63,950 nucleotides of DNA, from assembly GCA_027592135.1 (NCBI GenBank), contig JAQCIJ010000002.1, positions 1-63,950 on the forward strand, given 5' to 3'. This stretch comes from a bacterium. Lineage in GTDB: Bacteria; Patescibacteriota; Gracilibacteria; Peribacterales; Peribacteraceae. Both the position numbers and the translations under genes were made by a program. This document shows positions 1 through 63,950 of the stretch, piece after piece; position 1 is the first letter of the stretch, and each line of letters begins with the position of its first letter. The notes under the pieces are model-generated. The model was given only the letters and a program-made list of their open reading frames with translations. It ran no database searches and was not told the origin of the DNA.

Positions 1-70
1 GAGAGGGGGATCAAGGGGGTGAGGGTAAGAGCAGGTAGTAATGAACACTACAGGGTCAGTGAGCAGTTAC
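1..70. repeat. 70-bp repeat R, copy 1
   Basis: Bases 1-70 (gagagggggatcaagggggtgagggtaag...gagcagttac) recur base for base at 871-940. The flanks diverge immediately after both copies. Copy 1 may extend left of the window edge. Confidence 0.95.
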
Positions 71-140
71 GATCGGGTTTGTGTTCTGCATCCGTAAATT
101 GCGTTTGAATATCTTCTGCACTAAACGTATTAGGTTCACC

Positions 141-193
141 GTGGATATATAGTGGACCAGCCGACGCCAACAGCAAAAAGAGGATAGTGGATA
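141..193 (-). repeat. Small TATCCAC-flanked element, copy A (reverse orientation)
   Basis: The reverse complement reads tatccactatcc...ttggcgtcggctggtccactat...atatccac. The 22-mer ttggcgtcggctggtccactat (149-170, reverse complement) is identical to 56817-56838, and both copies carry TATCCAC heptamers on their flanks. Confidence 0.8.
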
Positions 194-336
194 AAGGATA
201 TTGGGTAGAGGTTTAGGAAATGATCATAGATCAATATTTCCCTTCCTGAGTACATGTAGCACCCCTTCGGATACATCAATAACGGTAGACGCATCATTCT
301 CGGCAAGTGGACCATCATCGAGTAGTAGATCGGGTT

Positions 337-384
337 TAACTACTCACTGACCCCGCAGCGCCCTCACCCTGTCCCTCTCCCTCC
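337..384. repeat. Degenerate inverted copy of repeat R
   Basis: taactactcactgaccc...ccctcaccc...tccctctcc matches the reverse complement of R (taactgctcactgaccc...ccctcaccc...ccccctctc), with an internal deletion of about 20 bp. It is preceded by gatcgggttt (328-337), the same 10-mer that follows R copy 1 at 71-80. Confidence 0.75.
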
Positions 385-391
385 ATCCCGC

Positions 392-853
392 CTACCTACC
401 GGGAGAGGGAAAGATGCTCTTCTCTGTCTTATACGTGTGGACATACAGGGTGTTCGCGACTTCGGCTATGGAAGTACATACGTTTGATAGGTTGTTCATC
501 ACGTCTTTATTGCTAAAACGCAGTATTCTATATCCGCGTCGTTGGAGTTCTGATGCACGATCTTCATCGTACTCCTGTTGTGCATTATGGATATCTCCGT
601 CCAGCTCTATGATGAGTTTTGCTGAAACACACAGAAAATCCACGATGTATGGCCCGATGGGAACCTGACGCCTGAACTTTATCCCCTGACATTTTCTATT
701 ACGTAAACATCTCCAGAGAGCATCTTCTGCTTCTGTCATACCCTTACGCAAAGAACGTGCGTAAGATTTCTTTCTCTTGTGCATCTGCCATACGCGTTTA
801 TCTTCAGAGAACATAGGTTCATCATACTGCCTCGTTTCCCCCTCTCCCTGCAA
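392..853 (-). CDS. DUF559 (Vsr-like / restriction-endonuclease-fold) domain protein
   Basis: The translation has the family pattern LRKGMTEAEDALWRCLRNRK..GIKFRRQVPIGPYIVDFLC...IIELDGDIH....YDEDRASELQRRGYRILRFSN. The annotated start is a TTG, so the true start may be an internal ATG. Confidence 0.85.
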   Translation of the reverse strand: MQGEGETRQYDEPMFSEDKRVWQMHKRKKSYARSLRKGMTEAEDALWRCLRNRKCQGIKFRRQVPIGPYIVDFLCVSAKLIIELDGDIHNAQQEYDEDRASELQRRGYRILRFSNKDVMNNLSNVCTSIAEVANTLYVHTYKTEKSIFPSPGR

Positions 854-870
854 GGAGATTGGGCTGGCGG

Positions 871-940
871 GAGAGGGGGATCAAGGGGGTGAGGGTAAGA
901 GCAGGTAGTAATGAACACTACAGGGTCAGTGAGCAGTTAC
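871..940. repeat. 70-bp repeat R, copy 2
   Basis: Identical to bases 1-70. Confidence 0.95.
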
Positions 941-989
941 TTATAAGCATTACTTTTTATTTATTACCCATCACCAGTACACTAGTCTC

Positions 990-1790
990 ATGCGTTACCG
1001 ACTACTTCTCATAGGCTGGCTCCTTACAGACCTTGCTGTCTTTATAGGTTCCTATGCCGCAGCGTACTTCTTACGCGTAGGGTGGATCCTTTCTACAGAC
1101 TTTCCATTCGAGCCATACATCACTGTGGTAGCTATCACATCCCCTCTTTGGTTGATTGTACTCATCACCACACGAACATTTGCACTGACGAGATCTCAGA
1201 GTAGTTTCCGAAACCTCGCATACATCATCTATTCCTCTCTCGTCGGAACTGCGCTCTTCGCCCTGGGATACTACTTTCTCTTCGGGCTCTTCTTTAGTCG
1301 CATGCTTCTTTTGTATGCACTTGTCATCTCGACAATTGCAATCTGGATATGGCACCTGCTGTACTCGAAGTTTCAACGTATGCGTCTTCGGGCAGACCCT
1401 CCAGTGTTTCCAACGGTGATCGTTGGAGTCACCAGAGAGTCTCGAGAACTCATCAAGAAATTGAATAAAGGATCCAACCCCCTCAAACCTGTAGCAGTAC
1501 TCGATGGTAGAGGATGCAAAGATACCGAGATCGACGGTGTGCCAGTACGAGGCAAGCTGAACAAGCTCGAAGATGTCTTAAGCGAAGGAGTTACACACCT
1601 TATCCAGTGTAGTGACCTAGAACAGTCATTAAATCTTCTCAGTGCCTGCAGACAGAACAAGATCACCTACATGCTGCTTCCTTCCGTACTTGGAATCGTA
1701 GAACGCGATGAGAAAGTAGAGTCACTCGAAGGACAACCAGTTACCATGGTAGGACCAAAAGAAAACCCATTGATGTGGTTCTTTAAATAA
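990..1790 (+). CDS. WbaP-like polyprenyl-phosphate glycosylphosphotransferase, N-terminal membrane plus CoA-binding-like region only (catalytic domain absent)
   Basis: There are four to five N-terminal hydrophobic helices, followed by VIVGVTRESRELIKKL...PVAVLDGRG...IDGVPVRGKL, as in the WbaP/EpsB N-terminal half. The ORF stops where the bacterial sugar-transferase domain would normally begin, and the next gene starts 2 bp later. Confidence 0.55.
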   Translation: MRYRLLLIGWLLTDLAVFIGSYAAAYFLRVGWILSTDFPFEPYITVVAITSPLWLIVLITTRTFALTRSQSSFRNLAYIIYSSLVGTALFALGYYFLFGLFFSRMLLLYALVISTIAIWIWHLLYSKFQRMRLRADPPVFPTVIVGVTRESRELIKKLNKGSNPLKPVAVLDGRGCKDTEIDGVPVRGKLNKLEDVLSEGVTHLIQCSDLEQSLNLLSACRQNKITYMLLPSVLGIVERDEKVESLEGQPVTMVGPKENPLMWFFK

Positions 1791-1791
1791 T

Positions 1792-2739
1792 ATGCACGCT
1801 TTTATTCTCGCCGGCGGCTTTGCAACGAGACTTTGGCCTCTCACCGAAAAGCGAGCGAAACCCTTGCTTCCACTTGCTGGTATTCCACTGATTGAATACC
1901 TTGTTCGCGATATCCCCGAAGATGTTCCAGTAACCATTAGTACGAACGCGACGTTTAAAGAAGCATTCGAAGACTGGGCAGAAGGCTTTGGAAGATCCAA
2001 TGTAGAAATACTTATAGAAGATGTAAAGAGTGATGACCAAAAGCTGGGAGCACTAGGAGCTACTGCACAGTGGATTACCGATGCGCAGATAGATGATGAT
2101 GTGTTACTGCTTACAGGTGATAACTACTGTGGGTTCTCTTTTGATGCCTTCCTAAAAGCAGCAACACCGGATACCACACTGATTGCCGTACACGACATTG
2201 GGGATCTGGAGAAAGCAAAAGCATTCGGAACAGTAATAGTAGAAAACGCGCAACGCGTCTCCGCTTTTGAAGAAAAACCAAAATCTCCCAAAACAACTCT
2301 CGTAAACACCGGTTGTTCGTTGCTACCAAAATCTACACTTCCCTTCCTTGTTGAATACGCAAAAGAGCATCCTGATAATGTTGGCGGAATATTTGAAGAA
2401 CTTCTCCATAAAGGTAAACAGATCGAATGTTTTCGTTTCACAGAACCCTGGTTTGATATCGGTTCGTTTGATGCCTATATCGAAGCAACCAAAGAGCTTG
2501 TCGGCGGTGCGGTAATTACCGAAGAAGGAGCACGTTTTGAAAGGTCTAAGCACAATGGATCAGTCGTCATAGGGAGCCAATCACAGGTTATAGATTCAGA
2601 TCTTACAGATGTTGTCATCTTTGAAAATTGTGTCATAGAAGACTGTGTACTCAGTAATTGCGTCCTTGATAAAGGTTGCAAGCTGAAAGGGATCGATTTA
2701 ACAGGAAAAATGCTACGCGAAGGAACAATTCTCACCTAA
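1792..2739 (+). CDS. Sugar-1-phosphate nucleotidyltransferase (NTP_transferase plus C-terminal left-handed beta-helix)
   Basis: N-terminal signature MHAFILAGGFATRLWPLTEKRAKPLLPLAG, and C-terminal hexapeptide-like repeats (VIDSDLTDVVIFENCVIEDCVLSNCVL). Confidence 0.8.
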   Translation: MHAFILAGGFATRLWPLTEKRAKPLLPLAGIPLIEYLVRDIPEDVPVTISTNATFKEAFEDWAEGFGRSNVEILIEDVKSDDQKLGALGATAQWITDAQIDDDVLLLTGDNYCGFSFDAFLKAATPDTTLIAVHDIGDLEKAKAFGTVIVENAQRVSAFEEKPKSPKTTLVNTGCSLLPKSTLPFLVEYAKEHPDNVGGIFEELLHKGKQIECFRFTEPWFDIGSFDAYIEATKELVGGAVITEEGARFERSKHNGSVVIGSQSQVIDSDLTDVVIFENCVIEDCVLSNCVLDKGCKLKGIDLTGKMLREGTILT

Positions 2740-2750
2740 ACTGGCAGCCT

Positions 2751-3434
2751 ATGAAAAAATTATTCGCTCCAGCACTGTTTGCGCTACTCATCACTGCATG
2801 TGGAGGGGTTACTCCCACAACACTAAGTTATAACGTAACATTTACGACAGACAATACCGATCGCATGAATGATTTGTCTTTGGCTGCACGTCACGTCATT
2901 GAACGAAGACTTGGTCGCCTAGAAGGAAACCTCCTCGATTACGATGTGGCATATGACAAAGAGACAAAAGTAGCGACAATCGATATTGAAATCGATGATA
3001 ATAAAGTAGCATCAGTATTAAATGAAGAGATAATTACACCATTTACTTTCGAAGTACGATACCTCGTAAAAGAACCTACAGATGGTGATATCGAAGTAGA
3101 AGGAGTAGGACACTTTCGCACATCAGAGATAGGTAAAAGCGATGTGGATTGGGTTATCGGTGAAACAACCGAACCACCTCTCAATCGCGGAAGAGTCACT
3201 ATTGGGTTTGCAGATGAATCTATTGAAAATATGCAGGCACTGTTTGCAGCGCAAGCAGGAAACACTATCGGACTGTTTGTACGAAACCGACTAACAGCTG
3301 CAGTACAAATAACGGATGAGTTTGAAAAGATTCTCGTAATAGAAGGACTCCCATCAGGAGAAATTGCTAAAATCTTTGCCGACGACATGAACGTTGGTAT
3401 TCATATGACATTTACTAATCAAAAAACACCATGA
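2751..3434 (+). CDS. Lipoprotein resembling the SecD periplasmic (P1) domain
   Basis: Start chosen at MKKLFAPALFALLITACGG (lipobox). ARHVIERRLGRLEG parallels SecD IRTVLERRINALGV, and NTIGLFVRNRLTAAVQITDEF..VIEGL parallels SecD KRLAIFVGGQLVSAPTVQAEISGGTAVITG. The stop overlaps the secD start (ATGA). Confidence 0.5.
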   Translation: MKKLFAPALFALLITACGGVTPTTLSYNVTFTTDNTDRMNDLSLAARHVIERRLGRLEGNLLDYDVAYDKETKVATIDIEIDDNKVASVLNEEIITPFTFEVRYLVKEPTDGDIEVEGVGHFRTSEIGKSDVDWVIGETTEPPLNRGRVTIGFADESIENMQALFAAQAGNTIGLFVRNRLTAAVQITDEFEKILVIEGLPSGEIAKIFADDMNVGIHMTFTNQKTP

Positions 3435-5842
3435 CACGCAATAAAAAACTAACCTGGCCCACATTCACAATACTCATCGCTATCTGCATGGCTGTTATTG
3501 CATTGCCACAAAGTGCTAAGCAATGGGCACCAGGATTCCTGAAAAACCCCGAGCTACACTTTGGACTTGATCTTGCAGGAGGTACCCAACTGGACTTCCG
3601 TATTTCAGAAAAGGAAATCCTCGAACAGATCACTACATTAAAAAGGGAAATTGCACAGCTCGAAGCGCGTGGTTCTAGTAACGACAAGATCATTGCATTG
3701 CAAAATCAGCTCGCTAGTGTAGAGCAGCAAAACCTTAATGTTGTTGAAGCTATTCGTACTGTTCTCGAAAGACGTATCAACGCATTGGGTGTAAGTGAGG
3801 CCGTTATCACTCCTTCCTACTTCGGAAACGAAAAGCACCTGCTTGTAGAATGTCCTGGAGTTGTCGACACACAAGAGTGTATTAACACTGTCGGGAAAAC
3901 TATTCAGCTTGAATTTAAAGAGGAATTTACCGAGCCAACAGAAGAATATGAAGCTGAAGTACGTACACGCGTAAAAGAAATGCGTGACCAGCTAAAAGAC
4001 CCAGAAATCACCTTAGAGAAACTTGGTGAAGACCTTGGTTCTGATATTGGAGTCTCCTATAACTACGAACGTCGAATGTTCCGTGATCAACTTCCCGATG
4101 GACTTGCAGATGTTTGGTCTAAGGGACCGCGTAGTGGTGTCCTTCAGTACGATGCATCTATAGAAGTACGCTCTCAAGATAGTGCAGGACAGCCTACTAC
4201 AACAGAGGTTCCTGGTGTGTTCCTTGTTGAGGTCCTCCGCGCACGTACGCAAACTGGTCGCCTCGTTAACGAAGCATCAAAAGCATTCGGTATTCTCGAA
4301 GAGACCGATAGAAACATCTCCCACATCACCTGGGATGACCGCTTACTCGAAGACAAGATTCCACAGGTTGTACGGAATGCACTCAGTAGCATGCAGCCAG
4401 GGGAACTACGGGCTGTAAACTTTGAAGATGAGACTTCTGGAATTCTCTTCCTTCGCAAGTACCTTCCAGGTCAGACAGACATGGAAGCGAGTCACATCCT
4501 TATCTCCTATAAAGGAGCATCTTCCGCAGGTGACGACGTAAAACGTTCAAAAGAAGAAGCTCTCGTACTTGCACAGGAACTAAAGACAAAGCTTGATGGA
4601 GGCAATAGATTTGAAACCCTCGCAAAACAATACAGTGATGGTCCTTCTGGCAAAGACGGTGGAAGCCTAGGATCTTTTGGACTTGGAACAATGGTTCCTG
4701 TGTTCGAGCAGGTAGCATCAAGCCAAACAAAGGGTACTATTTCTGAGCCTACAGAGACACAGTTCGGGTACCACATTATCCGCACCGACAGAGTACCTAC
4801 GCTCAACAAAGACACAGCCAGCTACGAACTACTCTCAGTAACAGGAGAAGGTGCAGCAGATAAAACTACAGAACTGATTGGTAAACTTCAGCGTGGAGAG
4901 ATCGAGTCTCTTGAGGACATGGTGTTCTTACGCACGGTCTTCTTCTCTCTTCTTCCTACAGGCTGGAAAGATACATTCCTTGATGGAAAGCACTTCCGTT
5001 CTGCAACAGTTACGTTGGATCCAACAACAAACATTCCGATTGTGCAAATCGCCTTTGATGACGAAGGCGCAAAGCTCTTCCAAGAACTCACAAAAGAAAA
5101 TATCGGTAAGCGACTTGCGATCTTCGTTGGTGGACAACTCGTTTCTGCTCCTACTGTACAAGCAGAAATCTCTGGAGGAACTGCAGTGATTACTGGTAGC
5201 CAGAACTTTGATGAGGCAAATACACTCGCACAAGATCTCAACACTGGTGCTATCCCTGCTCCTATTTACCTCGCAGGACAGCGCACAGTAGAAGCAACAC
5301 TAGGGGCTGAGGCTCTCCGTACATCTATGAAAGCAGCTCTTATTGGAATGCTTATACTAATGGTGTATATGATTGTCATGTACCGTCTCTTAGGACTGAT
5401 TGCAGACCTTGCACTCAGTGTATACGCAATCCTCTTCTTTGCGATCTTAAAGATGCCACTCTTCCTCTTTAGTAGCAGCTACATTGTTCTTACCCTTGCA
5501 GGTATGGCCGGTATCATCCTGAGTATTGGTATGGCGGTAGATGCAAACGTACTGATCTTCGAGCGTATGAAAGAAGAACTCCGCAAAGGAAAGATGCTTA
5601 AGACTGCTACGGAAACAGGATTCACTCGTGCGTGGCCTAGTATCCGCGATGGAAACATCTCGACACTTATCACCTGTACGATTCTCTTTGTTATTGGAAC
5701 ATCCATCGTACGAGGATTCGCCATTACATTGGGCATGGGAGTCTTGATTTCTATGTTCTCCGCTATCGTTATCACCAGATGGTTAGTGCGAAAGGTTAGC
5801 AGAATGCCACTCTCAGAGAAGACGAAGTGGTTCTGTGGTTAG
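3431..5842 (+). CDS. secD: Protein translocase subunit SecD with an inserted PrsA/PpiD-like chaperone plus parvulin PPIase module
   Basis: There is an N-terminal TM helix, then GLDLAGGTQL and ERRINALGVSE. The C-terminal TM bundle carries GMAVDANVLIFERMKEE. Around 4481-4800 the ORF encodes EASHILISYKG...LAKQYSDGPSGKDGGSLGSFGLGTMVPVFE...FGYHIIRTD, a PpiC-type rotamase signature. Confidence 0.85.
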   Translation: MTRNKKLTWPTFTILIAICMAVIALPQSAKQWAPGFLKNPELHFGLDLAGGTQLDFRISEKEILEQITTLKREIAQLEARGSSNDKIIALQNQLASVEQQNLNVVEAIRTVLERRINALGVSEAVITPSYFGNEKHLLVECPGVVDTQECINTVGKTIQLEFKEEFTEPTEEYEAEVRTRVKEMRDQLKDPEITLEKLGEDLGSDIGVSYNYERRMFRDQLPDGLADVWSKGPRSGVLQYDASIEVRSQDSAGQPTTTEVPGVFLVEVLRARTQTGRLVNEASKAFGILEETDRNISHITWDDRLLEDKIPQVVRNALSSMQPGELRAVNFEDETSGILFLRKYLPGQTDMEASHILISYKGASSAGDDVKRSKEEALVLAQELKTKLDGGNRFETLAKQYSDGPSGKDGGSLGSFGLGTMVPVFEQVASSQTKGTISEPTETQFGYHIIRTDRVPTLNKDTASYELLSVTGEGAADKTTELIGKLQRGEIESLEDMVFLRTVFFSLLPTGWKDTFLDGKHFRSATVTLDPTTNIPIVQIAFDDEGAKLFQELTKENIGKRLAIFVGGQLVSAPTVQAEISGGTAVITGSQNFDEANTLAQDLNTGAIPAPIYLAGQRTVEATLGAEALRTSMKAALIGMLILMVYMIVMYRLLGLIADLALSVYAILFFAILKMPLFLFSSSYIVLTLAGMAGIILSIGMAVDANVLIFERMKEELRKGKMLKTATETGFTRAWPSIRDGNISTLITCTILFVIGTSIVRGFAITLGMGVLISMFSAIVITRWLVRKVSRMPLSEKTKWFCG

Positions 5843-5845
5843 ACT

Positions 5846-6187
5846 ATGGATACCATCCTCATTCAAGACCTCGAAGTCTCGACCCATATTGGTGTTCCCG
5901 ATGCCGAACGTGCAACTGCACAAATGTTAAAAGTATCTATATGGATGAAAACTGATACAAAAAAGGCAGCAGTTTCTGATGATGTCGCTGATACGATTGA
6001 TTACGCAGAAGTAGCGATGCACATACAGGAGCTTGGCAAGACCGAACGCAAAACTGTCGAACGATTTGCCGAAGACATTGCGCAAATGATCCTTAATGAC
6101 TTTAAGCCAGAGAGTGTATCGGTATCTATCGATAAATTTATATTGCCAGATGCGCAGCGTATTGCCATTACCATTAACCGACCATAG
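5846..6187 (+). CDS. folB: Dihydroneopterin aldolase
   Basis: 113 aa. The pattern ILIQDLEVSTHIGVPDAERA....DTIDYAEV is typical of FolB, and the gene sits in a folate context. Confidence 0.8.
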   Translation: MDTILIQDLEVSTHIGVPDAERATAQMLKVSIWMKTDTKKAAVSDDVADTIDYAEVAMHIQELGKTERKTVERFAEDIAQMILNDFKPESVSVSIDKFILPDAQRIAITINRP

Positions 6188-6651
6188 CCATTTGTTACAT
6201 TGGTATCGGCAGCAATATCAACGCTATAAAAAACATGCAGACGTGTGCGAGAGCTCTTCGTGATGATTTCCCCACTATCACCTTCTCCTCTGTGTATAAA
6301 ACTGCTGCACGTGACGAAATACATCAAGATGATTTTTTAAATGCGGTAGCAAAGATCGATACTAATGAATCACCAGAAGAAGTATATAAGAGACTCAAGT
6401 CTATCGAAGAAGATGGTAAGAAAGATCCTCCATACAAAAAAGGTCCTCGAACCATTGATCTCGATATCTTGCTCTATGAAGGAAATAACTATCCACTATC
6501 CACTATCCACTATCCACTCATTATTCCCCATCCAAGAATGCAAGAACGTAGGTTTGTTCTAGAACCGCTCTGCGAACTTGATGATAGCTGGAATGAGCAT
6601 CTGCAAAAAACTCTGGATCAGGCCTGTGACAAGGTAGATTTAGCTCTATAA
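6184..6651 (+). CDS. folK: 2-amino-4-hydroxy-6-hydroxymethyldihydropteridine diphosphokinase (HPPK), probable non-ATG start
   Basis: GPRTIDLDILLY...IPHPRMQERRFVLEPLCEL. The conserved N-terminus AICYIGIGSNIN lies upstream of the first ATG (6235) in the same frame, which is open from 6178. Candidate starts are ATA 6184 and ATT 6190. Confidence 0.8.
   Translation: MAICYIGIGSNINAIKNMQTCARALRDDFPTITFSSVYKTAARDEIHQDDFLNAVAKIDTNESPEEVYKRLKSIEEDGKKDPPYKKGPRTIDLDILLYEGNNYPLSTIHYPLIIPHPRMQERRFVLEPLCELDDSWNEHLQKTLDQACDKVDLAL
6489..6518. repeat. (CTATCCA)x4 heptamer array inside folK
   Basis: ctatcca occurs four times in tandem and encodes YPLSTIHYPL immediately before the conserved IPHPR motif. Confidence 0.9.
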
Positions 6652-6660
6652 TCTCCGCCC

Positions 6661-7200
6661 ATGGAAGATCTCATTGCTCAAATGCTCAAGGCTATCGGCG
6701 AAGACCCAAGCCGTGAAGGCCTGGTAAAGACCCCGAGACGCTTCGCAGAAGCTATGAAGGACCTGACAGTCGGCTACACCCAAGATCTCGATACCGTGAT
6801 CAACGGAGCGCTGTTTGAGGCAGAAACTGACGGTATGGTAATCGTAAAAGACATCGAGTGTTACAGCCTCTGTGAGCATCACCTTCTGCCTTTTACCGGC
6901 AAAGTACACGTCGCGTATGTACCGGATAAGCATATCTTAGGTCTTTCTAAAGTCGCCCGCGTTGTGGATATGTTTGCCCGCAGACTGCAAACACAAGAGC
7001 GTCTTACACAACAGATCTGTGATGCCCTAGAAGAGACACTCAAACCAAAAGGTATTGGAGTAATACTAGAAGCGCAGCATTTCTGCATGATGATGCGTGG
7101 AGTACAAAAACAACATAGCAGCTGTATTACTTCTGCAGTGAAGGGATTGATCAAGAAGGACCCCAAGACCCGTGAAGAGTTTTTACGCTTGGTAGGCTAA
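6661..7200 (+). CDS. folE: GTP cyclohydrolase I
   Basis: [15 protein letters not shown], and [18 protein letters not shown]. Confidence 0.9.
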
Positions 7201-7877
7201 GCGGCCATGGCAATGGTTCCACCGTTTTTCCTCTGTTCAAGTTCTACAAACTTTCCAGCACGTACAAGGTTTCTGTCTTCGTTATCCATCGGAAGTGATG
7301 CTGTGATCTTCTGATACTCTGCAGAGAGAAACTTTGTTTCATTCTGAACACTTATAGCAGCAGCCTCTCGAACTTCACGCGCATCGAACTGTTGTCCATT
7401 TATTGCAATTCCTTCCTGATCTGCAGATGCTGATTGTTTGGTATGTTCTTCTTCATGTACTGCGATGTCACTGGCAATACCAGTATCAATTAATCGGCCT
7501 CCATCTCTTGCTCGAATAGAGTCATGATCTATCCAAACATTATCTGTTCCAAGTTGTGCTTGTCCCGCTACGCCACCTGGCAACTCTTTCATCGTCACAT
7601 TCGCATCCATTGATGAACGAATATCTTTAGCAGCAGTATCCAGATGATCTGCTGTCTTCTTAATTTCGCTTTGTGCATCATCTACACTCTTGCCTTCCAA
7701 TGCAATGTTCAGCTCGTTACGTACTTCATCAGAGGTCTGCGAAGCTTTCTCTGCAGAAGCTGCATCCCGCACTTCTCTTGCGCGTTTTTCAAGCGCTGAT
7801 GCTAAAGCTACAGAGCTTTGCTCACTGCCTTTTACAGTATCTTCGTAGAGAGCCGATGCTGTATCGAGTGATGTCAT
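7197..7877 (-). CDS. Hypothetical protein with an HExxH motif
   Basis: 226 aa with no recognised family. It contains [10 protein letters not shown] (H-E-x-x-H) after a long helical, acidic N-terminal region. Confidence 0.5.
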
Positions 7878-7986
7878 TGCCCACAGTTAAAAGGTATATC
7901 TACCTTACCGCACCCTTGCAAGAAGGTGAAGTATTCAAATACTTACTTTTTGGCTTATTTAAGCCAAAATATCGATGCTACTGATC

Positions 7987-8508
7987 TTAGAAATGTAGTC
8001 GATTTTTGCGCTTATACGTTAGATAGGTGAACGAAAACTTATGCGCAGTGTCTGCTAGGTGATCCTCTCGTTCTACTTCTTCCCATACATTTGTATCTAC
8101 TGCTGGAAAGAAAATATCCCCCGCTATCCAAGCATGAATACGCGTGAGATAAATGTAATTACACAAGTCTAATGCCTGCCTATATATCTCTCCTCCACCA
8201 ATAATAAAAATTTCCTCTTTGTCGTTATCCTTATGCCCATACATGATTGCCTCTTGGAGAGAAGAGGATACTAGACAACCCACAGCTTCGTACGCACTGT
8301 CTCGTGTCACAATAATATTACTACGATTAGGAAGTGGGTTTCCGAGAGCTGCCACAATCGATTCGAAGTTCTTGCGACCCATAATAACCGGATGTCCTTC
8401 GGTCCTTTTTCTGAAATATTTTAAATCATCCGGCAAATGCCACGGGATACTATTATCACGACCAATAACATTATTTTCGGAAGCAGCAACAATAATTGAG
8501 ATACGCAT
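7987..8508 (-). CDS. folA: Dihydrofolate reductase
   Basis: MRISIIVAASENNVIGRDNSIPWHLPDDLKYFRKRTEGHPVIMGRKNFESI. Confidence 0.9.
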   Translation of the reverse strand: MRISIIVAASENNVIGRDNSIPWHLPDDLKYFRKRTEGHPVIMGRKNFESIVAALGNPLPNRSNIIVTRDSAYEAVGCLVSSSLQEAIMYGHKDNDKEEIFIIGGGEIYRQALDLCNYIYLTRIHAWIAGDIFFPAVDTNVWEEVEREDHLADTAHKFSFTYLTYKRKNRLHF

Positions 8509-8518
8509 ATATGTATAT

Positions 8519-8550
8519 GCTACAAGCTAGTAGCTACTAGCTACAAGCTA
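8519..8550. repeat. (GCTACAA)-type heptamer array, about 4.5 copies
   Basis: Reads gctacaa gctagta gctacta gctacaa gcta. It fills the folA-thyA spacer and overlaps the thyA stop codon. Confidence 0.85.
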
Positions 8551-9378
8551 AACTGCTATCGGAGCTTTAATCCCCGGGTGCGGATCGTAATTCACGACCT
8601 CGATATCATCAAACCTAAATGCAAACAGATCGGTGATATCAGGATTTAACTTGAGAGTAGGCAATGCTTTTGGTTCACGATCGAGTTGTGTCAACGCTTG
8701 CTGCATGTGGTTACTGTACAAATGTAAGTCGCCAAATGTATGGACAAAGTCTCCAACTTCTAAGCCACACACCTGTGCCATCATATGCGTAAGCAATGCA
8801 TACGATGCGATGTTAAACGGCACTCCTAAGAAGATGTCTGCAGATCGCTGATACAGTTGGCAGCTTAATTTTCCATCCAAAACATAGAACTGAAACAAGC
8901 AGTGGCATGGCGGTAGAGCCATCTTTCCAGCTGCGGCATTCGCATTAGGGCTCATGGAAATATCAGGTAATACGGATGGGTTCCATGCAGAAACAATAAG
9001 TCTGCGAGAAGTAGGATTGCGTTTGATCTCATCGATGACCCAACTCATCTGATCTACTCCAGAAAAATCTCTCCACTGCTTTCCGTATACAGGACCAAGG
9101 TCTCCTTCCTCCGTTGCCCATTCATCCCAAATCTTTACGCCGTTGTCTTGTAAATACTTGATGTTCGTATCCCCTTTAAGAAACCATAGTAGCTCATGCA
9201 CAATAGACCGCATATGCACCTTCTTCGTTGTAAGCAGCGGGAACCCTTCGGCAAGATTAAACCGCATCTGTGCACCAAAAATACTGACAGTACCCGTACC
9301 TGTACGGTCATCTTTAGAAGACCCGCTGTCCATAACGGACTTGAGGAGCTTTAGGTACTGAAAATCTGCTATGTTCAT
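8548..9378 (-). CDS. thyA: Thymidylate synthase (ThyA type)
   Basis: [23 protein letters not shown], and DLHLYSNH. Confidence 0.92.
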
Positions 9379-9390
9379 AGGATAGCTATC

Positions 9391-9421
9391 CTACAAGCTA
9401 CAAGCTACAAGCTACAAGCTA
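9391..9421. repeat. (CTACAAG)x4 heptamer array
   Basis: Four perfect copies lie between the thyA start and the ccdA stop. The unit and orientation are the same as at 8519-8550. Confidence 0.9.
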
Positions 9422-10270
9422 ATTACCTATCTCTTCTCCAAACAACTTCTCTTCAAGCTCTAGGCCAATGTTTCCAAACGATGTACTCGAAACAAGATAT
9501 GTCTCTATTGCACGGAGCCAGTGATAGTTCAGCGCAAGCGCTGTAACAATTAATATACCTCCAGAGATCTGCTTAATACGACCTGAGTACCTAGAGAGCG
9601 CACGAGAAGAATGGGCAGCAGCTTGTCCTCCATATCCGATAAGAAGCAGCGGAACGGACGTACCAAGGCCATACGTCGCAAGCAATGCTGCAGCCTCTAA
9701 GCCCGGCTGCTCCTGTACAAGCGTAAGAGCAAACCCAAGTGCAGGGCCTGCGCACGGCACCCAGACCAGTCCCATGGTAAGTCCAATGAGGAATGCAGTA
9801 ATGGGATTGTCTTGTCCTAGCTCGCCTCTCGCCTTTTGCTGAACATCGGTTCCAAACTGCTGAATACGCGTTGCAATCCATCCACCAACTTCCATAAGAG
9901 TAGCTCCTATAGTTTGTGCGATAGTCATCACAATCCATCCATATTCTAAGTAGAAAAATCCACCAAGAACAGCACCTGTTAGCTGCAATGTTTTATTATG
10001 TGTGAGGAACCCAAATCCAAAGAGCAGCAAAACATAGTACGTAGAAATACGAATATAATCTGCTAGTTCTACAAACTGATTTAAGACAAGTGTAAGTAAA
10101 AACGTAAATCCGACAAAACTCACCAGCATTCCTGCAATGGTAAAAAGCGGCCTCAGTTTGCTTTTTCCTGCAATGCTTACACCAAGAACAATAGGAACGA
10201 GAGGAAGGATGCACGGTAGTAAAATCGTGAGCATCCCCGCTGCAAACATGGTGATATAAAGACTATTCAT
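9419..10270 (-). CDS. ccdA: Cytochrome c biogenesis / thiol-disulfide electron transporter, CcdA (DsbD-core) family
   Basis: Polytopic membrane protein with LLPCILPLVPIVLG and a second motif VWVPCAGPALG. Confidence 0.7.
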   Translation of the reverse strand: MNSLYITMFAAGMLTILLPCILPLVPIVLGVSIAGKSKLRPLFTIAGMLVSFVGFTFLLTLVLNQFVELADYIRISTYYVLLLFGFGFLTHNKTLQLTGAVLGGFFYLEYGWIVMTIAQTIGATLMEVGGWIATRIQQFGTDVQQKARGELGQDNPITAFLIGLTMGLVWVPCAGPALGFALTLVQEQPGLEAAALLATYGLGTSVPLLLIGYGGQAAAHSSRALSRYSGRIKQISGGILIVTALALNYHWLRAIETYLVSSTSFGNIGLELEEKLFGEEIGN

Positions 10271-10288
10271 ACGTACAGAGTGTCAACT

Positions 10289-11107
10289 CTAACCCAAAAG
10301 GTCACGAAGTGCGTCGGAAGAAGGAAAACGGACTCTCTCAATTTCATTCCCGTTTCCGTCAATGAGTATGAATGTATCTTGACCGGTAATACCGAACTGA
10401 GATTTTAAGTCAGTTGCTGTATCGTAATCAATCTTATACACAGATCGAGGATAATCTGCAGATCCATAGAAATCGTTTAGGCGACTGTCATTTTCTTTGC
10501 ACTTAGGACACCACGTCGCATGAAAAAAGAGGACAGACTCTTTTCCGTTTCCAATAACACTAGGTGTGAACGCTGTATACGAACCAACAGATGCTACCTC
10601 TGCACCCTCTGCCATTTCTTCGGACTCTTCGGACTCTTCGGACTCTTCATTCATAGCCTGCACATCATCTATATTCATATACAACAATCGCTTTAATACA
10701 GAAAGAGACGGTGCGACCTCTTTCTTAATCACCTCTCCGGCTCCATCAACCAGAACAAACGTGTCTTGCATTGTGATGCCATATTTCTTTTTGAGTGCAT
10801 CTTCTGTGTCGTAATCTGCACGGTATGTTTTTACAGGAAACTCTGCAGAGCCGTACCACTCGCTAAGGTTCTTATCCTTGGATTGGCAAGCAGGACACCA
10901 AGAAGCATAAAAGAAGATGACAGATTTTTCTCCGTTTCCAACAGCACTGCTTTTAAATGGCAAGTAATCACCAACAAAAGAAGTAACAACTGCTTGTTCT
11001 ATATTTTTTACTTGTGGCTTTACAGCCTCTGTATCTTTAGTAGTTTTCTGATTACATGCGGTAAGTGTTACTGCGAGAACTGCTACAGCGAAGATGGATT
11101 TGCTCAT
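10289..11107 (-). CDS. Lipoprotein with two tandem thioredoxin-fold domains (TlpA/ResA-like)
   Basis: Start chosen at MSKSIFAVAVLAVTLTACN (lipobox). It has two paralogous halves with WCPACQ and WCPKCK, separated by an EESEESEESEE linker. Confidence 0.75.
   Translation of the reverse strand: MSKSIFAVAVLAVTLTACNQKTTKDTEAVKPQVKNIEQAVVTSFVGDYLPFKSSAVGNGEKSVIFFYASWCPACQSKDKNLSEWYGSAEFPVKTYRADYDTEDALKKKYGITMQDTFVLVDGAGEVIKKEVAPSLSVLKRLLYMNIDDVQAMNEESEESEESEEMAEGAEVASVGSYTAFTPSVIGNGKESVLFFHATWCPKCKENDSRLNDFYGSADYPRSVYKIDYDTATDLKSQFGITGQDTFILIDGNGNEIERVRFPSSDALRDLLG
10618..10648. repeat. (CTTCGGACT)x3.4 nonamer array, coding
   Basis: Encodes the EESEESEES linker between the two thioredoxin domains. 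Confidence 0.9.
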
Positions 11108-11168
11108 AAGATATTGGGAATAATGTAACTGCATTCTATGGAGATATTCGATCAACACAAGTGTTCTT

Positions 11169-11846
11169 TTACTTCGAATGTTTTTTCCCTTTCCATAGGT
11201 CTAATTTGCCTTGTGTTTGCGAAGAAGGGCAACTCTCCTGAAAGGGGCAATTTGGACAATCTCGGCTAAAAGCACTGCATACTGCCCTCCCATGAGCAAC
11301 CAACAAATGTGAGAGCTTTGGCCAATCATGCTTTGGGGTTTGTTCCATCATTTCTAGTTCGATCTTCGACTGATTCACAGAGCTCACAAGGCCTAAGCGA
11401 TTCAGCAATCGAATATTATGCGTATCAATCGGAATACCTTCTATAACACCGAATGCAGTATGTAAAACAACTGCGGCAGTTTTACGACCAACGCCTCTAA
11501 GGGTAAGCATCTGTTTCATTGTTTTTGGCACTTCCCCATTAAAGTCTCTAATGATTGTTTGGCAGGTCTCCCGAATAGCACGTGCCTTAATACGAAACGA
11601 TCCACATGAATGAATATCACCTTCTAACTCTTCCTGTGACACATCCAAAAAGTCTTGAGGACTTGTATATTTTTTATAGAGCGTCTTTCCTACTTGGTTT
11701 ACCCGCTTGTCCGTGCACTGTGCAGCAAGCATTGTAGAAATCAAAAGTTCTAACGGTGTATTCCAGTCCAGTGTGCACTCCGCTTCGGGGTATAATCTTT
11801 TAAGCTCCCGAACAACTATTACCGGAGTGAGTATTTTCTTAGACAT
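11169..11846 (-). CDS. nth: Endonuclease III
   Basis: HhH-GPD region LTLRGVGRKTAAVVL, and a C-terminal 4-Cys cluster CSAFSRDCPNCPFQESC. Confidence 0.88.
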   Translation of the reverse strand: MSKKILTPVIVVRELKRLYPEAECTLDWNTPLELLISTMLAAQCTDKRVNQVGKTLYKKYTSPQDFLDVSQEELEGDIHSCGSFRIKARAIRETCQTIIRDFNGEVPKTMKQMLTLRGVGRKTAAVVLHTAFGVIEGIPIDTHNIRLLNRLGLVSSVNQSKIELEMMEQTPKHDWPKLSHLLVAHGRAVCSAFSRDCPNCPFQESCPSSQTQGKLDLWKGKKHSK

Positions 11847-11952
11847 ATACAGAGATTAAACCACCAAACGCGCAAAGCATCCAATCATTCCATGCCCAAC
11901 GTCAATGAAAGTCACTAGCATCCTTATCACAATACGATATAGTCAATTCCCC

Positions 11953-12534
11953 ATGTCGCAACTTCCCTCGTTCACCGTTTTTGACACAGAGACTACAGGG
12001 CTCGACCCAAAAAGAGGCGATAAAATTATTGAAATTGCTGGAGTGCGAATAGAGGATGGAGTCATTCGTGAAGACTTGTCATTTACACAATTTGTTAATC
12101 CTGAACGCAGTATTCCTTGGGAAGCAAAGCGTGTAAATCATATTGAGGATAGTGATGTGGCAGGTGCTCCTACTATCGACCAAGTACTTCCAGAGTTCTT
12201 GGAATTTGCAAAAGGATCAATACTTATTGCTCACAACTGTGATTTTGACATGAACTTTCTACAGACCGAAAAAGAGCTCTGTTGGGGGTACATCGAAATG
12301 CCAGAGTGTCTCTGCACCATGAGATTAAGCAGGGCCTTGTACCCAAGTGAGTTCCGCCACAACTTAGATTCTCTTGCAGCAAGACTTGCTATCAAAATGC
12401 CTGTAGGTCGCCACCGAGCGATGCCAGATGTCCTCATGACTGCTCAAGCACTACTTGTAATGCTAAAAAACGGTGATATTTCTACAATGGATCACCTCCG
12501 CAAACTTGCTGGAAAAAAGAGTCTCGTGGCCTAA
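11953..12534 (+). CDS. DnaQ/epsilon-family 3'-5' exonuclease
   Basis: FTVFDTETTGLDP (ExoI), IAHNCDFDMNFL (ExoII), and HRAMPDVLMTAQ (ExoIII). Start chosen at the MSQLPS methionine. Confidence 0.8.
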   Translation: MSQLPSFTVFDTETTGLDPKRGDKIIEIAGVRIEDGVIREDLSFTQFVNPERSIPWEAKRVNHIEDSDVAGAPTIDQVLPEFLEFAKGSILIAHNCDFDMNFLQTEKELCWGYIEMPECLCTMRLSRALYPSEFRHNLDSLAARLAIKMPVGRHRAMPDVLMTAQALLVMLKNGDISTMDHLRKLAGKKSLVA

Positions 12535-12566
12535 AAAAAATTGAAAATAAATGCTAAAGTAGTGTT

Positions 12567-13007
12567 ATGACAGTTTTACCAATAATAAAAGGCAAGGATG
12601 AAGATATTCTTCGAGCTAAAGCTGCGAAAGTTCCCCAGGTGACAAAGGAGATAAAGAAGTTCATTAAAGATATGCACGAAACTGTAGAAAAAGCAGAAGG
12701 CCTTGGGCTTGCCGCTCCACAAATTGGACAGTCTCTTCGGCTCTGTCTTGCTAATTTCAATGGAAAAATGACCCCTTTGGTTAATCCAGAGGTCATATGG
12801 AGCAGCGAGGAGACAAGTACAATGGAGGAGGGTTGCCTGAGCCTTCCAAAGATCAACGTGGATGTAACGCGACCTGTTGAAATCATGGTTCGATACGAAG
12901 ATATCGATGGTAAAGAACAAGAGCGCCAACTCCATGATTTGGATGCTCGAGTAGTTCAGCATGAAATTGACCACCTTAATGGAATTTTAATTATAGACTA
13001 TAAGTAA
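12567..13007 (+). CDS. def: Peptide deformylase
   Basis: GLAAPQIG, EGCLSLP, and QHEIDHLNG. Confidence 0.9.
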   Translation: MTVLPIIKGKDEDILRAKAAKVPQVTKEIKKFIKDMHETVEKAEGLGLAAPQIGQSLRLCLANFNGKMTPLVNPEVIWSSEETSTMEEGCLSLPKINVDVTRPVEIMVRYEDIDGKEQERQLHDLDARVVQHEIDHLNGILIIDYK

Positions 13008-14446
13008 TGCCAGACTTAGAAGTCATCATCGGCCTAGAAGTTCACGCTCAAATGAGCACCAAGACCAAGATGTTCTGTGGGTGTGATAACGATGCATTTG
13101 GAAAAGCACCAAACACAACGGTATGTCCTATTTGTATGGGGCACCCAGGAACACTGCCAGCAGTGAATGCTACTGCTATAGAAAAGGCTATCAAAGCTTC
13201 TCTTGCTATTAATTGTTCGATAAACCTTAGCAACCACTTCGACAGAAAGCACTACTTTTACCCAGACCTGCCGATGGGATTTCAGATCTCTCAATACGAC
13301 TTCCCTCTCTCGAGCAACGGATCTGTAACGTATGATATCTTTGATGCATCTGGAAACATTGAAGAAAGTAAGGTATGTGGTATCACCAGACTCCATATGG
13401 AAAACGATGCAGGAAAGCTAACCCACAAAGGAAGTACTACACTATGCGACTACAACCGTGCAGGAACCCCACTGATGGAAATTGTAACCGAACCAGACCT
13501 GCGCAGTGCAGACGAAGCTGTAGCCTTCGCACAAGAGCTGCGGAGAATTCTGATTGCGGTCCAAGCATCTGAAGCGGACATGTTTAAAGGAATGATGCGC
13601 TTTGATGCATCTATTTCTTTGCGTGAAAAAGGGACAGAAAAATTAAACCCACGGAGTGAGATTAAAAACCTCAACTCCTTTAAGTCTCTCGAACGAGCAC
13701 TGCAGTACGAAGAGAAACGATTACGGAAACATTGGGATGAAGATGGCGGCCCTCTCAAGGGTGATATCACTGTAGGTTGGCTAGATGATGATGGTAGAAC
13801 CAAGATGCTCCGTGATAAAGAAACTGCCGATGACTATCGCTACTTCCCAGAACCAGATATTCCACCACTCGAGTTTGAGAAATCATATATCGAAGAATTG
13901 CGGGCAGGAATGCCCACGCTGCCTCGGGAATTAAAGGAGAAATACATTAATCTAGGGCTTGATGAAAAACAGGCTCTACAACTTATCGATCAATCAACAC
14001 TGCAAATAATGTTCGAAGCTATCCGTGCAAAGACCGATGCAAAACGCGCATCCAGCATGGTGCTTACACAGCTTCTTGGATTCCTCAATGCAGCAGAAAA
14101 AGAGGTAGCGGAGGGACCAGATGCAGATGCAATGCTTGAACTCGTCGATAAGATTGATGATGGAACCATTTCAAGTAATGCAGGAAAAGATGTACTACAG
14201 AAGATGGTAGAGACTGGAAAAAACGCTTCTACAATTATCAAAGAAGAGGGAATGCAGCAAATCTCTGATGACTCAGCTATAGAAAGCATGGTCGATGCTG
14301 CAATCGCAGCAAACCCTAAAGCAGTAGAAGACTATAAAGGTGGTAATGAAAAGGCTCTCGCTGCCATCGTTGGCTTCGTGATGAGAGAATCCAAAGGACA
14401 AGCAGATCCTGTTGTTGTAAACAAAATTCTACGATCAAAAATATAA
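13007..14446 (+). CDS. gatB: Asp/Glu-tRNA amidotransferase subunit B
   Basis: IGLEVHAQM, KMFCGC, CPICMGHPGTLP, and a C-terminal GatB/YqeY-like region. Confidence 0.9.
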   Translation: MPDLEVIIGLEVHAQMSTKTKMFCGCDNDAFGKAPNTTVCPICMGHPGTLPAVNATAIEKAIKASLAINCSINLSNHFDRKHYFYPDLPMGFQISQYDFPLSSNGSVTYDIFDASGNIEESKVCGITRLHMENDAGKLTHKGSTTLCDYNRAGTPLMEIVTEPDLRSADEAVAFAQELRRILIAVQASEADMFKGMMRFDASISLREKGTEKLNPRSEIKNLNSFKSLERALQYEEKRLRKHWDEDGGPLKGDITVGWLDDDGRTKMLRDKETADDYRYFPEPDIPPLEFEKSYIEELRAGMPTLPRELKEKYINLGLDEKQALQLIDQSTLQIMFEAIRAKTDAKRASSMVLTQLLGFLNAAEKEVAEGPDADAMLELVDKIDDGTISSNAGKDVLQKMVETGKNASTIIKEEGMQQISDDSAIESMVDAAIAANPKAVEDYKGGNEKALAAIVGFVMRESKGQADPVVVNKILRSKI

Positions 14447-14462
14447 TAATAGTCAGAATATA

Positions 14463-14516
14463 GAAATGCTGAAATCCTGAAATATTGAAAAGTGTTTTGC
14501 TTCAACATTTCAACAT
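14463..14516. repeat. Octamer arrays (GAAATNNT x4, then TTCAACAT x2)
   Basis: Reads gaaatgct gaaatcct gaaatatt gaaaagtg ... ttcaacat ttcaacat. It lies in the convergent gatB/efp spacer. Confidence 0.8.
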
Positions 14517-14520
14517 TAGA

Positions 14521-15081
14521 TTAGTCCACCCTACTCATATACTCCCCACTCTCAGTATTCACTTTAAGTATATCTCCTTCGTTAATAAAGAGAGGAACGT
14601 TTACGGTAATACCAGACTCGAGCGTTGCAGGCTTTGTACCCCCTGTTGCCGTATCTCCTTTTACACCAGGAACTGTATCGACAACTTTTACATCAATAGT
14701 TGGTGGAAGCTTGATACCAATAGGCAGGTCTTCGAACATCATTGCATCAAGCTCCTGTCCTTCTGAAAGAAACTTTGCAGCCTCGCCAATCATATCTTCT
14801 GTAAGTTCAAATTGATCATAGGAACTTAAATCCATGAACGTAAAGCTAGTTCCGTCTCCATACAAGTACTGCACTTTTTTATAGCCAACATCTGCAGGTG
14901 GTAGTCTCTCGCTTCCTTGGAACGTCTTCTGGATAACAGAACCTGTTTTAAGATTCTTCATCTTTGTCGCCATGACACCACCCTGACGAGCAGCCTTCGA
15001 AAACTGATTCCATGTTATAAGAAACGGATCACCTTCAAACACGATAGCGCGGCCTTTTTTGAGTTCAGCAATAGAGTACAT
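14521..15081 (-). CDS. efp: Elongation factor P
   Basis: 186 aa. It has the EF-P architecture, with the KAARQGG loop region and a C-terminal OB domain. Confidence 0.88.
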   Translation of the reverse strand: MYSIAELKKGRAIVFEGDPFLITWNQFSKAARQGGVMATKMKNLKTGSVIQKTFQGSERLPPADVGYKKVQYLYGDGTSFTFMDLSSYDQFELTEDMIGEAAKFLSEGQELDAMMFEDLPIGIKLPPTIDVKVVDTVPGVKGDTATGGTKPATLESGITVNVPLFINEGDILKVNTESGEYMSRVD

Positions 15082-15086
15082 ATTAC

Positions 15087-15114
15087 CAGTTAACAGTTAA
15101 CTGTTAACTGTTTC
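15087..15114. repeat. (CAGTTAA)-type heptamer array, about 4 copies, partly palindromic
   Basis: Reads cagttaa cagttaa ctgttaa ctgtttc, directly upstream of the efp start. Confidence 0.85.
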
Positions 15115-15129
15115 AAGCCATTTCACTAA

Positions 15130-17052
15130 TTAAATCACCTCACCCGCTACATTTTCCCATCGCAGCTTTACAATCTCCTTGTACACCCTCTGTGGAAAGC
15201 TTTCTGGTCCATCAGGTAGTGTAAAAGCGAGCCTGCGTAGGATACGCCCTTGGTCTGGATGACCATTAAGCGCCTTGATTTCGGCTATAAACTGATTGAT
15301 ACGAGACTGGGTCATATCGTAGATAAAGATCTTTTCCTTGATCGTCATCACTATGTGCATCACTGCTTCTTCGGACAGTGATACATCAGTAGTATCTCTC
15401 GGTGCAGGAAGATACATCGCTATATCATCCAAGAGTTCTGGATCTACTTGGGCACCACGATTACTTGCAATATGAAGAGAGGAAGCAAGGAATGTTAAAA
15501 GCATCTTTGCCTCTTTATAGATTGCAGGATCCAAAGCCAGTTCCTCATTTTCGAGAGTGAACAAGTATGGGTGAAGATCAGACCACACAGACTGTACCAA
15601 ATCTATACGTCCTTCATCAGCAGAGCGCATCATTACCGCAAGGCCATCAATCAGCAGTGTCCCTTGTGCATCCTCTTGGCTTGCTACTCCATCAGAAAGC
15701 TCTGCACTGGTTTCCAATACCATCTTTTTAATAGCATACGATTCATCACCTGGAAGTGCTGCAGCCATTTTCGCTGTACTCCCTGCAATAGCACGCTGTA
15801 CGAGGAACTCAGCTAAGCTTCCATGATGCTCTCCGCCAGCAATAGCCTGTAGTGTGTCACGATATTCCTCAAGAACAACATCTGCCTTGTCTCCGTTGTA
15901 AATAAGTGCAGCAGCTTCGTTTAACCTCGTTTCTGCTCCTTGTAGCTGCTTACTTACACGTGTCTCTTGGTCAAAAGTAAACCAAACATCCACCAGCTCT
16001 GCAAAACGCTTTACACCGTAAAACCTCGAAGTTGGTAAGATTCCTGCCTGTGCAATACGACGCTCGTGCTGCATTTGTGCAATATCATGGCGATGCACAG
16101 CATCACGCATCAGATTTTGATCTGCCCATGAATATTGATACCACTTTGCAGGAACTTTCTTTACGAGTAATACATTGTCTTCGTAAAGCCTTGTGCGCTC
16201 ACCAGATGCAAGGAATACCTGCGTTCCATTTTTTTGCACTGTTGCCATACGGTCATACACTTCGACATCAACGTAGTCGTCCTCTGTAATAGAAACACTT
16301 CCTTCGTTTACCGTGATATGACCATGGCTAGTAGCCACAGTAATTCCACGTAACTGTGGTGGAACAAGACCTTGTACCCACATTTTTCCTGTATATAAAG
16401 TCAGTGTTGGGAATATTTCTGACGCAGGCTCTAGTCTGTCAGAAAGATCTTGTAGCTCTACTGTCGTCATACTGTCCAAACGAATAACACCATCATCATG
16501 AAATACGATACTGGCCTCTCCATCATGTGTGCGTAACTTCATACCAGGCTCCAATGCAATCTCGCGCTCTACTGTCTGCCACATTCCACCAATAGATACA
16601 AAAACTTCTCCACGCGTAGGAATAAGAAGTGCTTCTGTTTCCGCTACGGTAGGAGAGGCAATAATAAGCATAGGACTCATGCGAACAAGAAGTCCGAAAA
16701 GCGCGAATGCCGCTGTCCACTTTGCAGTCAAAGGCCAGTACGCAATGTGTTGCACAGGTTCAAGACTCGCAAGAACGCGTGCTTTGATCTGCTCTTTAAG
16801 TTCAGCAGATGGTTGGAATGCAATCTTAATACGTGTAAAGGTACTCGCTTGTGGTAATTCAATCTGTGAAGAAATACGATTCCAGACTGTTTTCTGCAAT
16901 GATTTCTTTGGAGAGCTCGCTACCTTAAGGTCTGCAAAAAGAGAGCTATCCGCTATAATACGCGACTGAATAGATCGCTGTATCCTATCTTTCATATCCG
17001 TACTAGGGCGAATATCTTTCTGAAGGCCTTTGAGGAACTGTTCTGGGGTCAT
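15130..17052 (-). CDS. Membrane protein, putative anti-sigma factor (FecR-like beta domains plus a long helical C-terminal domain)
   Basis: It has a single TM helix (WTAAFALFGLLVRMSPMLIIA), FecR-like segments (GEASIVFHDDGVIRLDSMTTVEL; GHITVNEGSVSI), and sits directly downstream of a sigma factor. Confidence 0.5.
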   Translation of the reverse strand: MTPEQFLKGLQKDIRPSTDMKDRIQRSIQSRIIADSSLFADLKVASSPKKSLQKTVWNRISSQIELPQASTFTRIKIAFQPSAELKEQIKARVLASLEPVQHIAYWPLTAKWTAAFALFGLLVRMSPMLIIASPTVAETEALLIPTRGEVFVSIGGMWQTVEREIALEPGMKLRTHDGEASIVFHDDGVIRLDSMTTVELQDLSDRLEPASEIFPTLTLYTGKMWVQGLVPPQLRGITVATSHGHITVNEGSVSITEDDYVDVEVYDRMATVQKNGTQVFLASGERTRLYEDNVLLVKKVPAKWYQYSWADQNLMRDAVHRHDIAQMQHERRIAQAGILPTSRFYGVKRFAELVDVWFTFDQETRVSKQLQGAETRLNEAAALIYNGDKADVVLEEYRDTLQAIAGGEHHGSLAEFLVQRAIAGSTAKMAAALPGDESYAIKKMVLETSAELSDGVASQEDAQGTLLIDGLAVMMRSADEGRIDLVQSVWSDLHPYLFTLENEELALDPAIYKEAKMLLTFLASSLHIASNRGAQVDPELLDDIAMYLPAPRDTTDVSLSEEAVMHIVMTIKEKIFIYDMTQSRINQFIAEIKALNGHPDQGRILRRLAFTLPDGPESFPQRVYKEIVKLRWENVAGEVI

Positions 17053-17091
17053 TCGTAAGTTATAACGGAAATAATTGGCTGATGTTACACA

Positions 17092-17682
17092 TCAAATAGC
17101 ATAAACAGCACGATATTCTTTAATATTTTCGGGTAAAAGAAGTTCAAGTTTCTTGAGAGCTCTATGCTTTAAAATACGCACAGAACCTTCTGTTATATGC
17201 AATACACGGGCAATTTCGCTATGTGGCAGGTCTGCCATATAGGAAAGCAACAATACTTCTCGATATCGAGAAGGCAAATGCTCCATAGAGGAATTGACCA
17301 TTTTAAGCATCTCATCTCGTCCTACCTTTGTATCGGCATTATTGAACAAGTCACTATCTACAAGCTCTTCTGGCATTTCTTCAAATCCTCGGTGCGTCCT
17401 GTAGGAATCAATCACCTTGTGTCGTGCAATACGGAACAACCATGCCGCAAATGGCACATTCTTGCGTTCTTTGTACGTATGAAGCTTTTCCCATACTTTT
17501 ACGAAGATATCTGCTACCAAATCCTCAGCGACTTCATTCGGTACACGAAAAGCGGTATAGCGATACACCTGCAAAAAATACATGTCGTAGATCTTGCCAA
17601 AAGACTCCGTACAGCCATCCTGAGCACGTCGCACGTACTCTGGTAGAAGTGTCTGCTGAATGTCTACTTTCGGCGTATCCAT
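17092..17682 (-). CDS. Sigma-70 family (ECF-type) RNA polymerase sigma factor
   Basis: Region 2 (YRYTAFRVPNEVAEDLVADIFVKVWEKL) and region 4 (LPSRYREVLLLSYMADLPHSEIARVLHITEGSVRILKHRALKKL). Start chosen at MDTPKV, which avoids overlapping guaA. Confidence 0.8.
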   Translation of the reverse strand: MDTPKVDIQQTLLPEYVRRAQDGCTESFGKIYDMYFLQVYRYTAFRVPNEVAEDLVADIFVKVWEKLHTYKERKNVPFAAWLFRIARHKVIDSYRTHRGFEEMPEELVDSDLFNNADTKVGRDEMLKMVNSSMEHLPSRYREVLLLSYMADLPHSEIARVLHITEGSVRILKHRALKKLELLLPENIKEYRAVYAI

Positions 17683-17765
17683 CAATGAGAAGAAGTGAAG
17701 CCCTATTCTAGCATAGAAACGTTGGAAACAAGCCCCTGTTACACACTTAATCTTGACACCCCATC

Positions 17766-19553
17766 CTACTCCCACTCAATCGTCCCCGGTGGCTTATGCG
17801 TCAGATCTTGAAATACAACATCGACCCCCTCAAGAGCAAGTAGCCGTTGCGTCATTACAGCCACAACATCTTTTGGCAGATCAACCGCATTCGCTGTCAT
17901 CGCCTCTTGGCTTTCGACAGGGCGAAGAACAATAGACAATCCCCCTTCGGATGTCCCGAACGGAAGTAACACAACGGGGAATTGCCAGATAGATTCGTAG
18001 AGACCTGCGACTCCCATCTCATTATGAACAATGGCATCTGCTTGACGTAAAATCTCTGTTCGCTCTTTGGAAACATACCCTGGAGAGAACACAAACTCTG
18101 GTGGTGTGCTGTGCGACGTACACATCAACACACGATTGAAATCTTCTGATGCATTCGGAATAGATGTGGCAAGCTCCCAACACTTCTCGTCTGCAAATTG
18201 CTCATCACTAAACAGTGCAATGGCATGGCGGTAACTTCTTCCATCTCCTTGTACACCAACAGATTTAATAGGAAGAGCTGCGTACGCGATATGACGCAAC
18301 ACAGATTTAGGACAGCTCACACGAGAAGGTTCTTGTGCACACAGTATTCTTACGCCAAGACCAGGTCCTGGAAACGGGTGTCTCCAGACAAGATCGTGCG
18401 GGAGTCCAAGCTCTTCTCCGAGTGCGCGCACTTCATCTTTGTAGAGCTCTCGTAGAGGTTCGACAACCAAACCCTCCTTCATCATCTGCTGAATAGCATC
18501 AATCCGATTATGATGCGTCTTAATTGTATCCGCGTTCTTTGTTTCACCAGTTTCGATTGTATCGGGATAAATCGTTCCTTGTCCGAGCATCCAACCATCT
18601 TCCATTTTTAAGTTCATCTCTTCGCTCACACGTTTTTGTACAGACAAGAATGCATCGCCAATAATCCAACGTTTGTCTTCTGGCTCGTAGACCTCAGCAA
18701 GTTTTTTCAAAAAGTATGCTGATGCATCTTCGATACGAAGATTGGTAATCCCCAGTGCATCAAATGCTTTTTTTATTTGTATTGTTTCATCTTTGCGCAT
18801 CATTCCCGTATCTATGTACAAGCCCTGTACGCGATCTTCTCCGAGGACTTGGTTCAGTAAAACAAAAGCAACGGTAGAATCCACTCCACCCGATACCAAC
18901 ATAAAGACTTTGCGATCCCCTACTTCTTTTTTTAGAGCCTCTCCAATGTGGTCTTTATAACTTTCAATACTCCATTCCGCTGCATCACACGTCTTCACAA
19001 AGTTTTCTATCAGTGTCTGTCCGTGTTCTGTATGCACTACTTCTGGGTGAAACTGCACAGCAGTAAAGTTCCGATCTATATCCGCTATAAATGCATTACT
19101 GCAATTATTTGATGTACCTATTCGCTCAAAACCTTCGGGTAACAGAGTAACTTCATCCCCATGACTCATCCATACAATCATTTCCTTGGGTAATCCACTG
19201 CCAATTCCCAAATTCCTATTCCCTATGTGCAACTTTGCCTTCCCATATTCTTTTACCTCCCCCTGGCTCACTTCTCCCCCTAGCGTCTTTGCCATCCATT
19301 GTAATCCATAGCAAATACCCAGCACGGGAATACCGAGTTCAAATAGAGCAGGATCCCCTTGTGGACTCTTAGGATCGTACACACTTTGTGGGCCTCCAGA
19401 GAGGATGATTCCTGCAGCATTCTTCAGCTCCTGCGCAGATGTATCTGCATCCTTAATCTCCGAGTACACACCGCATTGGCGTACCCTACGGGCAATGAGA
19501 TGCGCGTACTGACCTCCAAAATCGAGAACAATTATTGATCGCTGATGATCCAT
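17766..19553 (-). CDS. guaA: GMP synthase (glutamine-hydrolysing)
   Basis: GATase domain (GICYGLQ), ATP-PPase P-loop (VSGGVDSTV), and a C-terminal dimerisation domain ending PPGTIEWE. Confidence 0.92.
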   Translation of the reverse strand: MDHQRSIIVLDFGGQYAHLIARRVRQCGVYSEIKDADTSAQELKNAAGIILSGGPQSVYDPKSPQGDPALFELGIPVLGICYGLQWMAKTLGGEVSQGEVKEYGKAKLHIGNRNLGIGSGLPKEMIVWMSHGDEVTLLPEGFERIGTSNNCSNAFIADIDRNFTAVQFHPEVVHTEHGQTLIENFVKTCDAAEWSIESYKDHIGEALKKEVGDRKVFMLVSGGVDSTVAFVLLNQVLGEDRVQGLYIDTGMMRKDETIQIKKAFDALGITNLRIEDASAYFLKKLAEVYEPEDKRWIIGDAFLSVQKRVSEEMNLKMEDGWMLGQGTIYPDTIETGETKNADTIKTHHNRIDAIQQMMKEGLVVEPLRELYKDEVRALGEELGLPHDLVWRHPFPGPGLGVRILCAQEPSRVSCPKSVLRHIAYAALPIKSVGVQGDGRSYRHAIALFSDEQFADEKCWELATSIPNASEDFNRVLMCTSHSTPPEFVFSPGYVSKERTEILRQADAIVHNEMGVAGLYESIWQFPVVLLPFGTSEGGLSIVLRPVESQEAMTANAVDLPKDVVAVMTQRLLALEGVDVVFQDLTHKPPGTIEWE

Positions 19554-19631
19554 GGGTGCAGTGTAATGGTTTGCCTTTGCGAAGGCGAGTGGTTGACAAG
19601 AAATATCCTAGAAGAGTAATAATAGAGAACT

Positions 19632-20231
19632 ATGATTACTGGAGTACTGGCGAACTTTCCTAGCACAGAAGATGATAATGCACTCATGACATGGTGCAAA
19701 AACGTACATGGGCAACACTCTGGGGATATTCCAACGATTGTAAAGCACGTCTTAGAACATCAAGACGCTGCAGAAGCACTTGGAGCAAAGATCAAAGATA
19801 TACGCGAAGCCCTACGAAAAATCTGTAATGCACGAAAAATTATGTCTGCTGCAATAGAGCAACGAAAAGCTCTCTTAACCACAACTAATAATGAATTACA
19901 AAAACAATTGAAACGTGCAACAGTGACTTTCAAAGCTGAAATACAAAAGTGCTTAATGCGGTATGTCGATACTCTCTCTCTCGCAATTGCAATTTCAAAT
20001 TCCAATACAGCAACACGTCCCGGCGAGCATTTGCATGTAGACACAAGTTCAGTGAACCTAACTGATGGAGAACCTGCAGTAGTAAATGAAAATGCAATTA
20101 ATGAATGGCTCACATCAGAAACTGGTACAGTTAATGATCCTAAATTGGATTTTGAAGTAGATGAGCGTCTTGTGACTGATGAAGAAGATGAAGGTGGCAG
20201 TGGACCTGATAGTGGCGAGTTACTTCTGTAA
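19632..20231 (+). CDS. Hypothetical protein (helical, acidic C-terminus)
   Basis: 199-aa ORF with no recognised motif. Its 3' end overlaps the convergent downstream gene by 12 bp. Confidence 0.4.
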   Translation: MITGVLANFPSTEDDNALMTWCKNVHGQHSGDIPTIVKHVLEHQDAAEALGAKIKDIREALRKICNARKIMSAAIEQRKALLTTTNNELQKQLKRATVTFKAEIQKCLMRYVDTLSLAIAISNSNTATRPGEHLHVDTSSVNLTDGEPAVVNENAINEWLTSETGTVNDPKLDFEVDERLVTDEEDEGGSGPDSGELLL

Positions 20232-21608
20232 CCGAGTCGCCAACAATATCCACACCGTATACGCTACTGCTGCATCTTCCCATGCATGCAAGAAGAGGGC
20301 TGCGATTGCAATACCAAAGAATGCTAATGCTACTGAGCAAGAAAAACGTTGGTTCGTTGATTCGTTGTTTCGAAGAAACGAACAAACCAATAAACGTTTT
20401 ACCAAGAGAAAGATTAAACTGAGATACAGCACAAAACCAAGAACACCGAGCTCTACCCCGATTTGCAGATACCAGTTTTCGGGCAAAAATGGACATGTGC
20501 ATTCAGCATCGACAGGCTGCACTTGCGTATCGCCTACAAACACACAAAGGTTTTCGTGTATCTGTGCCCACGAAGGATCATCCCCTTCTTCTAAATACAC
20601 ACACGTATCACTAACTCTGTTACTCGCAGGACCAGCCGTCCCTAGCCCCAAACCAAAAGGATTCTGTATCATTACCTGCAATGCCTGCAAAGGTCTACTA
20701 ATATGATCACGTGTAGAGGCTGCACGCGAAACAATAGATGGTGCTATTGCTTGTAATGCAAAAAGACATACAAATGATATACAAAATAGTGCTCCAGATA
20801 GTTGAAAGAACTTCTTTCGAGGAAGCTGCTTCCAAAGCATCACTCCAACCAATACAGCAGTGGCTAAGAGTGCAGAACGAGAAAGCGTAAACAGCATGGT
20901 AAATAATACAAACGTTCCAATGACTAATGACCAATGACTAATGACTTTTTTATGAGAAAGTACAACAGAGAACGGTATGATCAACCATAATCCTAATTGA
21001 TTCGGCCCACTCATCGTCGACTGAATACGACGAATAGCACTGCCACCAATCTGCTGGAATGCAGCCAAAGGAGCATCACTCTGGTACAAAGAATGTAAGT
21101 CACTGTACCCAAGCCACACAAAAAACTGCTGGTGCATATACATTCCTAAAATTCCATACACAGAAATTATGGCTGCAGCGATAAGGATCACTTTGAATAC
21201 GTGATTCATGAATTGATCCGACCACTCCACACGTCGTAAGATCATGAATGTAATAAGCGGGATGAAGTCATATTTAAAACCGTAGAGAAACTGGTTGATA
21301 CGTGATGAGTGATGCGTGATAAAAAGAACAATTGAAAGTAAGAGTAATAACAATATGCAAACATCAAGTACATCAATACGTATTACTCTTAACCCATTTC
21401 TCTTCACTTTCTTAAGAATTTCAACTACAGCAATCAACAAAATAACTCCCAATACTGCCTCTTTCCAGAGGGCTAGATACGTAAGTGGAGCATTCCCCGG
21501 ACCTGCAATAAGCTTTGTACCAACCGTTACGATAAACGCATGGAACGGAAGGAGTCCCAAAAGTACTATCGTAAGATGTTGGCGAACATTCTGAAGAGTC
21601 ATATACAC
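20220..21608 (-). CDS. O-antigen ligase / polymerase family (Wzy_C-like) membrane protein
   Basis: Polytopic, with FTLSRSALLATAVLVGVML typical of the family. It has a Cys-rich predicted external loop (DTCVYLEEGDD...CVFVGDTQVQPVDAECTCPF). Confidence 0.65.
   Translation of the reverse strand: MYMTLQNVRQHLTIVLLGLLPFHAFIVTVGTKLIAGPGNAPLTYLALWKEAVLGVILLIAVVEILKKVKRNGLRVIRIDVLDVCILLLLLLSIVLFITHHSSRINQFLYGFKYDFIPLITFMILRRVEWSDQFMNHVFKVILIAAAIISVYGILGMYMHQQFFVWLGYSDLHSLYQSDAPLAAFQQIGGSAIRRIQSTMSGPNQLGLWLIIPFSVVLSHKKVISHWSLVIGTFVLFTMLFTLSRSALLATAVLVGVMLWKQLPRKKFFQLSGALFCISFVCLFALQAIAPSIVSRAASTRDHISRPLQALQVMIQNPFGLGLGTAGPASNRVSDTCVYLEEGDDPSWAQIHENLCVFVGDTQVQPVDAECTCPFLPENWYLQIGVELGVLGFVLYLSLIFLLVKRLLVCSFLRNNESTNQRFSCSVALAFFGIAIAALFLHAWEDAAVAYTVWILLATRLQK
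20919..20946. repeat. (AATGACT)x4 heptamer array, coding
   Basis: Reads aatgact aatgacc aatgact aatgact inside the O-antigen-ligase-family ORF (VISHWSLVIG). A related degenerate block lies at 30552-30579. Confidence 0.9.
21301..21321. repeat. CATCACG-family heptamer array (x3, reverse orientation), coding ITHHSS
   Basis: On the plus strand it reads cgtgatg agtgatg cgtgata. The reverse complement, atcacgcatcactcatcac, is identical over 19 nt to 38481-38499. Confidence 0.9.
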
Positions 21609-21634
21609 CTATCGTACTTTATCCACTATCCTCT

Positions 21635-22963
21635 TTACAGTCCAATTCTCTCCTCCTCTCCCCGAAATACTTCACCAGTTGCCAGCACTTCTTCTACAGC
21701 ATCTATACATTTACTACTCACATTCTCTCCATAGATCTTTGGTGCATTACGCATTTCTTTGTTGTCCCACGCGTATTCAACAATGCTCTTAATAAGATGA
21801 GCATCGATTGGAGGGGCAATCAGGTTTCCTCCATTAATCGCAGACTCAGATCTATCGGATCCAAAGCGAAGTGTCACACACGGCACACCCATCACATTCA
21901 TCTCTTCTTGCATACTTCCAGAGTCGGTAGCTACCACCGCAGCCTTGCTCATCGCCGCAATAACATCCACGTACTCCGCCCAAACAGGTGAGTAGATAAA
22001 GTTATCGTATTCCTTGTCCATATTCTCTACCTCTGCCTTCAGACCAAAGTTCTCGAGGGCAGATTCTGTTTTAAACAAAGAGATGAGTAATACTTTGCGT
22101 CCTTCTTCGATCAGCATCTTCATTGCATCATAAATAGCACGAAATCGTTTTTCGTTTGTGCAGTTTTCTCCGCGATGAATACAAAATCGTACGAAGTCTC
22201 CATCAGCGAGTTCCGGATGACGTTCAAATACTGTAGAGCTGTCTGCACGACTCATCGCTTCGTGCGTAGCATCGGCAACAGAGTTTCCAACAACAAAAAT
22301 ACGATCGTCACAGTACCCTTCTCCTAGCATAAATTCACGATCAAGCTCTACAGGAGCTAGGTGAATTCCAGTTGCTGCTTCTGCGCATCGTGTATTGAAT
22401 TGTTCTGGGAACGGTTCTTGTGATCCTCTCTCCCAATTGTTGCGATCCATTTGAAATGCACGCCATGCAGCACAATCAAATCCATCATCACTCAAACTAA
22501 ACTCTGCAAACTTTGGTGTAAGTGTTCGGATCCCCGCTTCGACATGCACAGCAGCAAACTTATGACAGTATCCTGCATTAGCAGCGGCCATACACGTTGT
22601 TGTGTCTCCATGAACATACGGAATCACGGTCTTTCCTTTTTCTTTTAGCTCTCCAATAACGTATCCCAAACGACCAATAATCTGGCTTACTACTTCGTGG
22701 GCAGGTCCGCGTACATTCAAATTAAAATCAGGCTCTACCCCAAACTCTTTCAGCATTCCTCCTGATAAGTTTTCATCATAGTGCTGACCCGTGTGACCAA
22801 GAAGCACCAAGTGCCCTCTATTTTGTAACTCTTTGTACAAAGGAATCTGCTTGATGATATCGGGCTTTGTCGCGATCAAAATGAGATGCACATTGGTCTG
22901 GCTGTTTGCAGCCACCTCGTCATAAAAGCCTTCAGAGCGGTACGTTATCTCTTGCATGCGCAA
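21635..22963 (-). CDS. UDP-N-acetylglucosamine 2-epimerase family protein
   Basis: Epimerase_2 pattern: HLILIATKPDIIK, LLGHTGQHYD, VHGDTTT, and AVHVEAGIRT. Confidence 0.8.
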   Translation of the reverse strand: MRMQEITYRSEGFYDEVAANSQTNVHLILIATKPDIIKQIPLYKELQNRGHLVLLGHTGQHYDENLSGGMLKEFGVEPDFNLNVRGPAHEVVSQIIGRLGYVIGELKEKGKTVIPYVHGDTTTCMAAANAGYCHKFAAVHVEAGIRTLTPKFAEFSLSDDGFDCAAWRAFQMDRNNWERGSQEPFPEQFNTRCAEAATGIHLAPVELDREFMLGEGYCDDRIFVVGNSVADATHEAMSRADSSTVFERHPELADGDFVRFCIHRGENCTNEKRFRAIYDAMKMLIEEGRKVLLISLFKTESALENFGLKAEVENMDKEYDNFIYSPVWAEYVDVIAAMSKAAVVATDSGSMQEEMNVMGVPCVTLRFGSDRSESAINGGNLIAPPIDAHLIKSIVEYAWDNKEMRNAPKIYGENVSSKCIDAVEEVLATGEVFRGEEERIGL

Positions 22964-22990
22964 AGCATAGCCGAACTTGTGTGTAAAGAT

Positions 22991-23656
22991 CTACACTCTT
23001 CCCTCTTTTACACTCTTATCTGTTGTAGAAGCACCCTTAGTTACAATGCCCTCAACGTGTAAAATTTCGTGCTCTACCATGTTTTCTCCTTTGAATTTGT
23101 AAATATACGGGGTGCAAAGACCAATTTCTAATGCAGCTGTAGCCTCTGGAGTCAGCCCTTCAAGGTTTTTAATAATCGGCCTCAGGCTGTTTCCATGGGC
23201 AACAACCAGTACTGTTTTACCTTCTTTGAGAAGTGGAAGAATATGCTCTACGAAATACGGCCATGTGCGCTTCTCACAATCTTCCATACTCTCTCCATTG
23301 GGAGGACGCGTATGAAAGCTACGCCGCCACAGTTGAACTTGTTCCTCTCCGTATTTCTCAACAGTCTCTGCCTTATTCAATCCTTGTAGATCTCCATAAC
23401 TACGTTCATTGAGAGCTTCGTCTTTCGTAATAGGCAGATTCTGCCCCAATGTTTCCAAAATAACATCCAACGTTCCTGTTGCCCTCTCGAGTACCGAAGT
23501 AAATGCACTATCGAAAATAAAACCTTTAAGAGCATTCCCACACAAGGCAGCATCCTGCTTTCCTCGTTCTGTAAGTGGCACATCTGTCCAACCCGTAAAT
23601 CTATTTTCTAAATTCCACTGAGATTGACCGTGTCGAATAGCGATAAGAGTTCCCAT
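22991..23656 (-). CDS. gpmA: 2,3-bisphosphoglycerate-dependent phosphoglycerate mutase
   Basis: LIAIRHGQSQWNLENRFTGWTDVPLTERG, and VVAHGNSLR. Confidence 0.88.
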   Translation of the reverse strand: MGTLIAIRHGQSQWNLENRFTGWTDVPLTERGKQDAALCGNALKGFIFDSAFTSVLERATGTLDVILETLGQNLPITKDEALNERSYGDLQGLNKAETVEKYGEEQVQLWRRSFHTRPPNGESMEDCEKRTWPYFVEHILPLLKEGKTVLVVAHGNSLRPIIKNLEGLTPEATAALEIGLCTPYIYKFKGENMVEHEILHVEGIVTKGASTTDKSVKEGRV

Positions 23657-23713
23657 GCACCAAAAATACCACAGCTTCCCTCGAGAATCCATGTTTGCTA
23701 CACTTCACTCCTG

Positions 23714-24067
23714 ATGGAAATACATCACCTATCCAGAGGCCGTTTTCTCCACACTGTTGGATGGGGCCTTATGGCGAGCCTTGTCGTAGTAGGAATCGCC
23801 GCAGGACTCGGAAGAGCAACGGTAAACCTCGGAGCTGCCCTCACCGATAAGCCTGATATTGCTATCTATCTTCTTCTCCCAGATGAAGGACTCCATTCAA
23901 TAGAAGTACTAAAAGAAGAAGAGAACGAACGACACTACATGGCAGAAAGCAAAGACGGTCCAAAGTTTATTATCCTCAAAAAAGGAGAGGAAGAATGGTA
24001 CATCTCTCACGTCGAAAGGCTACACGCAGATGCTAACTCCGAAGAACCAGAAGCGGAAACCGAATAA
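23714..24067 (+). CDS. Hypothetical single-pass membrane protein
   Basis: Start chosen at MEIHHLS. It has one TM helix (GLMASLVVVGIAAGL) and an acidic C-terminus. Its 3' end overlaps the convergent TagA-family gene. Confidence 0.4.
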   Translation: MEIHHLSRGRFLHTVGWGLMASLVVVGIAAGLGRATVNLGAALTDKPDIAIYLLLPDEGLHSIEVLKEEENERHYMAESKDGPKFIILKKGEEEWYISHVERLHADANSEEPEAETE

Positions 24068-24749
24068 CCGCGGTATAGATTCTACCAATACGAGAGGGCT
24101 GAATCAGTAAGCGCCACAACCACTCGAGTCCTGTTTTTTGCATAAACTTCGGAGCTCGTTTTATAGAACCCGAAAGAAAATCAAACGTTCCTCCTACACC
24201 AATTGCCACTTTGATAGAGGTAAGGCTAAGTAAATGCTGATTGATCCACAAGTCCTGAGCTGGTGCGCCGTAGGCAACCAGCAGAAGCTGTGCACCACTA
24301 TCATTTATTTGCCTTATGATCTCAGCTGCATCTTCTTCTTTTGGGGAGCCTTCATAAGAAAACGTTACGAGTTGCGCGTTGCGCGTTGCGAGTTTCTTTG
24401 CAGCTCGAGAACCTACCCCGCCTTTTCCACCTAAAAAAAACACAGGACATTCGGCACCTGCAGAGAGTAATAACCGCTCTACCGTATCCACACCTGTCAC
24501 TCTCTCGGGAAGATGTTGACCTGATCGCGCGGCAGCCCATAAAAGCCCCGTCGAATCGGGAAGATTAAGTTCTGAGGTTTGTAGTAGTGACTTAAACGTC
24601 GAATGCTTTTGTGCAAGGACGAGCATCTCATTATTCGGAGTCATAACATGGTGTTTGCTACCATCTGAAAGCATTTGCGATATACGTGCAATGGCTTCGT
24701 CCTGAGTTAAGGGATCGATTGGTACGCCGAGAATTCGTACACGCTGCAT
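24033..24749 (-). CDS. WecB/TagA/CpsF family glycosyltransferase
   Basis: ILGVPIDPLTQDEAI, FFLGGKGGV, YGAPAQDLWI, and GVGGTFDFLSG..KRAP...GLEW.WRL..P.R. Confidence 0.85.
   Translation of the reverse strand: MQRVRILGVPIDPLTQDEAIARISQMLSDGSKHHVMTPNNEMLVLAQKHSTFKSLLQTSELNLPDSTGLLWAAARSGQHLPERVTGVDTVERLLLSAGAECPVFFLGGKGGVGSRAAKKLATRNAQLVTFSYEGSPKEEDAAEIIRQINDSGAQLLLVAYGAPAQDLWINQHLLSLTSIKVAIGVGGTFDFLSGSIKRAPKFMQKTGLEWLWRLLIQPSRIGRIYTAVIRFPLLVLRS
24368..24395. repeat. (CGNGTTG)x4 heptamer array, coding
   Basis: Reads cgagttg cgcgttg cgcgttg cgagttt inside the TagA-family ORF (ATRNAQLV). Confidence 0.85.
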
Positions 24750-24778
24750 AGATCAATAGTATACGATATACTGCGTCC

Positions 24779-25147
24779 ATGCTCGAACAATCCACCATCA
24801 GAGTTTTGCTCCCAATTGGGTTCTTTAGCGGGCTTGTTGCCATGCTCATGCTTGGGGAATCGTTTAAGCATATTCAGGCGACAACAGTAATAATTAATGG
24901 AGAGACCCCACAAGTACAACAGGTTCCTACTCCTGCGCAGGCATTACCTCGTTGTAAACAAAATAGTGATTGCCCTCTTCCTACAACGTATTGCAGTCAA
25001 AGTGGAAAATGCACGCAACTCACAAATCCTATCTGTGATTGTAGTCAGCCACAGGTATTGCGATGCTACGAAGAGTCAGGAAAAGCACGATTCTTGTTTT
25101 GTCCGAGTGCATGTGTAGAAACCAGAAACGGTGCTATCTGCCAATAA
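24779..25147 (+). CDS. Small membrane-anchored Cys-rich protein
   Basis: It has an N-terminal hydrophobic helix and 10 Cys in the C-terminal 70 aa (CKQNSDCPLPTTYCSQSGKCTQLTNPICDCSQP..). It lies immediately upstream of a DsbA-like gene. Confidence 0.5.
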   Translation: MLEQSTIRVLLPIGFFSGLVAMLMLGESFKHIQATTVIINGETPQVQQVPTPAQALPRCKQNSDCPLPTTYCSQSGKCTQLTNPICDCSQPQVLRCYEESGKARFLFCPSACVETRNGAICQ

Positions 25148-25169
25148 AAAAATCCGCTACAGTAAATCT

Positions 25170-25844
25170 ATGAGACGCTATGTTTTTCTTTTGAGCTTGC
25201 TAATCCTGCTTACTGCGTGCGTGCCTCTCGAAGCACCCCAAAAAGCACCTGCACAACAGGATCAAGTAGAAGCATTAGACAGTGACCAGCTAGAATCAGA
25301 AGATGGGCAACTGCAGATTGTCGAACGACTTCTACCATCTGGACTCATAGAAATTGGTGACCGCGATGCACCAGTAGTTCTTCTAATATTTACCGAGCAC
25401 CACTGTCGTTACTGTAAAGACTTTTATCACGAGCACTTCCCCCTTCTGATCGAAGACTTTGTAACCCAAGGAAAACTAAAACTGCAAATTAGCATCTTGC
25501 CACTACGTAAATACATTCACAGCCAAAATGCAGCACTGGGACTTTTATGTGGGGCAACGCAAGGTAAGGGAATCCCCATGCATGAGCTCCTCTTCGCTCT
25601 TGGGGCTAAAGATCGAGAAGCTCTCCTTAGTGAAGCTGCCACATTAGAACTCGATCAAGATCTTTTTGTACAATGCCTCGATAGCCCAGATACACTCAAG
25701 ACTGTGGAGAGGCAAAAGTCCATCGCACGGTCTCTCGATGTCACCCTTGTTCCAACATTCTTCCTCAACGGGGAAAAGTCTGTAGGCCTTCCGCAGTATG
25801 CAGACTTACGAGGAATGATTGAAGTAGTAACTACGGACGAATAA
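25170..25844 (+). CDS. DsbA-like thioredoxin-fold lipoprotein
   Basis: The start MRRYVFLLSLLILLTACV carries a lipobox. The CxxC motif is in FTEHHCRYCKDF, followed by a DsbA-like helical insertion and VPTFFLNG. Confidence 0.7.
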   Translation: MRRYVFLLSLLILLTACVPLEAPQKAPAQQDQVEALDSDQLESEDGQLQIVERLLPSGLIEIGDRDAPVVLLIFTEHHCRYCKDFYHEHFPLLIEDFVTQGKLKLQISILPLRKYIHSQNAALGLLCGATQGKGIPMHELLFALGAKDREALLSEAATLELDQDLFVQCLDSPDTLKTVERQKSIARSLDVTLVPTFFLNGEKSVGLPQYADLRGMIEVVTTDE

Positions 25845-26100
25845 TCCGTATCAACTTAACGCGAGTTGTTGCTCCCGAAAGCATCTTCACCTGCTCTTTT
25901 GCTACACCAAACTCCTGCGCCAAGTACCGCTTGAGTTCTGCGTTTGCTTTTCCATTTTCGGCAATCGCCGCTACGTGAATCTTTACACTTTCATCATCCA
26001 TAATACTCTGCACTTCGGTTTTCGCCATACCAGACCGCACACGCACATAAAACTGCACCGTATCTTTTTCGGCCAATTCGCTGATGAGGCTTTCGAGCAT
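25831..26100 (-). CDS. DUF167 (YggU) family protein
   Basis: 89 aa. The pattern VRVRSG..KTEV......IHVAA.AENGKAN.EL.RYLA..FGV.K..V....G.T.R.K is typical of the family. Confidence 0.7.
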   Translation of the reverse strand: MLESLISELAEKDTVQFYVRVRSGMAKTEVQSIMDDESVKIHVAAIAENGKANAELKRYLAQEFGVAKEQVKMLSGATTRVKLIRIIRP

Positions 26101-26101
26101 A

Positions 26102-26806
26102 TTAGCTTAGCTGATTTTTCCTCCACTTCTCTATCTCTGCATGATGACCAGAGAGAAGAACATCTGGTACTTTGATTCCTGCGTACTCATCTGGCCTCGT
26201 GTAGTGGGGATATTCTTTTTTACGATCTAAAGCAGGGGAAAAGCTTTCCTCTTGCGCCGACTCTTCTTTGCCAAGTACTCCAGGGATATGTCGAGCTATA
26301 GCATCGACGAGCACCATTGCTGGGAGCTCTCCTCCAGTAAGAACGTACTCTCCGATACTGATCTCTTCGTCGATCCAGCCTCCTTCTACGATACGCTGAT
26401 CGATCCCCTCGTAATGGCCGCACAGGAGAATAATCCACTCATACTGCTTGGCAATTTTTTCTACTTTTTCCTGCGTCAATCGCTCTCCGCGAGCAGAAAG
26501 ATAGATGCGATAAGGAACATACTTTGCACCAAAAACATCTTTAATTTTACGCATTCCATTAATAGATGTTCGTCCAGCTTTGGTGACTTCTTCAATAGCA
26601 GGAATAATAACATCTGCACGCATCACCATTCCGGCTCCACCACCATACGGTTCATCATCCACTTGTCTGTGTGTACCAATACCCCACCGTCTCAAATCGT
26701 GATAATGAATATCTATCCGCTTTTCCTTCTGTGCACGACCAATAATACTCTCGCCCAAAGGTCCGCGAAACATGCCAGGGAATAATGTAAGGATATCAAT
26801 ACGCAT
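26102..26806 (-). CDS. trmD: tRNA (guanine37-N1)-methyltransferase
   Basis: MRIDILTLFPGMF, YGGGAGMVM, CGHYEGIDQR, SIGEYVLTGGELPAMV, and YTRP. Confidence 0.92.
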   Translation of the reverse strand: MRIDILTLFPGMFRGPLGESIIGRAQKEKRIDIHYHDLRRWGIGTHRQVDDEPYGGGAGMVMRADVIIPAIEEVTKAGRTSINGMRKIKDVFGAKYVPYRIYLSARGERLTQEKVEKIAKQYEWIILLCGHYEGIDQRIVEGGWIDEEISIGEYVLTGGELPAMVLVDAIARHIPGVLGKEESAQEESFSPALDRKKEYPHYTRPDEYAGIKVPDVLLSGHHAEIEKWRKNQLS

Positions 26807-26807
26807 A

Positions 26808-26845
26808 TTAAGGGATAAGGGATTAGTATTATGGGGTAAGGGAAG
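26808..26845. repeat. (TAAGGGA)-type heptamer array in the trmD/GT2 divergent spacer
   Basis: Reads ttaaggga taaggga ttagtat tatgggg taaggga. An inverse-sense C-rich array, (CCCTACC)x3-4, follows at 26882-26909 inside the GT2 ORF (PPTPYSLP). Confidence 0.8.
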
Positions 26846-26850
26846 CATCT

Positions 26851-27870
26851 ATGAAATCATTTCCCTTAGTACTTAACAGTGCCCTACCCCCTACCCCCTA
26901 CTCCTTGCCCCGCATTTCCGTCCTCATCCCCACCTACAAGCCAAATCCTCTGCATCTTTCCGAAGCCGTAGAGAGTGTACGTGCACAATCGGAGCAAGAC
27001 TGGGAGTGCATTATCTGTGATGAGCCTACAGAAGTAGACACGCATGCAATGGTGATGGATTATCTCATTGATGATCGATTTCAATTTCACACAAACGAGA
27101 AATGCCTAGGGATAGGAGGAAACTGGAACGAATGCTACCGCAAAGCATCAGGCAACGTTATCGCGTATCTCTTCCAAGATGATCTTTGGGAACCGAACTA
27201 CTTAGAGACTGCTCTGAAGATCTTTTCTGAGAATCATGACGTCGGCATTATTTCGATGCATCACAAGTATCAATACGACGAAACCCTTTGGACCATCGAT
27301 GGATATGAACTGGTTAAAGAAGTACAAAAGCAACTATTGCCTGGTAAGCAGGCAGGGAGCGAAATCTTAGAGTGGTGGCTAAAGCGCAATATGCATCCGA
27401 ACATCATCGGTGAGCCTCCATTTGTAGTCCTTAGAAAAGAACTGATGGAAGAAGTAGGGCCATTTAACGAGAACATGCTACAGTTTCTCGATGTAGAGTA
27501 CTGGCTGCGCTGCTTGCAACATACCAACTGGTACTACGAGAATACATCACACGGTGCGTTCCGTGTGCATAGTGATGCTGCCTCTGCAAAAAATAATGAG
27601 TCTGGTAGAGGGCTCTACGATCGCCTAACGGTCTTTGAGCAGCTGATAAAATCCCTGCACGGTCCACTTAAGAAAGTGGCGATCACATCTCGCAACAGAT
27701 CTGTGCAAGATATGATCGAAAAGTTTTTACACCGCACAAAACAGGGGAAAGGGGTTAGTGGTACAGGGAGTGGGCAAGTGTTTTGGTTTGTCCTTCGTCA
27801 TCCGATTATCGTTACTTTTGGGCTTTTGAAAGCCATATTTAGGAAGAGCCGGATAAAAAACCTGCTGTAA
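26851..27870 (+). CDS. Glycosyltransferase family 2
   Basis: ISVLIPTYKPNP, and a GT-A core with ICDEPTE and YLFQDDLWEPNY (a DxD-like motif). Confidence 0.8.
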   Translation: MKSFPLVLNSALPPTPYSLPRISVLIPTYKPNPLHLSEAVESVRAQSEQDWECIICDEPTEVDTHAMVMDYLIDDRFQFHTNEKCLGIGGNWNECYRKASGNVIAYLFQDDLWEPNYLETALKIFSENHDVGIISMHHKYQYDETLWTIDGYELVKEVQKQLLPGKQAGSEILEWWLKRNMHPNIIGEPPFVVLRKELMEEVGPFNENMLQFLDVEYWLRCLQHTNWYYENTSHGAFRVHSDAASAKNNESGRGLYDRLTVFEQLIKSLHGPLKKVAITSRNRSVQDMIEKFLHRTKQGKGVSGTGSGQVFWFVLRHPIIVTFGLLKAIFRKSRIKNLL

Positions 27871-27906
27871 CAGAAACAATGGGCGAAGTGGAGTGGGTAG
27901 CGTAAG

Positions 27907-28797
27907 CTACACAAACTCCTTCATCAACTCCGATACATCCGTAATCGCTACTTCATCCACTACAGTAGTTTTTATTCCTTGCCTCGGTACAAGCTTCTCG
28001 TAGAAGTGCGGATGGTCTTCTGTCTGGTATAAAATCCCACAGGAAACTTTCTTGGATGTATCACAGGCGATCTTTTTGGCAGCTTCGAAGTCCGATGCAT
28101 CATGTCCATCTGCATTCGCATCGTAGCAATGCTCCAACAGCCACTCGTGTGTAGCGAACTTGTTATACGTTGGACACGCTTGGAGGATATCAACAAAGGC
28201 AAAGCCTCTGTGCTTAATTGCTGCCTTAAGAACTTTTGTCATCTGCGGGATATCTCCACTCCAAGTCCTCGCGACAAATGTAGGCTGCAGAGAGAAGATG
28301 AAATCCATCGGATTAATCGTATCTTCTGGGATTCCATTTGGTGATGTGTTCATCGGTTGATTTTGCCATGTCAGTGAACTCGCCTGCCCTTGTGTTAATC
28401 CAAAGTTTGCGTTGTTATGCAAAACGAACGTAATCGGATAGTGGCTACGAACGCTGTGCACCAAGTGATTCACACCTTCGGAGAAACTCGCACCATCTCC
28501 TCCAAAGGCAAGTACAGGCATATTCGGATTGGCAAGCTTCGCACCAGACGCAAACGGAAGCACGCGGCCATGTAGTCCATGCACTCTGTACCCAAGCATC
28601 TTGTCTGATGCATTTCCGTGACAACCAATATCAAAACACATCAACACTTCGTGCGGTGCAATTTCAAGTTCTACAAGTGCACGTTTTGCAGCAGCCATGA
28701 TTCCATAATCTCCACAACCGTCGCACCATGTACATTCCGTCTTACAGAAGTAATCATGAACGCTTGGCTTGCCTGTGCTTTCGAGTGAAATAGACAT
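27907..28797 (-). CDS. 2-oxoacid:acceptor oxidoreductase, beta (TPP-binding) subunit
   Basis: WCDGCGDYGI, GGDGASFSEGVNHL, and DILQACPTYNK. Confidence 0.85.
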   Translation of the reverse strand: MSISLESTGKPSVHDYFCKTECTWCDGCGDYGIMAAAKRALVELEIAPHEVLMCFDIGCHGNASDKMLGYRVHGLHGRVLPFASGAKLANPNMPVLAFGGDGASFSEGVNHLVHSVRSHYPITFVLHNNANFGLTQGQASSLTWQNQPMNTSPNGIPEDTINPMDFIFSLQPTFVARTWSGDIPQMTKVLKAAIKHRGFAFVDILQACPTYNKFATHEWLLEHCYDANADGHDASDFEAAKKIACDTSKKVSCGILYQTEDHPHFYEKLVPRQGIKTTVVDEVAITDVSELMKEFV

Positions 28798-28800
28798 AAT

Positions 28801-28828
28801 TAATTGTTAATTGTTCATTGTTAATAGT
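28801..28828. repeat. (TAATTGT)-type heptamer array
   Basis: Reads taattgt taattgt tcattgt taatagt. It spans the alpha-beta spacer and supplies the last codons (LLTMNN) and the stop of the alpha subunit. Confidence 0.85.
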
Positions 28829-30549
28829 TTCCCTTGAAGTTCATCAAAGAAAAACGGACGTCCGTCGTACTTTAAGATCTGATGATCAAATGTAAGACCA
28901 GATTCCATACGAATCAGCTTTGAAAGATGTCCTTGATACGTTGCTTCGATGAAAATAATTTTCTTTGCTTTCGCCGCAAGTGCTTCGAGCTTCTCTATAC
29001 GAAGAGGCCAGAGGTAACTGTAGTGCAAGTATCCGATTCCTTTTTGATCTTTTATTGCATCCAAAATACATCCCTTGTTACTCCCCCAACTGACAATAAG
29101 TGTCTCTGGATTTTGATCTCCAAACAATTCTGGATCCGGAAGAGCAGCCTTCATCACTGCCATCTTCTTCATACGCTTATCCATCTGTTCTATGGCATTT
29201 TGTCCGCCCTCTTCTACATTCCCTTCGCTATCATGTTCATCTCCCTGAGCGCAGTACGTAGCGGCTTTCGCTCCTGGTAACCACCGTGGAGAGATGCCAT
29301 CTTTTGCAGCAGGATTATAACGGTCTGCACTTACGAGCTTGTCGAGCTCAGCCTGCTTCGTAACCAGGTTTCCACGACTGATCTTTGCTTTTTTGAGATC
29401 ATATTGTGGCTGCATATATAAACCCTCTGCGATATGCTTATCCGTAAGAATAGTCACAGGCAACTGATACTCCTCTGCGTAGTTAAACGCATCTGGCATC
29501 AAGTCGAAACAATCTTGGCTATCGCTTACAGCCATCACCAGCCGTGGATATTCTCCATGAGACCCAAAGATCGAAAGCAACATATCACCCTGCCCACTCC
29601 ATGTCGGAAGTCCTGTAGAAGGGCCTTGCCGCATAGCAAGAACCATCACAGATGGATTCTCGATGATTCCATTAAGCGACAGTGTCTCGGACATTAAATC
29701 ATATCCACCACCCGAGGTAGCAGTCGCAGCCCTCGTCCCCATATGCATCGCACCCGATACCATTTGTATAGCGGTGATCTCATCTTCCGCCTGCTTTACC
29801 ACCATGTTCGTCTTATTCTGATTATCTGCAATATATTTAAGAAGTGGAGAAGCTGGTGTCATCGGATATCCACAATACATACGGCACCCCGCATGCACCA
29901 TTCCCATACCCATTGCTTCACTTCCTGTTACCAGTAAGTCATCTGTTCGAGCAGCATCTGGAGATGGTACATCTATCACTATCGCACCTGCACTCTCTTC
30001 TTTAAACTTTTTCCCTTCGTCAATAAACGTGTGATTCAGTGCGATGACCTTTTCTCCTTTGTGTGCAAACTGTTCAGCCGCCATGTCTTTAAGTGTGTCG
30101 TAATTTCTTCCTAGTAGTCCCCACACAACTGCCGTCACACACATGTTTCCAACAATCGGGCGACTGTTGTGTTCTTTTAAGATTTTCTCCATCGGTAGAT
30201 AGAGAATCTGAATTTTTTTGTCATCGAGCATTTTCTGATCCTCCGCAGAAAACTTCCAATCGGGAATCAAATGCAGCAGCACTCCTCCTTCTTTTACTGA
30301 TCCAAGATCGCGCTGAAGTCCGATGTAGTTTAAGCACACCAAGATATCGACATGAGTCTCAGAAGACTCGATATGAGAGTCGCAGATATCTAGCTGATAA
30401 CTACTGTGTCCTCCTTTAATTACCGACATATATTCACGATATCCAAACACATGGTGCCCCGCACGCTTAAGACCCTTCGCCACCATCTCACCTACAGAGT
30501 TAATACCCTGTCCTTGTGCGCCAGTGACTTTAAAGGAAATTCTGCTCAT
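28807..30549 (-). CDS. 2-oxoacid:acceptor oxidoreductase, alpha subunit with an N-terminal gamma-like domain
   Basis: VTGAQGQGINSVGEMVAKGL (gamma-type domain), then GYPMTPASP and the transketolase-like C-terminal region. No delta/ferredoxin subunit lies adjacent. Confidence 0.85.
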   Translation of the reverse strand: MSRISFKVTGAQGQGINSVGEMVAKGLKRAGHHVFGYREYMSVIKGGHSSYQLDICDSHIESSETHVDILVCLNYIGLQRDLGSVKEGGVLLHLIPDWKFSAEDQKMLDDKKIQILYLPMEKILKEHNSRPIVGNMCVTAVVWGLLGRNYDTLKDMAAEQFAHKGEKVIALNHTFIDEGKKFKEESAGAIVIDVPSPDAARTDDLLVTGSEAMGMGMVHAGCRMYCGYPMTPASPLLKYIADNQNKTNMVVKQAEDEITAIQMVSGAMHMGTRAATATSGGGYDLMSETLSLNGIIENPSVMVLAMRQGPSTGLPTWSGQGDMLLSIFGSHGEYPRLVMAVSDSQDCFDLMPDAFNYAEEYQLPVTILTDKHIAEGLYMQPQYDLKKAKISRGNLVTKQAELDKLVSADRYNPAAKDGISPRWLPGAKAATYCAQGDEHDSEGNVEEGGQNAIEQMDKRMKKMAVMKAALPDPELFGDQNPETLIVSWGSNKGCILDAIKDQKGIGYLHYSYLWPLRIEKLEALAAKAKKIIFIEATYQGHLSKLIRMESGLTFDHQILKYDGRPFFFDELQGKLLTMNN

Positions 30550-30573
30550 ACTAATGACTCATAACGAATGACG

Positions 30574-31044
30574 TTATTCGGAAGAAGTAAAACACCCCAT
30601 CAATGTATCACACCAACGAACAACTTTCTCCTCTTGTCCATACGGGTCATTAATAATGATCAGCGGCATCGTACAAGATTTTCCATTGTGACTCAGTAGA
30701 TACTGCATAAATCTCTCTGTTCCGCGGCCCGTGTAGTAGTACCGATCATCTCCTAAAATAATAAGGCCCACAGGCTTCCCAGAAAGATCTGCATCTTTAG
30801 CACGCTTCTCCAAAAACTCCCGCATATGCATATTGAGATACCCCTCAACCGCATCGTAATTCCATGTTGATGACGCCAAGAGCAGGACATCTCCCTTATT
30901 GATATCCTCTGCCTGAGCCTCTTCTGCCCGCTGAACAGAAACCGTAAGATCCTTCTGAGTACTAGAAAGGTGCTCTTTGAGAGTTTCTACCACGTGCTCT
31001 GTGTTTCCACTGGTAGAAGCGTAGATGATATGGAGAGTAGGCAT
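30574..31044 (-). CDS. Flavodoxin
   Basis: Start chosen at MPTLHIIYASTSGNTEHV (FMN phosphate-binding loop). About 156 aa, long-chain type. Confidence 0.75.
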   Translation of the reverse strand: MPTLHIIYASTSGNTEHVVETLKEHLSSTQKDLTVSVQRAEEAQAEDINKGDVLLLASSTWNYDAVEGYLNMHMREFLEKRAKDADLSGKPVGLIILGDDRYYYTGRGTERFMQYLLSHNGKSCTMPLIIINDPYGQEEKVVRWCDTLMGCFTSSE

Positions 31045-31113
31045 AGTCGAGAAGCATTGTACTCTGAATTCCCTCATTGAGAAAACCGCTATTTTCGTGT
31101 AAAATATTAGGAA

Positions 31114-33195
31114 ATGAGCCTATTTGAACCAACATCCATAGCAGTTATTGGTGCCAGCTCGGTGGAGGGGAAGGTGGGGCACGATATCCTCAAGAATTTG
31201 ATCGAAGAAGGATTCATAGGACCCATCTACCCTATCAATCCAAAGCACGACGAGATCCTCGGGAAACCAGCCTTTGCATCGGTAAAAGATGTGCCGGGAG
31301 ATATTGATCTTGCAGTGATTGTCATCCCAGCAAAACGTGTACCAAGTGTATTGCAAGAATGTATAGATGCATCGATCTCAAACGTTGTCATCATCAGTGC
31401 AGGATTTTCTGAAGTCGGTACAGAAGAAGGAAAACAGCTCGAAGAACAGATAAAAGACATGGCACGAACCAACGAACCAACGAACCAACAAATAAATATC
31501 GTCGGCCCTAACTGTTTAGGAATACTAAATCCGAGTCATAACATGAACGCATCGTTTGCTGTACATCTTCCACCAGAAGGTTCTGTCGCACTTATCTCAC
31601 AATCTGGTGCGATGGCTGTTGCCGTTATGGATGCATCAGAAGAACTCGGAATTGGATACTCTCTTGTCGCAAGCATCGGAAACAAAACCGTAATGAATGA
31701 ATCAGATTTTTTACGCATTGCAGGTAATGATGAAAAAACATCAGTGATAGGATTCTATTTAGAAAGTATTACTGACGGAAAAAAGTTTTTACAGACCCTT
31801 ATAGAAGTTGGAGCAACAAAAAAAATCGTGATCTTAAAATCTGGCGTGTCACAGCACGGCTCCGAAGCTGCGGCTTCGCATACCGGAGCACTTGCCGGAA
31901 CCGATGCCTCTATTGATGCACTCTGTGCGCAAAGTGGTGCTGTACGTGCACACGACATGCAAGAGTTTGTGGATCTTCTCGAGATACTCAGTTCACAACC
32001 ACAACTCCCTACTCCACGCATTGCCATTATTACCAATGCAGGAGGTCCGGGAATCTTAGCAACAGACGCTGCGCAAAAAGCAAAGCTCGAAATGCCAGCC
32101 TTAAGTGAAGCAACAGAAAAAATTCTGCAGGCTGCCTTACCTTCATCTGCCAGTACCAAAAATCCTATAGATGTCATTGGTGATGCAGACTTGCTGCGAT
32201 ACGAAGCTGCGCTTAGCGCAGTAGGAGAAGACCCAAACATCGATGGAGTCGCAATACTACTGACACCGCAGGTAATGACACCTGTAGAAGACATAGCCAA
32301 TGCCATTATTAACTGGCAGAAGACACATACCACCATGCCCGTTGTCACCAGTTTTATGGGAAACGAGCACGTGCATGATGCAAAGCTCACGATGCAAAAA
32401 GCAGGTATCCCCTGCATCGAGACACCAGAACGAGCAATCGCCGCACTCGGCGCCTTACGTATCACTCATCATTCATCATTCATCACGCATCACCAACAAA
32501 ATACCACGCGTGCCAAAGAGGCTAATACCCTCCTCGGTGAATACTCCGGCCTTATTCCAGAGGATGCAGTCACTAAACTTTTCGCCCTCTACGACATTCC
32601 ACTTCCTGCCCAAGAGATCGCAACAACAGAAGAAGAGGCAGTAAGTATAGCCAATAAAATCGGCTACCCCGTTATCGCCAAGATTTCCTCTCCGCATATT
32701 CTGCACAAAACAGATATAGGTGCTGTACGCACACACTTACTTACAGAAGATGATGTACGCACGGCGTGGAAAGAGATTATGAAAAACGTAGCCAAACATA
32801 GTCCGAAGGCAGAGATCAGAGGAATATTAATCCAGAAGCATTTGGAAGCTGGAAAAGAATTTATTATCGGCTCTACCAGAGACGCTTCTTTCGGCCATCT
32901 TGTTATGGCAGGACTCGGAGGAATTTATACAGAGCTTCTCAACGACACTGCATTTCGCATTGCACCGATCGACCAAGAAGAATCCTATCGTCTGTTGCAA
33001 GATCTTATCTCTTGGAAGCTCTTGCTCGGTATACGCGGAGATGTACAACTGGATATCGACAGTGTCGCAAAACTCCTCGTCACTATCTCACAACTGGTTA
33101 CAGAGTGTCCGCTTATTAAGGACATCGACTTAAACCCTGTCTTTGTGCATGAAGACCACGTCATCGTTGCCGATGCAAAAGTGGTAATTGGATAG
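31114..33195 (+). CDS. ADP-forming acetyl-CoA synthetase (acetate--CoA ligase, fused alpha/beta)
   Basis: CoA-binding N-terminus (SIAVIGAS...GKVGH), the ligase-CoA domain (SQSGAM...), a phosphohistidine-loop-like segment ASHTGALAG, and a C-terminal ATP-grasp. Confidence 0.85.
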   Translation: MSLFEPTSIAVIGASSVEGKVGHDILKNLIEEGFIGPIYPINPKHDEILGKPAFASVKDVPGDIDLAVIVIPAKRVPSVLQECIDASISNVVIISAGFSEVGTEEGKQLEEQIKDMARTNEPTNQQINIVGPNCLGILNPSHNMNASFAVHLPPEGSVALISQSGAMAVAVMDASEELGIGYSLVASIGNKTVMNESDFLRIAGNDEKTSVIGFYLESITDGKKFLQTLIEVGATKKIVILKSGVSQHGSEAAASHTGALAGTDASIDALCAQSGAVRAHDMQEFVDLLEILSSQPQLPTPRIAIITNAGGPGILATDAAQKAKLEMPALSEATEKILQAALPSSASTKNPIDVIGDADLLRYEAALSAVGEDPNIDGVAILLTPQVMTPVEDIANAIINWQKTHTTMPVVTSFMGNEHVHDAKLTMQKAGIPCIETPERAIAALGALRITHHSSFITHHQQNTTRAKEANTLLGEYSGLIPEDAVTKLFALYDIPLPAQEIATTEEEAVSIANKIGYPVIAKISSPHILHKTDIGAVRTHLLTEDDVRTAWKEIMKNVAKHSPKAEIRGILIQKHLEAGKEFIIGSTRDASFGHLVMAGLGGIYTELLNDTAFRIAPIDQEESYRLLQDLISWKLLLGIRGDVQLDIDSVAKLLVTISQLVTECPLIKDIDLNPVFVHEDHVIVADAKVVIG
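31465..31488. repeat. (CGAACCAA)x3 octamer array, coding
   Basis: Three copies, 24 bp, in frame (TNEPTNQQ). It is related to the 39751-39777 array and to cgaaccaacgaa in the spacer near 45750. Confidence 0.85.
32461..32495. repeat. CATCACG-family heptamer array (x5), coding ITHHSSFITHH
   Basis: Reads atcactc atcattc atcattc atcacgc atcacca inside the acetyl-CoA synthetase ORF. Confidence 0.9.
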
Positions 33196-33198
33196 AAG

Positions 33199-33234
33199 GT
33201 TTGGAAAGTTTGAAATGTTTGATATGTTTGATAA
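33199..33234. repeat. (GTTTGAWAN)x4 nonamer array
   Basis: Reads gtttggaaa gtttgaaat gtttgatat gtttgataa. The last unit forms the small palindrome gtttgataagattcaaac. It fills the spacer before the Nif3-like gene. Confidence 0.85.
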
Positions 33235-33246
33235 GATTCAAACATT

Positions 33247-34209
33247 ATGAAACTCGAAAAAATGTTTAAGCGCGCAGTAGAAATTGGAATGCAAGCCGAC
33301 GTGCGTGAAAAAAAATACTTCGATCGCTATTTTAAAAAGCAAAAAGAGGCTCAGAAAAATGCAAAAGGATGGAAAAAGGATATTTTTGATGACGAACGCA
33401 CATGGAACCCCTACTCCGATTGCCGCATCATAAATGGTAATGGTAAAGAAGAAATAAAAGTCCTGATGGTCGGTATTGATATCGAAACACCAGAAGTCCT
33501 TCTTGCAGACCGCTTAAGAGAAAAGGGGCAAAAAATCGACTGCCTCTTTATTCACCACCCAGAAGGTCGCGCACTTGCCGACCTCGAAAAAGTTATGCCA
33601 CTACAGATTGATATTCTTGCGAAGGCAGGAGTACCTGTTAATCACAGCGAAGCACATCTAAAACCTCGGATGGATAAAATCTGGAGGTCTATTCATGCTG
33701 ATAACCTCTTTCGCACAGAGCGCGCTGCAGAGCTTCTCGATATCCCTGCATTTTGCTGCCACACCATCACCGATAACCTTGTATGGGCTTATATGGAAAA
33801 AAACATCTGTGCTAAACCTTTTGAAGATCTTAGTGAAATCATCGATGCACTGATGAAAATCCCAGAGTTCGAATACTACGCCAAAAAAGGAAATCCACCG
33901 ATTATAGCCAATGGAAGCCCGAGCAACAGCCCTGGAAAGATCGTAGCGACCGAATTTACTGGTGGAACCAATGGCCCAGAAGACCAGCTTATCGCCCAAA
34001 GCAAAGCAGGAGTCGGTACTATCCTTTCTATGCATGTCACCGAAAAAACCCTTGATGCTGCCAAGGAGCATCATGTTAATATGATCCAATGTTCCCATAT
34101 GGCAAGTGATGCCATTGGTATAAACTTGCTTATCGATATCCTCCAGAAAGAGGATAAAGGTATTAAAACCATAGATACCTCTGGCTTTATTCGGGTGAAG
34201 AGGAAGTAG
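33247..34209 (+). CDS. Nif3-like (DUF34) dinuclear-metal-centre family protein (tentative)
   Basis: A FIHHPEG motif and the C-terminal CSHMASDAIG resemble the Nif3 metal ligands. The assignment is by pattern only. Confidence 0.45.
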   Translation: MKLEKMFKRAVEIGMQADVREKKYFDRYFKKQKEAQKNAKGWKKDIFDDERTWNPYSDCRIINGNGKEEIKVLMVGIDIETPEVLLADRLREKGQKIDCLFIHHPEGRALADLEKVMPLQIDILAKAGVPVNHSEAHLKPRMDKIWRSIHADNLFRTERAAELLDIPAFCCHTITDNLVWAYMEKNICAKPFEDLSEIIDALMKIPEFEYYAKKGNPPIIANGSPSNSPGKIVATEFTGGTNGPEDQLIAQSKAGVGTILSMHVTEKTLDAAKEHHVNMIQCSHMASDAIGINLLIDILQKEDKGIKTIDTSGFIRVKRK

Positions 34210-34306
34210 TCCTCCCTCCAGTAACTTTCCTTGGCAATTACAGCTCTTAGGGGCTTGATTTTTCCGTGTTCTATCAGTAGAGTCCGCAAGATTTACCAGA
34301 TCTTCT

Positions 34307-34666
34307 ATGAACCCTACTCAAACAGACCAAGACCCTCAAAATTCTTCAACAGGGACTTCTCCGTTTACCCAGATCCAACTGCTTGAAAAACGCGAAAAGG
34401 AACGCGTCGAAAAAGAACTCGTTGCGATGCAAAAAGAAAAAGAAGAAGTATCGCAAGCTGTAGCCAGAAAAGAGGCTTCTACAACAGAGGAATATAAGAA
34501 GAATGCCAAGAAAGAACTCAAAGAATACAGTGAAAAAGAGCTCACCATTATTTTAAGTACGGCAACAACTGATGCAGAATTAGAAGTTGAACGCATTGAA
34601 TCTGCGGCAAAAAAGAATGAATCTTCTGCAGTACAAGAACTTGTTTCTATTGCAAAAAATCTCTAA
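34307..34666 (+). CDS. Coiled-coil protein, probable V/A-ATPase peripheral-stalk subunit (G/H-like)
   Basis: 119 aa, Lys/Glu-rich and helical. It is the first gene of the operon, immediately before subunit I, as in Thermus and Enterococcus operons. Confidence 0.45.
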   Translation: MNPTQTDQDPQNSSTGTSPFTQIQLLEKREKERVEKELVAMQKEKEEVSQAVARKEASTTEEYKKNAKKELKEYSEKELTIILSTATTDAELEVERIESAAKKNESSAVQELVSIAKNL

Positions 34667-36592
34667 ATGACACTCGTACAGATGCAAAAAGTCGGCATTA
34701 TTGCTCACTCCTCTCTCCGAGAAGACCTCATTGCCATGTTGCATGACGAAGGAGTACTTGATGTACGCGCTGCAGGAGAAAAAGTACAAATCGATCACAT
34801 AAAAGTAGAATATAAAGCTGCGGAAGTCTCATTTGCCGTTACGACACTCAAGGATTTTGCTGATAAGCAAACTCTTGCTGTTTGTGATAAAAAAGTATCA
34901 ATAGAAGACACTGTACATGCTGCTAAGCACACAGATGTGCATGGAATAATAGGTCAACTACATCTACTAGAAAAAGAAGACACCGAAGCAAATCGTGCAA
35001 TGGTGGAGCTTAAAGACTTACGTGCGGAACTTAGTCTTTGGAAAAACCTTCATGCAAATCTTAGTGAGAGTAATACATCAGAACATACCATTCGGATTTA
35101 CGGAACATTACCATTGCTCAAAGAGCACATACTGCATGAGTCTATGATTCAATCTATAAAACGCAGTGTTCTAGAGAAGGTATCGAATACACAAGAAAAA
35201 GAGGAGGCATACGTTGCTATCATTTGGAAAGACGACCTTCGAAAATTCGAAGAGATTGCCACAAGTCTCGGCTGGACACATACGTCTCTACCTAGAGTAG
35301 ATGCAACCCCTAGCCAAAGTTACGAGGAAGCAATTATGGAAGAAAAAAAGCTAAAAGAATTACTTGAACGCAATGTCTTGAAACGAAAAAAGTTATCAGT
35401 AGAACTCCCTAATCTTCTCAAGGTACAATTGTTCTTGCGTTGGTTAGACCAAAAACAAGAAGTACGCGAGTCTATGGCTGCAACAGTTTCTACCATCACA
35501 CTACTAGGATGGATGGCAGCAAACCGTATGAAAGAATTAGAACAGAAACTCGAAAAGCTCAATCCTGCAATCGCTCTTGTAAAAGTAAAGCCAGATGAGA
35601 ACGAAGAGACTCCAGTGCTCCTAAAGAATAAAAAGATTATTGCACCATTCGAAAGTGTAACGGGGCTCTACGGATTGCCTCTCAGCAGAGAGATGGATCC
35701 AACTGCTGCCTTGTCTCCATTCTTTATTCTGTACTTTTCACTCTGTCTTACCGATGCGGGATACGGAGCAATCATTGCATTGCTCTTTGGTGGATACCTT
35801 CTAAAGACTCGAAAGACTATAGAGGAAGCAAAACTTCCATGGCTCCTATTCTTTGGTGGTGTCATGACATTCTTTGTCTCCATTCCTTTTGGAGGATGGT
35901 TTGGATTTACTCCAGAGCAAGTACCAGCAATCCTTACAAAGCAAACAGCACAGGGGCTTCTGTTTAAGGGTCAGATCTGGAACTTAAGCGCTCAGTCTGG
36001 AATCGACTTCCTTCAAAATCTCTCACTAAGCCTTGGAATTACACATTTATTCTTTGGAATGTTCTTGGCAGGTCAACACAAGTGGATCCATGGAAAAAAG
36101 GCAGAAGCACTCTGGGTCGACTTTACTGCTCACCTTCTCCTAGGATCGATTATCGTCTACGCCCTTCGCCCTTCGCCCTTCGCCCTTTATCTCCTCTACG
36201 CATCTATTGCGATAATGATATGGGGTAAAGGATACGGAACTGTATGGTATGCACGTCCTTTGATGGGACTCCTTGGAACAATGAACTTCGTCATTGGAAT
36301 GATTAGCAATGGCTTAAGTTACCTACGTATTTTAGCGCTGGGACTTGTCACTGGTGCGATTGCTGCAGCGATTAACCAGGTAGCAGTCGAGATGGGGAAA
36401 CTCTTCCCTGTTTGGCTCGCGATCCCTGTGATCGTTATTATTTTCCTCGGTGGTCACACCGTTTCTATTGCCCTTAATACTCTCGGAAGCTTTATCCATT
36501 CTGGTCGTCTCCAGTTTATTGAGTTCTTCTCTCAATTCTTTGAGGGAGGCGGAAAGGAGTTTTCTCCATTCCGCCGAACAACTTCGTCTTAA
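34667..36592 (+). CDS. ntpI: V/A-type ATPase subunit I (a)
   Basis: 641 aa, with a soluble N-terminal half and a polytopic C-terminal half containing LSYLRILALGL and GSFIHSGRLQFIEFF. Confidence 0.88.
   Translation: MTLVQMQKVGIIAHSSLREDLIAMLHDEGVLDVRAAGEKVQIDHIKVEYKAAEVSFAVTTLKDFADKQTLAVCDKKVSIEDTVHAAKHTDVHGIIGQLHLLEKEDTEANRAMVELKDLRAELSLWKNLHANLSESNTSEHTIRIYGTLPLLKEHILHESMIQSIKRSVLEKVSNTQEKEEAYVAIIWKDDLRKFEEIATSLGWTHTSLPRVDATPSQSYEEAIMEEKKLKELLERNVLKRKKLSVELPNLLKVQLFLRWLDQKQEVRESMAATVSTITLLGWMAANRMKELEQKLEKLNPAIALVKVKPDENEETPVLLKNKKIIAPFESVTGLYGLPLSREMDPTAALSPFFILYFSLCLTDAGYGAIIALLFGGYLLKTRKTIEEAKLPWLLFFGGVMTFFVSIPFGGWFGFTPEQVPAILTKQTAQGLLFKGQIWNLSAQSGIDFLQNLSLSLGITHLFFGMFLAGQHKWIHGKKAEALWVDFTAHLLLGSIIVYALRPSPFALYLLYASIAIMIWGKGYGTVWYARPLMGLLGTMNFVIGMISNGLSYLRILALGLVTGAIAAAINQVAVEMGKLFPVWLAIPVIVIIFLGGHTVSIALNTLGSFIHSGRLQFIEFFSQFFEGGGKEFSPFRRTTSS
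36161..36188. repeat. (GCCCTTC)x4 heptamer array, coding
   Basis: Reads gcccttc x3 plus gcccttt inside subunit I (ALRPSPFAL). Confidence 0.9.
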
Positions 36593-36619
36593 TTTTCCTA
36601 CTTTCTCCCACGTTTTCCC

Positions 36620-37213
36620 ATGAAAACATCGTACAAACTACTCGCAGCTGCAGGCGCTCTCGCTCCAGTCGCTGTACTCGCTCAGGATCCAGCAGCAGTT
36701 GCCGCAACAAACGCCGGAGCAATTCAATGGGGTCTTGCACTTGCCTTCCTTGGTGCTGCAATGGCTACATTCCTTTCTTGCATTGGTTCTATCCTTGGTG
36801 TTTCTATGACTGGTCAAGCTGGTGCAGGTCTTCTTACCGAAAAGCCAGAGCTTGCCGGTAAAGTAATAACCCTCATGGTGCTACCTGGATCTCAGGGGCT
36901 CTATGGAATGGTTATCTCCCTTCTATTCATCTTTAACTACGGACCAGTAATAGACGGCTCTGTCGCAATTTCTGTTTCTCAGGGAGTTATCCTTCTCGCA
37001 GCTACATTGCCTGTAGCCATCACATGCCTTACTTCTTCTCCATACCAGGCGAAGGTATGTAGCGCTGGTATGCACATGCTTGCAAAAGACGATAAGCTTA
37101 CAGGTCGTGTTATTACTATGGCTGCCCTTGTTGAGACATACGCTCTTCTTGGATTCCTTATTTCATTCTTTATGCTCAATAGCTTCAGAGTTGGAATCAT
37201 CGTCGCTAGCTAA
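36620..37213 (+). CDS. ntpK: V/A-type ATPase proteolipid subunit K (c), 4-TM type with a signal-peptide-like N-terminal extension
   Basis: PGSQGLYG in the first hairpin and a single carboxylate in ALVETYALLGF in the last helix. The N-terminus MKTSYKLLAAAGALAPVAVLAQDP looks like a signal peptide. Confidence 0.85.
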   Translation: MKTSYKLLAAAGALAPVAVLAQDPAAVAATNAGAIQWGLALAFLGAAMATFLSCIGSILGVSMTGQAGAGLLTEKPELAGKVITLMVLPGSQGLYGMVISLLFIFNYGPVIDGSVAISVSQGVILLAATLPVAITCLTSSPYQAKVCSAGMHMLAKDDKLTGRVITMAALVETYALLGFLISFFMLNSFRVGIIVAS

Positions 37214-37253
37214 TCCTATTTCCCAAGTTCCCAAGCTCCCTATTTCCCAAGTT
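37214..37253. repeat. (CCCAAGTT)-type octamer array, 5 units
   Basis: Reads tcctattt cccaagtt cccaagct ccctattt cccaagtt. It fills the K-E spacer up to the start codon. Confidence 0.85.
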
Positions 37254-37257
37254 TTCC

Positions 37258-37812
37258 ATGGCTATACAAGATATTCTCGCTGCCATCACCGCCGAAGCTG
37301 ATAAGCACATTACAGACACACGTGCACTTCACCTTCGTTCACTTACACAAGTACGTGAAGAAAGTGAACGTAACCTTGCAAAGAAGAAGCAAGAAATTGC
37401 TATCGCCAAGCAGCAAAAGATGGACCAGCTCTCTGCCAAAGCACACACGCACGCACATGCGCAACAACGCAATGCAGTGTTGTCTAAGAAGAAAGAAATT
37501 CTAGACAGCGTATTTGCAAATGCAGCAGCAGAACTTGCAAAGCTCAGTGATAAGGAAATAGAACCTCTCTTACGGAAATGTCTAAAGAGCATAAAGGCAA
37601 AAGGTGTAATCCACCCTAGTGCAAAGCATGCAGACTTACTCAAGAAAATCTGTCCATCAGAGCAGTTTCGTATTGATAAACCTACAAATGCAAAAGGAGG
37701 ATTCTTGTTTATTTCCGAAAGCCAAGAACAAGACTTCACCTTCGAGCACCTTATAGAAAAAACTGTTCGTCCAGAGCAAGAATTAGAAATTTCCAAAATG
37801 TTATTTACATGA
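37258..37812 (+). CDS. ntpE: V/A-type ATPase subunit E
   Basis: N-terminal long helix plus C-terminal globular part (KGGFLFISESQEQDFTFEHLI). Operon position also fits. Confidence 0.8.
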   Translation: MAIQDILAAITAEADKHITDTRALHLRSLTQVREESERNLAKKKQEIAIAKQQKMDQLSAKAHTHAHAQQRNAVLSKKKEILDSVFANAAAELAKLSDKEIEPLLRKCLKSIKAKGVIHPSAKHADLLKKICPSEQFRIDKPTNAKGGFLFISESQEQDFTFEHLIEKTVRPEQELEISKMLFT

Positions 37813-38852
37813 TCCCCTCCTTCTCCACCATCGTGCAACAAGATTTCGCGTATGCCTCTGGGCGCACTGGTGTCCTGCAGCAGTTATTGCTGACAGCAAG
37901 TGATAGAGATCGTTTGCTCGGAGCAACGAGCCTAAAAGAAGCAGAAGCTATTCTTACAGAACTAAGACTTACCAACCCGATAGATCAAGGACTCGAAAAG
38001 AGTGACGAGATTTTACGTGCTATCGGAGCTTGGGTACGAGAGGAGGTAGATACAATGGCTCCAGCCAACAAGCGTCCTACGTTTCATATTCTCTGGCTAG
38101 AAGAAGATGCTCCTGTACTTTCGTATCTTCTAAAAAAGCATCACGGTCTGACATCAGCCATCAGCTCTCAACCACAAAGTAGAATGACTGCCTATAGTAC
38201 AAAAGCTCTCCAATCGCTTGTCGAAGAAGATATAGCAGGATCCATCCCCTCACACCTTACTGCGTTTGTAAAAACCATAAAAAACCAGCGCGGAGGGATA
38301 CATCGCAGTGATCAGTGGAAACCAGAAGAGATTGATAATGCAGTATCGAAATACGTTGCATCGTTGCAGCTCTCTCTTGCTCGTGCAAGTGGATCGAAAG
38401 CACTACGCACATACGTAGAGCATAAAATTGACCTCACAAATATTCGGACTGCATTACGAGTAAAAAGTGATGAGTCACGCATCACGCATCACTCATCACT
38501 TCTTCAAGGTGGGACTATAGATCTACAGAAAAAACTTGGAAACCCCGAAGCAATTGCAAAAGCTATAGATAGATCCGATCTTCCAAACACCATTGCCGAA
38601 GTAATCCGAAATACAAATGATGATTCAACAGTACTGGAACATGCACTCAGCAAAGTTATCGCAAATGACATCGCACACATGTGGAACATTCCTCTGAGCA
38701 TCGAACCCGTATTTGCATTTGCCGCTCTTGCCCAAAGCCAAATAAGACTCCTCAGAGTATTACTGATTGGTAAACGTGCGAATATGAGCCCTCAAGAAAT
38801 TAAACATATGCTTCCGCCATTTTTGTCCGCTTCGCATTACGTTCTCTCATGA
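37809..38852 (+). CDS. ntpC: V/A-type ATPase subunit C (d)
   Basis: 347 aa. DFAYASGRTGVLQQLLL, with helical repeats. Operon position also fits. Confidence 0.8.
   Translation: MIPSFSTIVQQDFAYASGRTGVLQQLLLTASDRDRLLGATSLKEAEAILTELRLTNPIDQGLEKSDEILRAIGAWVREEVDTMAPANKRPTFHILWLEEDAPVLSYLLKKHHGLTSAISSQPQSRMTAYSTKALQSLVEEDIAGSIPSHLTAFVKTIKNQRGGIHRSDQWKPEEIDNAVSKYVASLQLSLARASGSKALRTYVEHKIDLTNIRTALRVKSDESRITHHSSLLQGGTIDLQKKLGNPEAIAKAIDRSDLPNTIAEVIRNTNDDSTVLEHALSKVIANDIAHMWNIPLSIEPVFAFAALAQSQIRLLRVLLIGKRANMSPQEIKHMLPPFLSASHYVLS
38474..38501. repeat. CATCACG-family heptamer array (x4), coding RITHHSSL
   Basis: Reads gtcacgc atcacgc atcactc atcactt inside subunit C. Confidence 0.9.
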
Positions 38853-39199
38853 AATACAAGACCGCAATCGTCGGCTCACGCGATGCAGTAGCAGGATTCT
38901 CTCTGCTCGGTGTAGACATCGTTCCTGTAGACACACCAAAGGAAGCAATAGAACAATTGTTAAGACTTAAAAAAGAACGACGTGAAGACGAACGCGGTAT
39001 CGAAGTAAACACCTACGCAATTGTCTTTATAACAGAAGACCTCGCTGGCGGCATTTCTCCAGATGACGAAAAGAAACTCGCCAAAGGGGCCCTCCCCGCT
39101 ATTATCCCTCTCCCTTCTCACCAAGGAGCTACTGGTTACGGTTTACAGCGCCTTAGGCGCATAGTCGAACGTGCAGTAGGTTCTGATATTTTGCAATAA
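38849..39199 (+). CDS. ntpG: V/A-type ATPase subunit F
   Basis: 116 aa. [23 protein letters not shown] is typical of subunit F. Confidence 0.8.
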
Positions 39200-39215
39200 T
39201 TTTCCCACTCCTATC

Positions 39216-40979
39216 ATGTCGAAAGACGCCACCATTACCAAAGTCGCAGGACCTCTCGTTGTTGCCAACGGAATGAGCAATGCAAAAATGTACGAGGTTG
39301 TAAAAGTTAGCAAAGAACGTCTCATCGGTGAGGTTATCGAACTGCACGGTGAAGAGGCATCTATTCAGGTATACGAAGAGACCTCTGGAATCGGTCCAGG
39401 TGAACCTGTCGAACTTACCGGACTTACACTCTCTGTAGAACTTGCCCCTGGTCTTCTCACTTCTATTTACGATGGTATTCAGCGACCACTAGAGCTCATC
39501 GAAAAAAAAACACAAAGCCCATTTATTACGCGTGGTATCGAAGTTCCAGCTCTTAGTAGAACTGCTAAGTGGGACTTTACTGCAACTGTGGCTGTCGGTG
39601 ACGAGGTGTCAGGTGGCGACATTCTTGGAACTGTTCCAGAAACTGTGCTGATCGAACACAAAGTGATGGTTCCTCCAAATGTAAGTGGAACAATCGTCGA
39701 AATTCATTCTGGAAACTTCACAATTGAAGAAACTATTGCAGTGATCGAAGACGAAACAACGAAACAACGAACAAACGTATCCATGTTACAAAAATGGCCA
39801 ATTCGTATTCCACGCCCTGTAAAAGGAAAACTGATTCCAAACGAACCACTTATTACAGGAATGCGCGTATTGGATATGCTCTTCCCTATTGCTCGTGGAG
39901 GGTCTGGAGCTATTCCTGGTCCATTCGGAGCTGGTAAAACTGTGACTCAGCAATCTCTTGCGAAGTACTGTAACGCGCAGGTGATTGTGTACATCGGTTG
40001 TGGAGAGCGAGGAAACGAGATGACAGAAGTGCTTACGGAGTTTCCACACCTTAAAGATCCAAACTCTGGAGAGCCACTGATGAAACGCACAATCATGATC
40101 GCCAACACTTCAAACATGCCAGTGGCAGCACGTGAAGCATCTGTGTACACCGGTATTACCATCGCAGAATACTACCGCGATATGGGATACGATGTTGCGC
40201 TGATGGCCGACTCTACTTCTCGTTGGGCAGAGGCTATGCGTGAGATGTCTGGTCGTCTGGAAGAAATGCCAGGAGAAGAAGGATACCCTGCGTATCTTGG
40301 ATCTCGCACAGCAGGATTCTACGAGCGTGCGGGTATTGTGGAGTGTGCAGGAAGCGACAACCGAAGAGGATCACTCTCCGTAATTGGTGCAGTGTCCCCT
40401 CCTGGTGGAGACTTCTCCGAGCCTGTGACACAAAACACTCTGCGTGTGACAAAAGTATTCTGGGCTCTTGATGCAAAACTTGCGTACAAGCGTCACTTCC
40501 CAGCAATCAACTGGCTACAGAGCTACTCACTCTACACAGATAACCTCGAAGGATGGTACGGAAAAGAAGTTGCAGAAGACTTCCCTACTAATCGCAGACG
40601 AGCACAGAAAATACTACAAGATGAAAGTACATTAGAAGAAATCGTGCGCCTTGTTGGTATGGATGCACTCTCTCCAAAAGAGCAGCTGACTATGGAAACT
40701 GCACGCATGATTCGTGAAGACTTCTTATACCAAAATGGATTCGACCCAGTAGACGCCTACTCTTCTCTCCAAAAGCAATACCGTCTTCTCAAATCTATTC
40801 TTACCTTTGCAGATATTGCAGAACCTATCATTACACAGGAAGACTTCGACTTTAAGCGTTTACAAGAACTTCCGGTAAAAGAAGAGATTGCTCAAGCGAG
40901 TTTTATTCCAGAAGAAGAAGTAGAAAGCCACTTCGACAAACTTGATGAAACTATCCGCTCCCAGATTTCCTCTCTTTAA
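39216..40979 (+). CDS. ntpA: V/A-type ATPase catalytic subunit A
   Basis: P-loop [46 protein letters not shown]-type motifs, and the characteristic non-homologous region. Confidence 0.95.
39751..39777. repeat. (ACGAAACA)x3 octamer array, coding
   Basis: Reads acgaaaca acgaaaca acgaacaa acg inside subunit A (DETTKQRTN), just before the conserved WPIR segment. Confidence 0.85.
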
Positions 40980-40980
40980 C

Positions 40981-41013
40981 CCTAATTCCTAACTACTAGT
41001 CCCTAACCCCTAA
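40981..41013. repeat. CCTAA-rich degenerate heptamer block in the A-B spacer
   Basis: Reads cctaatt cctaact actagt ccctaac ccctaat. It runs up to the subunit B start. Confidence 0.6.
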
Positions 41014-41017
41014 TACA

Positions 41018-42442
41018 ATGTCTACCGCTTACAAAACTGTTCACGACATCGCCGGTCCACTCCTTATGGTAAGGGACGTGGAAGGTGTGACATATGATGA
41101 ACTCTGCGAGATCGAACTTACCGATGGCTCTAAGCGTCTTGGTAAAGTTCTTGAGTCCAAGGAAGGTCTTGCTGTTGTTCAGCTCTTTGAGTCCGCCCAG
41201 GGTGCTACCACAGAAGGAACCAAAGTCCGCTTTCTTGGCCGATCATTCGAACTCGGCGTCTCTGAGGATATGCTTGGGCGTATCTTTAATGGATCCGGAA
41301 AACCAATGGACAATGGCCCAGAGCTGGTTCCAGAAAAAAAGCTCGATATTAACGGTGCACCAATTAACCCAGCATCGCGTGAGTTCCCTGATGACTTTAT
41401 CCAGACAGGTATCTCTACGATCGATGTACTCAACACACTTGTCCGAGGACAGAAACTTCCGATCTTCTCTGGAGCTGGTCTCCCTCACGCGCAACTTGCA
41501 GCGCAAATTGCTCGTCAGGCACGTGTACTCACAGAAAGCGAGGTGGCAGACGGAAAAGGAGCAGCAACAGTAGAGACTGATGATAAGTTTGCTGTGGTAT
41601 TTGCCGCGATGGGAGTGACATTCGAAGAAGCACAGTTCTTTAAAAACGAGTTTGAAAAGACAGGAGCACTCAGCCGCGCGGTTCTCTTCCTTAATACTGC
41701 AGATAACCCAGTAGCAGAACGTATCGCTACTCCTCGCTTAGCCCTTACTGCAGCCGAGTACCTTGCATACGAAAAAGACTACCACGTAACGGTGATCATT
41801 ACGGATATGACCAACTACTGTGAAGCGCTTCGAGAAATCTCTGCTGCACGAAAAGAAGTTCCCGGTCGACGTGGTTACCCAGGTTACCTCTATACAGACC
41901 TTGCAACGTTATACGAGCGAGCTGGACGCATTAAAGGAAAGAAAGGTTCCATTACACAGATTCCTATTCTAACAATGCCGGAAGATGATGTAACGCACCC
42001 AATCCCAGACCTAACAGGATACATCACCGAAGGACAGATCCGTCTCGATCGCTCCCTCCACCAAAAAGCAATCTACCCACCGGTTATCCCTATGGGATCT
42101 CTCTCACGTCTTAAGGGTAAGGCACAAGGAGAAGGTGTGACGCGAGAAGATCACTCCGGAATGGATGCGCAGCTTACAGCAGCGTACGCCCGTGGAGTAG
42201 AAGTCCGTGAGCTTGCTGTGATCTTAGGAGAGTCTTCTCTCTCAGATACTGACAAGGCGTACCTCAAGTTTGCAGATCGATTTGAAAAAGAATTCATCAC
42301 ACAGTCAGAAGGTGAAAACCGTTCGATCTTCCAGTCTCTCGACATTGGTTGGGATCTTCTCAAAGAACTTCCACGGTCAGAGCTCAAGCGTGTGAAGCCT
42401 GCACAGATTGATACGTACATGAAATCTACAGTAGCTGCGTAA
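41018..42442 (+). CDS. ntpB: V/A-type ATPase subunit B
   Basis: [18 protein letters not shown], and [21 protein letters not shown]. Confidence 0.95.
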
Positions 42443-43210
42443 ATGACTACCTCTCCATTTTTACTCATCGGCACCGCATGGAGCTTTTACAAGAAGCAAC
42501 CAGTACTCAACGAAATCGCCTTCTGGATGATCTTTGTTCCTATGGGTTTCATGGATGCAATTAGTGGAATGGTTGGAATAGTAGAAAAGCAAGAAATAGA
42601 AGGTGGTCTTCCTCTCGCTTCATACACTGCAATGGAAATAGCGCTTATTATCCCACTACTCGTCGCACTGTTCTTTTTTCTCTTCTGGGGACAGGCATGC
42701 GTGCTTACGGTCGCTAAGCGCCTTGTAAGCAGCCCTGCTGGACGTAACCGCACATCCTTTAAAGCGGTACGCAAAGAGGCGTACAAGTTTATAGGGCCTC
42801 TTGCCTTACTCGAGATCCTTCGCGGTATTCTTACATTACTATGGGCAATACTTTTGATTATCCCTGGTATTACCTACTCTGTACGAACGATCTTCTACGA
42901 CATCATGTTGATCGAAGACGGCAAAGTTGCCTACGGTCGACCAGTGCTCAATAAGAGTATCGACTTTGTTAAAGGACGAACATGGACAGTCCTCGGGACT
43001 CTTCTCCTCGTCTCTCTCTGTATCTTCATTCCTGTTGGAATAATTGATGCAACCATTAAGGAAGTCGCTACAACTATCGACCCAAGACTCGACACACTTG
43101 CCGCAGTCCTTGCAGACTTTGTAGATGCCTTTGCCGGTGTCTTCTTTATGATTTGTACGGTAGCGTTCTATAGTGAATTGAAAAAGACCCCTAACCCATC
43201 CAATACGTAA
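42443..43210 (+). CDS. Polytopic membrane protein of unknown function embedded in the V-ATPase operon
   Basis: 255 aa with about 5-6 hydrophobic helices. Its start abuts the subunit B stop (taaATG), and its stop lies 1 nt before the subunit D ATG. Confidence 0.6.
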   Translation: MTTSPFLLIGTAWSFYKKQPVLNEIAFWMIFVPMGFMDAISGMVGIVEKQEIEGGLPLASYTAMEIALIIPLLVALFFFLFWGQACVLTVAKRLVSSPAGRNRTSFKAVRKEAYKFIGPLALLEILRGILTLLWAILLIIPGITYSVRTIFYDIMLIEDGKVAYGRPVLNKSIDFVKGRTWTVLGTLLLVSLCIFIPVGIIDATIKEVATTIDPRLDTLAAVLADFVDAFAGVFFMICTVAFYSELKKTPNPSNT

Positions 43211-43211
43211 T

Positions 43212-43832
43212 ATGGCATTAATTAATGTAAATCCTACTAGAATGGCACTCATGGATCTCAAACGCAGACACAAGTCTGCGAAGCGTGGTCACAAGCTGCT
43301 TAAGGACAAGCAAGACGGTCTGATGCAGCAGTTTATGGGTATCATTAAGCAGGCAAAAGCTTTGCGTGAAGAAGTAGAGGAAGAACTCGGAAACGTGTTT
43401 AAGAAATTCCTCGCAGCATCTGCATGGATGACTGATGCACAATTGCAAAATGCACTCAGTAGCCCACAAGCAAAAATCGAACTCGAAGTAGAAACCAAGA
43501 GTGTGATGAGTGTAAAGATTCCAAGCTTTACCATCTCAAAAGAAGGAACCATTACGTCCTACGGATACGCCGGAACCAACGCCATGTTCGATGAAGCTGT
43601 CGAAGCTCTAGAACAAGTATTCGAAGTACTGATCAACCTCGCACAGATCGAGAAGCAAGCGGAGGCAATGGCTATTGAACTTGAAACGACACGTCGTCGT
43701 GTAAACGCTCTAGAGCACAAGATGATCCCCGATCTTGAACAGACCGTGAAGTACATCAAAATGAAACTTGATGAATCGGAACGTGCAGGAATCATTGCGA
43801 CCATGCGTATCAAAGCTTCTTTACAGGAATAG
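43212..43832 (+). CDS. ntpD: V/A-type ATPase subunit D
   Basis: NVNPTRMALMDLKRRHKSAKRGHKLLKDKQD, and a C-terminal helix with RRRVNALE. Confidence 0.9.
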   Translation: MALINVNPTRMALMDLKRRHKSAKRGHKLLKDKQDGLMQQFMGIIKQAKALREEVEEELGNVFKKFLAASAWMTDAQLQNALSSPQAKIELEVETKSVMSVKIPSFTISKEGTITSYGYAGTNAMFDEAVEALEQVFEVLINLAQIEKQAEAMAIELETTRRRVNALEHKMIPDLEQTVKYIKMKLDESERAGIIATMRIKASLQE

Positions 43833-44430
43833 GCTTTCCATACCAAATAATCAATGCAGCGATGATAGATCCTGCAAGATTTGAGACAAGATCCCATGAA
43901 GTATTCATGTATCCACCAACATTAGTGTGTGGAATAATAAGTACTGCAAAGAATTCGATAATTTCATTAAAAGCACCAAGACCATTTGCAGCAAGAACTG
44001 CAACAACGATCTCCGATGGATGCTCTTTGTTGCCATGTATAAGTGGGCAAAGCACCTGCCAAATTACCCACGTACAAATCGCAAACCCGTACATGTGTAC
44101 GAGTTGATCGTACTTAAAGAGGTGAGGAATCAACCAGAGGCTATACAACACTGTGCTGTCACCATTGTGTGGCCAACTCTCAGGAATAGACACGAGCCCT
44201 CCTAACATATGTATGAGTCCCCACGCAGCAAGCGTCCACAGAACACCTGTAGAAAACTGCACTCTTCGATGCACAGCTTTTACAAACAGAGCGAGCAGTA
44301 ACACAACAACCACATAAAATACAAACTCCCAGTTGCCCCTGTTCCAAGAAAGCACCGATGCTATAGCAAGATAACTAAAGACAAATAGTGATACCGCACG
44401 TTCCGCAGATGTAGAAGCGTGATTAGACAT
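43810..44430 (-). CDS. Membrane protein, possibly DUF2238 (YjdF-like)
   Basis: 206 aa, polytopic. FKYDQLVHMYGF and GAFNEIIEFF...TSWDLVSNLAG resemble the family by pattern. Confidence 0.4.
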   Translation of the reverse strand: MSNHASTSAERAVSLFVFSYLAIASVLSWNRGNWEFVFYVVVVLLLALFVKAVHRRVQFSTGVLWTLAAWGLIHMLGGLVSIPESWPHNGDSTVLYSLWLIPHLFKYDQLVHMYGFAICTWVIWQVLCPLIHGNKEHPSEIVVAVLAANGLGAFNEIIEFFAVLIIPHTNVGGYMNTSWDLVSNLAGSIIAALIIWYGKPIPVKKL

Positions 44431-44470
44431 TACAAATACGATATACCTCTCTAGTAGAGATAATCAATAA

Positions 44471-44812
44471 TTAGGCCACTGCCTTCACGACAGCTGCAAA
44501 CACCTTAGGGTCGTTTACGGCAAGCTCGGAGAGTGCCTTGCGGTCGAGTCCTACGTTCTTATCTTTAAGGGCTTTGATAAAGCGTGAGTAGTTTAAACCA
44601 TGCTCTGCAACAGCTGCGTTAATACGCGTAATCCAAAGAGCGCGGAATGTGCGCTTCTTCTTTTTTCGGTCGATGTATGAGTGCTGACCTGCCTTCATGA
44701 TAGCCTGGTTAGCCATCTTAAAGGTTGAGTTACGCATCCCACGAAACCCCTTCGCAAGCTTGCGAATCTTCTTGTGGCGCCGACTGCGAACGAAACCTGT
44801 TTTTACGCGCAT
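44471..44812 (-). CDS. rplT: 50S ribosomal protein L20
   Basis: MRVKTGFVRSRRHKKIRKLAKGFRG. Confidence 0.95.
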   Translation of the reverse strand: MRVKTGFVRSRRHKKIRKLAKGFRGMRNSTFKMANQAIMKAGQHSYIDRKKKKRTFRALWITRINAAVAEHGLNYSRFIKALKDKNVGLDRKALSELAVNDPKVFAAVVKAVA

Positions 44813-45007
44813 CTAGAGGTAGGGTAGGAGGGATTTAATCTTCTTCGTATCGCCTTTCTCGGTAACAAGAGTGCGGCTGAGGCTTTTTTGACGGGTACTC
44901 TTCTGTTGCAAAAGGTGATTTCGGCTGTTGCGTTTTACCGCTACTTTGCCAGAACCGGTCTTTTTAACCCGTTTCTTAGCGCCGCTGTGACTCTTCTGTT
45001 TAGGCAT
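44813..45007 (-). CDS. rpmI: 50S ribosomal protein L35
   Basis: MPKQKSHSGAKKRVKKTGSGK. Confidence 0.92.
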   Translation of the reverse strand: MPKQKSHSGAKKRVKKTGSGKVAVKRNSRNHLLQQKSTRQKSLSRTLVTEKGDTKKIKSLLPYL

Positions 45008-45094
45008 TTATGCTGAGTGATTAAAGTATCGGACGCAGTTTATAGGTAAAATCACCTTATTCAAGCAATTTAAGAGGAAAATATTGCTTTATTC

Positions 45095-45625
45095 CTACCC
45101 CTTCTCCCCTCTCTTTGGGCGAACGATGGCAGAAAACTGATTCCCTTGTACCCTCACCTCCTGTTCGACCTCAGAAACGTCCATCAGCTCTTTAACAAGT
45201 CCTGCAAGCTTCTGACGAGCATAGTCCTTGTTGGTCATCTCACGACCTCGCAAACGTACGACAAGCTTTACCAAGTGACGCTCGGAAAGGAACTCACGTG
45301 CTCTATCAAGGATACGGTCAAGGTCATGCTTTTCTGTACGGAAACTAAATCTCAGCATCTTTACCTCAGTCTGCTTATTATGAGCCTTTTGCTTCTGCTC
45401 CTTCTTCTGAAGCTGGTACATATATCGTCCAAAGTCTGTGATTTTAACTACAGGTGGATTTGCCTTCGGAGAGATCTCGATAAGGTCAGACTCTTCTTCC
45501 TGAGCACGAACAAGAGCTGCTGCTATGGTCATTATTTCGGATTTTTCATCATCAATAAGTAATACCTCTGGTGCACGGATTTCCTCGTTTATGCGTGGTC
45601 TCTTCTCCTTCTTCTTTACAGCGAT
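45095..45625 (-). CDS. infC: Translation initiation factor IF-3, probable non-AUG start
   Basis: The listed ORF starts at an internal Met. The same frame stays open upstream to the in-frame stop (TGA) at 45701-45703 and encodes the conserved N-terminal segment KRPRINEEIRAPEVLLIDDE with no ATG. Candidate starts are ATC 45623-45625 (giving about 176 aa) and CTG 45644-45646. Confidence 0.8.
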   Translation of the reverse strand: MAVKKKEKRPRINEEIRAPEVLLIDDEKSEIMTIAAALVRAQEEESDLIEISPKANPPVVKITDFGRYMYQLQKKEQKQKAHNKQTEVKMLRFSFRTEKHDLDRILDRAREFLSERHLVKLVVRLRGREMTNKDYARQKLAGLVKELMDVSEVEQEVRVQGNQFSAIVRPKRGEKG

Positions 45626-45772
45626 ATGTGTACGACGTTTCTGCAGAGTAGGTTTGGGGTAAAGGTAACAAAGGAAATTTGGCTCAAGAAAGGTATTCTG
45701 TCAAGAATGTTTGTTCGTTGCTTTGTTTTTTCACTGATTCGAACCAACGAAAAAACGATGCTTTCTATATAA

Positions 45773-46648
45773 TTATTTCGGGTCACTGAAGACTAAAAGT
45801 GTAAGTCGTAGACGCTGCCATTTCGGTGCATCTCCAGATTTCATTGATACCTCTTCGACAACCATAAGCTGTAGAGGCCAAAGTTTATACCCACTGAGTA
45901 TTTCTCCAAGATCACTGTGCAGAAGATTTTTTACCTCACGGAGTAATGATGTTCGTAGTACATTTTCAAACAAGTTCAAAAATGTTGCTGAGCTAAACGA
46001 ACGTCTCAGCTGCTCTTCATATGTCTTCGGGTTCTCTGCATAGCGCAGTAAGTCTGCTGAGAGAAATTGTTCGAGTGCGACAATACCGGATGGGTTTTCT
46101 TGTTCAATCCTATCAACCAACAGATCGATTTCTTGTGCGGTAAGCACGTCACCAATAGTAAGAAGTCCCGATAACTGAACAAGTAACATAATAGTTTTTA
46201 ATCCATCTTCGTGAGCAGCAAACTCTACAGATACGGTCCTCGACATAGAACCATCTTCACTCTTTAGAGGCTCAGAGATACTAAGATCAGACATTTCTGC
46301 AAGTAATCCATCACGAGTCAATACATCACGAATCACTTCGAATGTTGCAACAATACGACTCACGTTTGTCTCCTCTGGAAGTGCATACACTTCAATCTTC
46401 TCCTGCTGAGAACCCATGCGAGTAACTGAGTAAAGCTCTGTAAGTTCCATCTGTTGTGTAAGGGCTGCAAGCCTTCGTTCCATTTGTGGAAGCTGCCCAA
46501 CAATCGGGACAGAGATATCACGTACCTGAATAATCGTATGAATATGTGCATACAAAAGCGCACCAGTAATGACCATCATGCAAGACCCCACTCCAAAAAG
46601 TAGTATTGGGTGAAGGTTTGCCAATCGACGGAATGTAGTGCTTATCAT
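45773..46648 (-). CDS. Hypothetical bitopic membrane protein (TM plus coiled coil plus globular domain)
   Basis: 291 aa. N-terminal TM helix (ILLFGVGSCMMVITGALLYA), then a coiled coil. It is translationally coupled (ATGA) to the upstream ORF. Confidence 0.5.
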   Translation of the reverse strand: MISTTFRRLANLHPILLFGVGSCMMVITGALLYAHIHTIIQVRDISVPIVGQLPQMERRLAALTQQMELTELYSVTRMGSQQEKIEVYALPEETNVSRIVATFEVIRDVLTRDGLLAEMSDLSISEPLKSEDGSMSRTVSVEFAAHEDGLKTIMLLVQLSGLLTIGDVLTAQEIDLLVDRIEQENPSGIVALEQFLSADLLRYAENPKTYEEQLRRSFSSATFLNLFENVLRTSLLREVKNLLHSDLGEILSGYKLWPLQLMVVEEVSMKSGDAPKWQRLRLTLLVFSDPK

Positions 46649-47229
46649 CGAACGCGAATACGTAAAGTAAATGGAGAATAGAACGCACCATTTTCAGACT
46701 CTTGCCTGGTATAGCGAGAGGTCTCTACATTCAACACCATTGGGATCTGGCTAATATCTTCTACAAATTGTGCAAGCACTGTCATCGACCGTGGTCCTAC
46801 ATTCTGCACTCTTCCAAAGACTTCACCAGTCTTTGTCGCCGCATTAAATTCAAAACCAGAAATAGAGACAACATCTGTTCGACCTGGAAGTAGGTCAATC
46901 ATGACCTGTCGGATATCTTTACGTAATTCCTGAAACTCTAAGCGATCATTCTTTAACCCTTTTAGTCTCTCGTAAAGATCGTGATTTACCGGAAGTAGAA
47001 ATGATCCACGTTGATCTTCCAACGTAAGAATCTGCCCTTCGAGATTTGTCTTATAAGCCTTAAGTTCCTGAAGACCACGAACGGTCCCTCCAACGTCTAC
47101 CTGTGTGAGCTCTGGAACAAGAATGTACCAAGAGAGAGTGAGTAGTGCTGTGAGAACAATCGAAAACAAAAAGAATGAGAACGCTGTACGCTGAGCAATG
47201 TCGCCGAAACTATGTCGTTGTGTATTCAA
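46645..47229 (-). CDS. Hypothetical bitopic membrane protein, PilN/PilO-like architecture
   Basis: 194 aa. TM helix (FSFFLFSIVLTALLTLSWYIL), a coiled coil, then a small alpha/beta-looking C-terminal domain. Confidence 0.45.
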   Translation of the reverse strand: MNTQRHSFGDIAQRTAFSFFLFSIVLTALLTLSWYILVPELTQVDVGGTVRGLQELKAYKTNLEGQILTLEDQRGSFLLPVNHDLYERLKGLKNDRLEFQELRKDIRQVMIDLLPGRTDVVSISGFEFNAATKTGEVFGRVQNVGPRSMTVLAQFVEDISQIPMVLNVETSRYTRQESENGAFYSPFTLRIRVR

Positions 47230-47394
47230 GGTTTTTATATTGGTTTCCTCTCATTATAGCGCAAAAGTGTTATTTTTTCCATGGAGACAATTTGCAGAAT
47301 ATAGAAAATGTGTTGTAAAAAATTACAACAGACATAGCTGCTAGAGCCATAAACCGCTATAATAACTATGAAATCGCTTAGTGAGCCTTATGCA

Positions 47395-47422
47395 CTTTCC
47401 GCTTTCCGCTTTTCACTTCACT
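47395..47422. repeat. (CTTTCCG)-type heptamer array upstream of prfB
   Basis: Reads ctttccg ctttccg cttttca cttcact. The block cactttccg...ttttc(c)acttc.tcccc recurs at 51932-51959. Confidence 0.85.
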
Positions 47423-47435
47423 CCCCCCTTCCGCC

Positions 47436-48528
47436 GTGGAAGAACTACTCAGTAAAATCACAGCACTACAAACTGCCTTGAACACGGGGAAGGACAGTCT
47501 TTGAGGAAAGAGGTATCCCAACACTCATAGCCGAACTTGAAACACAGTCCCAAGATCCTAATCTCTGGGACAATCAATCTTCTGCTAATGCGTTATTTGC
47601 AAAACTGAAAAGCCTCAAAAAACAATGGGAACCTATAAGTACATTACTTTCAGAGATTGATGGATTACTGGAAATGGTAGAAGCATCTACGGCAGAAGAT
47701 CTTCCCGCACTCGAAGAAGAACTTACAGCACTTGAAGAGAAGTGGAATACGGCAGAGATCAATCTGTATCTCAGTGGAGAGTTTGATGTGAACAATGCAT
47801 ATCTCACACTCAGTGGGGGTGCAGGAGGAGTAGACGCACAAGACTGGGCAGCGATGCTACTACGTATGTATCTGCGCTACTGCGAACGCCAAGGATGGAC
47901 AGCTGAGCTTGTCGAAAAGACTGATGGGCAAGAAGCTGGCATTAAATCTGCAACCATTCATATTCAGGGAGAATTCGCCTTTGGCTTTCTACAATGTGAA
48001 CGCGGCACACATCGGCTTGTACGCCTCTCCCCTTTTAACGCAAAAAATTTGCGGCAAACAAGCTTCGCACTTGTAGAGGTATTACCAGAGATTACCGAAA
48101 CCACCGAAATAGAGCTGGAAGAGAAAGATCTGCGTATCGATACTTTTCGCGCTTCGGGGGCTGGAGGACAACATGTAAACAAGACCGATAGCGCAGTACG
48201 TGTAACACACGAGCCAACAGGGCTTGCGGTTGCCTGTCAAAGTGAACGGAGTCAGCAGCAAAATAAAATACGTGCCATGAATATGTTACGTGCCAAGCTC
48301 TTGGCAAAAAAACGAGCAGAAGATGCCGATCAAAAAGATGGCTTAAAAGGAGCAAATAAAAGTGCAGACTTTGGTCAACAGATTCGTTCGTATGTTTTGC
48401 ATCCCTATCAAATGGTAAAAGACCTTCGTACGAATATCGAGACTGGAAATACTGAAGGAGTGCTTGATGGTGATATACAAATGTTTATAGATGCAGAGCT
48501 TAAGCGAGAAGTAAAAAGTAATGAGTAA
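47436..48528 (+). CDS. prfB: Peptide chain release factor 2, requires a programmed +1 frameshift
   Basis: The frame-0 leader from GTG 47436 (VEELLSKITALQTALNTGKDSL) ends at TGA 47502-47504. The +1 frame continues EERGIPTLIAELETQSQDPNLWDN..., joining the listed ORF at 47674, which carries SGAGGQHVNKTDSAVR. Confidence 0.9.
47487..47505 (+). promoter_or_regulatory. RF2 autoregulatory +1 frameshift site (CTT TGA G with an upstream G-rich SD-like stimulator)
   Basis: The sequence is ggggaaggacagtCTTTGAg. This is the same logic as the E. coli site AGGGGGUAUCUUUGAC. Confidence 0.85.
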
Positions 48529-48588
48529 TGATTCAAAAAAGACCCTGCCTTTTACAGCGGGCCCAATTTGATTTCAATTTCAGAAGAC

Positions 48589-48759
48589 CTAGAGGTCCTC
48601 AGAGCGAACAGTCTTACGACCGTTAGCTTTTGCGCGGTCACATGCCTTCTTAACAGAAACCTCAAGATTTGCAGATACTGCATCTGAGAGGTCACCAGAA
48701 GACATCATACCGTGCTTCTTAACGAGCTCTTTGAGCTTAGAAGCTACTACGTAACTCAT
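48589..48759 (-). CDS. 56-aa histone-fold protein (bacterial singlet histone / DUF1931-like), not in the supplied ORF track
   Basis: Manual translation gives MSYVVASKLKELVKKHGMMSSGDLSDAVSANLEVSVKKACDRAKANGRKTVRSEDL. The C-terminal A.ANGRKTVRSEDL mirrors the archaeal histone ARHAGRKTIKAEDI (alpha2-L2-alpha3). Confidence 0.65.
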   Translation of the reverse strand: MSYVVASKLKELVKKHGMMSSGDLSDAVSANLEVSVKKACDRAKANGRKTVRSEDL

Positions 48760-48792
48760 AAATAGGAGTGGTAGGAAGTAATAACGAACCGA

Positions 48793-48822
48793 ATTCTACG
48801 GATAATCCCGTCAAGCCCGCAA
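48793..48822 (-). promoter_or_regulatory. Candidate sigma70-type promoter for the histone-fold gene
   Basis: On the minus strand: TTGCGG (48817-48822), an 18-nt spacer, then TAGAAT (48793-48798), about 35 nt upstream of the ATG. Confidence 0.25.
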
Positions 48823-49278
48823 GTCTAAATTGGCAAATTTGTGCAGTATTTTTGTACGGAAAGCCGATTGACAGAATTGAGTGTTTCGGCAAGGGGTAGA
48901 AAAATACAGTACTCTTAACTAAGGTTTTTTGCTTATGCTTAGCCCAGAACTATGATTTTATAGACGTGGACCTAATGGATGTGGCCTTGGCTCAAATCCC
49001 CCTCTTCTTTGCGGTGCAAATGGCTTGCCTAATGGTCGTTTTTGGGGCAATTCTCTTCTTGGAGGACCAGTTTGGTTGTCTCTGCGAGGTAGTTTTTGCT
49101 CTTTTTTCCTGCCCCACTTCTCATGAGCTTTTTCACGCATACCTCCGTGCAGAGCTACGTGCTTGTCTAGAAATTGATGACAATGAAGAGCTCCGCGAGT
49201 GTGTCTTCGGTGGTGGAAATGGTAATAGTAGGTCCGCACGAGCTGACCTGCCTTTTGCTGATCTGCTACTATAGTGAT

Positions 49279-49683
49279 ATGGAATTCCCCATAGAGATCG
49301 GCCACAAGTTTCAACTGATCGCAAAAGCAATCGCATTTAAGCCAGAAGATGTCGATGAACACTTTGCACGTGGTAGCGGACACGGCGGACAGAGCGTTAA
49401 TAAATCTACAAACTGTGTAGAACTACATCACAATCCAACTGGTATCGATGTGCGCTATCATCACCACAAGGGGTTACTGCGTAACCGTAAAGAAGCATGG
49501 GAACTCATGATCATTAAAGTAGAAGAGCATATCAAAGGTAAAGAGTCTGTAATCAGGCAAAAGCAGCACAAAGTTCAAAAACAAAAACAGAGACGCTCTC
49601 GTAAAGCAAAAGAGAAGATGCTTGAAGAAAAGAAAAAGAGATCAGATATTAAAGAATTCCGTAGAGCAATAGATACCGACTAA
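49279..49683 (+). CDS. arfB: ArfB-like GGQ-domain peptidyl-tRNA hydrolase (RF-1 domain protein)
   Basis: Start chosen at MEFPIE. It has the GGQ motif in GSGHGGQSVNKSTNCVELHH and a long basic C-terminal tail (KQKQRRSRKAKEKMLEEKKKR). Confidence 0.75.
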   Translation: MEFPIEIGHKFQLIAKAIAFKPEDVDEHFARGSGHGGQSVNKSTNCVELHHNPTGIDVRYHHHKGLLRNRKEAWELMIIKVEEHIKGKESVIRQKQHKVQKQKQRRSRKAKEKMLEEKKKRSDIKEFRRAIDTD

Positions 49684-49762
49684 AACTGTAAAATGCTTCA
49701 TGAAGTCAAATACTTTTTACATACAAGAGGAGTATAATACACGCCACCTTCCTCTGCTCTCC

Positions 49763-50452
49763 ATGAAACTCTTTCGATCTATTGTTGCGATTACATCTGT
49801 ATTTGCACTGTGCATCAGTGTCATTCCACCAGCCTATGCCAGTGGCGTAACTGGAGATTCATATCGTAGTAGTTCACCGAGAGGCTTTAAGCGGAGTATT
49901 TCTCGATCACGTGATTTATTAAATACAGAATGTATGCACATAGAAGATGCGAATGCAAAACGTGCATGTATCAAAAAATATCGCAAAACCATTAGAGAAA
50001 AAGCTACGCCAGTACGACAAAACTATGTTGAGCATGATACAAAACAACATGGGCAACGATGTGGTTTTCTTTCTACAGTACAAGAAAGAAGGACATGTAT
50101 GCGCGACGCTCGAGTAAACATTCCCCAGGGAAATCAGCGAGAATTGAACAGGAATACTCGATCGAGAGCAGCGAGAAATCGACGCGATGAGTGCCGTGGA
50201 AAAGAAACAACAACAGAGAGGCTCCAATGTTTACGAGGCTCCAGTAGTACACAAAGAACAATGGTAACAAAGCCTAAACACAGAAACCGCTTAAGAGAGA
50301 ACACTCCAGTAAACTTTATTTCTCCTCAGGGCTTGCGTCGAAACCTCAGTAGGTCTCGCGATCTGATTAAAGAGAAATGTGGTGATATTCTTGATGGTAA
50401 CGACAAAAGAACCTGTATTAAGAATGTCCGAAGCGAGCACCAGGGATACTAA
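49763..50452 (+). CDS. Secreted basic protein with repeated Cys-pair modules
   Basis: Signal peptide MKLFRSIVAITSVFALCISVIPPAYA. The repeated module is RGFKRSISRSRDLLNTECMHIEDANAKRACIK and QGLRRNLSRSRDLIKEKCGDILDGNDKRTCIK, plus two further C...C units. Confidence 0.6.
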   Translation: MKLFRSIVAITSVFALCISVIPPAYASGVTGDSYRSSSPRGFKRSISRSRDLLNTECMHIEDANAKRACIKKYRKTIREKATPVRQNYVEHDTKQHGQRCGFLSTVQERRTCMRDARVNIPQGNQRELNRNTRSRAARNRRDECRGKETTTERLQCLRGSSSTQRTMVTKPKHRNRLRENTPVNFISPQGLRRNLSRSRDLIKEKCGDILDGNDKRTCIKNVRSEHQGY

Positions 50453-50658
50453 ACCTTCTTCCCTTGCTGAAGGCGCTTCGCAAGAGTGCGAATGAACGAT
50501 GCAGCTACCTTTACCTTTTTGTATTCTCCTGTTTCTGGGTCGAATATACGTGTTTTCTGAATATTAGGCCTAAACGTACGCTTTGTAGAACGTAGGGACT
50601 TACTCCGAGTTTGACCGGATGAAGTCTTTGTGCCTGTCTTGATACATTTGCGTGCCAT
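50449..50658 (-). CDS. rpmB: 50S ribosomal protein L28
   Basis: MARKCIKTGTKTSSGQTRSKSLRSTKRTFRPNIQK. Confidence 0.9.
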   Translation of the reverse strand: MARKCIKTGTKTSSGQTRSKSLRSTKRTFRPNIQKTRIFDPETGEYKKVKVAASFIRTLAKRLQQGKKV

Positions 50659-50765
50659 TTCGAAGAAATCCTACGGATTAGAGCGATACAGGTCAAATAG
50701 ATTAAGAGGAAATACGGTATTCCTGTATTCCCCTCATCGGCACTTTACCCTATCCTGCCCTTTAC

Positions 50766-51434
50766 ATGGTCCCATTTCTCTCCCCTACCTTCATTATTGC
50801 GATTCTCATCGCAGTAGCTGTTCACGAATGGGCGCACGGATATGCAGCCTGGAAATTGGGTGATCCAACAGCAAAATACGACGGCAGACTGACACTCAAC
50901 CCCATTGCGCACTTAGACCCCGTAGGAACTGTCCTCTTTGTACTCGTAGGATTTGGATGGGGAAAGCCCGTTCCTGTAGACCCTCGCTACTTTAAACACG
51001 CCACCAAAGACAGTGCCATCGTGGCATTTGCAGGCCCCTTAAGTAATATTATCCTCGCCTTCGGTGCATTCTTCCTCGCTCTCCTCTTCGGGATGAAGGC
51101 AGAAGTACTCGCCGTAACAGGGGCATTGATAGCACCAAACAATCAACCAGTAATTATTACCTTTGTCGCAGAGCTTCTCGGTGACATTATTCATATCAAT
51201 CTTGTACTGATGGCATTCAACCTTCTGCCAATTGCGCCACTGGATGGAAGTAAGATCATTAAAATATTCTTACCCGTTGGATATGACTATCAGTATGAGC
51301 AGTTTATGCAAAAAGGTCCGTTCATTTTATTGGGACTGATTGTTGCAGGTCATGCCTTTAGACTTCCAATACTCAGTATGTGGATCTCGATTATCATGTC
51401 GCCTTTCTTAGGTCTTATGTACGCACTGATATGA
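50766..51434 (+). CDS. Site-2 protease family (peptidase M50) membrane metalloprotease
   Basis: AVHEWAHGYAAWKLGD (HExxH), and LPIAPLDGSK (the LDG motif). Confidence 0.85.
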   Translation: MVPFLSPTFIIAILIAVAVHEWAHGYAAWKLGDPTAKYDGRLTLNPIAHLDPVGTVLFVLVGFGWGKPVPVDPRYFKHATKDSAIVAFAGPLSNIILAFGAFFLALLFGMKAEVLAVTGALIAPNNQPVIITFVAELLGDIIHINLVLMAFNLLPIAPLDGSKIIKIFLPVGYDYQYEQFMQKGPFILLGLIVAGHAFRLPILSMWISIIMSPFLGLMYALI

Positions 51435-51589
51435 GCAAAATCGCAATTTTCTCTGAACTCTGGCAATTCCTCAAGATTCGTAAGAAGTGGTGGTTGCTCC
51501 CTATCCTAATGATGATTGTATTACTTGGATTAATCCTCGTTTTCGCTCAAGGGTCTGCACTTGCACCCTTCATATACACCGTTTTTTAG
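51431..51589 (+). CDS. DUF5989-like small membrane protein
   Basis: MSKIAIFSELWQFLKIRKKWWLLPILMMIVLLGLILVFAQGSALAPFIYTVF. The start overlaps the protease stop (ATGA). This family typically accompanies SxtJ and a carbamoyltransferase. Confidence 0.65.
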   Translation: MSKIAIFSELWQFLKIRKKWWLLPILMMIVLLGLILVFAQGSALAPFIYTVF

Positions 51590-51618
51590 TGGATAGTGGA
51601 TAGTGGATAGTGGATAGT
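51588..51618. repeat. (AGTGGAT)x4 heptamer array (reverse complement of the TATCCAC family)
   Basis: Four perfect copies. They overlap the DUF5989 stop codon and fill the spacer. Confidence 0.9.
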
Positions 51619-51626
51619 ATGTAGTA

Positions 51627-51923
51627 ATGAAGTTCCTCGTCATCATAGTCGTGCTGATCGCAGGAGTTCTTGTCTGTGACAAATATGAAGAGAAACTATT
51701 TCCACCTATAAGCTGGATCTACGCACTCTGGAAAAAGTTCTCTCACGTTCTCGGAATAGTTATGAGTTTTCTTATTCTGACTGCTCTGTGGATCGTTGGC
51801 TTTGGAACCTATGCAATCGTCATAAGAATAATCACATTGCCAAAAAGATTCGCACCGAAGCCCGACACCTATTGGATCAACGTCGAACCTACGACTGTTG
51901 AATCTATGAAACGCCAATTTTAA
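51627..51923 (+). CDS. SxtJ-like small membrane protein
   Basis: 98 aa with two to three TM helices. It lies between DUF5989 and the carbamoyltransferase. Confidence 0.55.
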   Translation: MKFLVIIVVLIAGVLVCDKYEEKLFPPISWIYALWKKFSHVLGIVMSFLILTALWIVGFGTYAIVIRIITLPKRFAPKPDTYWINVEPTTVESMKRQF

Positions 51924-51931
51924 TTCCTTTA

Positions 51932-51959
51932 TCCACTTTCCGTTTTCCACTTCTCCCCA
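51932..51959. repeat. (TCCACTT)-type heptamer array upstream of the carbamoyltransferase
   Basis: Reads tccactt tccgttt tccactt ctcccca. It is related to the array at 47395-47422. Confidence 0.8.
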
Positions 51960-51974
51960 TTTAGCTCCTGAGTC

Positions 51975-53759
51975 ATGCACAAACCTGTCTACATATTAGG
52001 CCTCTCCTGCTACTACCACGATGCAGGTGCTGTGCTCCTTAAAGATGGAAAGGTAGTGTTTGCTGCCCAAGAAGAGCGCTACACACGCAAGAAACAGGAT
52101 GATGATTTACCCGTAAGCGCCATTAACAAAGCATTCGAACATGAAGGAATAACTATCGATGATATTGATGCTATCGGGTTTTACGAAAAGCCGATGCTCA
52201 AGTTCTTCGATCGTATACTCTCGACATACTTTAAGACGTGGCCGCTGGGATTGCGTCAGTACCAAATGGCGATGCAAGAATGGATGCACACAAAGCTCTG
52301 GATACCACAACACATCGAAAAGGATTTAGGATACAAAGGCGAAGTATTTTATATTCCTCATCACGAGTCTCACGCAGCATCCAGCTTTTACTGCAGCGGC
52401 TTTGCAGATTCCGCAGTGGTAACAGTTGATGGTGTTGGTGAATGGGCAACCACGACAATTGGCTATGGAAACGGTAGGAATCTTGATCTAAAAAAAGAGA
52501 TCCACTTCCCAAGTAGCTTAGGTCTGCTCTATAGCGCAGTGACCTACTACATTGGATTTAAAGTAAACAGTGCAGAGTATAAAGTCATGGGACTAGCACC
52601 GTATGGAGAGCCAAAATACGTAGAGCAGTTCCGTGAATTGATCGAGATCAAAAATGATGGATCATTTGAACTGAATATGAAGTACTTCTCGTACGAGCAT
52701 GGACTGAAGATGACGGGTAAAAAGATCGAAAAACTCTTTGGGCAGCCAACAAGAAAGCCGGAGTCTGACCTGACACAGTTTCATAAAGACATCGCAGCAT
52801 CTGTGCAAAAGATTACAGAAGAAGCGATGCTGAAAATCTGTAAACACGCCAAAGAGATCTGCCCTTCAGATAACCTCTGTCTTGCAGGAGGTGTCGCTCT
52901 GAACTGTGTAGCTAACGGAGAAATTTTACGATCAGGATTGTTTAAAGAGATCTTTATTCAACCGGCATCCGGTGACGCTGGTGGTGCACTTGGTGTAGCG
53001 CTTACCATTTGGAATAAAATCTACCTCCCGCAGCGCGGGGATTCTTTCCCGCATTGTACAGTGGCCCCTCAGATTAATGATGTGTACTGGGGTACGGAAT
53101 ATTCTGATGATCAGATTGAAGAATTTCTCAAGAAAGAAGATCTTCCCTATACCAAATTTGATGATGACGCATCACTTATTACTCATGTCTCTTCTCTTCT
53201 CGAAGGTGAAAACGTCATAGGGTGGTTCCAAGGTCGTATGGAATTTGGCCCAAGGGCACTCGGAAACAGATCGATCATTGCGGATGCTCGCAACAAAGAA
53301 AACTGGCAAAAAGTTAATCTGAAAATAAAGTTCCGCGAGAGCTTCCGTCCATTTGCACCGACTGTATTAGAAGAAGATGTGAGTGAATATTTCGATCTTG
53401 ATAGAGAGAGCCCCTACATGTTGCTCGTCGCAGACGTACTACCCGATAAGCGTGACCTGATTCCTGCAGTGACGCATGTCGATGGCAGTGCACGTATTCA
53501 AACCATCAGCGAAAAGCAGAACCCGAAGTACTACAACTTGATCAAAGCATTCAAAGAAAAAACAGGATGTGCCGTCATCATTAATACATCATTTAATGTA
53601 CGCGGAGAGCCAATAGTCGAGAGTCCTCAAGATGCGCTCAACTGTTTCTTAAACACGCACATGGATTATTTGGTGATGGGGAATATCCTCCTAGCAAAGA
53701 GCGCGGGTATTCCTACCCGCATTGATAAGAATTACCTCGATACGTTTGAACTTGATTGA
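51975..53759 (+). CDS. Carbamoyltransferase (NodU/CmcH family)
   Basis: ILGLSCYYHDAGAVLLKDGKVVFAAQEERYTRKK, HHESHAASSF, LAGGVALNCVANG, and the C-terminal domain with TSFNVRGEPIV. Confidence 0.9.
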   Translation: MHKPVYILGLSCYYHDAGAVLLKDGKVVFAAQEERYTRKKQDDDLPVSAINKAFEHEGITIDDIDAIGFYEKPMLKFFDRILSTYFKTWPLGLRQYQMAMQEWMHTKLWIPQHIEKDLGYKGEVFYIPHHESHAASSFYCSGFADSAVVTVDGVGEWATTTIGYGNGRNLDLKKEIHFPSSLGLLYSAVTYYIGFKVNSAEYKVMGLAPYGEPKYVEQFRELIEIKNDGSFELNMKYFSYEHGLKMTGKKIEKLFGQPTRKPESDLTQFHKDIAASVQKITEEAMLKICKHAKEICPSDNLCLAGGVALNCVANGEILRSGLFKEIFIQPASGDAGGALGVALTIWNKIYLPQRGDSFPHCTVAPQINDVYWGTEYSDDQIEEFLKKEDLPYTKFDDDASLITHVSSLLEGENVIGWFQGRMEFGPRALGNRSIIADARNKENWQKVNLKIKFRESFRPFAPTVLEEDVSEYFDLDRESPYMLLVADVLPDKRDLIPAVTHVDGSARIQTISEKQNPKYYNLIKAFKEKTGCAVIINTSFNVRGEPIVESPQDALNCFLNTHMDYLVMGNILLAKSAGIPTRIDKNYLDTFELD

Positions 53760-54751
53760 TGCAAAAAAACGTACTCATCAACATAGGCCTCCTCTGTGGA
53801 TCCCTTATCGGTTTCTTTTTGGTAGCGGAATGTGGCCTACGTGTAACAGGACTCCAAACCACAAAGCCTAATCCCCCAAAAATCTATCAACGATCGCAAA
53901 GCCCAGAGATTAGTTACGAGCTTCTCCCAAACTTAAGAAACGAACCTGCATACAAAGCAACTGTCAGTACAGACCAACGTGGGTTTCGCTTGAATACAAA
54001 CACACCACAACCCTCTGGCAGAAAAACTATCGCTGTTCTTGGGGATTCTATTACCTTTGGACATGGTGTAGAAAATCATCAAACTCTTCCTGCACAACTT
54101 GCAGCAAAAAACATCAATGCACATTACCTCAATGCAGCAGTGCCAGGGTATCAGCTTGGTCAGCAAACCGCTCTGTATAGAGAAAAGATTCAAGGCTTAG
54201 ATCCTGACGGAGTGATGCTTGTCTTCTATTGGAACGACCTGAACGCAGGCCCTCCAGGAATACTTGATGCCCAAGGAATATTGCGCGGACACGACTGGGT
54301 GCCAACTGCACGAGTGTGTGACCCTATAGAAACTGGGATACTGGGATACATTCCTGGTAAATGTTGGCTCGATACACACAGTGCATTCTATAAAGCGGTT
54401 AAAAAGCTGATAAACTTGAAGGCAAGTAAGAGAGGTCAGCATGAGGAACGTGAAATTACTGAGGATCCAGATGTGTCTCAGTTCCTCGTTGAATATGAAC
54501 GTGATCTCAGTGCACTTGCTCTAGACCTTCCAGCAAAACGTACGTTCGTTATTTGGCCTGATAACTTTCTACACAACGATGCAAAGCCAGAACTAATACG
54601 TATGGCAAAGCGTAATGGTTTTACGGTTATAGATCTGTATGAACTCTTTGGAAACCACGTAGAAACACTTGGCTGGGACACTGTGCATCCAAGTCCAAAA
54701 TCTATCGAAGAAGCTGCGGAGTATATTACTTCACAGCTATACTCCCTGTGA
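53756..54751 (+). CDS. SGNH/GDSL-family hydrolase
   Basis: N-terminal TM helix, block I IAVLGDSITFGHGV, and the block V-like WDTVHPS. Confidence 0.75.
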   Translation: MMQKNVLINIGLLCGSLIGFFLVAECGLRVTGLQTTKPNPPKIYQRSQSPEISYELLPNLRNEPAYKATVSTDQRGFRLNTNTPQPSGRKTIAVLGDSITFGHGVENHQTLPAQLAAKNINAHYLNAAVPGYQLGQQTALYREKIQGLDPDGVMLVFYWNDLNAGPPGILDAQGILRGHDWVPTARVCDPIETGILGYIPGKCWLDTHSAFYKAVKKLINLKASKRGQHEEREITEDPDVSQFLVEYERDLSALALDLPAKRTFVIWPDNFLHNDAKPELIRMAKRNGFTVIDLYELFGNHVETLGWDTVHPSPKSIEEAAEYITSQLYSL

Positions 54752-55419
54752 TGAAAGAATATCTCCCTTGGCATCGGCACCCATTTGACCATGCAATTAT
54801 CACAAAAATGGAAGGGTGGTTATCAGATAAAGAAGCAGATGTTCTCTATAGGCTAGCAGCAAATTGTACAGGAAAAGGTGCCATCATAGAAATTGGCTCA
54901 TGGAAAGGAAAATCCACTACCTGTCTCTCGCTCGGGTCACGAGCTGGAGCGGGTACACATATCACTGCTATAGATCCTCATACAGGTTCTTCTGAACATG
55001 GAGATGTCGATACCTATGCAGAATTTTTAGAGAATATTGAAAAAAACGACATTAAAGATATGGTTAAACCTATTAGAGACTACTCACATAATGTCGGCAA
55101 AGAATGGAACAAACCCGTGGAACTGTTATGGATCGATGGTGCTCATGAGTATGAATTCGTGTTGCAAGACTTAGACATCTGGGAACCACATCTAATAGTT
55201 GGTGGAGTAATAGCCTTTCATGATTCCACAATGCCAGGTCCTTGGAAGGTAATAGAAGACCGTTTATACAAAGGAAGAAATTTTAAAAAGATTGGATTCG
55301 CACACGGCATAACCTATGCCACAAAAGGAAAAGCTACTCCATTACGTAATAGAGGGGCAATGCTTCTTCGCGATGCAGCATATGGACTATGGAAGATAAA
55401 AAAGCGTATCAGCAAATAA
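54748..55419 (+). CDS. Class I SAM-dependent methyltransferase (CmcI/Methyltransf_24-like)
   Basis: IIEIGSWKGKST, LWIDGAHEYEFV, and the gene context. Confidence 0.7.
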   Translation: MMKEYLPWHRHPFDHAIITKMEGWLSDKEADVLYRLAANCTGKGAIIEIGSWKGKSTTCLSLGSRAGAGTHITAIDPHTGSSEHGDVDTYAEFLENIEKNDIKDMVKPIRDYSHNVGKEWNKPVELLWIDGAHEYEFVLQDLDIWEPHLIVGGVIAFHDSTMPGPWKVIEDRLYKGRNFKKIGFAHGITYATKGKATPLRNRGAMLLRDAAYGLWKIKKRISK

Positions 55420-55437
55420 ACCGTTGCCAAGGCTCGC

Positions 55438-56601
55438 TTACCTCGGTGGTTCTAATATTCTCTTCATCCTCTTCTTCCAGCTATGATTTTTTACCATTGC
55501 AAGTCCTGCACTCGCACGCTCTTTGGCTTTTTTTGGATGATCAATAACATCACGAATACCACCTGCAAGGGAAGACACACTCCCCGCATGCACAAAACGA
55601 ACAACGTCCTTTGTCATCACATCGCGAACAGGTGGAATATCTGCACACACCACAGGAGTTCCAGAGGCTAAATACTCAAAGAGTTTTAACGGCGAAGTAT
55701 CACGCTTAAAATACTGATGCTTTGGCACAGGCGATGGATATATACAGATATCGCACGCAGCCATTGCATCAGGGACAAGCTTTGGTCGCACCGGTCCATG
55801 AAACAAGAAGTCATGATCGGTCAGCTGGTTTTCTAAAGCAAGCTTACGATAACGCTGTATCCAATGATCTGGTCCTCCTACAACAAATAAAAACACCTTT
55901 GGATAGTGTTGCTTTAAAGACGGCATCGCTTTGATAAGTATATCTACCCCCTTCTCTACTTTATCCATCGTTACCAACGAACCGACATATCCAATAATCA
56001 ATCGATCTTCTGGGAGTCCAAAGTGGTGCTTTGCTTTTTTTGTAGTGGGAAGTTTTGCAAAACGCTCAAGGTCTACAGCGTCCCCTTCTACAATAATTTT
56101 CTTCTGAGAGACACCCCACGATACAAGCTCATCTCGCATAGGAGTCGTAAGACACACGATATGTTTGCATTGTTTGCAATAGGCTACAAATGCTCTCCGT
56201 CCTCGCTTTGGCAAAGTATGCAGCTCAAGTACTACAGGAATCTTTGTAGAGAGCAAAGCAGGCAACACCTGAGGGCTACGCGCATACAGAAGATCAAACC
56301 GATTATCGAAAAAATATTTCTTAAGAGATCCACGATACGATTTCATCGTAAATAAAAACGCAAAACGACCTGGGATAATCTTTGACTGGAACGCATCAAA
56401 TGTTTCTAACTTTTCTGCAGTGAATTCTTTCTTTAAGTGATAATACTTCACATGGTGATGATCAATTACATTCAAAATATCTGGAGAGACCATGGTAACA
56501 TCATGCCCAAGAGTTACCATTGCTTCAGCGACACGCGCAATCTGATGTCCGTGGGCTTTCTCTGTTGGAAACCGTGTATGGGTAACGTAGGCTATCTTCA
56601 T
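55438..56601 (-). CDS. Glycosyltransferase family 4 (GT-B)
   Basis: MKIAYVTHTRFPTEKAHGHQI, and a C-terminal E-x7-E-like region (PLKLFEYLASGTPVV). Confidence 0.85.
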   Translation of the reverse strand: MKIAYVTHTRFPTEKAHGHQIARVAEAMVTLGHDVTMVSPDILNVIDHHHVKYYHLKKEFTAEKLETFDAFQSKIIPGRFAFLFTMKSYRGSLKKYFFDNRFDLLYARSPQVLPALLSTKIPVVLELHTLPKRGRRAFVAYCKQCKHIVCLTTPMRDELVSWGVSQKKIIVEGDAVDLERFAKLPTTKKAKHHFGLPEDRLIIGYVGSLVTMDKVEKGVDILIKAMPSLKQHYPKVFLFVVGGPDHWIQRYRKLALENQLTDHDFLFHGPVRPKLVPDAMAACDICIYPSPVPKHQYFKRDTSPLKLFEYLASGTPVVCADIPPVRDVMTKDVVRFVHAGSVSSLAGGIRDVIDHPKKAKERASAGLAMVKNHSWKKRMKRILEPPR

Positions 56602-56615
56602 AGCAGCATAGTATC

Positions 56616-57620
56616 ATGAAAAAACCCGTTCTCCTCACCTTCGGCTTTCCTAACCCTAAATCACCCAGATATCGCAATCTAGTAGCTTTATATGAATCTG
56701 AAGGCTACGAGATCGTAGAATGCCTAACGACAAAGAAAGGTTTTATAAAAAAGAATATCGACCTCTATAAGCAATATAAGCATGTATCCACTATCCACTA
56801 CTTGCCGGCCATAGCCTTGGCGTCGGCTGGTCCACTATCCACTCTGTTAGTAAACTTCCCCGGCTACTACCTTATGCCATTGGCATGGATACTAACGAGA
56901 CATCCAAGGAAGCAACTGATCTTTGATGCATTTATCTCTATTTCCGACACACTGGTTTCGGATCGTAAACTCATCAGCTGGTTAAACCCGCTTGCATGGT
57001 TTTACTACGCCGCTGATGTCATCTCGACACATCTTGCAGACGAAGTACTTATAGACACGCAGGCGCACAAGAAATTCTTTCTCAAGAGATTTTTCTTAAG
57101 AAGTAAAAATGTCCGCGTGGTCTATGTCGGAACACTCGACGACCTGTTTCACCCAGGCCCAAAAGAAGACAGGCTCCCCGCAGGTAAATTCAATGCACTG
57201 TTTATTGGAAGTTACATTCCTCTACAAGGGATCGAGTATATTTTAGGTGCTGCAAAGATCTTGCACGACCAACCAGATATTCATTTTACACTGATAGGAA
57301 ACGGGCAAACGTATGACGAAATGACGATACTCGCAGAGAAACTTGAACTGATAAATGTCACGTTCCTCGACTGTATGCCCCTAGAGGAACTACCACACTA
57401 TCTTCGTTCGAGTGACGTCGCTCTGGGTATCTTTGGAACATCAGACAAGGCAAACCGTGTTATTCCACACAAAGTGTATGACGCCATTGGCTGTGGAGTT
57501 CCTGTAATCACAGCACAAAATCTCGCCATCGGTGAAAAGTTCACGAACGGCAAAGAAGTATTTCTCTGTGAGACTGGCAACGCGCAATCGCTTGCGGATG
57601 CAATACTCAATATGCAATGA
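56616..57620 (+). CDS. Glycosyltransferase (GT-B, family 1/4-like) carrying an in-frame repeat-element insertion
   Basis: C-terminal GT1 motif (IPHKVYDAIGCGVPVI). The N-terminal part contains STIHYLPAIALASAGPLSTLL, encoded by the TATCCAC-flanked element. Confidence 0.75.
   Translation: MKKPVLLTFGFPNPKSPRYRNLVALYESEGYEIVECLTTKKGFIKKNIDLYKQYKHVSTIHYLPAIALASAGPLSTLLVNFPGYYLMPLAWILTRHPRKQLIFDAFISISDTLVSDRKLISWLNPLAWFYYAADVISTHLADEVLIDTQAHKKFFLKRFFLRSKNVRVVYVGTLDDLFHPGPKEDRLPAGKFNALFIGSYIPLQGIEYILGAAKILHDQPDIHFTLIGNGQTYDEMTILAEKLELINVTFLDCMPLEELPHYLRSSDVALGIFGTSDKANRVIPHKVYDAIGCGVPVITAQNLAIGEKFTNGKEVFLCETGNAQSLADAILNMQ
56785..56845 (+). repeat. Small TATCCAC-flanked element, copy B (inside a GT ORF)
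   Basis: Reads tatccactatccacta...ttggcgtcggctggtccactat ccactc. The 22-mer at 56817-56838 is identical to the reverse complement of 149-170. Confidence 0.85.
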
Positions 57621-57691
57621 AAGATTGCTTGATGCCTTAAGGGTATCTCATGCAAAACTAACTAGACTAACGTTGCTATTAGCAGCCTATG

Positions 57692-58720
57692 CTAAAGAAC
57701 ATTTTCAACCATATGCCCAAAAAAACTATCCACCCGTAAATACTTCTCAAAAGCCTCTCGTCCTCTCTTTTGCATGGCAACAAATTCTTCATCAGATATA
57801 GAAGCGTAATGATCTTCCACAATACGGTCGAGATGATAGATATCCCAATACGGCACACGAACAATAAACCTGCTGTAATCGATAACATCTTCTAGTGGCA
57901 GCACACACTCGGTATCCAGAAGTACTGGGATACGGCCAAGACTGAGTGCTTCGTAAAACCGGTAGCTGTAGTTTCCATCGCCTTTAATAATCAGTGCGTA
58001 ATCAGACCCCAGTAAGTTATCGATATACTCGCGACGTGTTTGCTCTGGATCTGTTTTAATCGTAGAAGTATGTCCACTATAACTACTACGGATAATAAAG
58101 TTCGGATCTATAGCAGTAGATTGCTGTAGATGCTTTATCGCCTTCATCCGGTAGGTGATTCCTTTGATGCGAGCCTCTCTGCGAATACCCACAATGCTTG
58201 ATGCTTCAATCAGGCTATTTTTAATAACAGTGCCGATGTGATTCTTTAGATTTTTATAATCTGCCCATCCGCAAAATCCAATAACAGGCTTACCTGCGTG
58301 CTTATTACGCAACTGCAATTCTCCTTCTAAGAGATCTTCTGCGTATGCTGGCATCATCACTTCGTTCTTCTGAAGAGCAGATCTGTATTGGCTAGTTCTA
58401 AAGACTATGGCATTCTCGTCAGCTACAGGGGCATCACCATCACCATGCCAGAAGATTATCAGTTGCTTACCGTGTTTTTTGGCTAGTTCTCCTTGCGCAA
58501 TACTGTACGATTTTTGTGATGTAAGAGAACTGTAGTTATGTGGCAGCAAAATATAATCCGCTTCCTCAGGAGTATCCACGATATTCACCATTGGCTCCTT
58601 AAGATTCTCAAATGCCTTATTCAGAAACATAATCGTACTACTCTTCTGCACTCCTAAATTGGGGTACAACAGAGGTATATACGGCATGTCCGGTAATAAC
58701 TCGTAATAGACAGAAATCAT
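57692..58720 (-). CDS. Exostosin (GT47)-like glycosyltransferase family protein
   Basis: ADYILLPHN, CGWA, and KGDGNYSYRFYEALSLGRIPVLLDTECVLPLEDVIDYSRFIV. The start is uncertain: the longest ORF reaches 58753 but would overlap the divergent gene start. Confidence 0.65.
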   Translation of the reverse strand: MISVYYELLPDMPYIPLLYPNLGVQKSSTIMFLNKAFENLKEPMVNIVDTPEEADYILLPHNYSSLTSQKSYSIAQGELAKKHGKQLIIFWHGDGDAPVADENAIVFRTSQYRSALQKNEVMMPAYAEDLLEGELQLRNKHAGKPVIGFCGWADYKNLKNHIGTVIKNSLIEASSIVGIRREARIKGITYRMKAIKHLQQSTAIDPNFIIRSSYSGHTSTIKTDPEQTRREYIDNLLGSDYALIIKGDGNYSYRFYEALSLGRIPVLLDTECVLPLEDVIDYSRFIVRVPYWDIYHLDRIVEDHYASISDEEFVAMQKRGREAFEKYLRVDSFFGHMVENVL

Positions 58721-58745
58721 TACAAGATAGTGTACACTAGCAGCC

Positions 58746-59387
58746 ATGCTCAAAAGCTTTATTGACCAGCATTATCGACACATCCGAAAGTTCCGATTCT
58801 TGTACGGATGGGCAAAAGACCGTCATTCTCGCAGCCAGTGTTCTGCACGGGTTGAGCAGTGGAAAGCAAAAAACTTTGTCGGTGCCAAGCTGGATGTCTG
58901 TGGAGGACGCAATCCTCTTAATCCAAAAGAGTTCCTCAATGTCGATGCCGTCGCGCTTCCACAAGTGGATCTAGTGTTTGATATTACCGAGAAGTTTCCG
59001 ATGAGCGACGGTGTGATTGCAGAGGTCTTCTCTGCGGCAACACTCGAACACTTACGAGAAGTGCATAACGTGCATGTGCTCAAAGAGTTCTATCGCATAA
59101 TGCAGCCAGGAGCCAGAGTGCGCATTTGCACACCAGACATCGAAGCAATTGCCAAAGGAATACTGGATGGAGAAGACCTGCAGTACATCAATCAACACCT
59201 ATTTGGTAAATACAAATCAAACCAAACAGAAGACTACGACTTGCATAAATGGATGTACCCAGTAGACAAGCTAATGGAAGTGCTTCGCGAAATCGGTTTT
59301 ACCGATACCAAGCGTATACCCCTAGAAGAAGTAGGATTGCATGATCCTAAATATAATTTTCTCGTCAGCGCTATAAAGCCTCGTTAA
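58746..59387 (+). CDS. Class I SAM-dependent methyltransferase
   Basis: GAKLDVCGGRNP (motif I-like), VFSAATLEHL, and PGARVRICTPD. Confidence 0.65.
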   Translation: MLKSFIDQHYRHIRKFRFLYGWAKDRHSRSQCSARVEQWKAKNFVGAKLDVCGGRNPLNPKEFLNVDAVALPQVDLVFDITEKFPMSDGVIAEVFSAATLEHLREVHNVHVLKEFYRIMQPGARVRICTPDIEAIAKGILDGEDLQYINQHLFGKYKSNQTEDYDLHKWMYPVDKLMEVLREIGFTDTKRIPLEEVGLHDPKYNFLVSAIKPR

Positions 59388-61092
59388 TCTTATAGAGCAC
59401 CCACGTATCTCCGGATGCAACTTCTGTAAGATCCATATGCAATCGATCGATATTCCAATTGGGCTCGTTCGTCTTATTCCAAAAAATATGACTAATCTCA
59501 TAAGTACGTATTGATATATTTGGATCAAGATCCAGCTCTCTACAAGCAGCAAATACCATAGCCTCCTCTTTCTGCCTCAAATCACCACCAAAAGCAGAAA
59601 CAGCATCAGGATAAACCAAATGTCCCCTCTCGGAGATCAGGCGATTATCCGGCCGTAACGGGAGTTGCGTAAGACAAAAACGACTAGCAAGCTCTTGATG
59701 CGACATCAAAACATTCTTTAAATATATGGAATACACAATATCGTGATGGGTGTTTGATGCTAATAATGCCTCTGTTGCTGGGTCCGAAAGGATACGCCCA
59801 CGAGGAAGTGCATCAAGCACTGGCAGTGCACTTGCTAGATGTTGATCTCTAAATCTACTATCCGATACCGTCCATTGCTTTAAAACAAACCTGCCATCAA
59901 ACCCTATTGCAGCCAGATACACACAGGCAGCAATTGCGCCAAGACTCAGCCAACGACTCCGCAATGTAAGGTATAAAAGCACCATACCCACTGCTGCAGT
60001 TGCGATCGAAAGAATACCATGCGACACAAAGTTAAATGTAATACCATGCACCGACTGCTGGTTCATGTAGACAAACGCAGTAAGAATCATTACACAAATA
60101 GAGCGATAGGGTCGCAAGCGTTCATACTCTTTGAAGTTCGTCATCAGCACCGAAATAATCATCGTAAAAAATATAATAGAATACGGCCAAGACTCTGGAG
60201 TTCTTCCCTCATGCATTCCACTACGAAACGATCCATATTCATAGAGAGGGTGCAATGTCAGATTCACTAAATGTGCAATTGCAGGTAATCCACATGCAAG
60301 ACCAAACAACCCGACGATAGCAATTACATGCCAACGCTGTGGTTTCCATGATGGCCTGCGCGGACGTACATGCCAAACTACTGCACCAATTGTATGAAGC
60401 AAACGTCGTACCTTTGAATGCGCAAGCTTCTGATGCTCTTGCCACTTGCCATACGCCCATTCAAAAAACTCCCAAGCAAAAAATATTGCCCAATACGCCC
60501 ACGCAAACGTAAAACTCCAAAGATAAACGCCAATCAAAAGCCCAAGAAGCCAACCACCGAGCACAGCTCCCCACCAACGTCCTCGCAAAGCATAGAGAAT
60601 ACCGATAAGTGACCATAGCATAATAAAGAAACTCGCACGCATATGAATAGGCCGTCCTAAGCTGTAGAGCTCTATAAGACAGAAAGCTATAGCACCACCA
60701 AGTGCTGCACGCCGAGAAAATCCTGAAAGATGAAAAAATAACACCAACGAAAGGAATATAAGAACAGGAACAACACCATCCATAACATCCAACACCGTAC
60801 CCGCTCGCCATCCTGTCCATCGAAATAGTCTTCCATACCAAGACTCAATAAATGCTACCTGTGTCCCTACTAAATTTGGATGACCAGTAAAGGCTTCTGC
60901 TGCAAGCTCTGGTCTACCAGAAAGAGACTCTTGCACACGAGCTAAGTAGATAGGTTCATCAGAATTTAACTGTATAGAAATGCCCTGGTATAGCGGACTG
61001 CTCTTGTGAAGAATTTGTGGCATCAGCATGAGAACAGCAAGGACTATGCAGCATGCTGCCAGTGTCAGCCTCCATTTGAGCGTATCAGACAT
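59371..61092 (-). CDS. Large polytopic membrane protein, possible GT-C-type glycosyltransferase/polymerase
   Basis: 573 aa with at least 10 hydrophobic helices, followed by a soluble C-terminal domain of about 170 aa. It lies in a glycan-cluster context. Confidence 0.5.
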   Translation of the reverse strand: MSDTLKWRLTLAACCIVLAVLMLMPQILHKSSPLYQGISIQLNSDEPIYLARVQESLSGRPELAAEAFTGHPNLVGTQVAFIESWYGRLFRWTGWRAGTVLDVMDGVVPVLIFLSLVLFFHLSGFSRRAALGGAIAFCLIELYSLGRPIHMRASFFIMLWSLIGILYALRGRWWGAVLGGWLLGLLIGVYLWSFTFAWAYWAIFFAWEFFEWAYGKWQEHQKLAHSKVRRLLHTIGAVVWHVRPRRPSWKPQRWHVIAIVGLFGLACGLPAIAHLVNLTLHPLYEYGSFRSGMHEGRTPESWPYSIIFFTMIISVLMTNFKEYERLRPYRSICVMILTAFVYMNQQSVHGITFNFVSHGILSIATAAVGMVLLYLTLRSRWLSLGAIAACVYLAAIGFDGRFVLKQWTVSDSRFRDQHLASALPVLDALPRGRILSDPATEALLASNTHHDIVYSIYLKNVLMSHQELASRFCLTQLPLRPDNRLISERGHLVYPDAVSAFGGDLRQKEEAMVFAACRELDLDPNISIRTYEISHIFWNKTNEPNWNIDRLHMDLTEVASGDTWVLYKINEAL

Positions 61093-61109
61093 AACCCTAT
61101 TGTATACGG

Positions 61110-61158
61110 GAAATCAAGGAAATCGAAGAAATCAAGGATCCTTGATTTCCTTGATTGC
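61110..61158. repeat. Nonamer array forming a long palindrome centred on GGATCC
   Basis: Reads gaaatcaag gaaatcgaa gaaatcaag gatc cttgatttc cttgattgc. The core at 61128-61149 is a perfect 22-bp palindrome. It lies in a divergent spacer. Confidence 0.9.
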
Positions 61159-61191
61159 ATAGATTTCCTCATCCACTATGATTCATGAGTC

Positions 61192-62223
61192 ATGAAACGA
61201 ACATATTACGAACTCCTCCCCTACGTCTTCAAGAGGTTCTCTCTCCTCAGAACTCTACGCACAGGCGCGCCTACTCTTGCGTATTGGGCAACCAGAAAGC
61301 CACTTCCAGCTAGCGAGAAGCCTGCCCTGTTTACCATGAATATCATGCCGCCGATGATGACGGTGTGGTATCACCTTGTACAAAAAAATCTTGGAGATAC
61401 GGTAGATGTCACCATTTTTGATTGCTCAGGAACACTAAAGAAGTCTGATTTTCCAAAAGCGCGTGTACAGAAATATATTAACGTCTATGCCGCGACCAAG
61501 TCTGATGAATTTCTCTACCACATTGCAAAGCAAAGAAAAATTGGATGGGTGTGTGATGACGACATGTTTATTCTCAGTAATACATGTCTCGATGTTATTA
61601 ATGATACTTTCAAAGATCCCAATACAGCATCACTAAGCTTTCGCCCACGCAACTGGTGGCACTTCGCTATCGACGGTAAAGAGTATGAGCCAAGTAGTAG
61701 CTACAGCATTGTGATCAACCGAGATATCTACTGTGACAAAGAAAAACTCTCACTATCTCCATGCAATGGAAACAACCATGCAGTCTCGCATATCGGTAAA
61801 GAGGTAAAACGTTACGACACGTTCGACCACGCTAACGAGCAACTCATTCGTAAAGGGTATACCTGTGCAATAGTCCCAGAAGATAAACGTAACAAACTTG
61901 TAACGGGATTCTCTGGAGTATCGAGTGCTGTCATGCTGCTGTGGTACTTCCGTAACGTCAAACAGACAATGGAATACCTCGAAGGGCCAGAAGACAGATC
62001 ATGGGCAGGAAACACCATGTTCACCATTCTCTCTGGGCTTCGTGCAGTAAGCTACATGCAACAAATGCACGAGCAGATTACCGGAGAACCCTACGTCATT
62101 CGATCTATGCCGAGCTGGGATACATTAGAAGCATTGAAAGAAAAAAAGATGCCGCTGATTCGCAGTGATCAGTCGTTTGAGAAGGTAGATGAGGTGGCTA
62201 AAGTTATTAGAAATGCCTTGTAG
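61192..62223 (+). CDS. Hypothetical protein, possible GT-A-like glycosyltransferase
   Basis: 343 aa. VTIFDCSG...WVCDDDMFIL (a DxD-like motif), and the gene context. Confidence 0.4.
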   Translation: MKRTYYELLPYVFKRFSLLRTLRTGAPTLAYWATRKPLPASEKPALFTMNIMPPMMTVWYHLVQKNLGDTVDVTIFDCSGTLKKSDFPKARVQKYINVYAATKSDEFLYHIAKQRKIGWVCDDDMFILSNTCLDVINDTFKDPNTASLSFRPRNWWHFAIDGKEYEPSSSYSIVINRDIYCDKEKLSLSPCNGNNHAVSHIGKEVKRYDTFDHANEQLIRKGYTCAIVPEDKRNKLVTGFSGVSSAVMLLWYFRNVKQTMEYLEGPEDRSWAGNTMFTILSGLRAVSYMQQMHEQITGEPYVIRSMPSWDTLEALKEKKMPLIRSDQSFEKVDEVAKVIRNAL

Positions 62224-62240
62224 GTTGCATATTTAGGTAT

Positions 62241-62268
62241 TTGCTGATATAAATTTTAGTGTTATAAT
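62241..62268 (+). promoter_or_regulatory. Candidate promoter with an extended -10, predicting a near-leaderless transcript
   Basis: TTGCTG (62241-62246), a 16-nt spacer, then TGtTATAAT (62260-62268). The ATG at 62275 lies 7 nt after the -10 element. Confidence 0.4.
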
Positions 62269-62274
62269 ATACTA

Positions 62275-63950
62275 ATGACTACTAGAGGAGGCTTTGATAG
62301 GGCAAACGTAGAAAGGCGAATTGCTCGCCTAACAGAAGAAGGAATAGGACAGGAAGACATCCAAGCACTGCTCCATAATAAAGAAGGGCCAAATCTTCTT
62401 GATCGTATCGTAGAGATTACAGAGGAATACAAAGATGCCTATCGAATAGGTATCGAAAGTGCTGACACAGAAAAACTCGGTGCTGATGCAGAAGATGCTG
62501 CCGCTAAAGCACTTCATCTGCCCACAGTTGATGAACTGATTGATATTGCAGAACGCATAGAAAATTTTCGTCAGGAAATAGTGCAACGCCTGTATATTTC
62601 TACAGAAACACTACTGAATATGCAGAGCAATAAAGTTATAGAACGAATAGGAAACATAACTATAGTTGATGATGTGCATACCCCGCCGGATGATTGGCGA
62701 AGACCAGATGGAGATGGAAGCGGTACAGAGTGGAACACCGAATTCTCTGAGCGTCTTGCAGCACTGCGATACATTCTCTACAGACTGAATATTGATCCAA
62801 ATTCGCAGAAGGAAGTTGTGATGCAAATTGGAAGAGTGCATGATGAAATGATGCGGAGGGTAAGCTATGTGAGCGTCTTTATTCGCCCGCTCAATCTTCT
62901 AGTGGAGCTTTGCAACCAAATAGGAAACAAAACCTTTGTATGGCGTAGTGATACAGTAGATGATATCGGTAAATATGCCGATATGGGAAAAGACGAAAAG
63001 AAAGCACTGCTAGATGAACGAGACGACATTGGGTGGCAAGTAGTGATGTCGGAAGGGTGGATGGAAAGACTAGAGGCAATACTGACTCAAAAAGACGGTA
63101 CGGAGAGACTCGCAGCACCTAAACCAAACAACCCACCTCATGAGCCTCGAATTCTAAGAGATATGTGGGAAAAAGAAGTTACAATACTATCATTCACTGA
63201 ACGAGTAGCAGAACTCAAAAAATTTCGAGAGGACTATCCAAATAAGTGGCCCCGTGCAGGAGGAAAAACTAAAAAGGAGAAGAGTTTGAGGCAATGGCTT
63301 AACAGAATGCGTATAAAATTACGTGATAATAATGAGTTTGCAAAAGGAGAAGGAAGGGTGTTGCTGGATATGGGTGTGGAAGCAGCAGAGGAAACAATAT
63401 CATTCACTGAACGAGTAGCAGAACTTAAAGAGTTTCGAGTGCAAAATCCGGATAGGTGGCCCAATCAAAAGGCAAAAAATAAAGAGGAGAAGAGTTTGGG
63501 GCAATGGCTTAACAATAAGCGTATAAAATTACGTGATAATAAAGAGTTTGCAAAAGGAGAAGAAAAGGTGTTGCTGGATATGGGTGTGGAAGCAGCAGAG
63601 AAACACCTATCATTCGATGAACGTGTAACAGAACTTAAAGAGTTTCGAGTGCAAAATCCGGATAGGTGGCCCCATGCAGGAGGAAAAAATAAAGAGGAGA
63701 AGAGTTTGGGGCAATGGCTTAAGAATAAGCGTATAAAATTACGTGATAATAAAGAGTTTGCAAAAGGAAAAGGACAGGTGTTGCTGGATATGGATGTGGA
63801 AGCAGCAGAGAAAACAATATCATTCACTGAACGTGTAACAGAACTTAAAGAGTTTCTAGGAGAAAATCCAAATAAGTGGCCCAATCAAATGGCAAAAAAT
63901 AAAGAGGAGAAGAATTTGGGGCAATGGCTTAACAGTATGCGTATAAAATT
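62275..63950 (+). CDS. Partial ORF (runs off the window): unknown N-terminal region plus tandem helicase-associated (HA)-like 70-aa repeats
   Basis: Manual translation from ATG 62275 is open to the window end. The repeat unit is SFTERVAELKEFRVQNPDRWPNQKAKNKEEKSLGQWLNNKRIKLRDNKEFAKGEEKVLLDMGV, which matches the HA-domain pattern (W..f.eL..F......P.......LG.W...qR........L.....L...G). Confidence 0.7.
   Translation, partial: MTTRGGFDRANVERRIARLTEEGIGQEDIQALLHNKEGPNLLDRIVEITEEYKDAYRIGIESADTEKLGADAEDAAAKALHLPTVDELIDIAERIENFRQEIVQRLYISTETLLNMQSNKVIERIGNITIVDDVHTPPDDWRRPDGDGSGTEWNTEFSERLAALRYILYRLNIDPNSQKEVVMQIGRVHDEMMRRVSYVSVFIRPLNLLVELCNQIGNKTFVWRSDTVDDIGKYADMGKDEKKALLDERDDIGWQVVMSEGWMERLEAILTQKDGTERLAAPKPNNPPHEPRILRDMWEKEVTILSFTERVAELKKFREDYPNKWPRAGGKTKKEKSLRQWLNRMRIKLRDNNEFAKGEGRVLLDMGVEAAEETISFTERVAELKEFRVQNPDRWPNQKAKNKEEKSLGQWLNNKRIKLRDNKEFAKGEEKVLLDMGVEAAEKHLSFDERVTELKEFRVQNPDRWPHAGGKNKEEKSLGQWLKNKRIKLRDNKEFAKGKGQVLLDMDVEAAEKTISFTERVTELKEFLGENPNKWPNQMAKNKEEKNLGQWLNSMRIK
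63190..63950 (+). repeat. 210-bp tandem repeat, at least 3.6 copies, coding
   Basis: The units start at 63190, 63400, 63610 and 63820 (each tcattcRMtgaacgWgtaRcagaact...). By eye, roughly nine-tenths of positions are identical between neighbouring units. Confidence 0.95.

What the first reader, a model, noticed from the sequence alone, without database searches (positions are those of the whole stretch)
2751..5842. SecD carrying an embedded PrsA/PpiD-like chaperone-parvulin module, preceded by a free SecD-P1-like lipoprotein, with no adjacent SecF
The 803-aa SecD has the normal N-terminal TM helix, P1 elements and C-terminal TM bundle. Between GKTIQLEFKEE and the P1 base there are about 300 extra residues. 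These end in an unmistakable PpiC-type rotamase signature (about 4481-4800: EASHILISYKG...GGSLGSFGLGTMVPVFE...FGYHIIRTD), preceded by a SurA/PrsA-like helical region. In model bacteria the periplasmic chaperone PpiD/PrsA acts next to SecYEG-SecDF as a separate protein, so a physical fusion here would be a Rosetta-stone link.

The upstream, translationally coupled lipoprotein (2751-3434) shows local similarity to SecD P1 segments. No secF follows; folB comes next.
Basis: partly seen in the sequence, partly recalled or inferred. Interest (0 to 1): 0.7.

Follow-up and report, generated by a model that had tools for sequence, protein, structure and literature searches.

The report
SecD export motor with built-in foldase
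This gene encodes the SecD subunit of the bacterial protein-export motor with a protein-folding enzyme (a parvulin prolyl isomerase) built into its mobile outer head; the design is real, is shared by many bacteria of the Candidate Phyla Radiation, and has apparently not been described in the literature.

Summary
ORF 3431-5842 (803 aa) is a genuine SecD: TIGR01129 scores 350 bits against a cutoff of 244. About 300 extra residues sit inside the P1 head, including a canonical parvulin at residues 349-458. That parvulin matches Pfam Rotamase at E 2e-26 and Pin1 at TM 0.85, and its catalytic residues are conserved in 40-41 of 41 homologs.

It is not an assembly chimera. At least 120 protein clusters from independent assemblies, mostly labelled Peregrinibacteria where named, share the architecture.

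The "SurA/PrsA-like helical chaperone" part of the reading is not supported. The region before the parvulin is alpha/beta, with a long beta-hairpin of unknown fold followed by a probable degenerate parvulin remnant.

The upstream lipoprotein, joined to secD by an ATGA overlap, is a paralog of the SecD P1 head (hhalign 96%).

secF is not missing from the lineage. Related genomes carry it unlinked, in one case next to trigger factor, and one subclade has it fused to secD.

Simpler parvulin-in-SecD forms (single, tandem, SecDF-fused) are widespread in Parcubacteria, Moranbacteria, Kerfeldbacteria and other Patescibacteria. All are annotated simply as "SecD", and seven literature searches found no description.

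The most likely function is a covalent version of the known PpiD, SurA or PrsA cooperation with SecDF. I rate it a new variant of a known kind, of moderate to high interest.

The parts
2751..3434 (+). Lipoprotein (227 aa, lipobox LITAC) whose C-terminal half is a paralog of the SecD P1 head. It is translationally coupled to secD by an ATGA overlap.
   Evidence: sequence. BLASTP of residues 121-216 against SecD 521-606, E 3e-5; hhalign 96.3%, E 1.9e-9; orthologs sit directly upstream of secD in L001, L002, L084 and L085 (and in L086, where downstream sequence is limited). Pfam P1_head is sub-threshold (13.7 bits against 27).
3431..5842 (+). secD ORF, 803 aa, with an insertion of about 300 aa in the P1 head.
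3452..3520 (+). TM1 (residues about 8-30), the signal-anchor helix.
   Evidence: Helix 8-24 in the model. Aligns with the N-terminus of T. thermophilus SecDF.
3611..3736 (+). Extra helical hairpin (residues 61-102) between the GG-motif strand and SecD_1st. It is specific to the Peregrinibacteria type.
   Evidence: Helices 61-80 and 84-102. The region is absent from the short-form sequences printed.
3746..3922 (+). SecD_1st, the N-terminal part of the P1 base (residues 106-164).
   Evidence: Pfam PF21760, E 8e-13.
3923..4042 (+). First helices of the P1 head (residues 165-204), collinear with T. thermophilus residues about 120-156.
   Evidence: alignment; helices 171-188 and 195-202.
4043..4264 (+). 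Lineage-specific beta-rich sub-region (residues 205-278) with a long beta-hairpin; fold unknown.
   Evidence: pLDDT about 85-90. No Pfam, hhalign or Foldseek relative.
4265..4465 (+). Probable degenerate parvulin remnant (residues 279-345) that lacks beta1 and has no catalytic His (SGILFLRKY where the true domain has FGYHIIRTD).
   Evidence: The sister-clade protein P0128, residues 240-311, hits the parvulin HMM (conditional E 6e-6) and aligns to this block. hhalign 80-90%, E 1e-5 to 2e-6. The window family's own profile is not significant, and Foldseek is negative.
4475..4804 (+). Canonical PpiC/parvulin PPIase domain (residues 349-458) with its catalytic set retained (H355, D403, T443, H448).
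   Evidence: Pfam Rotamase E 2e-26. PDB PrsA1 E 4e-15. Foldseek Pin1 PPIase TM 0.85-0.87, rmsd 0.9-1.3 A. Catalytic residues conserved in 40-41 of 41 homologs.
4805..4948 (+). Connector regC (residues 459-506): a beta1-like strand DTASYELLSV, a helix at 475-488, and a strand at 492-506 leading into the P1 head.
   Evidence: DSSP; the regC HMM hits mainly Peregrinibacteria-type proteins; an analogous trailing strand occurs in the short forms.
4949..5260 (+). P1 head core (residues 507-610).
   Evidence: Pfam PF22599, E 1e-27. Aligns to T. thermophilus residues 165-260.
5303..5800 (+). TM2-TM6 (residues 625-790), including the invariant TM4 Asp D704 in the GMAVDANV motif.
   Evidence: Pfam SecD_SecF_C. 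Five helices in the model. D704 present in 41 of 41 homologs. Aligned to T. thermophilus GAAVDGNV.

Best explanation
The window comes from a Peregrinibacteria (CPR/Patescibacteria) genome. Gene 3431-5842 encodes the SecD half of the proton-driven SecDF motor that pulls exported proteins out of SecYEG.

Its mobile extracytoplasmic P1 head carries about 300 inserted residues, in this order:
- a lineage-specific beta-hairpin region;
- a degenerate parvulin remnant;
- a complete parvulin prolyl isomerase with its catalytic residues intact;
- a short connector.

Shown: the domain identities, their order, their extracytoplasmic location, the conservation of the catalytic residues and the proton-relay Asp, and the wide occurrence of the design.

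Inferred: the head that captures the emerging unfolded chain brings its own foldase to the SecYEG exit. Capture, pulling and prolyl isomerisation or first folding would then be coupled within one polypeptide. This would be the covalent counterpart of the non-covalent PpiD-SecD, SurA-SecDF and PrsA-Sec partnerships of model bacteria.

SecF is supplied by an unlinked gene, or is fused to secD in one subclade. The translationally coupled upstream lipoprotein is a duplicated P1-head module and probably works with this SecD. Its exact role is unknown.
For: - SecD identity.
- Parvulin identity, fold and conserved H355/D403/T443/H448.
- Position of the insert inside the P1 head.
- TM4 Asp invariant.
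- At least 120 clusters with the same architecture in Peregrinibacteria.
- About 85 of the 150 best 50%-identity representatives carry a parvulin between the P1 base and head.
- Named relatives of the simpler forms are all Patescibacteria (Parcubacteria, Moranbacteria, Kerfeldbacteria).
- Free-standing SecF proteins of 297-304 aa are common in Peregrinibacteria. Some are listed with the same longest-contig length as SecD homologs (697,289; 723,749; 156,835 bp).
- secF and secD are each more than 8 kb from the other.
- A fused SecD-parvulin-SecF ORF exists in a Peribacterales subclade.
- The lipoprotein is homologous to the P1 head and its position is conserved.
[quoted passage not shown] The periplasmic domains of SecDF are proposed to recruit SurA (PMC9987972). 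PrsA-homolog lipoproteins form a complex with the Sec translocon in M. pneumoniae (bioRxiv 10.1101/2025.04.25.650208).
Against: - There is no experimental evidence for this protein.
- The whole-protein model has pTM 0.36, so the relative orientation of the domains is not known. That includes whether the parvulin active site faces the substrate path.
- Parvulin domains of PpiD, and the first parvulin of SurA, are known to be dispensable or inactive (established knowledge; PMC9643414 notes the doubt). Conserved catalytic residues therefore do not prove that isomerase activity matters.
- SecF was not seen in the window's own genome, because only 64 kb is available.
- Whether these genomes also have a free PrsA or PpiD could not be checked.
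- Residues 205-278 remain unexplained.
Confidence: 0.75

Rival explanations
1. The embedded parvulin is a non-catalytic binding module. It enlarges the substrate-holding surface of the P1 head, acting as a holdase or clamp as the PpiD and SurA-P1 parvulins do, without prolyl isomerisation being important.
For: A first parvulin in the same insert has already degenerated. Tandem and permuted forms exist in which some strands have lost the His (for example RARQIVIA in P0181). The functional importance of the PpiD parvulin domain has been questioned (PMC9643414).
Against: The second parvulin keeps H355, D403, T443 and H448 in 40-41 of 41 homologs down to 57% identity. It also superposes on active Pin1 at 0.9-1.3 A. 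Such conservation is not expected for a purely structural module.
Confidence: 0.2
2. The insert and the P1-like lipoprotein serve an envelope-specific structural purpose, not folding of exported substrates. Examples would be building a chamber or scaffold over the translocon, or contacting the cell wall or S-layer.
For: The beta-hairpin region (205-278) and the extra helical hairpin (61-102) have no enzymatic signature. The lipoprotein is a duplicated head module. In Mycoplasma, PrsA-like lipoproteins build a dome over the Sec translocon (bioRxiv 10.1101/2025.04.25.650208).
Against: The simplest and most widespread forms contain only the parvulin between the P1 base and head, with no lipoprotein nearby. 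The conserved core of the trait is therefore the parvulin itself.
Confidence: 0.07
3. The ORF is an assembly or gene-calling artefact that joins a parvulin gene to secD.
For: None was found. The GC profile is smooth across the ORF.
Against: The same uninterrupted architecture appears in at least 120 clusters from NCBI, JGI, ENA and Logan assemblies, including contigs of 0.7-1.25 Mb and a complete genome, CP082927.1. The parvulin lies in the middle of the SecD domain order, not at an end.
Confidence: 0.01

Closest known systems
Canonical SecD/SecDF (T. thermophilus SecDF, PDB 3AQP/5XAN; E. coli SecD, 5MG3)
   Same: TM1, P1 (base plus head), then TM2-6. The Sec GG motif, SecD_1st, P1 head and SecD_SecF_C domains are all present. 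The TM4 Asp is conserved. The protein passes the TIGR01129 cutoff.
   Different: About 314 extra residues lie inside the P1 head, including one intact and one degenerate parvulin. There is an extra helical hairpin after the GG motif. secF is unlinked. A duplicated P1-head lipoprotein is encoded upstream.
PrsA (Bacillus/Listeria extracytoplasmic lipoprotein foldase)
   Same: PrsA parvulin domains are the best sequence matches to the parvulin here: 6XD8 at E 4e-15 and 6VJ6 at E 4e-14. Both are extracytoplasmic and membrane-tethered, and act after Sec translocation in what is presumed to be a single-membrane cell.
   Different: There is no PrsA-type helical N/C chaperone domain around the parvulin. 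The tether is SecD itself rather than a lipid anchor.
PpiD-YfgM and SurA acting at SecYEG-SecDF (E. coli)
   Same: A parvulin-containing factor is positioned at the periplasmic face of the translocon and contacts the periplasmic domain of SecD/SecDF (PMC9643414, PMC9987972). Like SurA, this insert has one degenerate and one intact parvulin.
   Different: In E. coli these are separate proteins that associate non-covalently and have SurA_N-type chaperone domains. Here the parvulins are inserted into the SecD polypeptide and no SurA_N-like domain was detected.
Mycoplasma pneumoniae Sec translocon 'dome' complex (Mdp436/444/489, PrsA homologs)
   Same: A translocation machine is physically coupled to an extracellular foldase in a genome-reduced bacterium. 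A lipoprotein partner is involved (bioRxiv 10.1101/2025.04.25.650208; 10.1101/2024.09.05.611430).
   Different: In Mycoplasma the coupling is non-covalent and uses large separate lipoproteins. Here the foldase domain is part of SecD, and the accompanying lipoprotein is a P1-head paralog, not a PrsA homolog.

Membership tests
SecD (TIGR01129 / Pfam SecD_1st + SecDF_P1_head + SecD_SecF_C) | Scores above the curated family cutoff | tested here: met
   TIGR01129 scores 350.2 bits against a cutoff of 244.4. PF21760 scores 48 against 27, PF22599 96 against 27, and PF02355 42 against 20.5.
SecD (TIGR01129 / Pfam SecD_1st + SecDF_P1_head + SecD_SecF_C) | Topology: TM1, large extracytoplasmic P1, then five C-terminal TM helices | tested here: met
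   The model has a helix at 8-24 and five long helices at 625-790. It is collinear with 3AQP, 5XAN and 5MG3.
SecD (TIGR01129 / Pfam SecD_1st + SecDF_P1_head + SecD_SecF_C) | Conserved proton-relay Asp in TM4 (T. thermophilus D340, E. coli D519; residue numbers from memory) | tested here: met
   D704 in GMAVDANV aligns with T. thermophilus GAAVDGNV. It is present in 41 of 41 homologs.
SecD (TIGR01129 / Pfam SecD_1st + SecDF_P1_head + SecD_SecF_C) | A SecF partner encoded in the same genome | tested here: inconclusive
   None is present in the 64-kb window. Free SecF is common in Peregrinibacteria and appears to share large contigs with SecD homologs. It is fused to secD in L003 and L004. The rest of the window's own genome is not available.
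Parvulin / PpiC-type PPIase (PF00639) | Sequence match above the cutoff, and a parvulin fold | tested here: met
   PF00639 scores 93.4 bits against a cutoff of 21.7. Foldseek to the Pin1 PPIase domain gives TM 0.85-0.87 and rmsd 0.9-1.3 A over about 108 columns.
Parvulin / PpiC-type PPIase (PF00639) | Catalytic His, Cys/Asp, Ser/Thr, His set (Pin1 H59, C113, S154, H157; from established knowledge) | tested here: met
   H355 41/41, D403 40/41, T443 40/41, H448 41/41. The mapping to Pin1 residues rests on motif position, not on a residue-by-residue structural readout.
Parvulin / PpiC-type PPIase (PF00639) | Measurable prolyl isomerase activity | not testable with these tools
   This needs a protease-coupled or NMR PPIase assay on the purified domain.
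PrsA / SurA / PpiD chaperone-parvulin module | A helical N- (and C-) terminal chaperone domain (SurA_N type) flanking the parvulin | tested here: not met
   No SurA_N-type Pfam family was found at E <= 0.1. Residues 205-345 are alpha/beta with long strands. The isolated region has no PDB neighbour: best E 0.3, TM below 0.2.
Free SecD-P1-like lipoprotein (upstream gene) | Lipoprotein signal peptide with a lipobox Cys | tested here: met
   MKKLFAPALFALLITAC. The Cys is invariant and the L-[TA]-A-C motif is conserved in all 5 orthologs. This was read from the sequence; no dedicated predictor was run.
Free SecD-P1-like lipoprotein (upstream gene) | Homology to the SecDF P1 head | tested here: met
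   hhalign 96.3%, E 1.9e-9, residues 122-214 against SecD 515-606. The lipoprotein HMM hits Peregrinibacteria SecD heads at E 1e-6 to 1e-9. Pfam alone is below the cutoff at 13.7 against 27, and PDB 3AQO reaches only E 0.3.
Free SecD-P1-like lipoprotein (upstream gene) | Homology of the N-terminal half to the P1 base (SecD_1st) | tested here: inconclusive
   hhalign 51%, E 1.6e-4, over a single 23-residue helix (VIERRLGRL against VLERRINAL). The match is collinear but short.

The most novel reading that the evidence does not exclude
Because the parvulin sits in the P1 head, it would be carried through the head's proton-motive-force-driven swings (the F-form to I-form movement known from T. thermophilus SecDF). 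That would make it an energy-coupled extracytoplasmic foldase, a chaperone arm actuated by the proton gradient in a compartment that has no ATP.

In the Peregrinibacteria version, the canonical parvulin may be nested inside a circularly permuted, degenerate parvulin. The duplicated P1-head lipoprotein would then dock as a second head to form a small folding chamber over the translocon exit.
Probability: 0.15. Interest if true: 0.85.

Novelty: new variant of a known kind. Interest (0 to 1): 0.6.

Why it matters
How proteins leaving SecYEG are handed to extracytoplasmic chaperones, and what the SecDF periplasmic domains do in that hand-over, is still debated. Current evidence is photocrosslinks between PpiD and SecD, low-resolution SurA-holotranslocon maps, and the Mycoplasma dome complex.

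A natural covalent fusion of a catalytically intact parvulin into the mobile SecD head, conserved across a large part of the Candidate Phyla Radiation, is independent evolutionary evidence that foldase and SecD head act together at the same place.

It also offers a single-polypeptide target for structural and biochemical work on that coupling.

It matters for CPR biology too. These small-genome, probably single-membrane organisms seem to have merged two envelope-biogenesis functions into one gene, and databases label that gene only as "SecD".

Tried and rejected
1. SurA_N/PrsA-type chaperone domain before the parvulin. Rejected: no Pfam hit, an alpha/beta secondary structure, and no Foldseek neighbour for residues 200-348 modelled alone.

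2. Whole of regN (200-347) as a degenerate parvulin, tested with the family's own profile. Not significant: hhalign probability 0.2-0.5%, E 0.1-0.3. Only when sister-clade sequences are used does the C-terminal half (about 279-345) reach 80-90%. I therefore call it probable, not proven.

3. Assembly chimera. Rejected.

4. "secF is absent from the lineage." Rejected: free SecF proteins are abundant in Peregrinibacteria.

5. Trying to show secD and secF coordinates on the same NCBI contig. This failed, because the look-up showed only a Logan contig. Co-residence rests on identical longest-contig lengths.

6. Metagenome scan for the lipoprotein. It returned only 2 close relatives because the search uses exact peptide patterns. 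The lipoprotein profile therefore has only 5 sequences, and its PDB search was weak: 3AQO at E 0.3.

7. Literature. Seven full-text searches found no description of a parvulin inside SecD. This does not cover subscription-only journals or InterPro architecture tables.

8. tRNA scan of the window. No tRNA genes were found.
Full report
**1. What is in the sequence**

ORF 3431-5842 (+) encodes 803 aa. Pfam gives this domain order:
- Sec_GG, 42-58 (weak)
- SecD_1st, 106-164 (E 8e-13)
- Rotamase/PpiC, 355-452 (E 2e-26)
- SecDF_P1_head, 513-610 (E 1e-27; profile positions 17-114)
- SecD_SecF_C, 618-789

NCBIfam TIGR01129 (secD) scores 350 bits against a cutoff of 244, split in two stretches by the insert.

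Against solved structures, query 95-199 aligns with T. thermophilus SecDF residues 49-156, and query 522-790 with residues 165-426. About 314 residues are therefore extra, and they lie after the first helices of the P1 head. The best PDB matches to the parvulin are PrsA parvulin domains (6XD8, E 4e-15).

The upstream ORF starts at ATG 2751 (MKKLFAPALFALLITAC, a lipobox). Its TGA stop overlaps the secD ATG, giving ATGA at 3431-3434. folB starts 3 nt after the secD stop and is followed by the folK and folE ORFs (their identity is inferred from the HPPK and GTP cyclohydrolase I genes in the syntenic locus L084). GC content is smooth across the ORF.

**2. Not a chimera, and from which lineage**

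A search of 5.8 billion clustered proteins returned at least 120 clusters at 57-95% identity. All are about 800-818 aa and all carry SecD_1st + Rotamase + P1_head + SecD_SecF_C. They come from NCBI, JGI, ENA and Logan assemblies, including contigs of 0.7-1.25 Mb. With one exception, the names given are Candidatus Peribacter, Peribacteria, Peregrinibacteria or 'Patescibacteria group'. The exception, a MAG labelled 'Kiritimatiellales', is probably mis-binned.

A 58%-identical homolog on the complete 1.24-Mb genome CP082927.1 has the same neighbourhood: CoA_binding_3, NTP_transferase, a 221-aa protein with a faint P1_head hit, then SecD-parvulin. The 74%-identical homolog in L084 reproduces the window's gene order through folB, folK, folE, DHFR and ThyA.

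**3. Anatomy of the insert**

An AlphaFold2 model built from 41 homologs has mean pLDDT 76 and pTM 0.36, but pLDDT is 85-93 across residues 170-510. Foldseek matches the model to two things only:
- SecDF structures, at E about 1e-14;
- the Pin1 PPIase domain, for the parvulin (TM 0.85-0.87, rmsd 0.9-1.3 A over about 108 columns).

Residues 349-458 therefore form a canonical, contiguous parvulin.

The catalytic-set positions are H355 (41/41), D403 (40/41), T443 (40/41) and H448 (41/41). M421 and F425 are also conserved. Mapping these to Pin1 H59/C113/S154/H157 rests on established knowledge of parvulin motifs.

The SecD TM4 Asp (D704, in GMAVDANV) is invariant. It aligns with the T. thermophilus GAAVDGNV motif.

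**4. The region before the parvulin is not SurA/PrsA-like**

DSSP shows residues 205-345 to be mixed alpha/beta, with a long hairpin (strands 237-249 and 255-278). No SurA_N-type family is detected. Modelled alone, residues 200-348 give pLDDT 85 and pTM 0.5, and have no PDB neighbour (best E 0.3, TM below 0.2). The family's own profile of this region shows no significant similarity to the parvulin.

There is, however, indirect evidence that its C-terminal half is a decayed parvulin:
- A 40%-identical sister-clade protein, P0128, has a second parvulin-HMM hit at residues 240-311 (profile positions 33-107, conditional E 6e-6).
- In the full-length alignment that hit falls on window residues about 281-345.
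- The sister-clade profile of this block matches the parvulin profile at 80-90% probability, E 1e-5 to 2e-6, in register from the helices to beta4.
- The window has SGILFLRKY where the true domain has FGYHIIRTD, so the His is lost.

I therefore read residues 279-345 as a probable degenerate parvulin remnant that lacks beta1. Residues 205-278 I read as a lineage-specific hairpin region of unknown fold.

Two strands (208-216 and 296-305) appear in the full-length model but not in the fragment model. This suggests that they pair with elements outside the fragment.

**5. Wider family**

An exhaustive HMMER scan of 1.84 billion 50%-identity representatives gave 38,146 hits at E up to 0.001. Among the 150 best, about 85 have a parvulin between SecD_1st and the P1 head. 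They fall into these forms:
- a short form of about 540-620 aa, with the parvulin directly after SecD_1st;
- a form of about 660-700 aa, several of them with two recognisable parvulins;
- SecDF-fused forms of about 900-1120 aa;
- the Peregrinibacteria type, with regN and regC.

A profile of the non-Peregrinibacteria forms retrieved 120 top hits that all carry Rotamase + SecD domains. Every named one is from Patescibacteria: Parcubacteria, Moranbacteria, Kerfeldbacteria or 'Patescibacteria group'. Labelled genome loci agree: a Parcubacteria MAG (L009), and a MAG labelled Gammaproteobacteria (L010) that is probably mislabelled.

In the short forms the parvulin match starts at HMM position 18-29, so beta1 is missing, and an EV[KR]ASHILI-like strand follows beta4. 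Moving that strand to the front in silico extends the match to position 2-4 and adds 5-17 bits in 11 of 12 cases. This is an apparent circular permutation.

The window protein has a comparable trailing strand (DTASYELLSV, 460-469) after its canonical parvulin. One possibility is that this strand completes the degenerate remnant, so that the canonical parvulin is nested inside a permuted one. This is a hypothesis only.

**6. secF**

No SecF-like ORF lies in the window, nor within 8-10 kb of secD in L001 or L084. A Peribacterales protein, P0121 (HLC75673.1, 1119 aa), is SecD-parvulin-SecF in one ORF, as is L004 at 1126 aa.

Using its SecF part as a probe, free-standing SecF proteins of 297-304 aa (51-60% identity) turn out to be abundant in Peregrinibacteria. 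Several are listed with exactly the same longest-contig lengths as SecD homologs:
- 697,289 bp: P0347 (SecF) and P0013 (SecD)
- 723,749 bp: P0286 and P0097
- 156,835 bp: P0344 and P0042

In L083, secF is followed directly by trigger factor, and no secD lies within 8 kb. So 'no adjacent SecF' is correct, but SecF is not missing from the lineage. For the window's own genome this is an inference.

**7. The lipoprotein**

Five orthologs (32-74% identity) conserve the lipobox and an IFADDMNVG.H motif, which parallels LAQDLNTGAIP in SecD. Profile-profile comparison aligns lipoprotein residues 122-214 with SecD 515-606, the P1 head, at 96.3% probability and E 1.9e-9.

The lipoprotein HMM hits only two things:
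- its orthologs, which lie directly upstream of secD in L001, L002, L084 and L085;
- Peregrinibacteria-type SecD heads, at E 1e-6 to 1e-9.

It hits none of the roughly 75 other SecDs among the fetched loci. This fits a duplication of P1 within the lineage.

The N-terminal half resembles SecD_1st only over one helix (51%, E 1.6e-4). The gene is absent from the two loci where secF is fused to secD. With only two such loci, I do not lean on that pattern.

**8. How it most likely works**

Shown:
- a bona fide SecD with the proton-relay Asp;
- an intact parvulin in the extracytoplasmic, mobile P1 head;
- strong purifying selection on the parvulin's catalytic residues;
- wide conservation of the arrangement.

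From established knowledge (Tsukazaki et al. 2011 and Furukawa et al. 2017 on T. thermophilus SecDF), the P1 head binds the emerging preprotein and swings between conformations driven by the proton gradient.

From the literature read here:
- The periplasmic domains of SecDF are proposed to recruit SurA to the SecYEG exit (PMC9987972).
- In M. pneumoniae, PrsA-homolog lipoproteins form a near-obligate complex with the Sec translocon (bioRxiv 10.1101/2025.04.25.650208).

Inference: in these CPR bacteria the foldase is built into the SecD head, so that capture, pulling and prolyl isomerisation or first folding happen on one polypeptide. The main rival is that the parvulin is a binding module whose isomerase activity is unimportant. 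Conservation of the catalytic residues argues against that but cannot exclude it.

**9. Comparison, novelty and score**

The protein is a member of the SecD family and contains a member of the parvulin family. It is not a member of the PrsA/SurA/PpiD chaperone architecture, because the defining helical chaperone domain was tested for and not found.

Seven full-text literature searches found no description of a parvulin inside SecD. Databases call these proteins simply 'SecD'.

I rate it a new variant of a known kind. It is a robust, widespread and apparently undescribed domain insertion, with a clear and testable functional implication for the debated link between SecDF and extracytoplasmic chaperones. 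Interest: 0.6.

**10. Context of the window**

The rest of the window fits a Peregrinibacteria genome. It contains:
- folate and thymidylate genes;
- def, gatB, efp, a sigma factor and guaA;
- cell-envelope glycosyltransferases;
- a 2-oxoacid:ferredoxin oxidoreductase and an ADP-forming acyl-CoA synthetase;
- a V/A-type ATPase operon;
- infC;
- a prfB gene with a programmed +1 frameshift;
- DsbD-like, thioredoxin and DsbA-like genes.

No second parvulin and no yajC, yidC or secY gene was recognised in the window among the ORFs scanned.

Noticed in passing
window 47436-48528 (+): The release factor 2 gene (prfB) has a classic programmed +1 frameshift. A short N-terminal piece from GTG 47436 ends at CTT TGA G (47499-47505), preceded by a Shine-Dalgarno-like GGGGAAGGA. 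The body continues in the +1 frame to 48528. The PCRF domain match starts only at profile position 64 in the called ORF.
   Followed up: partly
L010 4368-5987; also P0171, P0203, P0207, P0394, P0423, P0430: In the short-form CPR SecDs the embedded parvulin lacks its N-terminal beta1 strand. An EV[KR]ASHILI-like strand follows beta4 instead. Moving that strand to the front in silico extends the HMM match to position 2-4 and adds 5-17 bits in 11 of 12 cases. This looks like a circularly permuted parvulin.
   Followed up: partly
L003 3559-6918; L004 3547-6927: A Peribacterales subclade encodes SecD-parvulin-SecF as one ORF of 1119-1126 aa. In both loci there is no P1-like lipoprotein gene upstream, in contrast to the window's clade, which has the lipoprotein and an unlinked secF.
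   Followed up: partly
L083 8001-10191: In a 74%-identity relative, the free-standing secF is immediately followed by trigger factor (tig). A membrane export-motor subunit thus sits next to the ribosome-associated chaperone.
   Followed up: no
window 3611-3736 (SecD residues 61-102): An extra helical hairpin, possibly coiled-coil-like, lies between the Sec GG-motif strand and SecD_1st. It is conserved in the Peregrinibacteria-type proteins and absent from the short CPR forms and from T. thermophilus SecDF.
   Followed up: no
window 9419-11158 (-) and 25131-25844 (+): Extracytoplasmic thiol-redox genes lie in the same window: a DsbD_TM-like membrane protein, a protein with two thioredoxin-like domains, and a DsbA-like thioredoxin. 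These are oxidative-folding functions near the export and foldase gene.
   Followed up: no
window 34667-43832 (+): A V/A-type ATPase operon (subunits I, c, E, C/AC39, A, B, D) takes the place of an F-type ATP synthase operon in this window. Upstream are 2-oxoacid:ferredoxin oxidoreductase subunits, a flavodoxin and an ADP-forming acyl-CoA synthetase (27907-33195).
   Followed up: no
P0063 and P0370; L010: MAGs labelled Kiritimatiellales (both the SecD-parvulin and the matching SecF) and 'uncultured Gammaproteobacteria' carry CPR-type SecD-parvulin genes. The contigs are probably mis-binned or mislabelled.
   Followed up: no
window 15130-17775 (-): A 640-aa protein with a DUF5667 domain lies directly downstream of an ECF-type sigma-70 factor gene (17092-17775). 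This could be a sigma/anti-sigma pair.
   Followed up: no
window 392-853 (-): A DUF559 (very-short-patch-repair-like endonuclease) gene sits at the window edge and is read from a TTG start.
   Followed up: no

Follow-up and report, generated by a model that had tools for sequence, protein, structure and literature searches.

Dense, fast-changing heptamer repeats at gene junctions and within protein loops of Candidatus Peribacter

The short tandem blocks that punctuate the stretch of DNA analyzed here (63,950 nt, the window) are best read, with a probability that we put at about one-half, as long simple sequence repeats, dominated by heptamers and present at very high density in Peribacter (CPR), where they would be mutational by-products or at most a neutral filler of spacers. 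They are a dense and rapidly changing instance of a repeat class already known from bacteria and most likely a by-product of errors in DNA copying and repair. A preliminary description knew of no standard feature class to account for the blocks; this is wrong, as tandem repeats with units of 5-11 nt have already been described as long simple sequence repeats (Mrázek 2007, as summarized in PMC4679880 and PMC4692102), heptamers being the commonest class, and a heptamer excess is documented in many bacteria. The cyanobacterial STRRs are a close analogue, as are the TAACTGA repeats of Beggiatoaceae, which likewise lie just 5' of start codons that lack Shine-Dalgarno motifs. Among the three origins that had been suggested, a lineage-specific mutational or templated-insertion process fits best.

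That the blocks are real is indicated by Tandem Repeats Finder, which matches nearly all of the previously listed coordinates to within a few bases and finds 21 arrays (period 7-9, at least 3 copies) in 63.1 kb of the window. The comparison with dinucleotide-shuffled controls that had been proposed shows a clear enrichment, since 100 such shuffles gave 0.16 arrays on average and never more than 2. When local composition was kept by shuffling only within single intergenic segments and within 60-nt coding blocks, the window yielded 0.2 arrays as against 21, and 3-13 arrays were expected where 290 were observed; the excess over chance is ∼30- to 130-fold, these shuffles included. The same tool found no period 7-9 arrays in 50 kb of E. 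coli K-12. An exact-run scan identified six perfect arrays in the window: four of 7-mers with 4.0-4.6 copies (6488-6518, 9391-9421, 36160-36187, and 51587-51618), one of 8-mers with 3.2 copies (31464-31489), and one of 9-mers with 3.6 copies (10617-10648). About six of the listed blocks are weaker, having three copies or fewer or being degenerate (those at 21301, 26808, 40981, 47395, 51932, and 30552). Block size is nearly constant (∼26-34 nt), as had been noted, and this also holds across relatives. Ordinary low-complexity sequence, chance matches, or assembly artefact can be given almost no weight as an explanation: although the G-poor composition of the spacers raises chance periodicity somewhat, both kinds of shuffle refute this reading, perfect arrays of 4.4 copies exist, and identical blocks are found in independent assemblies from four sources (JGI, ENA, Logan, and NCBI).

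Mapping bore out the earlier placement of the arrays both at gene junctions and in frame inside conserved genes. About half of the blocks in the window fill stop-to-start spacers, and the others are in-frame blocks within loops of variable length in FolK, Acs, V-ATPase subunits I, C, and A, and other proteins. Of the 98 heptamer arrays of at least 28 nt, 81 fall in intergenic DNA, which makes up 9.9% of the sequence; their density there is ∼56 times that in coding DNA. Among the junction arrays, that at 8519-8550 (GCTACAA-type, x4.6) fills the thyA-to-DHFR spacer, includes the thyA stop codon, and is identical in strains L099-L112. Its 90.6% twin, the perfect (CTACAAG)x4.4 array at 9391-9421, occupies the spacer between a DsbD-like gene and thyA, again including a stop codon; in strain L099 an extra gene of 92 amino acids stands in its place, and this perfect array lies at a gene-content breakpoint and has the unit of the older array 870 nt away. 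The (TTAACAG)x4.3 array at 15083-15114 is 1 nt 5' of the efp start codon and shows no change among strains. A TAAGGGA-type array at 26808-26845 adjoins the probable true start of trmD (MRIDILTLFPGM). At 28800-28829, (TTAATTG)x4.3 spans the last codons and the stop codon of a POR-domain (PF01558/PF01855) gene and ends 2 nt from the next start codon, and a 14-mer (x2.1) at 30545-30579, a net insertion of 28 nt relative to the nearest species, L001, lies in the spacer between a flavodoxin gene and a POR-domain gene. The spacer 3' of the Acs stop codon contains (GTTTGAAAT)x3.7 (33199-33234). The atpK-to-atpE spacer is filled by (TTCCCAAG/TCCCTAT)x4-5 at 37214-37253, a site with different arrays in L082/L083 and in L084, and the atpA-to-atpB spacer by degenerate CCTAAC-type heptamers (40981-41013). 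An intergenic (CTTTCCG)x2.6+ array at 47395-47422 lies inside a 41-nt insertion relative to L001, the perfect (TAGTGGA)x4.6 array at 51587-51618 is 8 nt 5' of a 98-aa ORF, and TTCCACT/TTCCGTT units at 51924-51959, which recur as the same variants at three other loci in strain L084, occupy the spacer before a carbamoyltransferase gene.

Two listed blocks prove to be pairs of inverted arrays that fold as hairpins. At the convergent gatB/efp junction (14463-14517), two inverted 8-mer arrays form a hairpin with a predicted minus-strand fold of −14.9 kcal/mol (z −3.3), and in a divergent intergenic region (61109-61169), two inverted 9-mer arrays (GGAAATCAA) form a strong hairpin with predicted folding energies of −25.6 kcal/mol (z −3.8) and −28.1 kcal/mol (z −4.7). 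The list of blocks was mostly recovered but had omitted two blocks of inverted arrays: one of ACGAA type 5' of infC (45708-45760) and one of 8-mers (CGTTGATT x3 / CGAACAAA x3) at 20347-20396, a member of the ACGAA family in the C-terminal part of a Wzy-like ORF.

Within ORFs, the arrays coincide with loops that vary in length and sequence among orthologues; often the blocks replace sequence of similar length and are not pure insertions. The perfect (ACTATCC)x4.4 array at 6488-6518 is in frame in folK (HPPK, aa 85-95, NYPLSTIHYPL) and is kept, with one substitution, in strains at ∼93% ANI. A thioredoxin-domain protein has the perfect 9-mer array (TCTTCGGAC)x3.6 in frame at 10617-10648 (EESEESEESEE). 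The Wzy-like ORF also contains (AATGACT)x4 with a 14-mer higher order (20917-20946, aa 221-231) and (GTGATGA)x2.7, of the ATCAC family (21301-21321, FITHHSSR), and a WecG/TagA domain contains (CGTTGCG)x4.6 in frame (24363-24395, aa 119-129). The (CCCTACC)x2.9+ array at 26882-26909, inverted in orientation relative to 26808-26845, had been assigned to the N terminus of a GT2 ORF; the sequence and the Pfam limits suggest that it may instead lie in the leader, an in-frame TTG at 26905 being the possible start. In ADP-forming Acs, the perfect (ACGAACCA)x3.2 array at 31464-31489 occupies a length-variable loop (aa 117-126) in which L083/L084 have another, C-rich array, and it has a 100% identical twin at another locus in L084. 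The Acs linker (aa 448-461) contains (ATCACTC/ATCATTC)x4.7 at 32457-32495; the window, L083, and L084 have three unrelated heptamer arrays of equal length at this site, and L001 has a non-repeat sequence of the same length. The perfect (CGCCCTT)x4 array in the subunit I loop (36160-36188, aa 498-508) is replaced by (TCCCTAT)x3-4, equal in length and frame, in L083/L084/L086, is degenerate in L004, L038, and L069, and is absent in L001 and L002. The (ATCACGC)x3.6 array of the subunit C loop (38474-38501, aa 222-231) differs between strains only at unit positions 6-7, the flanks being 100% identical. The subunit A loop (39751-39777, aa 179-188) contains (ACGAAACA)x3.4, with a non-repeat allele in strains at 98.8% ANI and (ACGAATC)x4 in L084/L089. 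The block at 56785-56845 (GT4 ORF, aa 57-77) is a perfect (TATCCAC)x4.4 array interrupted by a 30-nt G+C-rich insert (56801-56830).

Intergenic heptamer arrays have length peaks at 17, 23-24, 31-32, and 37 nt, a 7n+3 series that is expected if a seed with ∼3 nt of microhomology gains one whole unit after another; the mode is four units (31-32 nt), and block length is constant irrespective of unit length. The 166 arrays comprise 113 different units, which have no submotif in common and form a near-continuum; within arrays, variation is confined mainly to a few unit columns. The recurrence of units at distant loci that had been noted was confirmed, the same variants reappearing in both orientations at loci that are not related. 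With both orientations counted, units are identical in 3.9% of array pairs within a locus as against 0.6% of those between loci. Heptamer arrays in ORFs have the same four-unit size as the intergenic arrays and share units with them, examples being folK with 51587 and the L084 Acs array with the L084 atpE/atpA leaders, although growth of such an array by one unit would shift the frame.

Array density among relatives (1.4 Mb) ranges from 0 to 11 per 10 kb. L001 has no arrays in the syntenic 21.7 kb, which indicates that these operons function without them. The arrays change much faster than their flanks (block identity of 36-62% versus flank identity of 89-95%): near-identical strains have identical arrays, whereas more divergent strains have unrelated heptamer arrays, often of equal length, at the same sites. 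The 9-mer array at 10617-10648 (2.6 copies in L099, L100, L107, and L112) is the sole copy-number polymorphism seen. Among 36 strain contigs, no 7- or 8-mer copy-number difference was found in any pair with closely similar flanks, suggesting that ongoing slippage is slow or is masked in consensus assemblies, and no array birth was caught between near-identical strains.

The arrays probably arise by slippage or template switching, with other arrays in part providing the template, and persist only in DNA that is free of constraint. A direct repeat of ∼3 nt, spaced by 7-9 nt, would be duplicated during replication or repair and the tract would lengthen to about four units, with no frame constraint in intergenic DNA. 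Through ectopic template switching or short-patch conversion, existing arrays could then template the rewriting of further unconstrained tracts, so that unit variants would spread between loci and an array could give way to a different one at its site; selection would leave survivors only in G-poor spacers that lack Shine-Dalgarno motifs or in length-tolerant protein loops where frame is kept. Arrays of such origin would not be functional sites that depend on a specific sequence. However, simple stepwise slippage does not predict the sharp four-unit mode in frame-free intergenic DNA, and the column-limited variation and unrelated alleles of equal length at one site could instead reflect selection on a core motif or a dedicated copying process.

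It is possible, although doubtful, that the arrays at junctions have a function in mRNA, as leader or spacer elements, and that those in ORFs are collateral copies. The junction arrays would then be unstructured G-poor tracts that aid Shine-Dalgarno-independent initiation or termination-reinitiation, or perhaps sites for S1, cold-shock, or similar single-stranded RNA-binding proteins. Such a role has been proposed in print for the Beggiatoaceae repeats. The host, Candidatus Peribacter (Peregrinibacteria), is an uncultured bacterium with a small genome. It has essentially no Shine-Dalgarno motif (a 5-mer in 1 of 66 genes), the G content of every position from 1 to 20 nt 5' of start codons is 9-15%, and many junction arrays begin no more than 3 nt from the preceding stop codon and stop 1-15 nt short of the next start codon. 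The concentration of variation at a small number of unit positions, which might mean a conserved core, and the G-free, often periodic atpA-atpB spacers of most relatives are also consistent with such elements. Leaders with arrays have weaker predicted folding (−4.2 versus −7.4 kcal/mol), but this is fully accounted for by base composition (z ∼0). Moreover, units containing stop codons are not enriched, L001 has the same operons with shorter, non-repeated spacers, and the diversity of units without a common submotif, the equal frequency of both orientations among similar arrays, and the presence of arrays in ORFs argue against these elements and leave the suggested iteron-like binding sites unsupported. 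On the best reading, the blocks are neither iterons nor CRISPR.

Contingency loci, in which hypermutable copy number switches genes on and off, are very improbable and largely refuted. The one-unit difference in the in-frame 9-mer array would suit phase variation, but 7- and 8-mer copy number is stable, arrays being identical in near-identical strains, and the affected genes have housekeeping roles (V-ATPase, Acs, FolK, TrmD, and EF-P neighbors) that a one-unit heptamer change would inactivate. An unlikely but more substantial alternative treats the blocks as very small cassettes, selfish or mobile, of ∼31 nt (four heptamers), copied between loci by a dedicated mechanism and loosely analogous to the small dispersed repeats of Nostoc or, where in frame, to Rickettsia palindromic elements. 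The likeness to the latter, raised previously, does not hold anatomically, since none of the blocks is a palindromic element of 100-150 bp, but a short cassette at unrelated loci, including in-frame sites in conserved genes, is partly upheld. Thus, 6488-6518 and 51587-51618 are reverse-complement twins, 100% identical over 31 nt with equal phase and length; four separate arrays, each about four units long, mix the TTTCCAC and TTTCCGT variants in differing order, three of them in L084 (one reversed, in the Acs ORF) and one at 51924 of the window; and unit sharing is 4-6 times as frequent within as between genomes. Constant block length and array-for-array replacement at fixed sites also accord with cassettes. 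In contrast, the flanks have no visible conserved termini, target-site duplications, or target motif, the units are not discrete families, and the window genes that were scanned or have precomputed Pfam hits include no candidate for a transposase, reverse transcriptase, or nuclease. Arrays of (ACTATCC)n occur in >120 metagenome contigs, of which the 80 examined span 25-69% G+C, indicating that such arrays arise in many lineages, and their range of lengths in these contigs, 20-275 nt for this one unit, argues for repeated independent origin.

Tandem Repeats Finder (TRF) returned 46 rows for the window, 45 after removal of a terminal 210-bp repeat, and the period was 7–9 nt in 31 of these, with at least three copies in 21 of the 31. 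Period 7 was the largest class (17 of the 45 rows) and the only one with a second length mode when the window and its relatives (~1.42 Mb) are taken together. The preliminary description had proposed shuffled sequence as a control, and the window lies far above it: 100 dinucleotide-preserving shuffles gave a mean of 0.16 and a maximum of 2 arrays (period 7–9, at least three copies) as compared with 21, and the same tool found none in 50 kb of Escherichia coli K-12. Because intergenic DNA is compositionally odd, the control was repeated with local shuffles, in which bases were permuted only within individual intergenic segments or within single 60-nt blocks of coding sequence; 0.2 arrays were then expected and 20 seen in the window, and 3–13 were obtained for the 1.41 Mb of window and relatives, which contains 290. 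Array density in the window is ~3 per 10 kb, and an exact-run scan found six perfect arrays: four of 7-mers with 4.0–4.6 copies (6488–6518, 9391–9421, 36160–36187, and 51587–51618), one of 8-mers with 3.2 copies (31464–31489), and one of 9-mers with 3.6 copies (10617–10648). All of the blocks listed earlier have the periodicity given for them, some six of them weakly. The blocks at 14463–14517 and 61109–61169 turned out to be inverted array pairs that fold as hairpins, and the list had overlooked 20347–20396 and 45708–45760. The statement that most blocks are not hairpins is sound in that direct repeats prevail, with inverted pairs only at 14463, 20347, 45708, and 61109.

A scan with V-ATPase subunit A, using one genome per species, places the window in Candidatus Peribacter/Peregrinibacteria of the candidate phyla radiation (CPR), the top match being a Saanich Inlet metagenome-assembled genome with 92% amino acid identity; closed genomes of relatives are ~1.3 Mb. 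The data comprise ~64 kb of the host genome and roughly 20 kb per relative, with ORF-based gene calls in the relatives and consensus contigs in the strain comparisons. Coding density is 92.6% by ORF-based gene calls, and the housekeeping genes include those for SecDF, FolB/K/E, DHFR, ThyA, GatB, EF-P, GuaA, a POR-domain protein (pyruvate:ferredoxin oxidoreductase family), flavodoxin, ADP-forming acetyl-CoA synthetase (Acs), the V-ATPase operon, IF3, L20, and RF, together with glycosyltransferases and TrmD. Pfam hits show a short PCRF/RF-1 protein (284 aa, 47674–48528) near a separate 134-aa RF-1-domain protein (~49.2–49.7 kb). Shine-Dalgarno (SD) motifs are essentially missing, a 5-mer SD being found in 1 of 66 genes; across the loci, G accounts for 9–15% of bases at each of the 20 positions preceding start codons. 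In the window and 80 related loci, the 20–30 nt ahead of starts are strongly depleted in G and often contain C/T-rich tracts, which are anti-SD-like rather than SD-like.

About half of the blocks in the window fill a stop-to-start spacer, with the upstream stop codon inside the block at 8519, 9391, and 28800, and about a fifth of the gene junctions bear an array. Intergenic DNA makes up 9.9% of the 1.41 Mb but accounts for 81 of the 98 heptamer arrays at least 28 nt long, and its array density is ~56-fold that of coding sequence. For the 129 arrays located between co-directional genes, distances to the upstream stop codon concentrate between −3 and +3, and roughly one array in three is no more than 15 nt from the start codon. 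The intra-ORF arrays are genuine and in frame, as translation shows for FolK, thioredoxin, Wzy-like, TagA, and GT4 proteins. Alignment of orthologues, also proposed in the preliminary description, shows that those in Acs (two sites) and in V-ATPase subunits I, C, and A (AtpI, AtpC, and AtpA) coincide with loops variable in length and sequence. The GT2 block, previously assigned to the interior of an ORF, probably lies in the leader once the likelier start codon is taken, as does, probably, the block upstream of trmD, which had been listed as a junction block. Annotators should note that arrays can move predicted start codons and add odd peptides to conserved proteins, for example ITHHSS and PLSTIHYPL. 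At 56785–56845, in the GT4 gene, a perfect 31-nt array of 4.4 TATCCAC copies is interrupted by a 30-nt G+C-rich insert. This insert (56801–56830; CTTGCCGGCCATAGCCTTGGCGTCGGCTGG) is 67% G+C, encodes LPAIALASAG, and occurs once in the window.

The near-constant block size claimed at the outset is confirmed. The lengths of intergenic heptamer arrays, for which reading frame is irrelevant, peak at 17, 23–24, 31–32, and 37 nt, a 7n + 3 series with its mode at n = 4; the length distribution of octamer and nonamer arrays is less sharp, but many of the longer ones are also ~26–34 nt. A scan of metagenomes for 3.4 copies of ACTATCC matched >120 contigs, and the 80 that were inspected span 25–69% G+C, with array lengths that peak at 31–34 nt and a long tail to 275 nt. 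Heptamer arrays are therefore general in bacteria and not lineage-specific, and the four-unit mode is perhaps general as well. Pure doubling (1, 2, 4 units) does not account for the series: ABAB patterns are present, but ABCA is equally common, and the three-unit class and the 9-mers do not fit.

The 166 heptamer arrays contain 113 canonical units, which are more alike than expected by chance (858 pairs within one mismatch as compared with 510 for letter-shuffled units); two arrays have an identical unit in 3.9% of within-locus pairs and in 0.6% of between-locus pairs, with both orientations equally common. Families of units at distant loci had been noted from the outset and are substantiated, each extending to 2–5 loci in the sampled sequence. 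Among non-orthologous loci, the array at 6488 in folK and the leader array at 51587 are 100% identical over 31 nt as reverse complements, with equal phase, and those at 8519 and 9391 share 90.6% identity; members of an ACGAA family are found at 20347, 31464, 39751, and 45708, and those of an ATCAC family in three ORFs, each of which yields the peptide ITHHSS. In the strain contig L084, the variants TTTCCAC and TTTCCGT are combined in differing order in three roughly four-unit arrays, of which one lies within Acs in the reverse direction and the others are upstream of atpE and of atpA, and both variants recur in the window at 51924. Variation within arrays is concentrated in a few unit columns. 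An error-prone copy-junction model was rejected, the variable columns not being significantly contiguous (14 of 44 pairs adjacent, with a fraction of 0.33 expected; 12 of 33 triplets contiguous, p = 0.02). A 98-aa ORF of unassigned function (51627–51923) is flanked by arrays of one unit family in opposed orientation, TAGTGGA upstream and ATCCACT-type downstream (51587–51959), which could pair across the ORF within an mRNA.

Array density ranges from 0 to 11 per 10 kb in 80 related loci, and the nearest species (L001) has no arrays in 21.7 kb that are syntenic with the window at 76–83% nucleotide identity. Relative to L001, some blocks are net insertions of 12–41 nt, and others substitute for a segment that is equal or similar in length. 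Strain contigs obtained by exact-protein look-ups form a graded series from 100% down to ~84% identity. In strains at least 99.2% identical, blocks are the same except inside one imported tract, and only the in-frame 9-mer array at 10617 varies in copy number among consensus contigs, by a single unit; no difference in 7- or 8-mer copy number was seen across strains with closely similar flanks, in consensus assemblies that could hide heterogeneity within samples. In more divergent strains, much greater differences are seen in the blocks than in the sequence on either side. The Acs site (32457) is made up of ATCACTC-type units in the window, of 3.6 copies of CGACAAC in strain L083, and of two copies of GTGGAAAACGGAAA in L084, with the same total length in all three and in the non-repeated L001; block identity is 36–49%, as compared with 89–91% in the flanks. 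The four GCCCTTC units of AtpI (36160) give way to three or four TCCCTAT units in divergent strains with length and frame kept, degenerate versions being present in loci L004, L038, and L069 and a longer non-repeat in L001 and L002. The AtpA site (39751) carries an 8-mer array, a 7-mer array, or a non-repeat in strains that are elsewhere 98–100% identical, and at the AtpC site (38474), where flanks are identical, every difference falls at unit positions 6–7. Strain L099 has a 92-aa ORF between thyA and a DsbD-like gene (7287–7626 of its contig) where the corresponding part of the window (9379–9421) contains nothing but a perfect array of 31 nt; this array, at 9391, occupies exactly the position of the extra gene, and its unit is that of an older array 870 nt away.

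The strains are recombination mosaics. Thus L082 matches the window at 100% over 20 kb except for a 0.8-kb tract at 79–84% identity, which takes in atpK and extends as far as the 37214 block (36445–37245; L082 and L085 compared), and the differences between L088 and the window lie mostly in one ~200-nt patch around the 39751 block (39650–39850; L088 and L091). Part of the block divergence therefore reflects imported tracts, such as that of L082 at 36.45–37.25 kb, and the impression of rapid turnover must be tempered accordingly. The contig comparisons nevertheless show that arrays are replaced and not merely mutated. Strains also vary by one 3-nt unit in the ATAATAATAG run at the end of gatB (~14440–14450), which precedes the 14463 block by 11–20 nt.

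The preliminary description knew of no standard feature class for the blocks. However, they consist of contiguous head-to-tail units of 5–11 nt by both TRF and the exact-run scan, exceed compositional expectation in dinucleotide and local shuffles alike, and are predominantly heptameric in the window and the ~1.42 Mb; they are thus long simple sequence repeats (LSSRs) dominated by heptamers, a described class, and are unusual in their high density and in the resolution with which they can be compared. According to the summaries in PMC4679880 and PMC4692102, Mrázek, Guo and Shah (2007) identified heptamers as the most abundant LSSR class in most repeat-rich genomes and proposed polymerase slippage; LSSRs have a patchy lineage distribution, with units that are not multiples of three mostly kept out of coding DNA. 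The present arrays share with LSSRs this distribution, a length beyond chance, and the preponderance of heptamers but differ in their very high density in a CPR lineage, a size sharply quantized at about four units, the presence of in-frame heptamer arrays within housekeeping genes, and the documented swap, at strain level, of one array for an unrelated one. No report on tandem heptamers of Peregrinibacteria or CPR bacteria was found in the literature searched. In a Beggiatoaceae genome, MacGregor (2015) recorded TAACTGA in 169 sets of two to six copies, mostly just upstream of SD-less start codons, with some overlapping stops and a few in ORFs (PMC4679880). The arrays here have the same leader anatomy, with two to six copies in SD-less leaders between an upstream stop, which they often overlap, and a nearby start, and a minority in ORFs at tolerant positions. 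In Beggiatoaceae, however, one unit is dominant and related heptamers are rarely repeated, whereas >100 units occur here, and tandem TAACTGA is absent from the window even with one mismatch allowed.

The GGGAATC/GGGGAYT repeats of Xanthomonas and Nostoc are not constant among close relatives, and some of them are paired in inverted orientation (PMC4692102). These systems and the cyanobacterial heptamer repeats (STRRs) resemble the present arrays in being dispersed tandem heptamers, mostly intergenic, with a length and sequence that vary among near relatives, and at times in inverted pairs, but they comprise a few G- or C-rich families at many loci, some of them G-quadruplex-capable, whereas the units sampled here vary widely and for the most part contain little G on the sense strand, and neither one nor a few of them recur at very many loci. 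STRRs, the classical heptamer case, were reportedly described by Mazel et al. in 1990 and are said to have been found by Vioque in 1997 in the RNase P RNA gene as well, inside a variable helix. The small dispersed repeats of Nostoc, reportedly treated by Elhai et al. in 2008, are said to be defined, often palindromic elements of 21–27 nt, and Rickettsia palindromic elements are defined, often palindromic, and about 100–150 nt long; both are likewise very short, present at many loci, and tolerated as insertions in genes, but the arrays here are tandem, with variable units and without conserved ends. The analogy drawn earlier with the Rickettsia elements extends to in-frame presence at tolerant positions of conserved genes but not to a palindromic 35–150-nt element of conserved sequence.

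Bacterial heptamer-dominated tandem repeats have been known since 1990 and 2007. The reading that we favor, with a probability of about 0.5, is that these LSSRs arise by slippage or template switching, are also templated ectopically, and are then confined by selection. Slippage or template switching at short direct repeats would start an array, which could grow in intergenic DNA; tracts elsewhere that are free of constraint may then be rewritten with existing arrays as template, through short-patch conversion or ectopic template switching, and selection would limit arrays to SD-less spacers and length-tolerant loops. What the data show is the enrichment, the 7n + 3 series, the restriction to intergenic DNA and loops, the lack of arrays in a sister species that has the same operons, array replacement at fixed sites, and unit variants common to several loci, whereas the enzymology is our inference; ORF arrays would arrive as preformed multi-unit tracts because heptamers cannot lengthen unit by unit in an essential ORF, yet the size and units of such arrays equal those of intergenic ones. 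Three features lie outside this account, namely the four-unit mode, the variation in few unit columns, and the occurrence at one site of alleles that are equal in length but built of unrelated units. A decidedly doubtful alternative is a dedicated, templated process that would have a length ruler and would write or copy ~31-nt four-unit mobile cassettes; if it were correct, the arrays would be the smallest mobile elements known or the scars of a specific repair polymerase, and the process would be capable of overwriting loops of essential genes in frame and be active in some lineages of Peribacteria but absent from a sister species.

That the arrays are functional leader elements of the TAACTGA kind is unlikely: the leader anatomy of those repeats is present in the window arrays, but the minimum free energy z score of array leaders is ~0, their weak folding being explained by composition, on which grounds selection for structure-free leaders was also rejected. 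Phase variation is very improbable. Contingency loci have units of 1–5 nt (occasionally 7), in high copy number, in surface or virulence genes, and the copy number of the present tandem repeats could in principle slip too, but they lie in housekeeping genes and are stable in close strains; given blocks identical in strains at least 99.2% identical and a single copy number change, they are not classical phase-variation loci. Chance or artefact is scarcely credible in view of the 290 arrays against 3–13 in local shuffles, and the blocks are unchanged across independent JGI, ENA, Logan, and NCBI assemblies and are therefore no artefact. For the origin of such repeats, the Peribacteria lineage offers a tractable natural experiment, with small genomes, a sister species that has no arrays in the 21.7 kb of syntenic sequence, and many strain-resolved metagenome assemblies, which reveal fixed-site replacement, copying between loci, and in-frame tolerance in V-ATPase, Acs, and FolK; such data can be used to test slippage alone against ectopic templated repair as the source of the four-unit mode. 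Four-unit quantization and copying between loci are the two features that we consider most noteworthy, and the arrays also illustrate how SD-less genomes build intercistronic spacers.

Several other identities and functions were rejected. Iterons had been suggested, but the arrays are too short, too diverse, and too dispersed, with units of 7–9 nt that differ from block to block over 55 kb instead of 17–22-bp units of one sequence, and no rep gene was found among window ORFs that were scanned or carried precomputed Pfam hits. CRISPR had rightly been discounted, the units being contiguous and without spacers in arrays of ~30 nt in all, as opposed to 23–50-nt repeats with unique spacers. There were no matches to Rfam families or tRNAs, and a promoter/terminator consensus scan of ~51–63 kb gave no excess over shuffles. 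Stop-containing units are no commoner than in shuffled arrays, sense and antisense alike, which argues against a three-frame stop function. A locally encoded enzyme as the source was also rejected, as the window ORFs that were scanned or had Pfam hits are only housekeeping genes, among them an HhH-GPD glycosylase and a DnaQ-like exonuclease.

In many relatives (L003, L014, L020, L024–L026, L046, L050, L052, and others), the match to V-ATPase A extends over 2.05–2.3 kb (10001 to ~12100–12300 of the locus) and not 1.76 kb, which suggests an intein or other large insertion in subunit A. Loci L025, L064, L069, and L077, labelled Methanobacteriota archaeon, Gammaproteobacteria, Kiritimatiellales, and Nitrospirota, encode V-ATPase A 63–77% identical to that of the window, and L025 and L069 have Peribacteria-like heptamer arrays or AtpI/AtpC close to those of other Peribacteria loci; all four are probably mis-binned contigs. 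The terminal 210-bp tandem repeat (63188–63950) has 3.6 copies with 88% identity. It belongs to a large ORF, which starts at 62275 and runs past the end of the window, and codes there for a C-terminal series of 70-aa helicase-associated (HA, PF03457) domains.

Follow-up and report, generated by a model that had tools for sequence, protein, structure and literature searches.

Three unrelated proteins encoded within the window (the whole stretch of DNA analysed, 63,950 nucleotides) carry the same hexapeptide, ITHHSS, and the question raised is how they came to share it. The host genome is that of an uncultured member of Candidatus Peregrinibacteria (Peribacteraceae). The original prediction was that a discrete sequence had been inserted or duplicated into coding DNA, with selection for the one tolerated reading frame. 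All three peptides (LFITHHSSRI, RITHHSSFITHHQQ and SRITHHSSLL) were located, and at each of the three loci the codons for ITHHSS lie in an array of ATCAYNC units with a period of 7. The three segments probably arose independently of one another as short arrays of a favoured unit, ATCA(C/T)N(C), belong to the heptanucleotide simple sequence repeats found throughout the lineage and were kept where they are tolerated. The host ORFs, and the arrays within them, are as follows.

20220-21608, minus strand: Wzy_C/O-antigen-ligase-like membrane protein (Wzy), containing LFITHHSSRI
21297-21320, minus strand: heptamer array ATCACGC ATCACTC ATCACGT ATC (read on the minus strand), coding for ITHHSSRI
20919-20946: second array within the same ORF, four copies of AGTCATT
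31114-33195, plus strand: fused alpha-beta ADP-forming acetyl-CoA synthetase (ACD), containing RITHHSSFITHHQQ
32461-32495, plus strand: heptamer array ATCACTC ATCATTC ATCATTC ATCACGC ATCACCA, coding for ITHHSSFITHHQ
31464-31489, plus strand: period-8 array in the ACD ORF, 3.2 copies of ACGAACCA, coding for TNEPTNQQ
37809-38852, plus strand: V/A-type ATPase subunit C (AC39/d; V-ATPase C), containing SRITHHSSLL
38474-38499, plus strand: heptamer array GTCACGC ATCACGC ATCACTC ATCAC, coding for SRITHHS

The ACD was identified by its complete set of Pfam domains, and the array lies in the linker between Ligase_CoA_2 (amino acids 304-447) and ATP-grasp_5 (amino acids 479-692). The Pfam match of the first ORF to Wzy_C/O-antigen ligase was marginal (31.3 bits against a cut-off of 31.7); its ITHHSSRI segment forms a loop between predicted membrane helices. 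V-ATPase C was identified by Pfam and by a fold search with its AlphaFold model, which matched subunit C of T. thermophilus (1V9M); sequence searches against PDB chains, using the single sequence or a profile, gave no useful match. ITHHSS constitutes residues 225-230 of this protein, its second serine codon closing at position 38501. Mapping onto structure placed the V-ATPase C peptide in a surface segment of low confidence (pLDDT of 65 for the block), and the ACD array was placed by the Pfam gap between domains. Taken with the hypervariability of the ACD linker described below, these positions indicate that the arrays map to tolerant places.

TRF reported a period of 7 and 2.7-4.7 copies at the three loci, where the arrays differ in length (24 nt in Wzy, 35 nt in the ACD and 26 nt in V-ATPase C) and in their unit variants. 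An identical 19-mer, ATCACGCATCACTCATCAC, had been claimed for all three genes; exact copies were found in the window only at 21302-21320 (minus strand) and 38481-38499 (plus strand), so the claim stands for the O-antigen-ligase-like gene and V-ATPase C but not for the ACD array, whose best matches have 3 mismatches. The repeat itself is real, recurrent and non-random, as 7 matches to the 19-mer family were found in the window at 3 or fewer mismatches and none in 100 shuffled sequences. A near-match, ATGACGC ATCACTT ATTAC (53164-53182, coding for DASLITH), may be a decayed fourth copy. When the three loci were compared, no common flanks, ends, terminal repeats or target duplications were found, and Rfam and tRNA scans of the window gave no matches.

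The common strand and frame of the arrays had been read as the mark of selection for one tolerated frame. Consecutive units step through codon phases 0, 1 and 2; since 7 and 3 share no common factor, the cyclic heptapeptide comes out the same whichever sense frame is read. Six-frame translation of an ATCACNC array yielded ITHHSSL in any sense frame (I-T-H-H-S/A-S-L/R for the ATCA(C/T)N(C) unit), and the antisense unit, GTGATGA, gave a TGA in all three frames. Sense orientation is therefore forced within an ORF and frame says little, which removes the basis for selection of a single frame. Every array does hold a phase-0 unit, but the arrays start in phase 0 (Wzy), phase 0 (ACD) and phase 2 (V-ATPase C). 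The probability that all three would show the ITHH-S-S hexapeptide, given sense orientation, was estimated at approximately 0.2. Unrelated proteins that carry the same unit thus end up automatically with the same peptide, orientation and apparent frame.

The three loci make up a minor part of the approximately 20 period-7 arrays, with many different units, that TRF reported in this window alone. Comparisons with shuffled sequences and the TRF listing cover the 64-kb window of this genome, in which 7 perfect period-7 runs of at least 19 nt were found, against 0 in shuffles; among other periods, 2 such runs had period 8, 1 had period 9 and none had periods 2-6 or 10-15. The usual array consists of approximately four units (26-33 nt). 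Further arrays of the window are listed here, with alleles of relatives.

36160-36187, plus strand: four copies of CGCCCTT, in frame in V-ATPase subunit I; two relatives have three copies of TTCCCTA at the site and a third is non-repeat
37220-37253, plus strand: intergenic, 4.2 copies of TTCCCAAG, ending 4 nt 5' of the start codon at 37258; relatives have four copies of TTTCCAC or a CCCTAAC-like array
28800-28829, minus strand: 4.3 copies of CAATTAA, occupying the whole spacer from stop codon to next start codon
24363-24394, minus strand: 4.6 copies of CGCAACG, in frame in a WecG-family glycosyltransferase; a relative's orthologue has 4.6 copies of AACTCGC
39751-39777, plus strand: period-8 array ACGAAACA, in frame in V-ATPase subunit A; one relative has 4.4 copies of AATCACG and two have non-repeat DAEGKKHD
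6488-6518, plus strand: 4.4 copies of ACTATCC (TATCCAC family), in frame in the HPPK gene
51587-51618: TATCCAC family again, 5' of a start codon, in the orientation opposite to the HPPK copy
56785-56800: TATCCAC family again

Tract lengths are bimodal: a second mode at 26-33 nt is seen only for periods 7-9, all three alike, and there are no tracts beyond it. This distribution is not plainly explained by stepwise slippage. An assembly artefact as sole cause of the 33-nt ceiling was rejected, as JGI, ENA and Logan assemblies all show the ceiling and ATCACNC arrays of 8-10 units do get assembled in other phyla.

A tally over 154 kb from four related genomes gave 52 arrays (30 coding and 22 intergenic), with more than half of all arrays in frame within core genes. 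Coding arrays were stop-free in the sense direction in 28 of 30 cases; the intergenic ones were stop-free in 8 of 22, compared with 70% of random genomic 7-mers. Units that are stop-free on both strands (TTTCCAC/GTGGAAA and CCGACAA/GGTTGTC) occur within ORFs in both orientations, and ATCACNC in sense only. Approximately 18 of the 22 non-coding arrays overlap a start codon or sit within about 13 nt of one, and an SD-like motif was found in 1 of 67 genes; this start-proximal placement is a property of the intergenic arrays, not of the three ITHHSS loci. At least seven unit families recur, alongside many units that occur once, and the number of site pairs with a common unit was 30 against 0.97 expected (maximum of 6 over 2000 draws). 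The recurrence of a few units at unrelated sites is a further feature that stepwise slippage does not plainly account for.

With respect to copy number, the intergenic array at 28800-28829 has exactly one unit (7 nt) fewer in a 96%-identical relative (L126), and the coding alleles of arrays in relatives are all in frame. Contigs assembled independently from the same populations (approximately 50 kb compared) showed no copy-number variation and no indels. Such a complete lack of variation within populations also has no plain explanation in stepwise slippage. A scan of GTDB genomes for ATCACNCATCACNCATCAC found at least 120 loci in many phyla. The matches listed include ATCAC[GTC]C arrays of 3-10 units from many other phyla, frequently just 5' of an ATG; 104 of 139 matches fall in stretches of 240 nt or more that have no stop codon, a weak figure since GC-rich genomes carry long spurious ORFs.

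The relatives' loci (16-18 kb) were aligned by MAFFT. The ITHHSS segments are derived states, missing from many orthologues, and the insertion that had been predicted was found as a net gain of residues in V-ATPase C but not in the ACD or Wzy. The nearest outgroup proteins are 9 residues shorter at the V-ATPase C site, where the array has been inherited vertically in relatives down to 71% identity and the peptide drifts by point changes (ITHHSS, ITNHAS, ITYHAS). In the other two proteins a hypervariable loop is replaced at near-constant length (constant or one amino acid longer). The ACD linker is hypervariable across 55 orthologues, with alleles all of one length (ATCAYNC, AACCGAC, GTGGAAA/ACGGAAA and a degenerate xTCACxx array). 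The alleles of Wzy loop 2 are ATCACNC, four copies of TTTCCAC, or non-repeat, and at the ITHHSS site the closest relative of Wzy has a conserved sequence with no repeat, TYQTHGDWKL. That ancestral sequence is replaced at near-constant length, instead of being extended by 21 nt, is likewise not plainly a product of stepwise slippage. Inversion was considered as the relation between the ATCAYNC array of the window and the GTGGAAA array of relative L122 in the ACD linker and was rejected, because only 1-2 of 7 positions match in either orientation. Peptides are shared between proteins in relatives too, from other heptamers (GKRKVENGK in the ACD, L122; KRKTENGKRKM in Wzy, L131).

The same repeat class and the same stop-codon logic have been described in other bacteria (PMC4679880, PMC4692102); in the literature library searched, no description of such heptamer arrays was found for Peregrinibacteria or CPR bacteria. 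The long simple sequence repeats (LSSR) that Mrazek et al. (2007) described in prokaryotes, as presented in PMC4679880 and PMC4692102, have units of 5-11 nt with heptamers dominant, are over-represented and scattered genome-wide, and have been proposed to originate by polymerase slippage. The arrays reported here resemble heptanucleotide LSSR in being head-to-tail arrays of short units, with heptamers dominant and more frequent than chance, but differ in their in-frame majority in core genes, in a tract length that tops out at approximately 33 nt and in the differing units at orthologous sites of related strains. [quoted passage not shown] Start-proximal intergenic sets, SD-poor genes, a stop-free orientation within ORFs and a periodic peptide of seven residues (here ITHHSSL) are common to both systems. 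However, one heptamer dominates there, whereas several families coexist here (ATCACNC, TATCCAC/TTTCCAC, CCGACAA, CCCTAAC and others), and the ORF-internal TAACTGA copies lie for the most part at the ends of proteins or in hypothetical ones, in contrast to the interior loops of conserved enzymes seen here. The G-rich heptamers GGGAATC of Xanthomonas and GGGGA(C/T)T of Nostoc (Rehm et al. 2015, PMC4692102) and the cyanobacterial STRR are similar in being genome-wide, in preferring approximately four units, in lying near ORF ends, and in having the C-rich strand typically sense, upstream of genes. Unlike the Xanthomonas and Nostoc heptamers, ATCACNC/GNGTGAT and most other units here have no run of two or more G; with no G-tracts on either strand, G-quadruplex formation cannot explain the four-unit preference.

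Under the preferred explanation, that of independent arrays of a favoured unit, the arrays would be products of replication or repair that slips or misaligns in a 7-nt register. They would survive only at tolerant places, namely operon spacers 1-13 nt 5' of start codons and, in proteins, surface loops and inter-domain linkers. Inside ORFs a stop-codon filter applies, requiring the cyclic reading of a unit to be stop-free, which ATCACNC passes in sense only. The arrays themselves, with their enrichment, placement, stop-codon filter, turnover among relatives and recurring units, are observed; the slippage origin, and why certain units are favoured, are what we infer.

An unlikely alternative is that arrays are put in place, or made alike, by a trans-acting or templated process drawing on a limited repertoire, so that the three ITHHSS loci are related by copying. 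Such a process could rely on ectopic conversion between dispersed arrays, on a repair polymerase reiteratively copying a short template over a patch of approximately 30 nt, or on a sequence-specific binding factor that selects units. The excess of site pairs with a common unit, at unrelated sites and in both orientations, speaks for such a process, as do the length-neutral replacement, the 26-33 nt mode common to periods 7, 8 and 9, and the genome of L122/L131, which has TTTCCAC-family arrays at two of the three ATCACNC sites of the window and at least 5 sites of that family in 40 kb. However, no candidate enzyme or template was found, many arrays have single-occurrence units, and some units look locally seeded: a non-repeat V-ATPase A allele already contains CACGA, and in Wzy a conserved Thr-His codon pair, ACN-CAT, pre-exists. 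Divergent arrays also fall within blocks of raised divergence, and recombination between old alleles can mimic fast replacement. It is doubtful that a process in Peribacteraceae writes tandem-heptamer patches of approximately 30 nt, from a small lineage-specific repertoire, over existing sequence at unchanged length; if it did, it would perhaps extend to many other bacteria with heptamer repeats.

The discrete element of the original prediction, inserted or duplicated into three genes with only one-frame copies surviving, is largely refuted and we regard it as very improbable. The identical 19-mer in two genes and the segment's absence from some orthologues are what it would predict, but the third locus lacks the 19-mer, the arrays vary in length and in their units, of the three proteins only V-ATPase C shows a net insertion, its copy is old and has passed down by vertical descent, and the frame argument is void at period 7; none of the fixed length, conserved termini, target-site duplication or common flanks of a MITE- or REP-like element was found at the three loci. 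It is hardly credible that ITHHSS is a selected functional motif (e.g. a His-His metal or proton-relay site) convergent in three proteins: most orthologues of Wzy keep a histidine at this position, but close relatives have the unrelated QSGKRKVENGK, QSTDNRQPTTDY or FFFHFPLSTFH, the V-ATPase C peptide varies freely, and the segments lie in low-confidence loops and linkers. Phase variation (contingency switching by 7-nt frameshift) could be read into the one-unit difference between strains in an intergenic array and into the cell-envelope role of one host, Wzy, yet it is equally remote as an explanation, since out-of-frame coding length alleles were not found among relatives, contigs of the same population show no indels, and the other two hosts, V-ATPase C and the ACD, are core energy-metabolism genes.

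Independent heptamer arrays reduce a shared peptide in unrelated proteins to the simple arithmetic of 7-nt units, 3-nt codons and the exclusion of stop codons, and they add a lineage of the candidate phyla radiation to the known range of heptanucleotide repeats. Annotators should treat such segments as low-complexity, repeat-derived loops, and neither as motifs nor as evidence of homology. The differing arrays of constant length in the same loop of sister strains, the tract mode of approximately 30 nt that is independent of G-quadruplex potential and the strongly non-random unit repertoire all bear on the origin of bacterial heptamer repeats. A heptamer-writing process, if true, would be new both as a mechanism of mutation or repair and as a way of diversifying protein loops. 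It would place patches in SD-less translation-initiation spacers and protein loops alike, so that peptides such as ITHHSS would be common to unrelated proteins within a genome and their sister-strain orthologues would carry others.

The peptide ITHHSS was found in three proteins, as originally noted, with one period-7 array behind each copy:

20220-21608, minus strand: locus 1, Wzy_C/O-antigen-ligase-like ORF; peptide LFITHHSSRI, array ATCACGC ATCACTC ATCACGT (read on the minus strand)
31114-33195, plus strand: locus 2, ORF for ADP-forming acetyl-CoA synthetase (ACD); peptide RITHHSSFITHHQQ, array ATCACTC ATCATTC ATCATTC ATCACGC ATCACCA
37809-38852, plus strand: locus 3, ORF for V-ATPase subunit C; peptide SRITHHSSLL, array GTCACGC ATCACGC ATCACTC ATCAC

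Pfam placed the first host slightly below the cut-off for Wzy_C, returned the complete domain set of an ACD for the second and matched the third to vATP-synt_AC39; modelled with AlphaFold (pLDDT 85), this third protein resembled Thermus V-ATPase subunit C (1V9M, TM 0.61-0.67). All three proteins have homologues labelled Candidatus Peregrinibacteria or Peribacteraceae, and the source is a candidate-phyla-radiation bacterium carrying a V/A-type ATPase operon. The exact 19-mer originally described as common to the three loci was found in loci 1 and 3 only, the best matches in the ACD gene having 3 mismatches; the 19-mer family as a whole is far above chance (7 matches against 0 in shuffles). A possible decayed fourth array, ATGACGC ATCACTT ATTAC (53164-53182), encodes DASLITH in ORF 51975-53759 (plus strand).

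The ITHHSS loci are not special among the heptamer arrays of the window. Tandem Repeats Finder reported approximately 20 period-7 arrays, mostly of ~4 copies and ~30 nt, with units as diverse as ACTATCC, GCTACTA, CTACAAG, TTAACAG, AATGACT, CGTTGCG, CCCTACC, TTAATTG, CGCCCTT and TAGTGGA, plus a small number of period-8 and period-9 arrays. Seven perfect period-7 runs reached 19 nt or more, compared to 0 in dinucleotide-type shuffles, and no such runs were present in the window at periods 2-6 or 10-15. Syntenic contigs from relatives were available at ~96% (L126-L130), 89% (L122, L123, L131) and 77% (L124, L125) nucleotide identity. Among 42 independent sites an identical unit (rotation and reverse complement allowed) was shared by 30 site pairs, where 0.97 were expected (maximum 6 in 2000 draws), bearing out the original intuition of a non-random recurrence of "the same repeat"; TTTCCAC accounted for 6 of these sites. 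Over 154 kb (the window, L122, L124, L126, L128 and L131) perfect period-7 tract lengths were bimodal, decaying over 13-18 nt and peaking again at 26-33 nt, with no tract longer than 33 nt, and the few period-8 and period-9 tracts had total lengths in the same 26-33 nt range. Elsewhere in the window, two adjoining, roughly reverse-complementary period-9 arrays (GGAAATCAA x3.3 and TCCTTGATT x3.4) occupy a divergent intergenic region (61109-61169), and a period-210-nt tandem repeat (63188-63950; 3.6 copies, 88% identity), which continues past the window end, probably encodes repeats of a 70-residue protein module.

The common orientation and frame of the three copies had been attributed to selection for one tolerated frame. 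Orientation is dictated by stop codons: the antisense of ATCACNC is GNGTGAT, which in tandem gives TGA in all three frames and therefore cannot sit in an ORF. Frame says little, as the arrays start at codon phases 0, 0 and 2 and, because 7 and 3 are coprime, all three sense frames encode one cyclic heptapeptide (ITHHSSL or ITHHASR, phase-shifted). For arrays of these lengths in sense orientation, the probability that all three show the ITHH-S-S hexapeptide was estimated as ~1 x 2/3 x 1/3 = 0.2. Four related genomes, with 52 arrays between them, show a stop-codon filter: 28 of 30 coding arrays were cyclically stop-free in sense, while only 8 of 22 intergenic arrays were stop-free, compared to 70% of random genomic 7-mers. 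Units which are stop-free on both strands (TTTCCAC/GTGGAAA and CCGACAA/GGTTGTC) occurred within ORFs in both orientations, and the GGAAAAC/GTGGAAA family also gave shared peptides in relatives (GKRKVENGK in the L122 ACD and KRKTENGKRKM in the L131 Wzy protein).

Comparison with orthologues bore out the proposed insertion in V-ATPase subunit C, and not in ACD or Wzy. In subunit C, relatives at 98%, 87% and 71% identity retain the segment in diverging form (ITNHAS, ITHHSS and ITYHAS); it is missing from the next clade (a 9-residue gap) and is replaced by a variable loop in more distant orthologues. Since array position and length are conserved in the DNA of L122 (perfect ATCACTC x3.7) and L124, the segment is an old insertion, passed on vertically, in a loop prone to indels; it falls within a low-confidence block of the model (residues 221-230, pLDDT 65). 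A private 7-residue insertion, RGGIHRS (residues ~164-170; window 38295-38330), common only to the 98% relative and of no visible repeat origin, occupies the other low-confidence block (pLDDT 57). In addition, within 38465-38500, AGTGATGAG precedes the array and is the reverse complement of CTCATCACT at the array 3' end, a pairing with the potential to form a 9-bp hairpin.

ACD contains no insertion: every close relative has an inter-domain linker of equal length (17 residues) but of its own sequence, and four different heptamer arrays fill it, of ATCAYNC (window), AACCGAC (L126), GTGGAAA/ACGGAAA (L122) and degenerate xTCACxx (L124). The linker was hypervariable across 55 orthologues, several versions having 7-residue periodicity. 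Between ACD and the next gene, L122 carries an insert of ~1 kb (2608-3541) including a PemK-like toxin gene, the window counterpart (33196-33246) holding a period-9 array only. The Wzy protein has 12 residues in the window in place of 11; the closest relative, L128, instead shows a non-repeat sequence, TYQTHGDWKL, conserved in many Peribacteria, and L131 carries (TTTCCAC)x4, encoding FFFHFPLSTFH, at exactly the ITHHSS site. The gene is a mosaic relative to L128 (window 20220-21608, minus strand, against 4585-5982), with ~100% identity over the 3' 900 nt and 52-80% over the 5' 450 nt, a pattern suggestive of recombination or of an N-terminal hypervariable region.

Similar turnover was seen at other sites: the V-ATPase I alleles are CGCCCTT x4, TTCCCTA x3 or non-repeat, the V-ATPase A alleles ACGAAACA, AATCACG x4 or non-repeat DAEGKKHD, and the 37220 spacer alleles TTCCCAAG, TTTCCAC or CCCTAAC-like arrays. 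Intergenic arrays usually occupy the stop-to-start spacer, ending 1-13 nt before the start codon. An SD-like motif (GGAG/GAGG/AGGA at -18 to -6) was present in 1 of 67 predicted genes of the window, and regions upstream of predicted starts (e.g. 37228-37257 and 40988-41017) are G-poor and C/T/A-rich; translation initiation appears to proceed without Shine-Dalgarno pairing.

Arrays of ATCAC[GTC]C (3-10 units) were also present, among the listed matches, in Pyrinomonadaceae, Chloroflexia, Anaerolineae, Nitrospira, Planctomycetes, Verrucomicrobia and Bacteroidota, where they are often directly upstream of ATG, adjoining other heptamer arrays or in inverted pairs. In Pyrinomonadaceae/Acidobacteriota (L009, L023, L025, L064, L104, L111 and L113) inverted ATCACTC pairs 30-50 nt apart form long intergenic hairpins, terminator- or REP-element-like; the potential subunit C hairpin resembles the inverted array pairs of Pyrinomonadaceae.

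The arrays are probably heptanucleotide simple sequence repeats; we infer an origin by misalignment in a 7-nt register, after which they would be retained in tolerant places and filtered by stop codons within ORFs. The discrete inserted element originally proposed is unsupported, because the three ITHHSS copies have no common flanks or termini, and a mobile element is unlikely. Phase variation is likewise unlikely: one intergenic array differs between the window and L126 by exactly one unit, but contigs assembled independently from the same populations showed no indels at all over ~50 kb, and the arrays are therefore not hypermutable on short time scales. Nor is a functional His motif likely.

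Length-neutral replacement of sequence by arrays, the ~30-nt tract mode and the restricted unit repertoire fit poorly with simple stepwise slippage and leave room for a copying or writing process. Such a process is improbable and carries two caveats. Divergent arrays lie within blocks where divergence is raised, suggesting that old alleles have recombined, and some units look locally seeded: CACGA is already there in the V-ATPase A allele that has no repeat, as is a conserved Thr-His codon pair in Wzy.

According to the summary of Mrazek 2007 in PMC4679880, heptanucleotides are the most abundant class of long simple sequence repeats in many prokaryotes, with polymerase slippage proposed as their origin. 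TAACTGA repeats precede start codons by a few nucleotides where ribosome-binding sites are rare, and the stop-codon orientation argument made for their ORF-internal copies, which encode the 7-residue peptide LSVISYQ (MacGregor 2015, PMC4679880), is the same as that for ATCACNC here. A four-unit preference has been reported for G-rich heptamers of Xanthomonas and Nostoc (Rehm 2015, PMC4692102); here, where the units are not rich in G, G-quadruplexes can explain neither this preference nor the tract-length cap. A literature search found no description of such heptamer repeats in Peregrinibacteria. Compared to the known systems, several unit families coexist here, over half of the arrays lie in frame inside core enzymes, and orthologous sites of sister strains hold different arrays. 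Interest lies mainly in the side observations on how the arrays turn over, on their tract lengths and on their unit repertoire.
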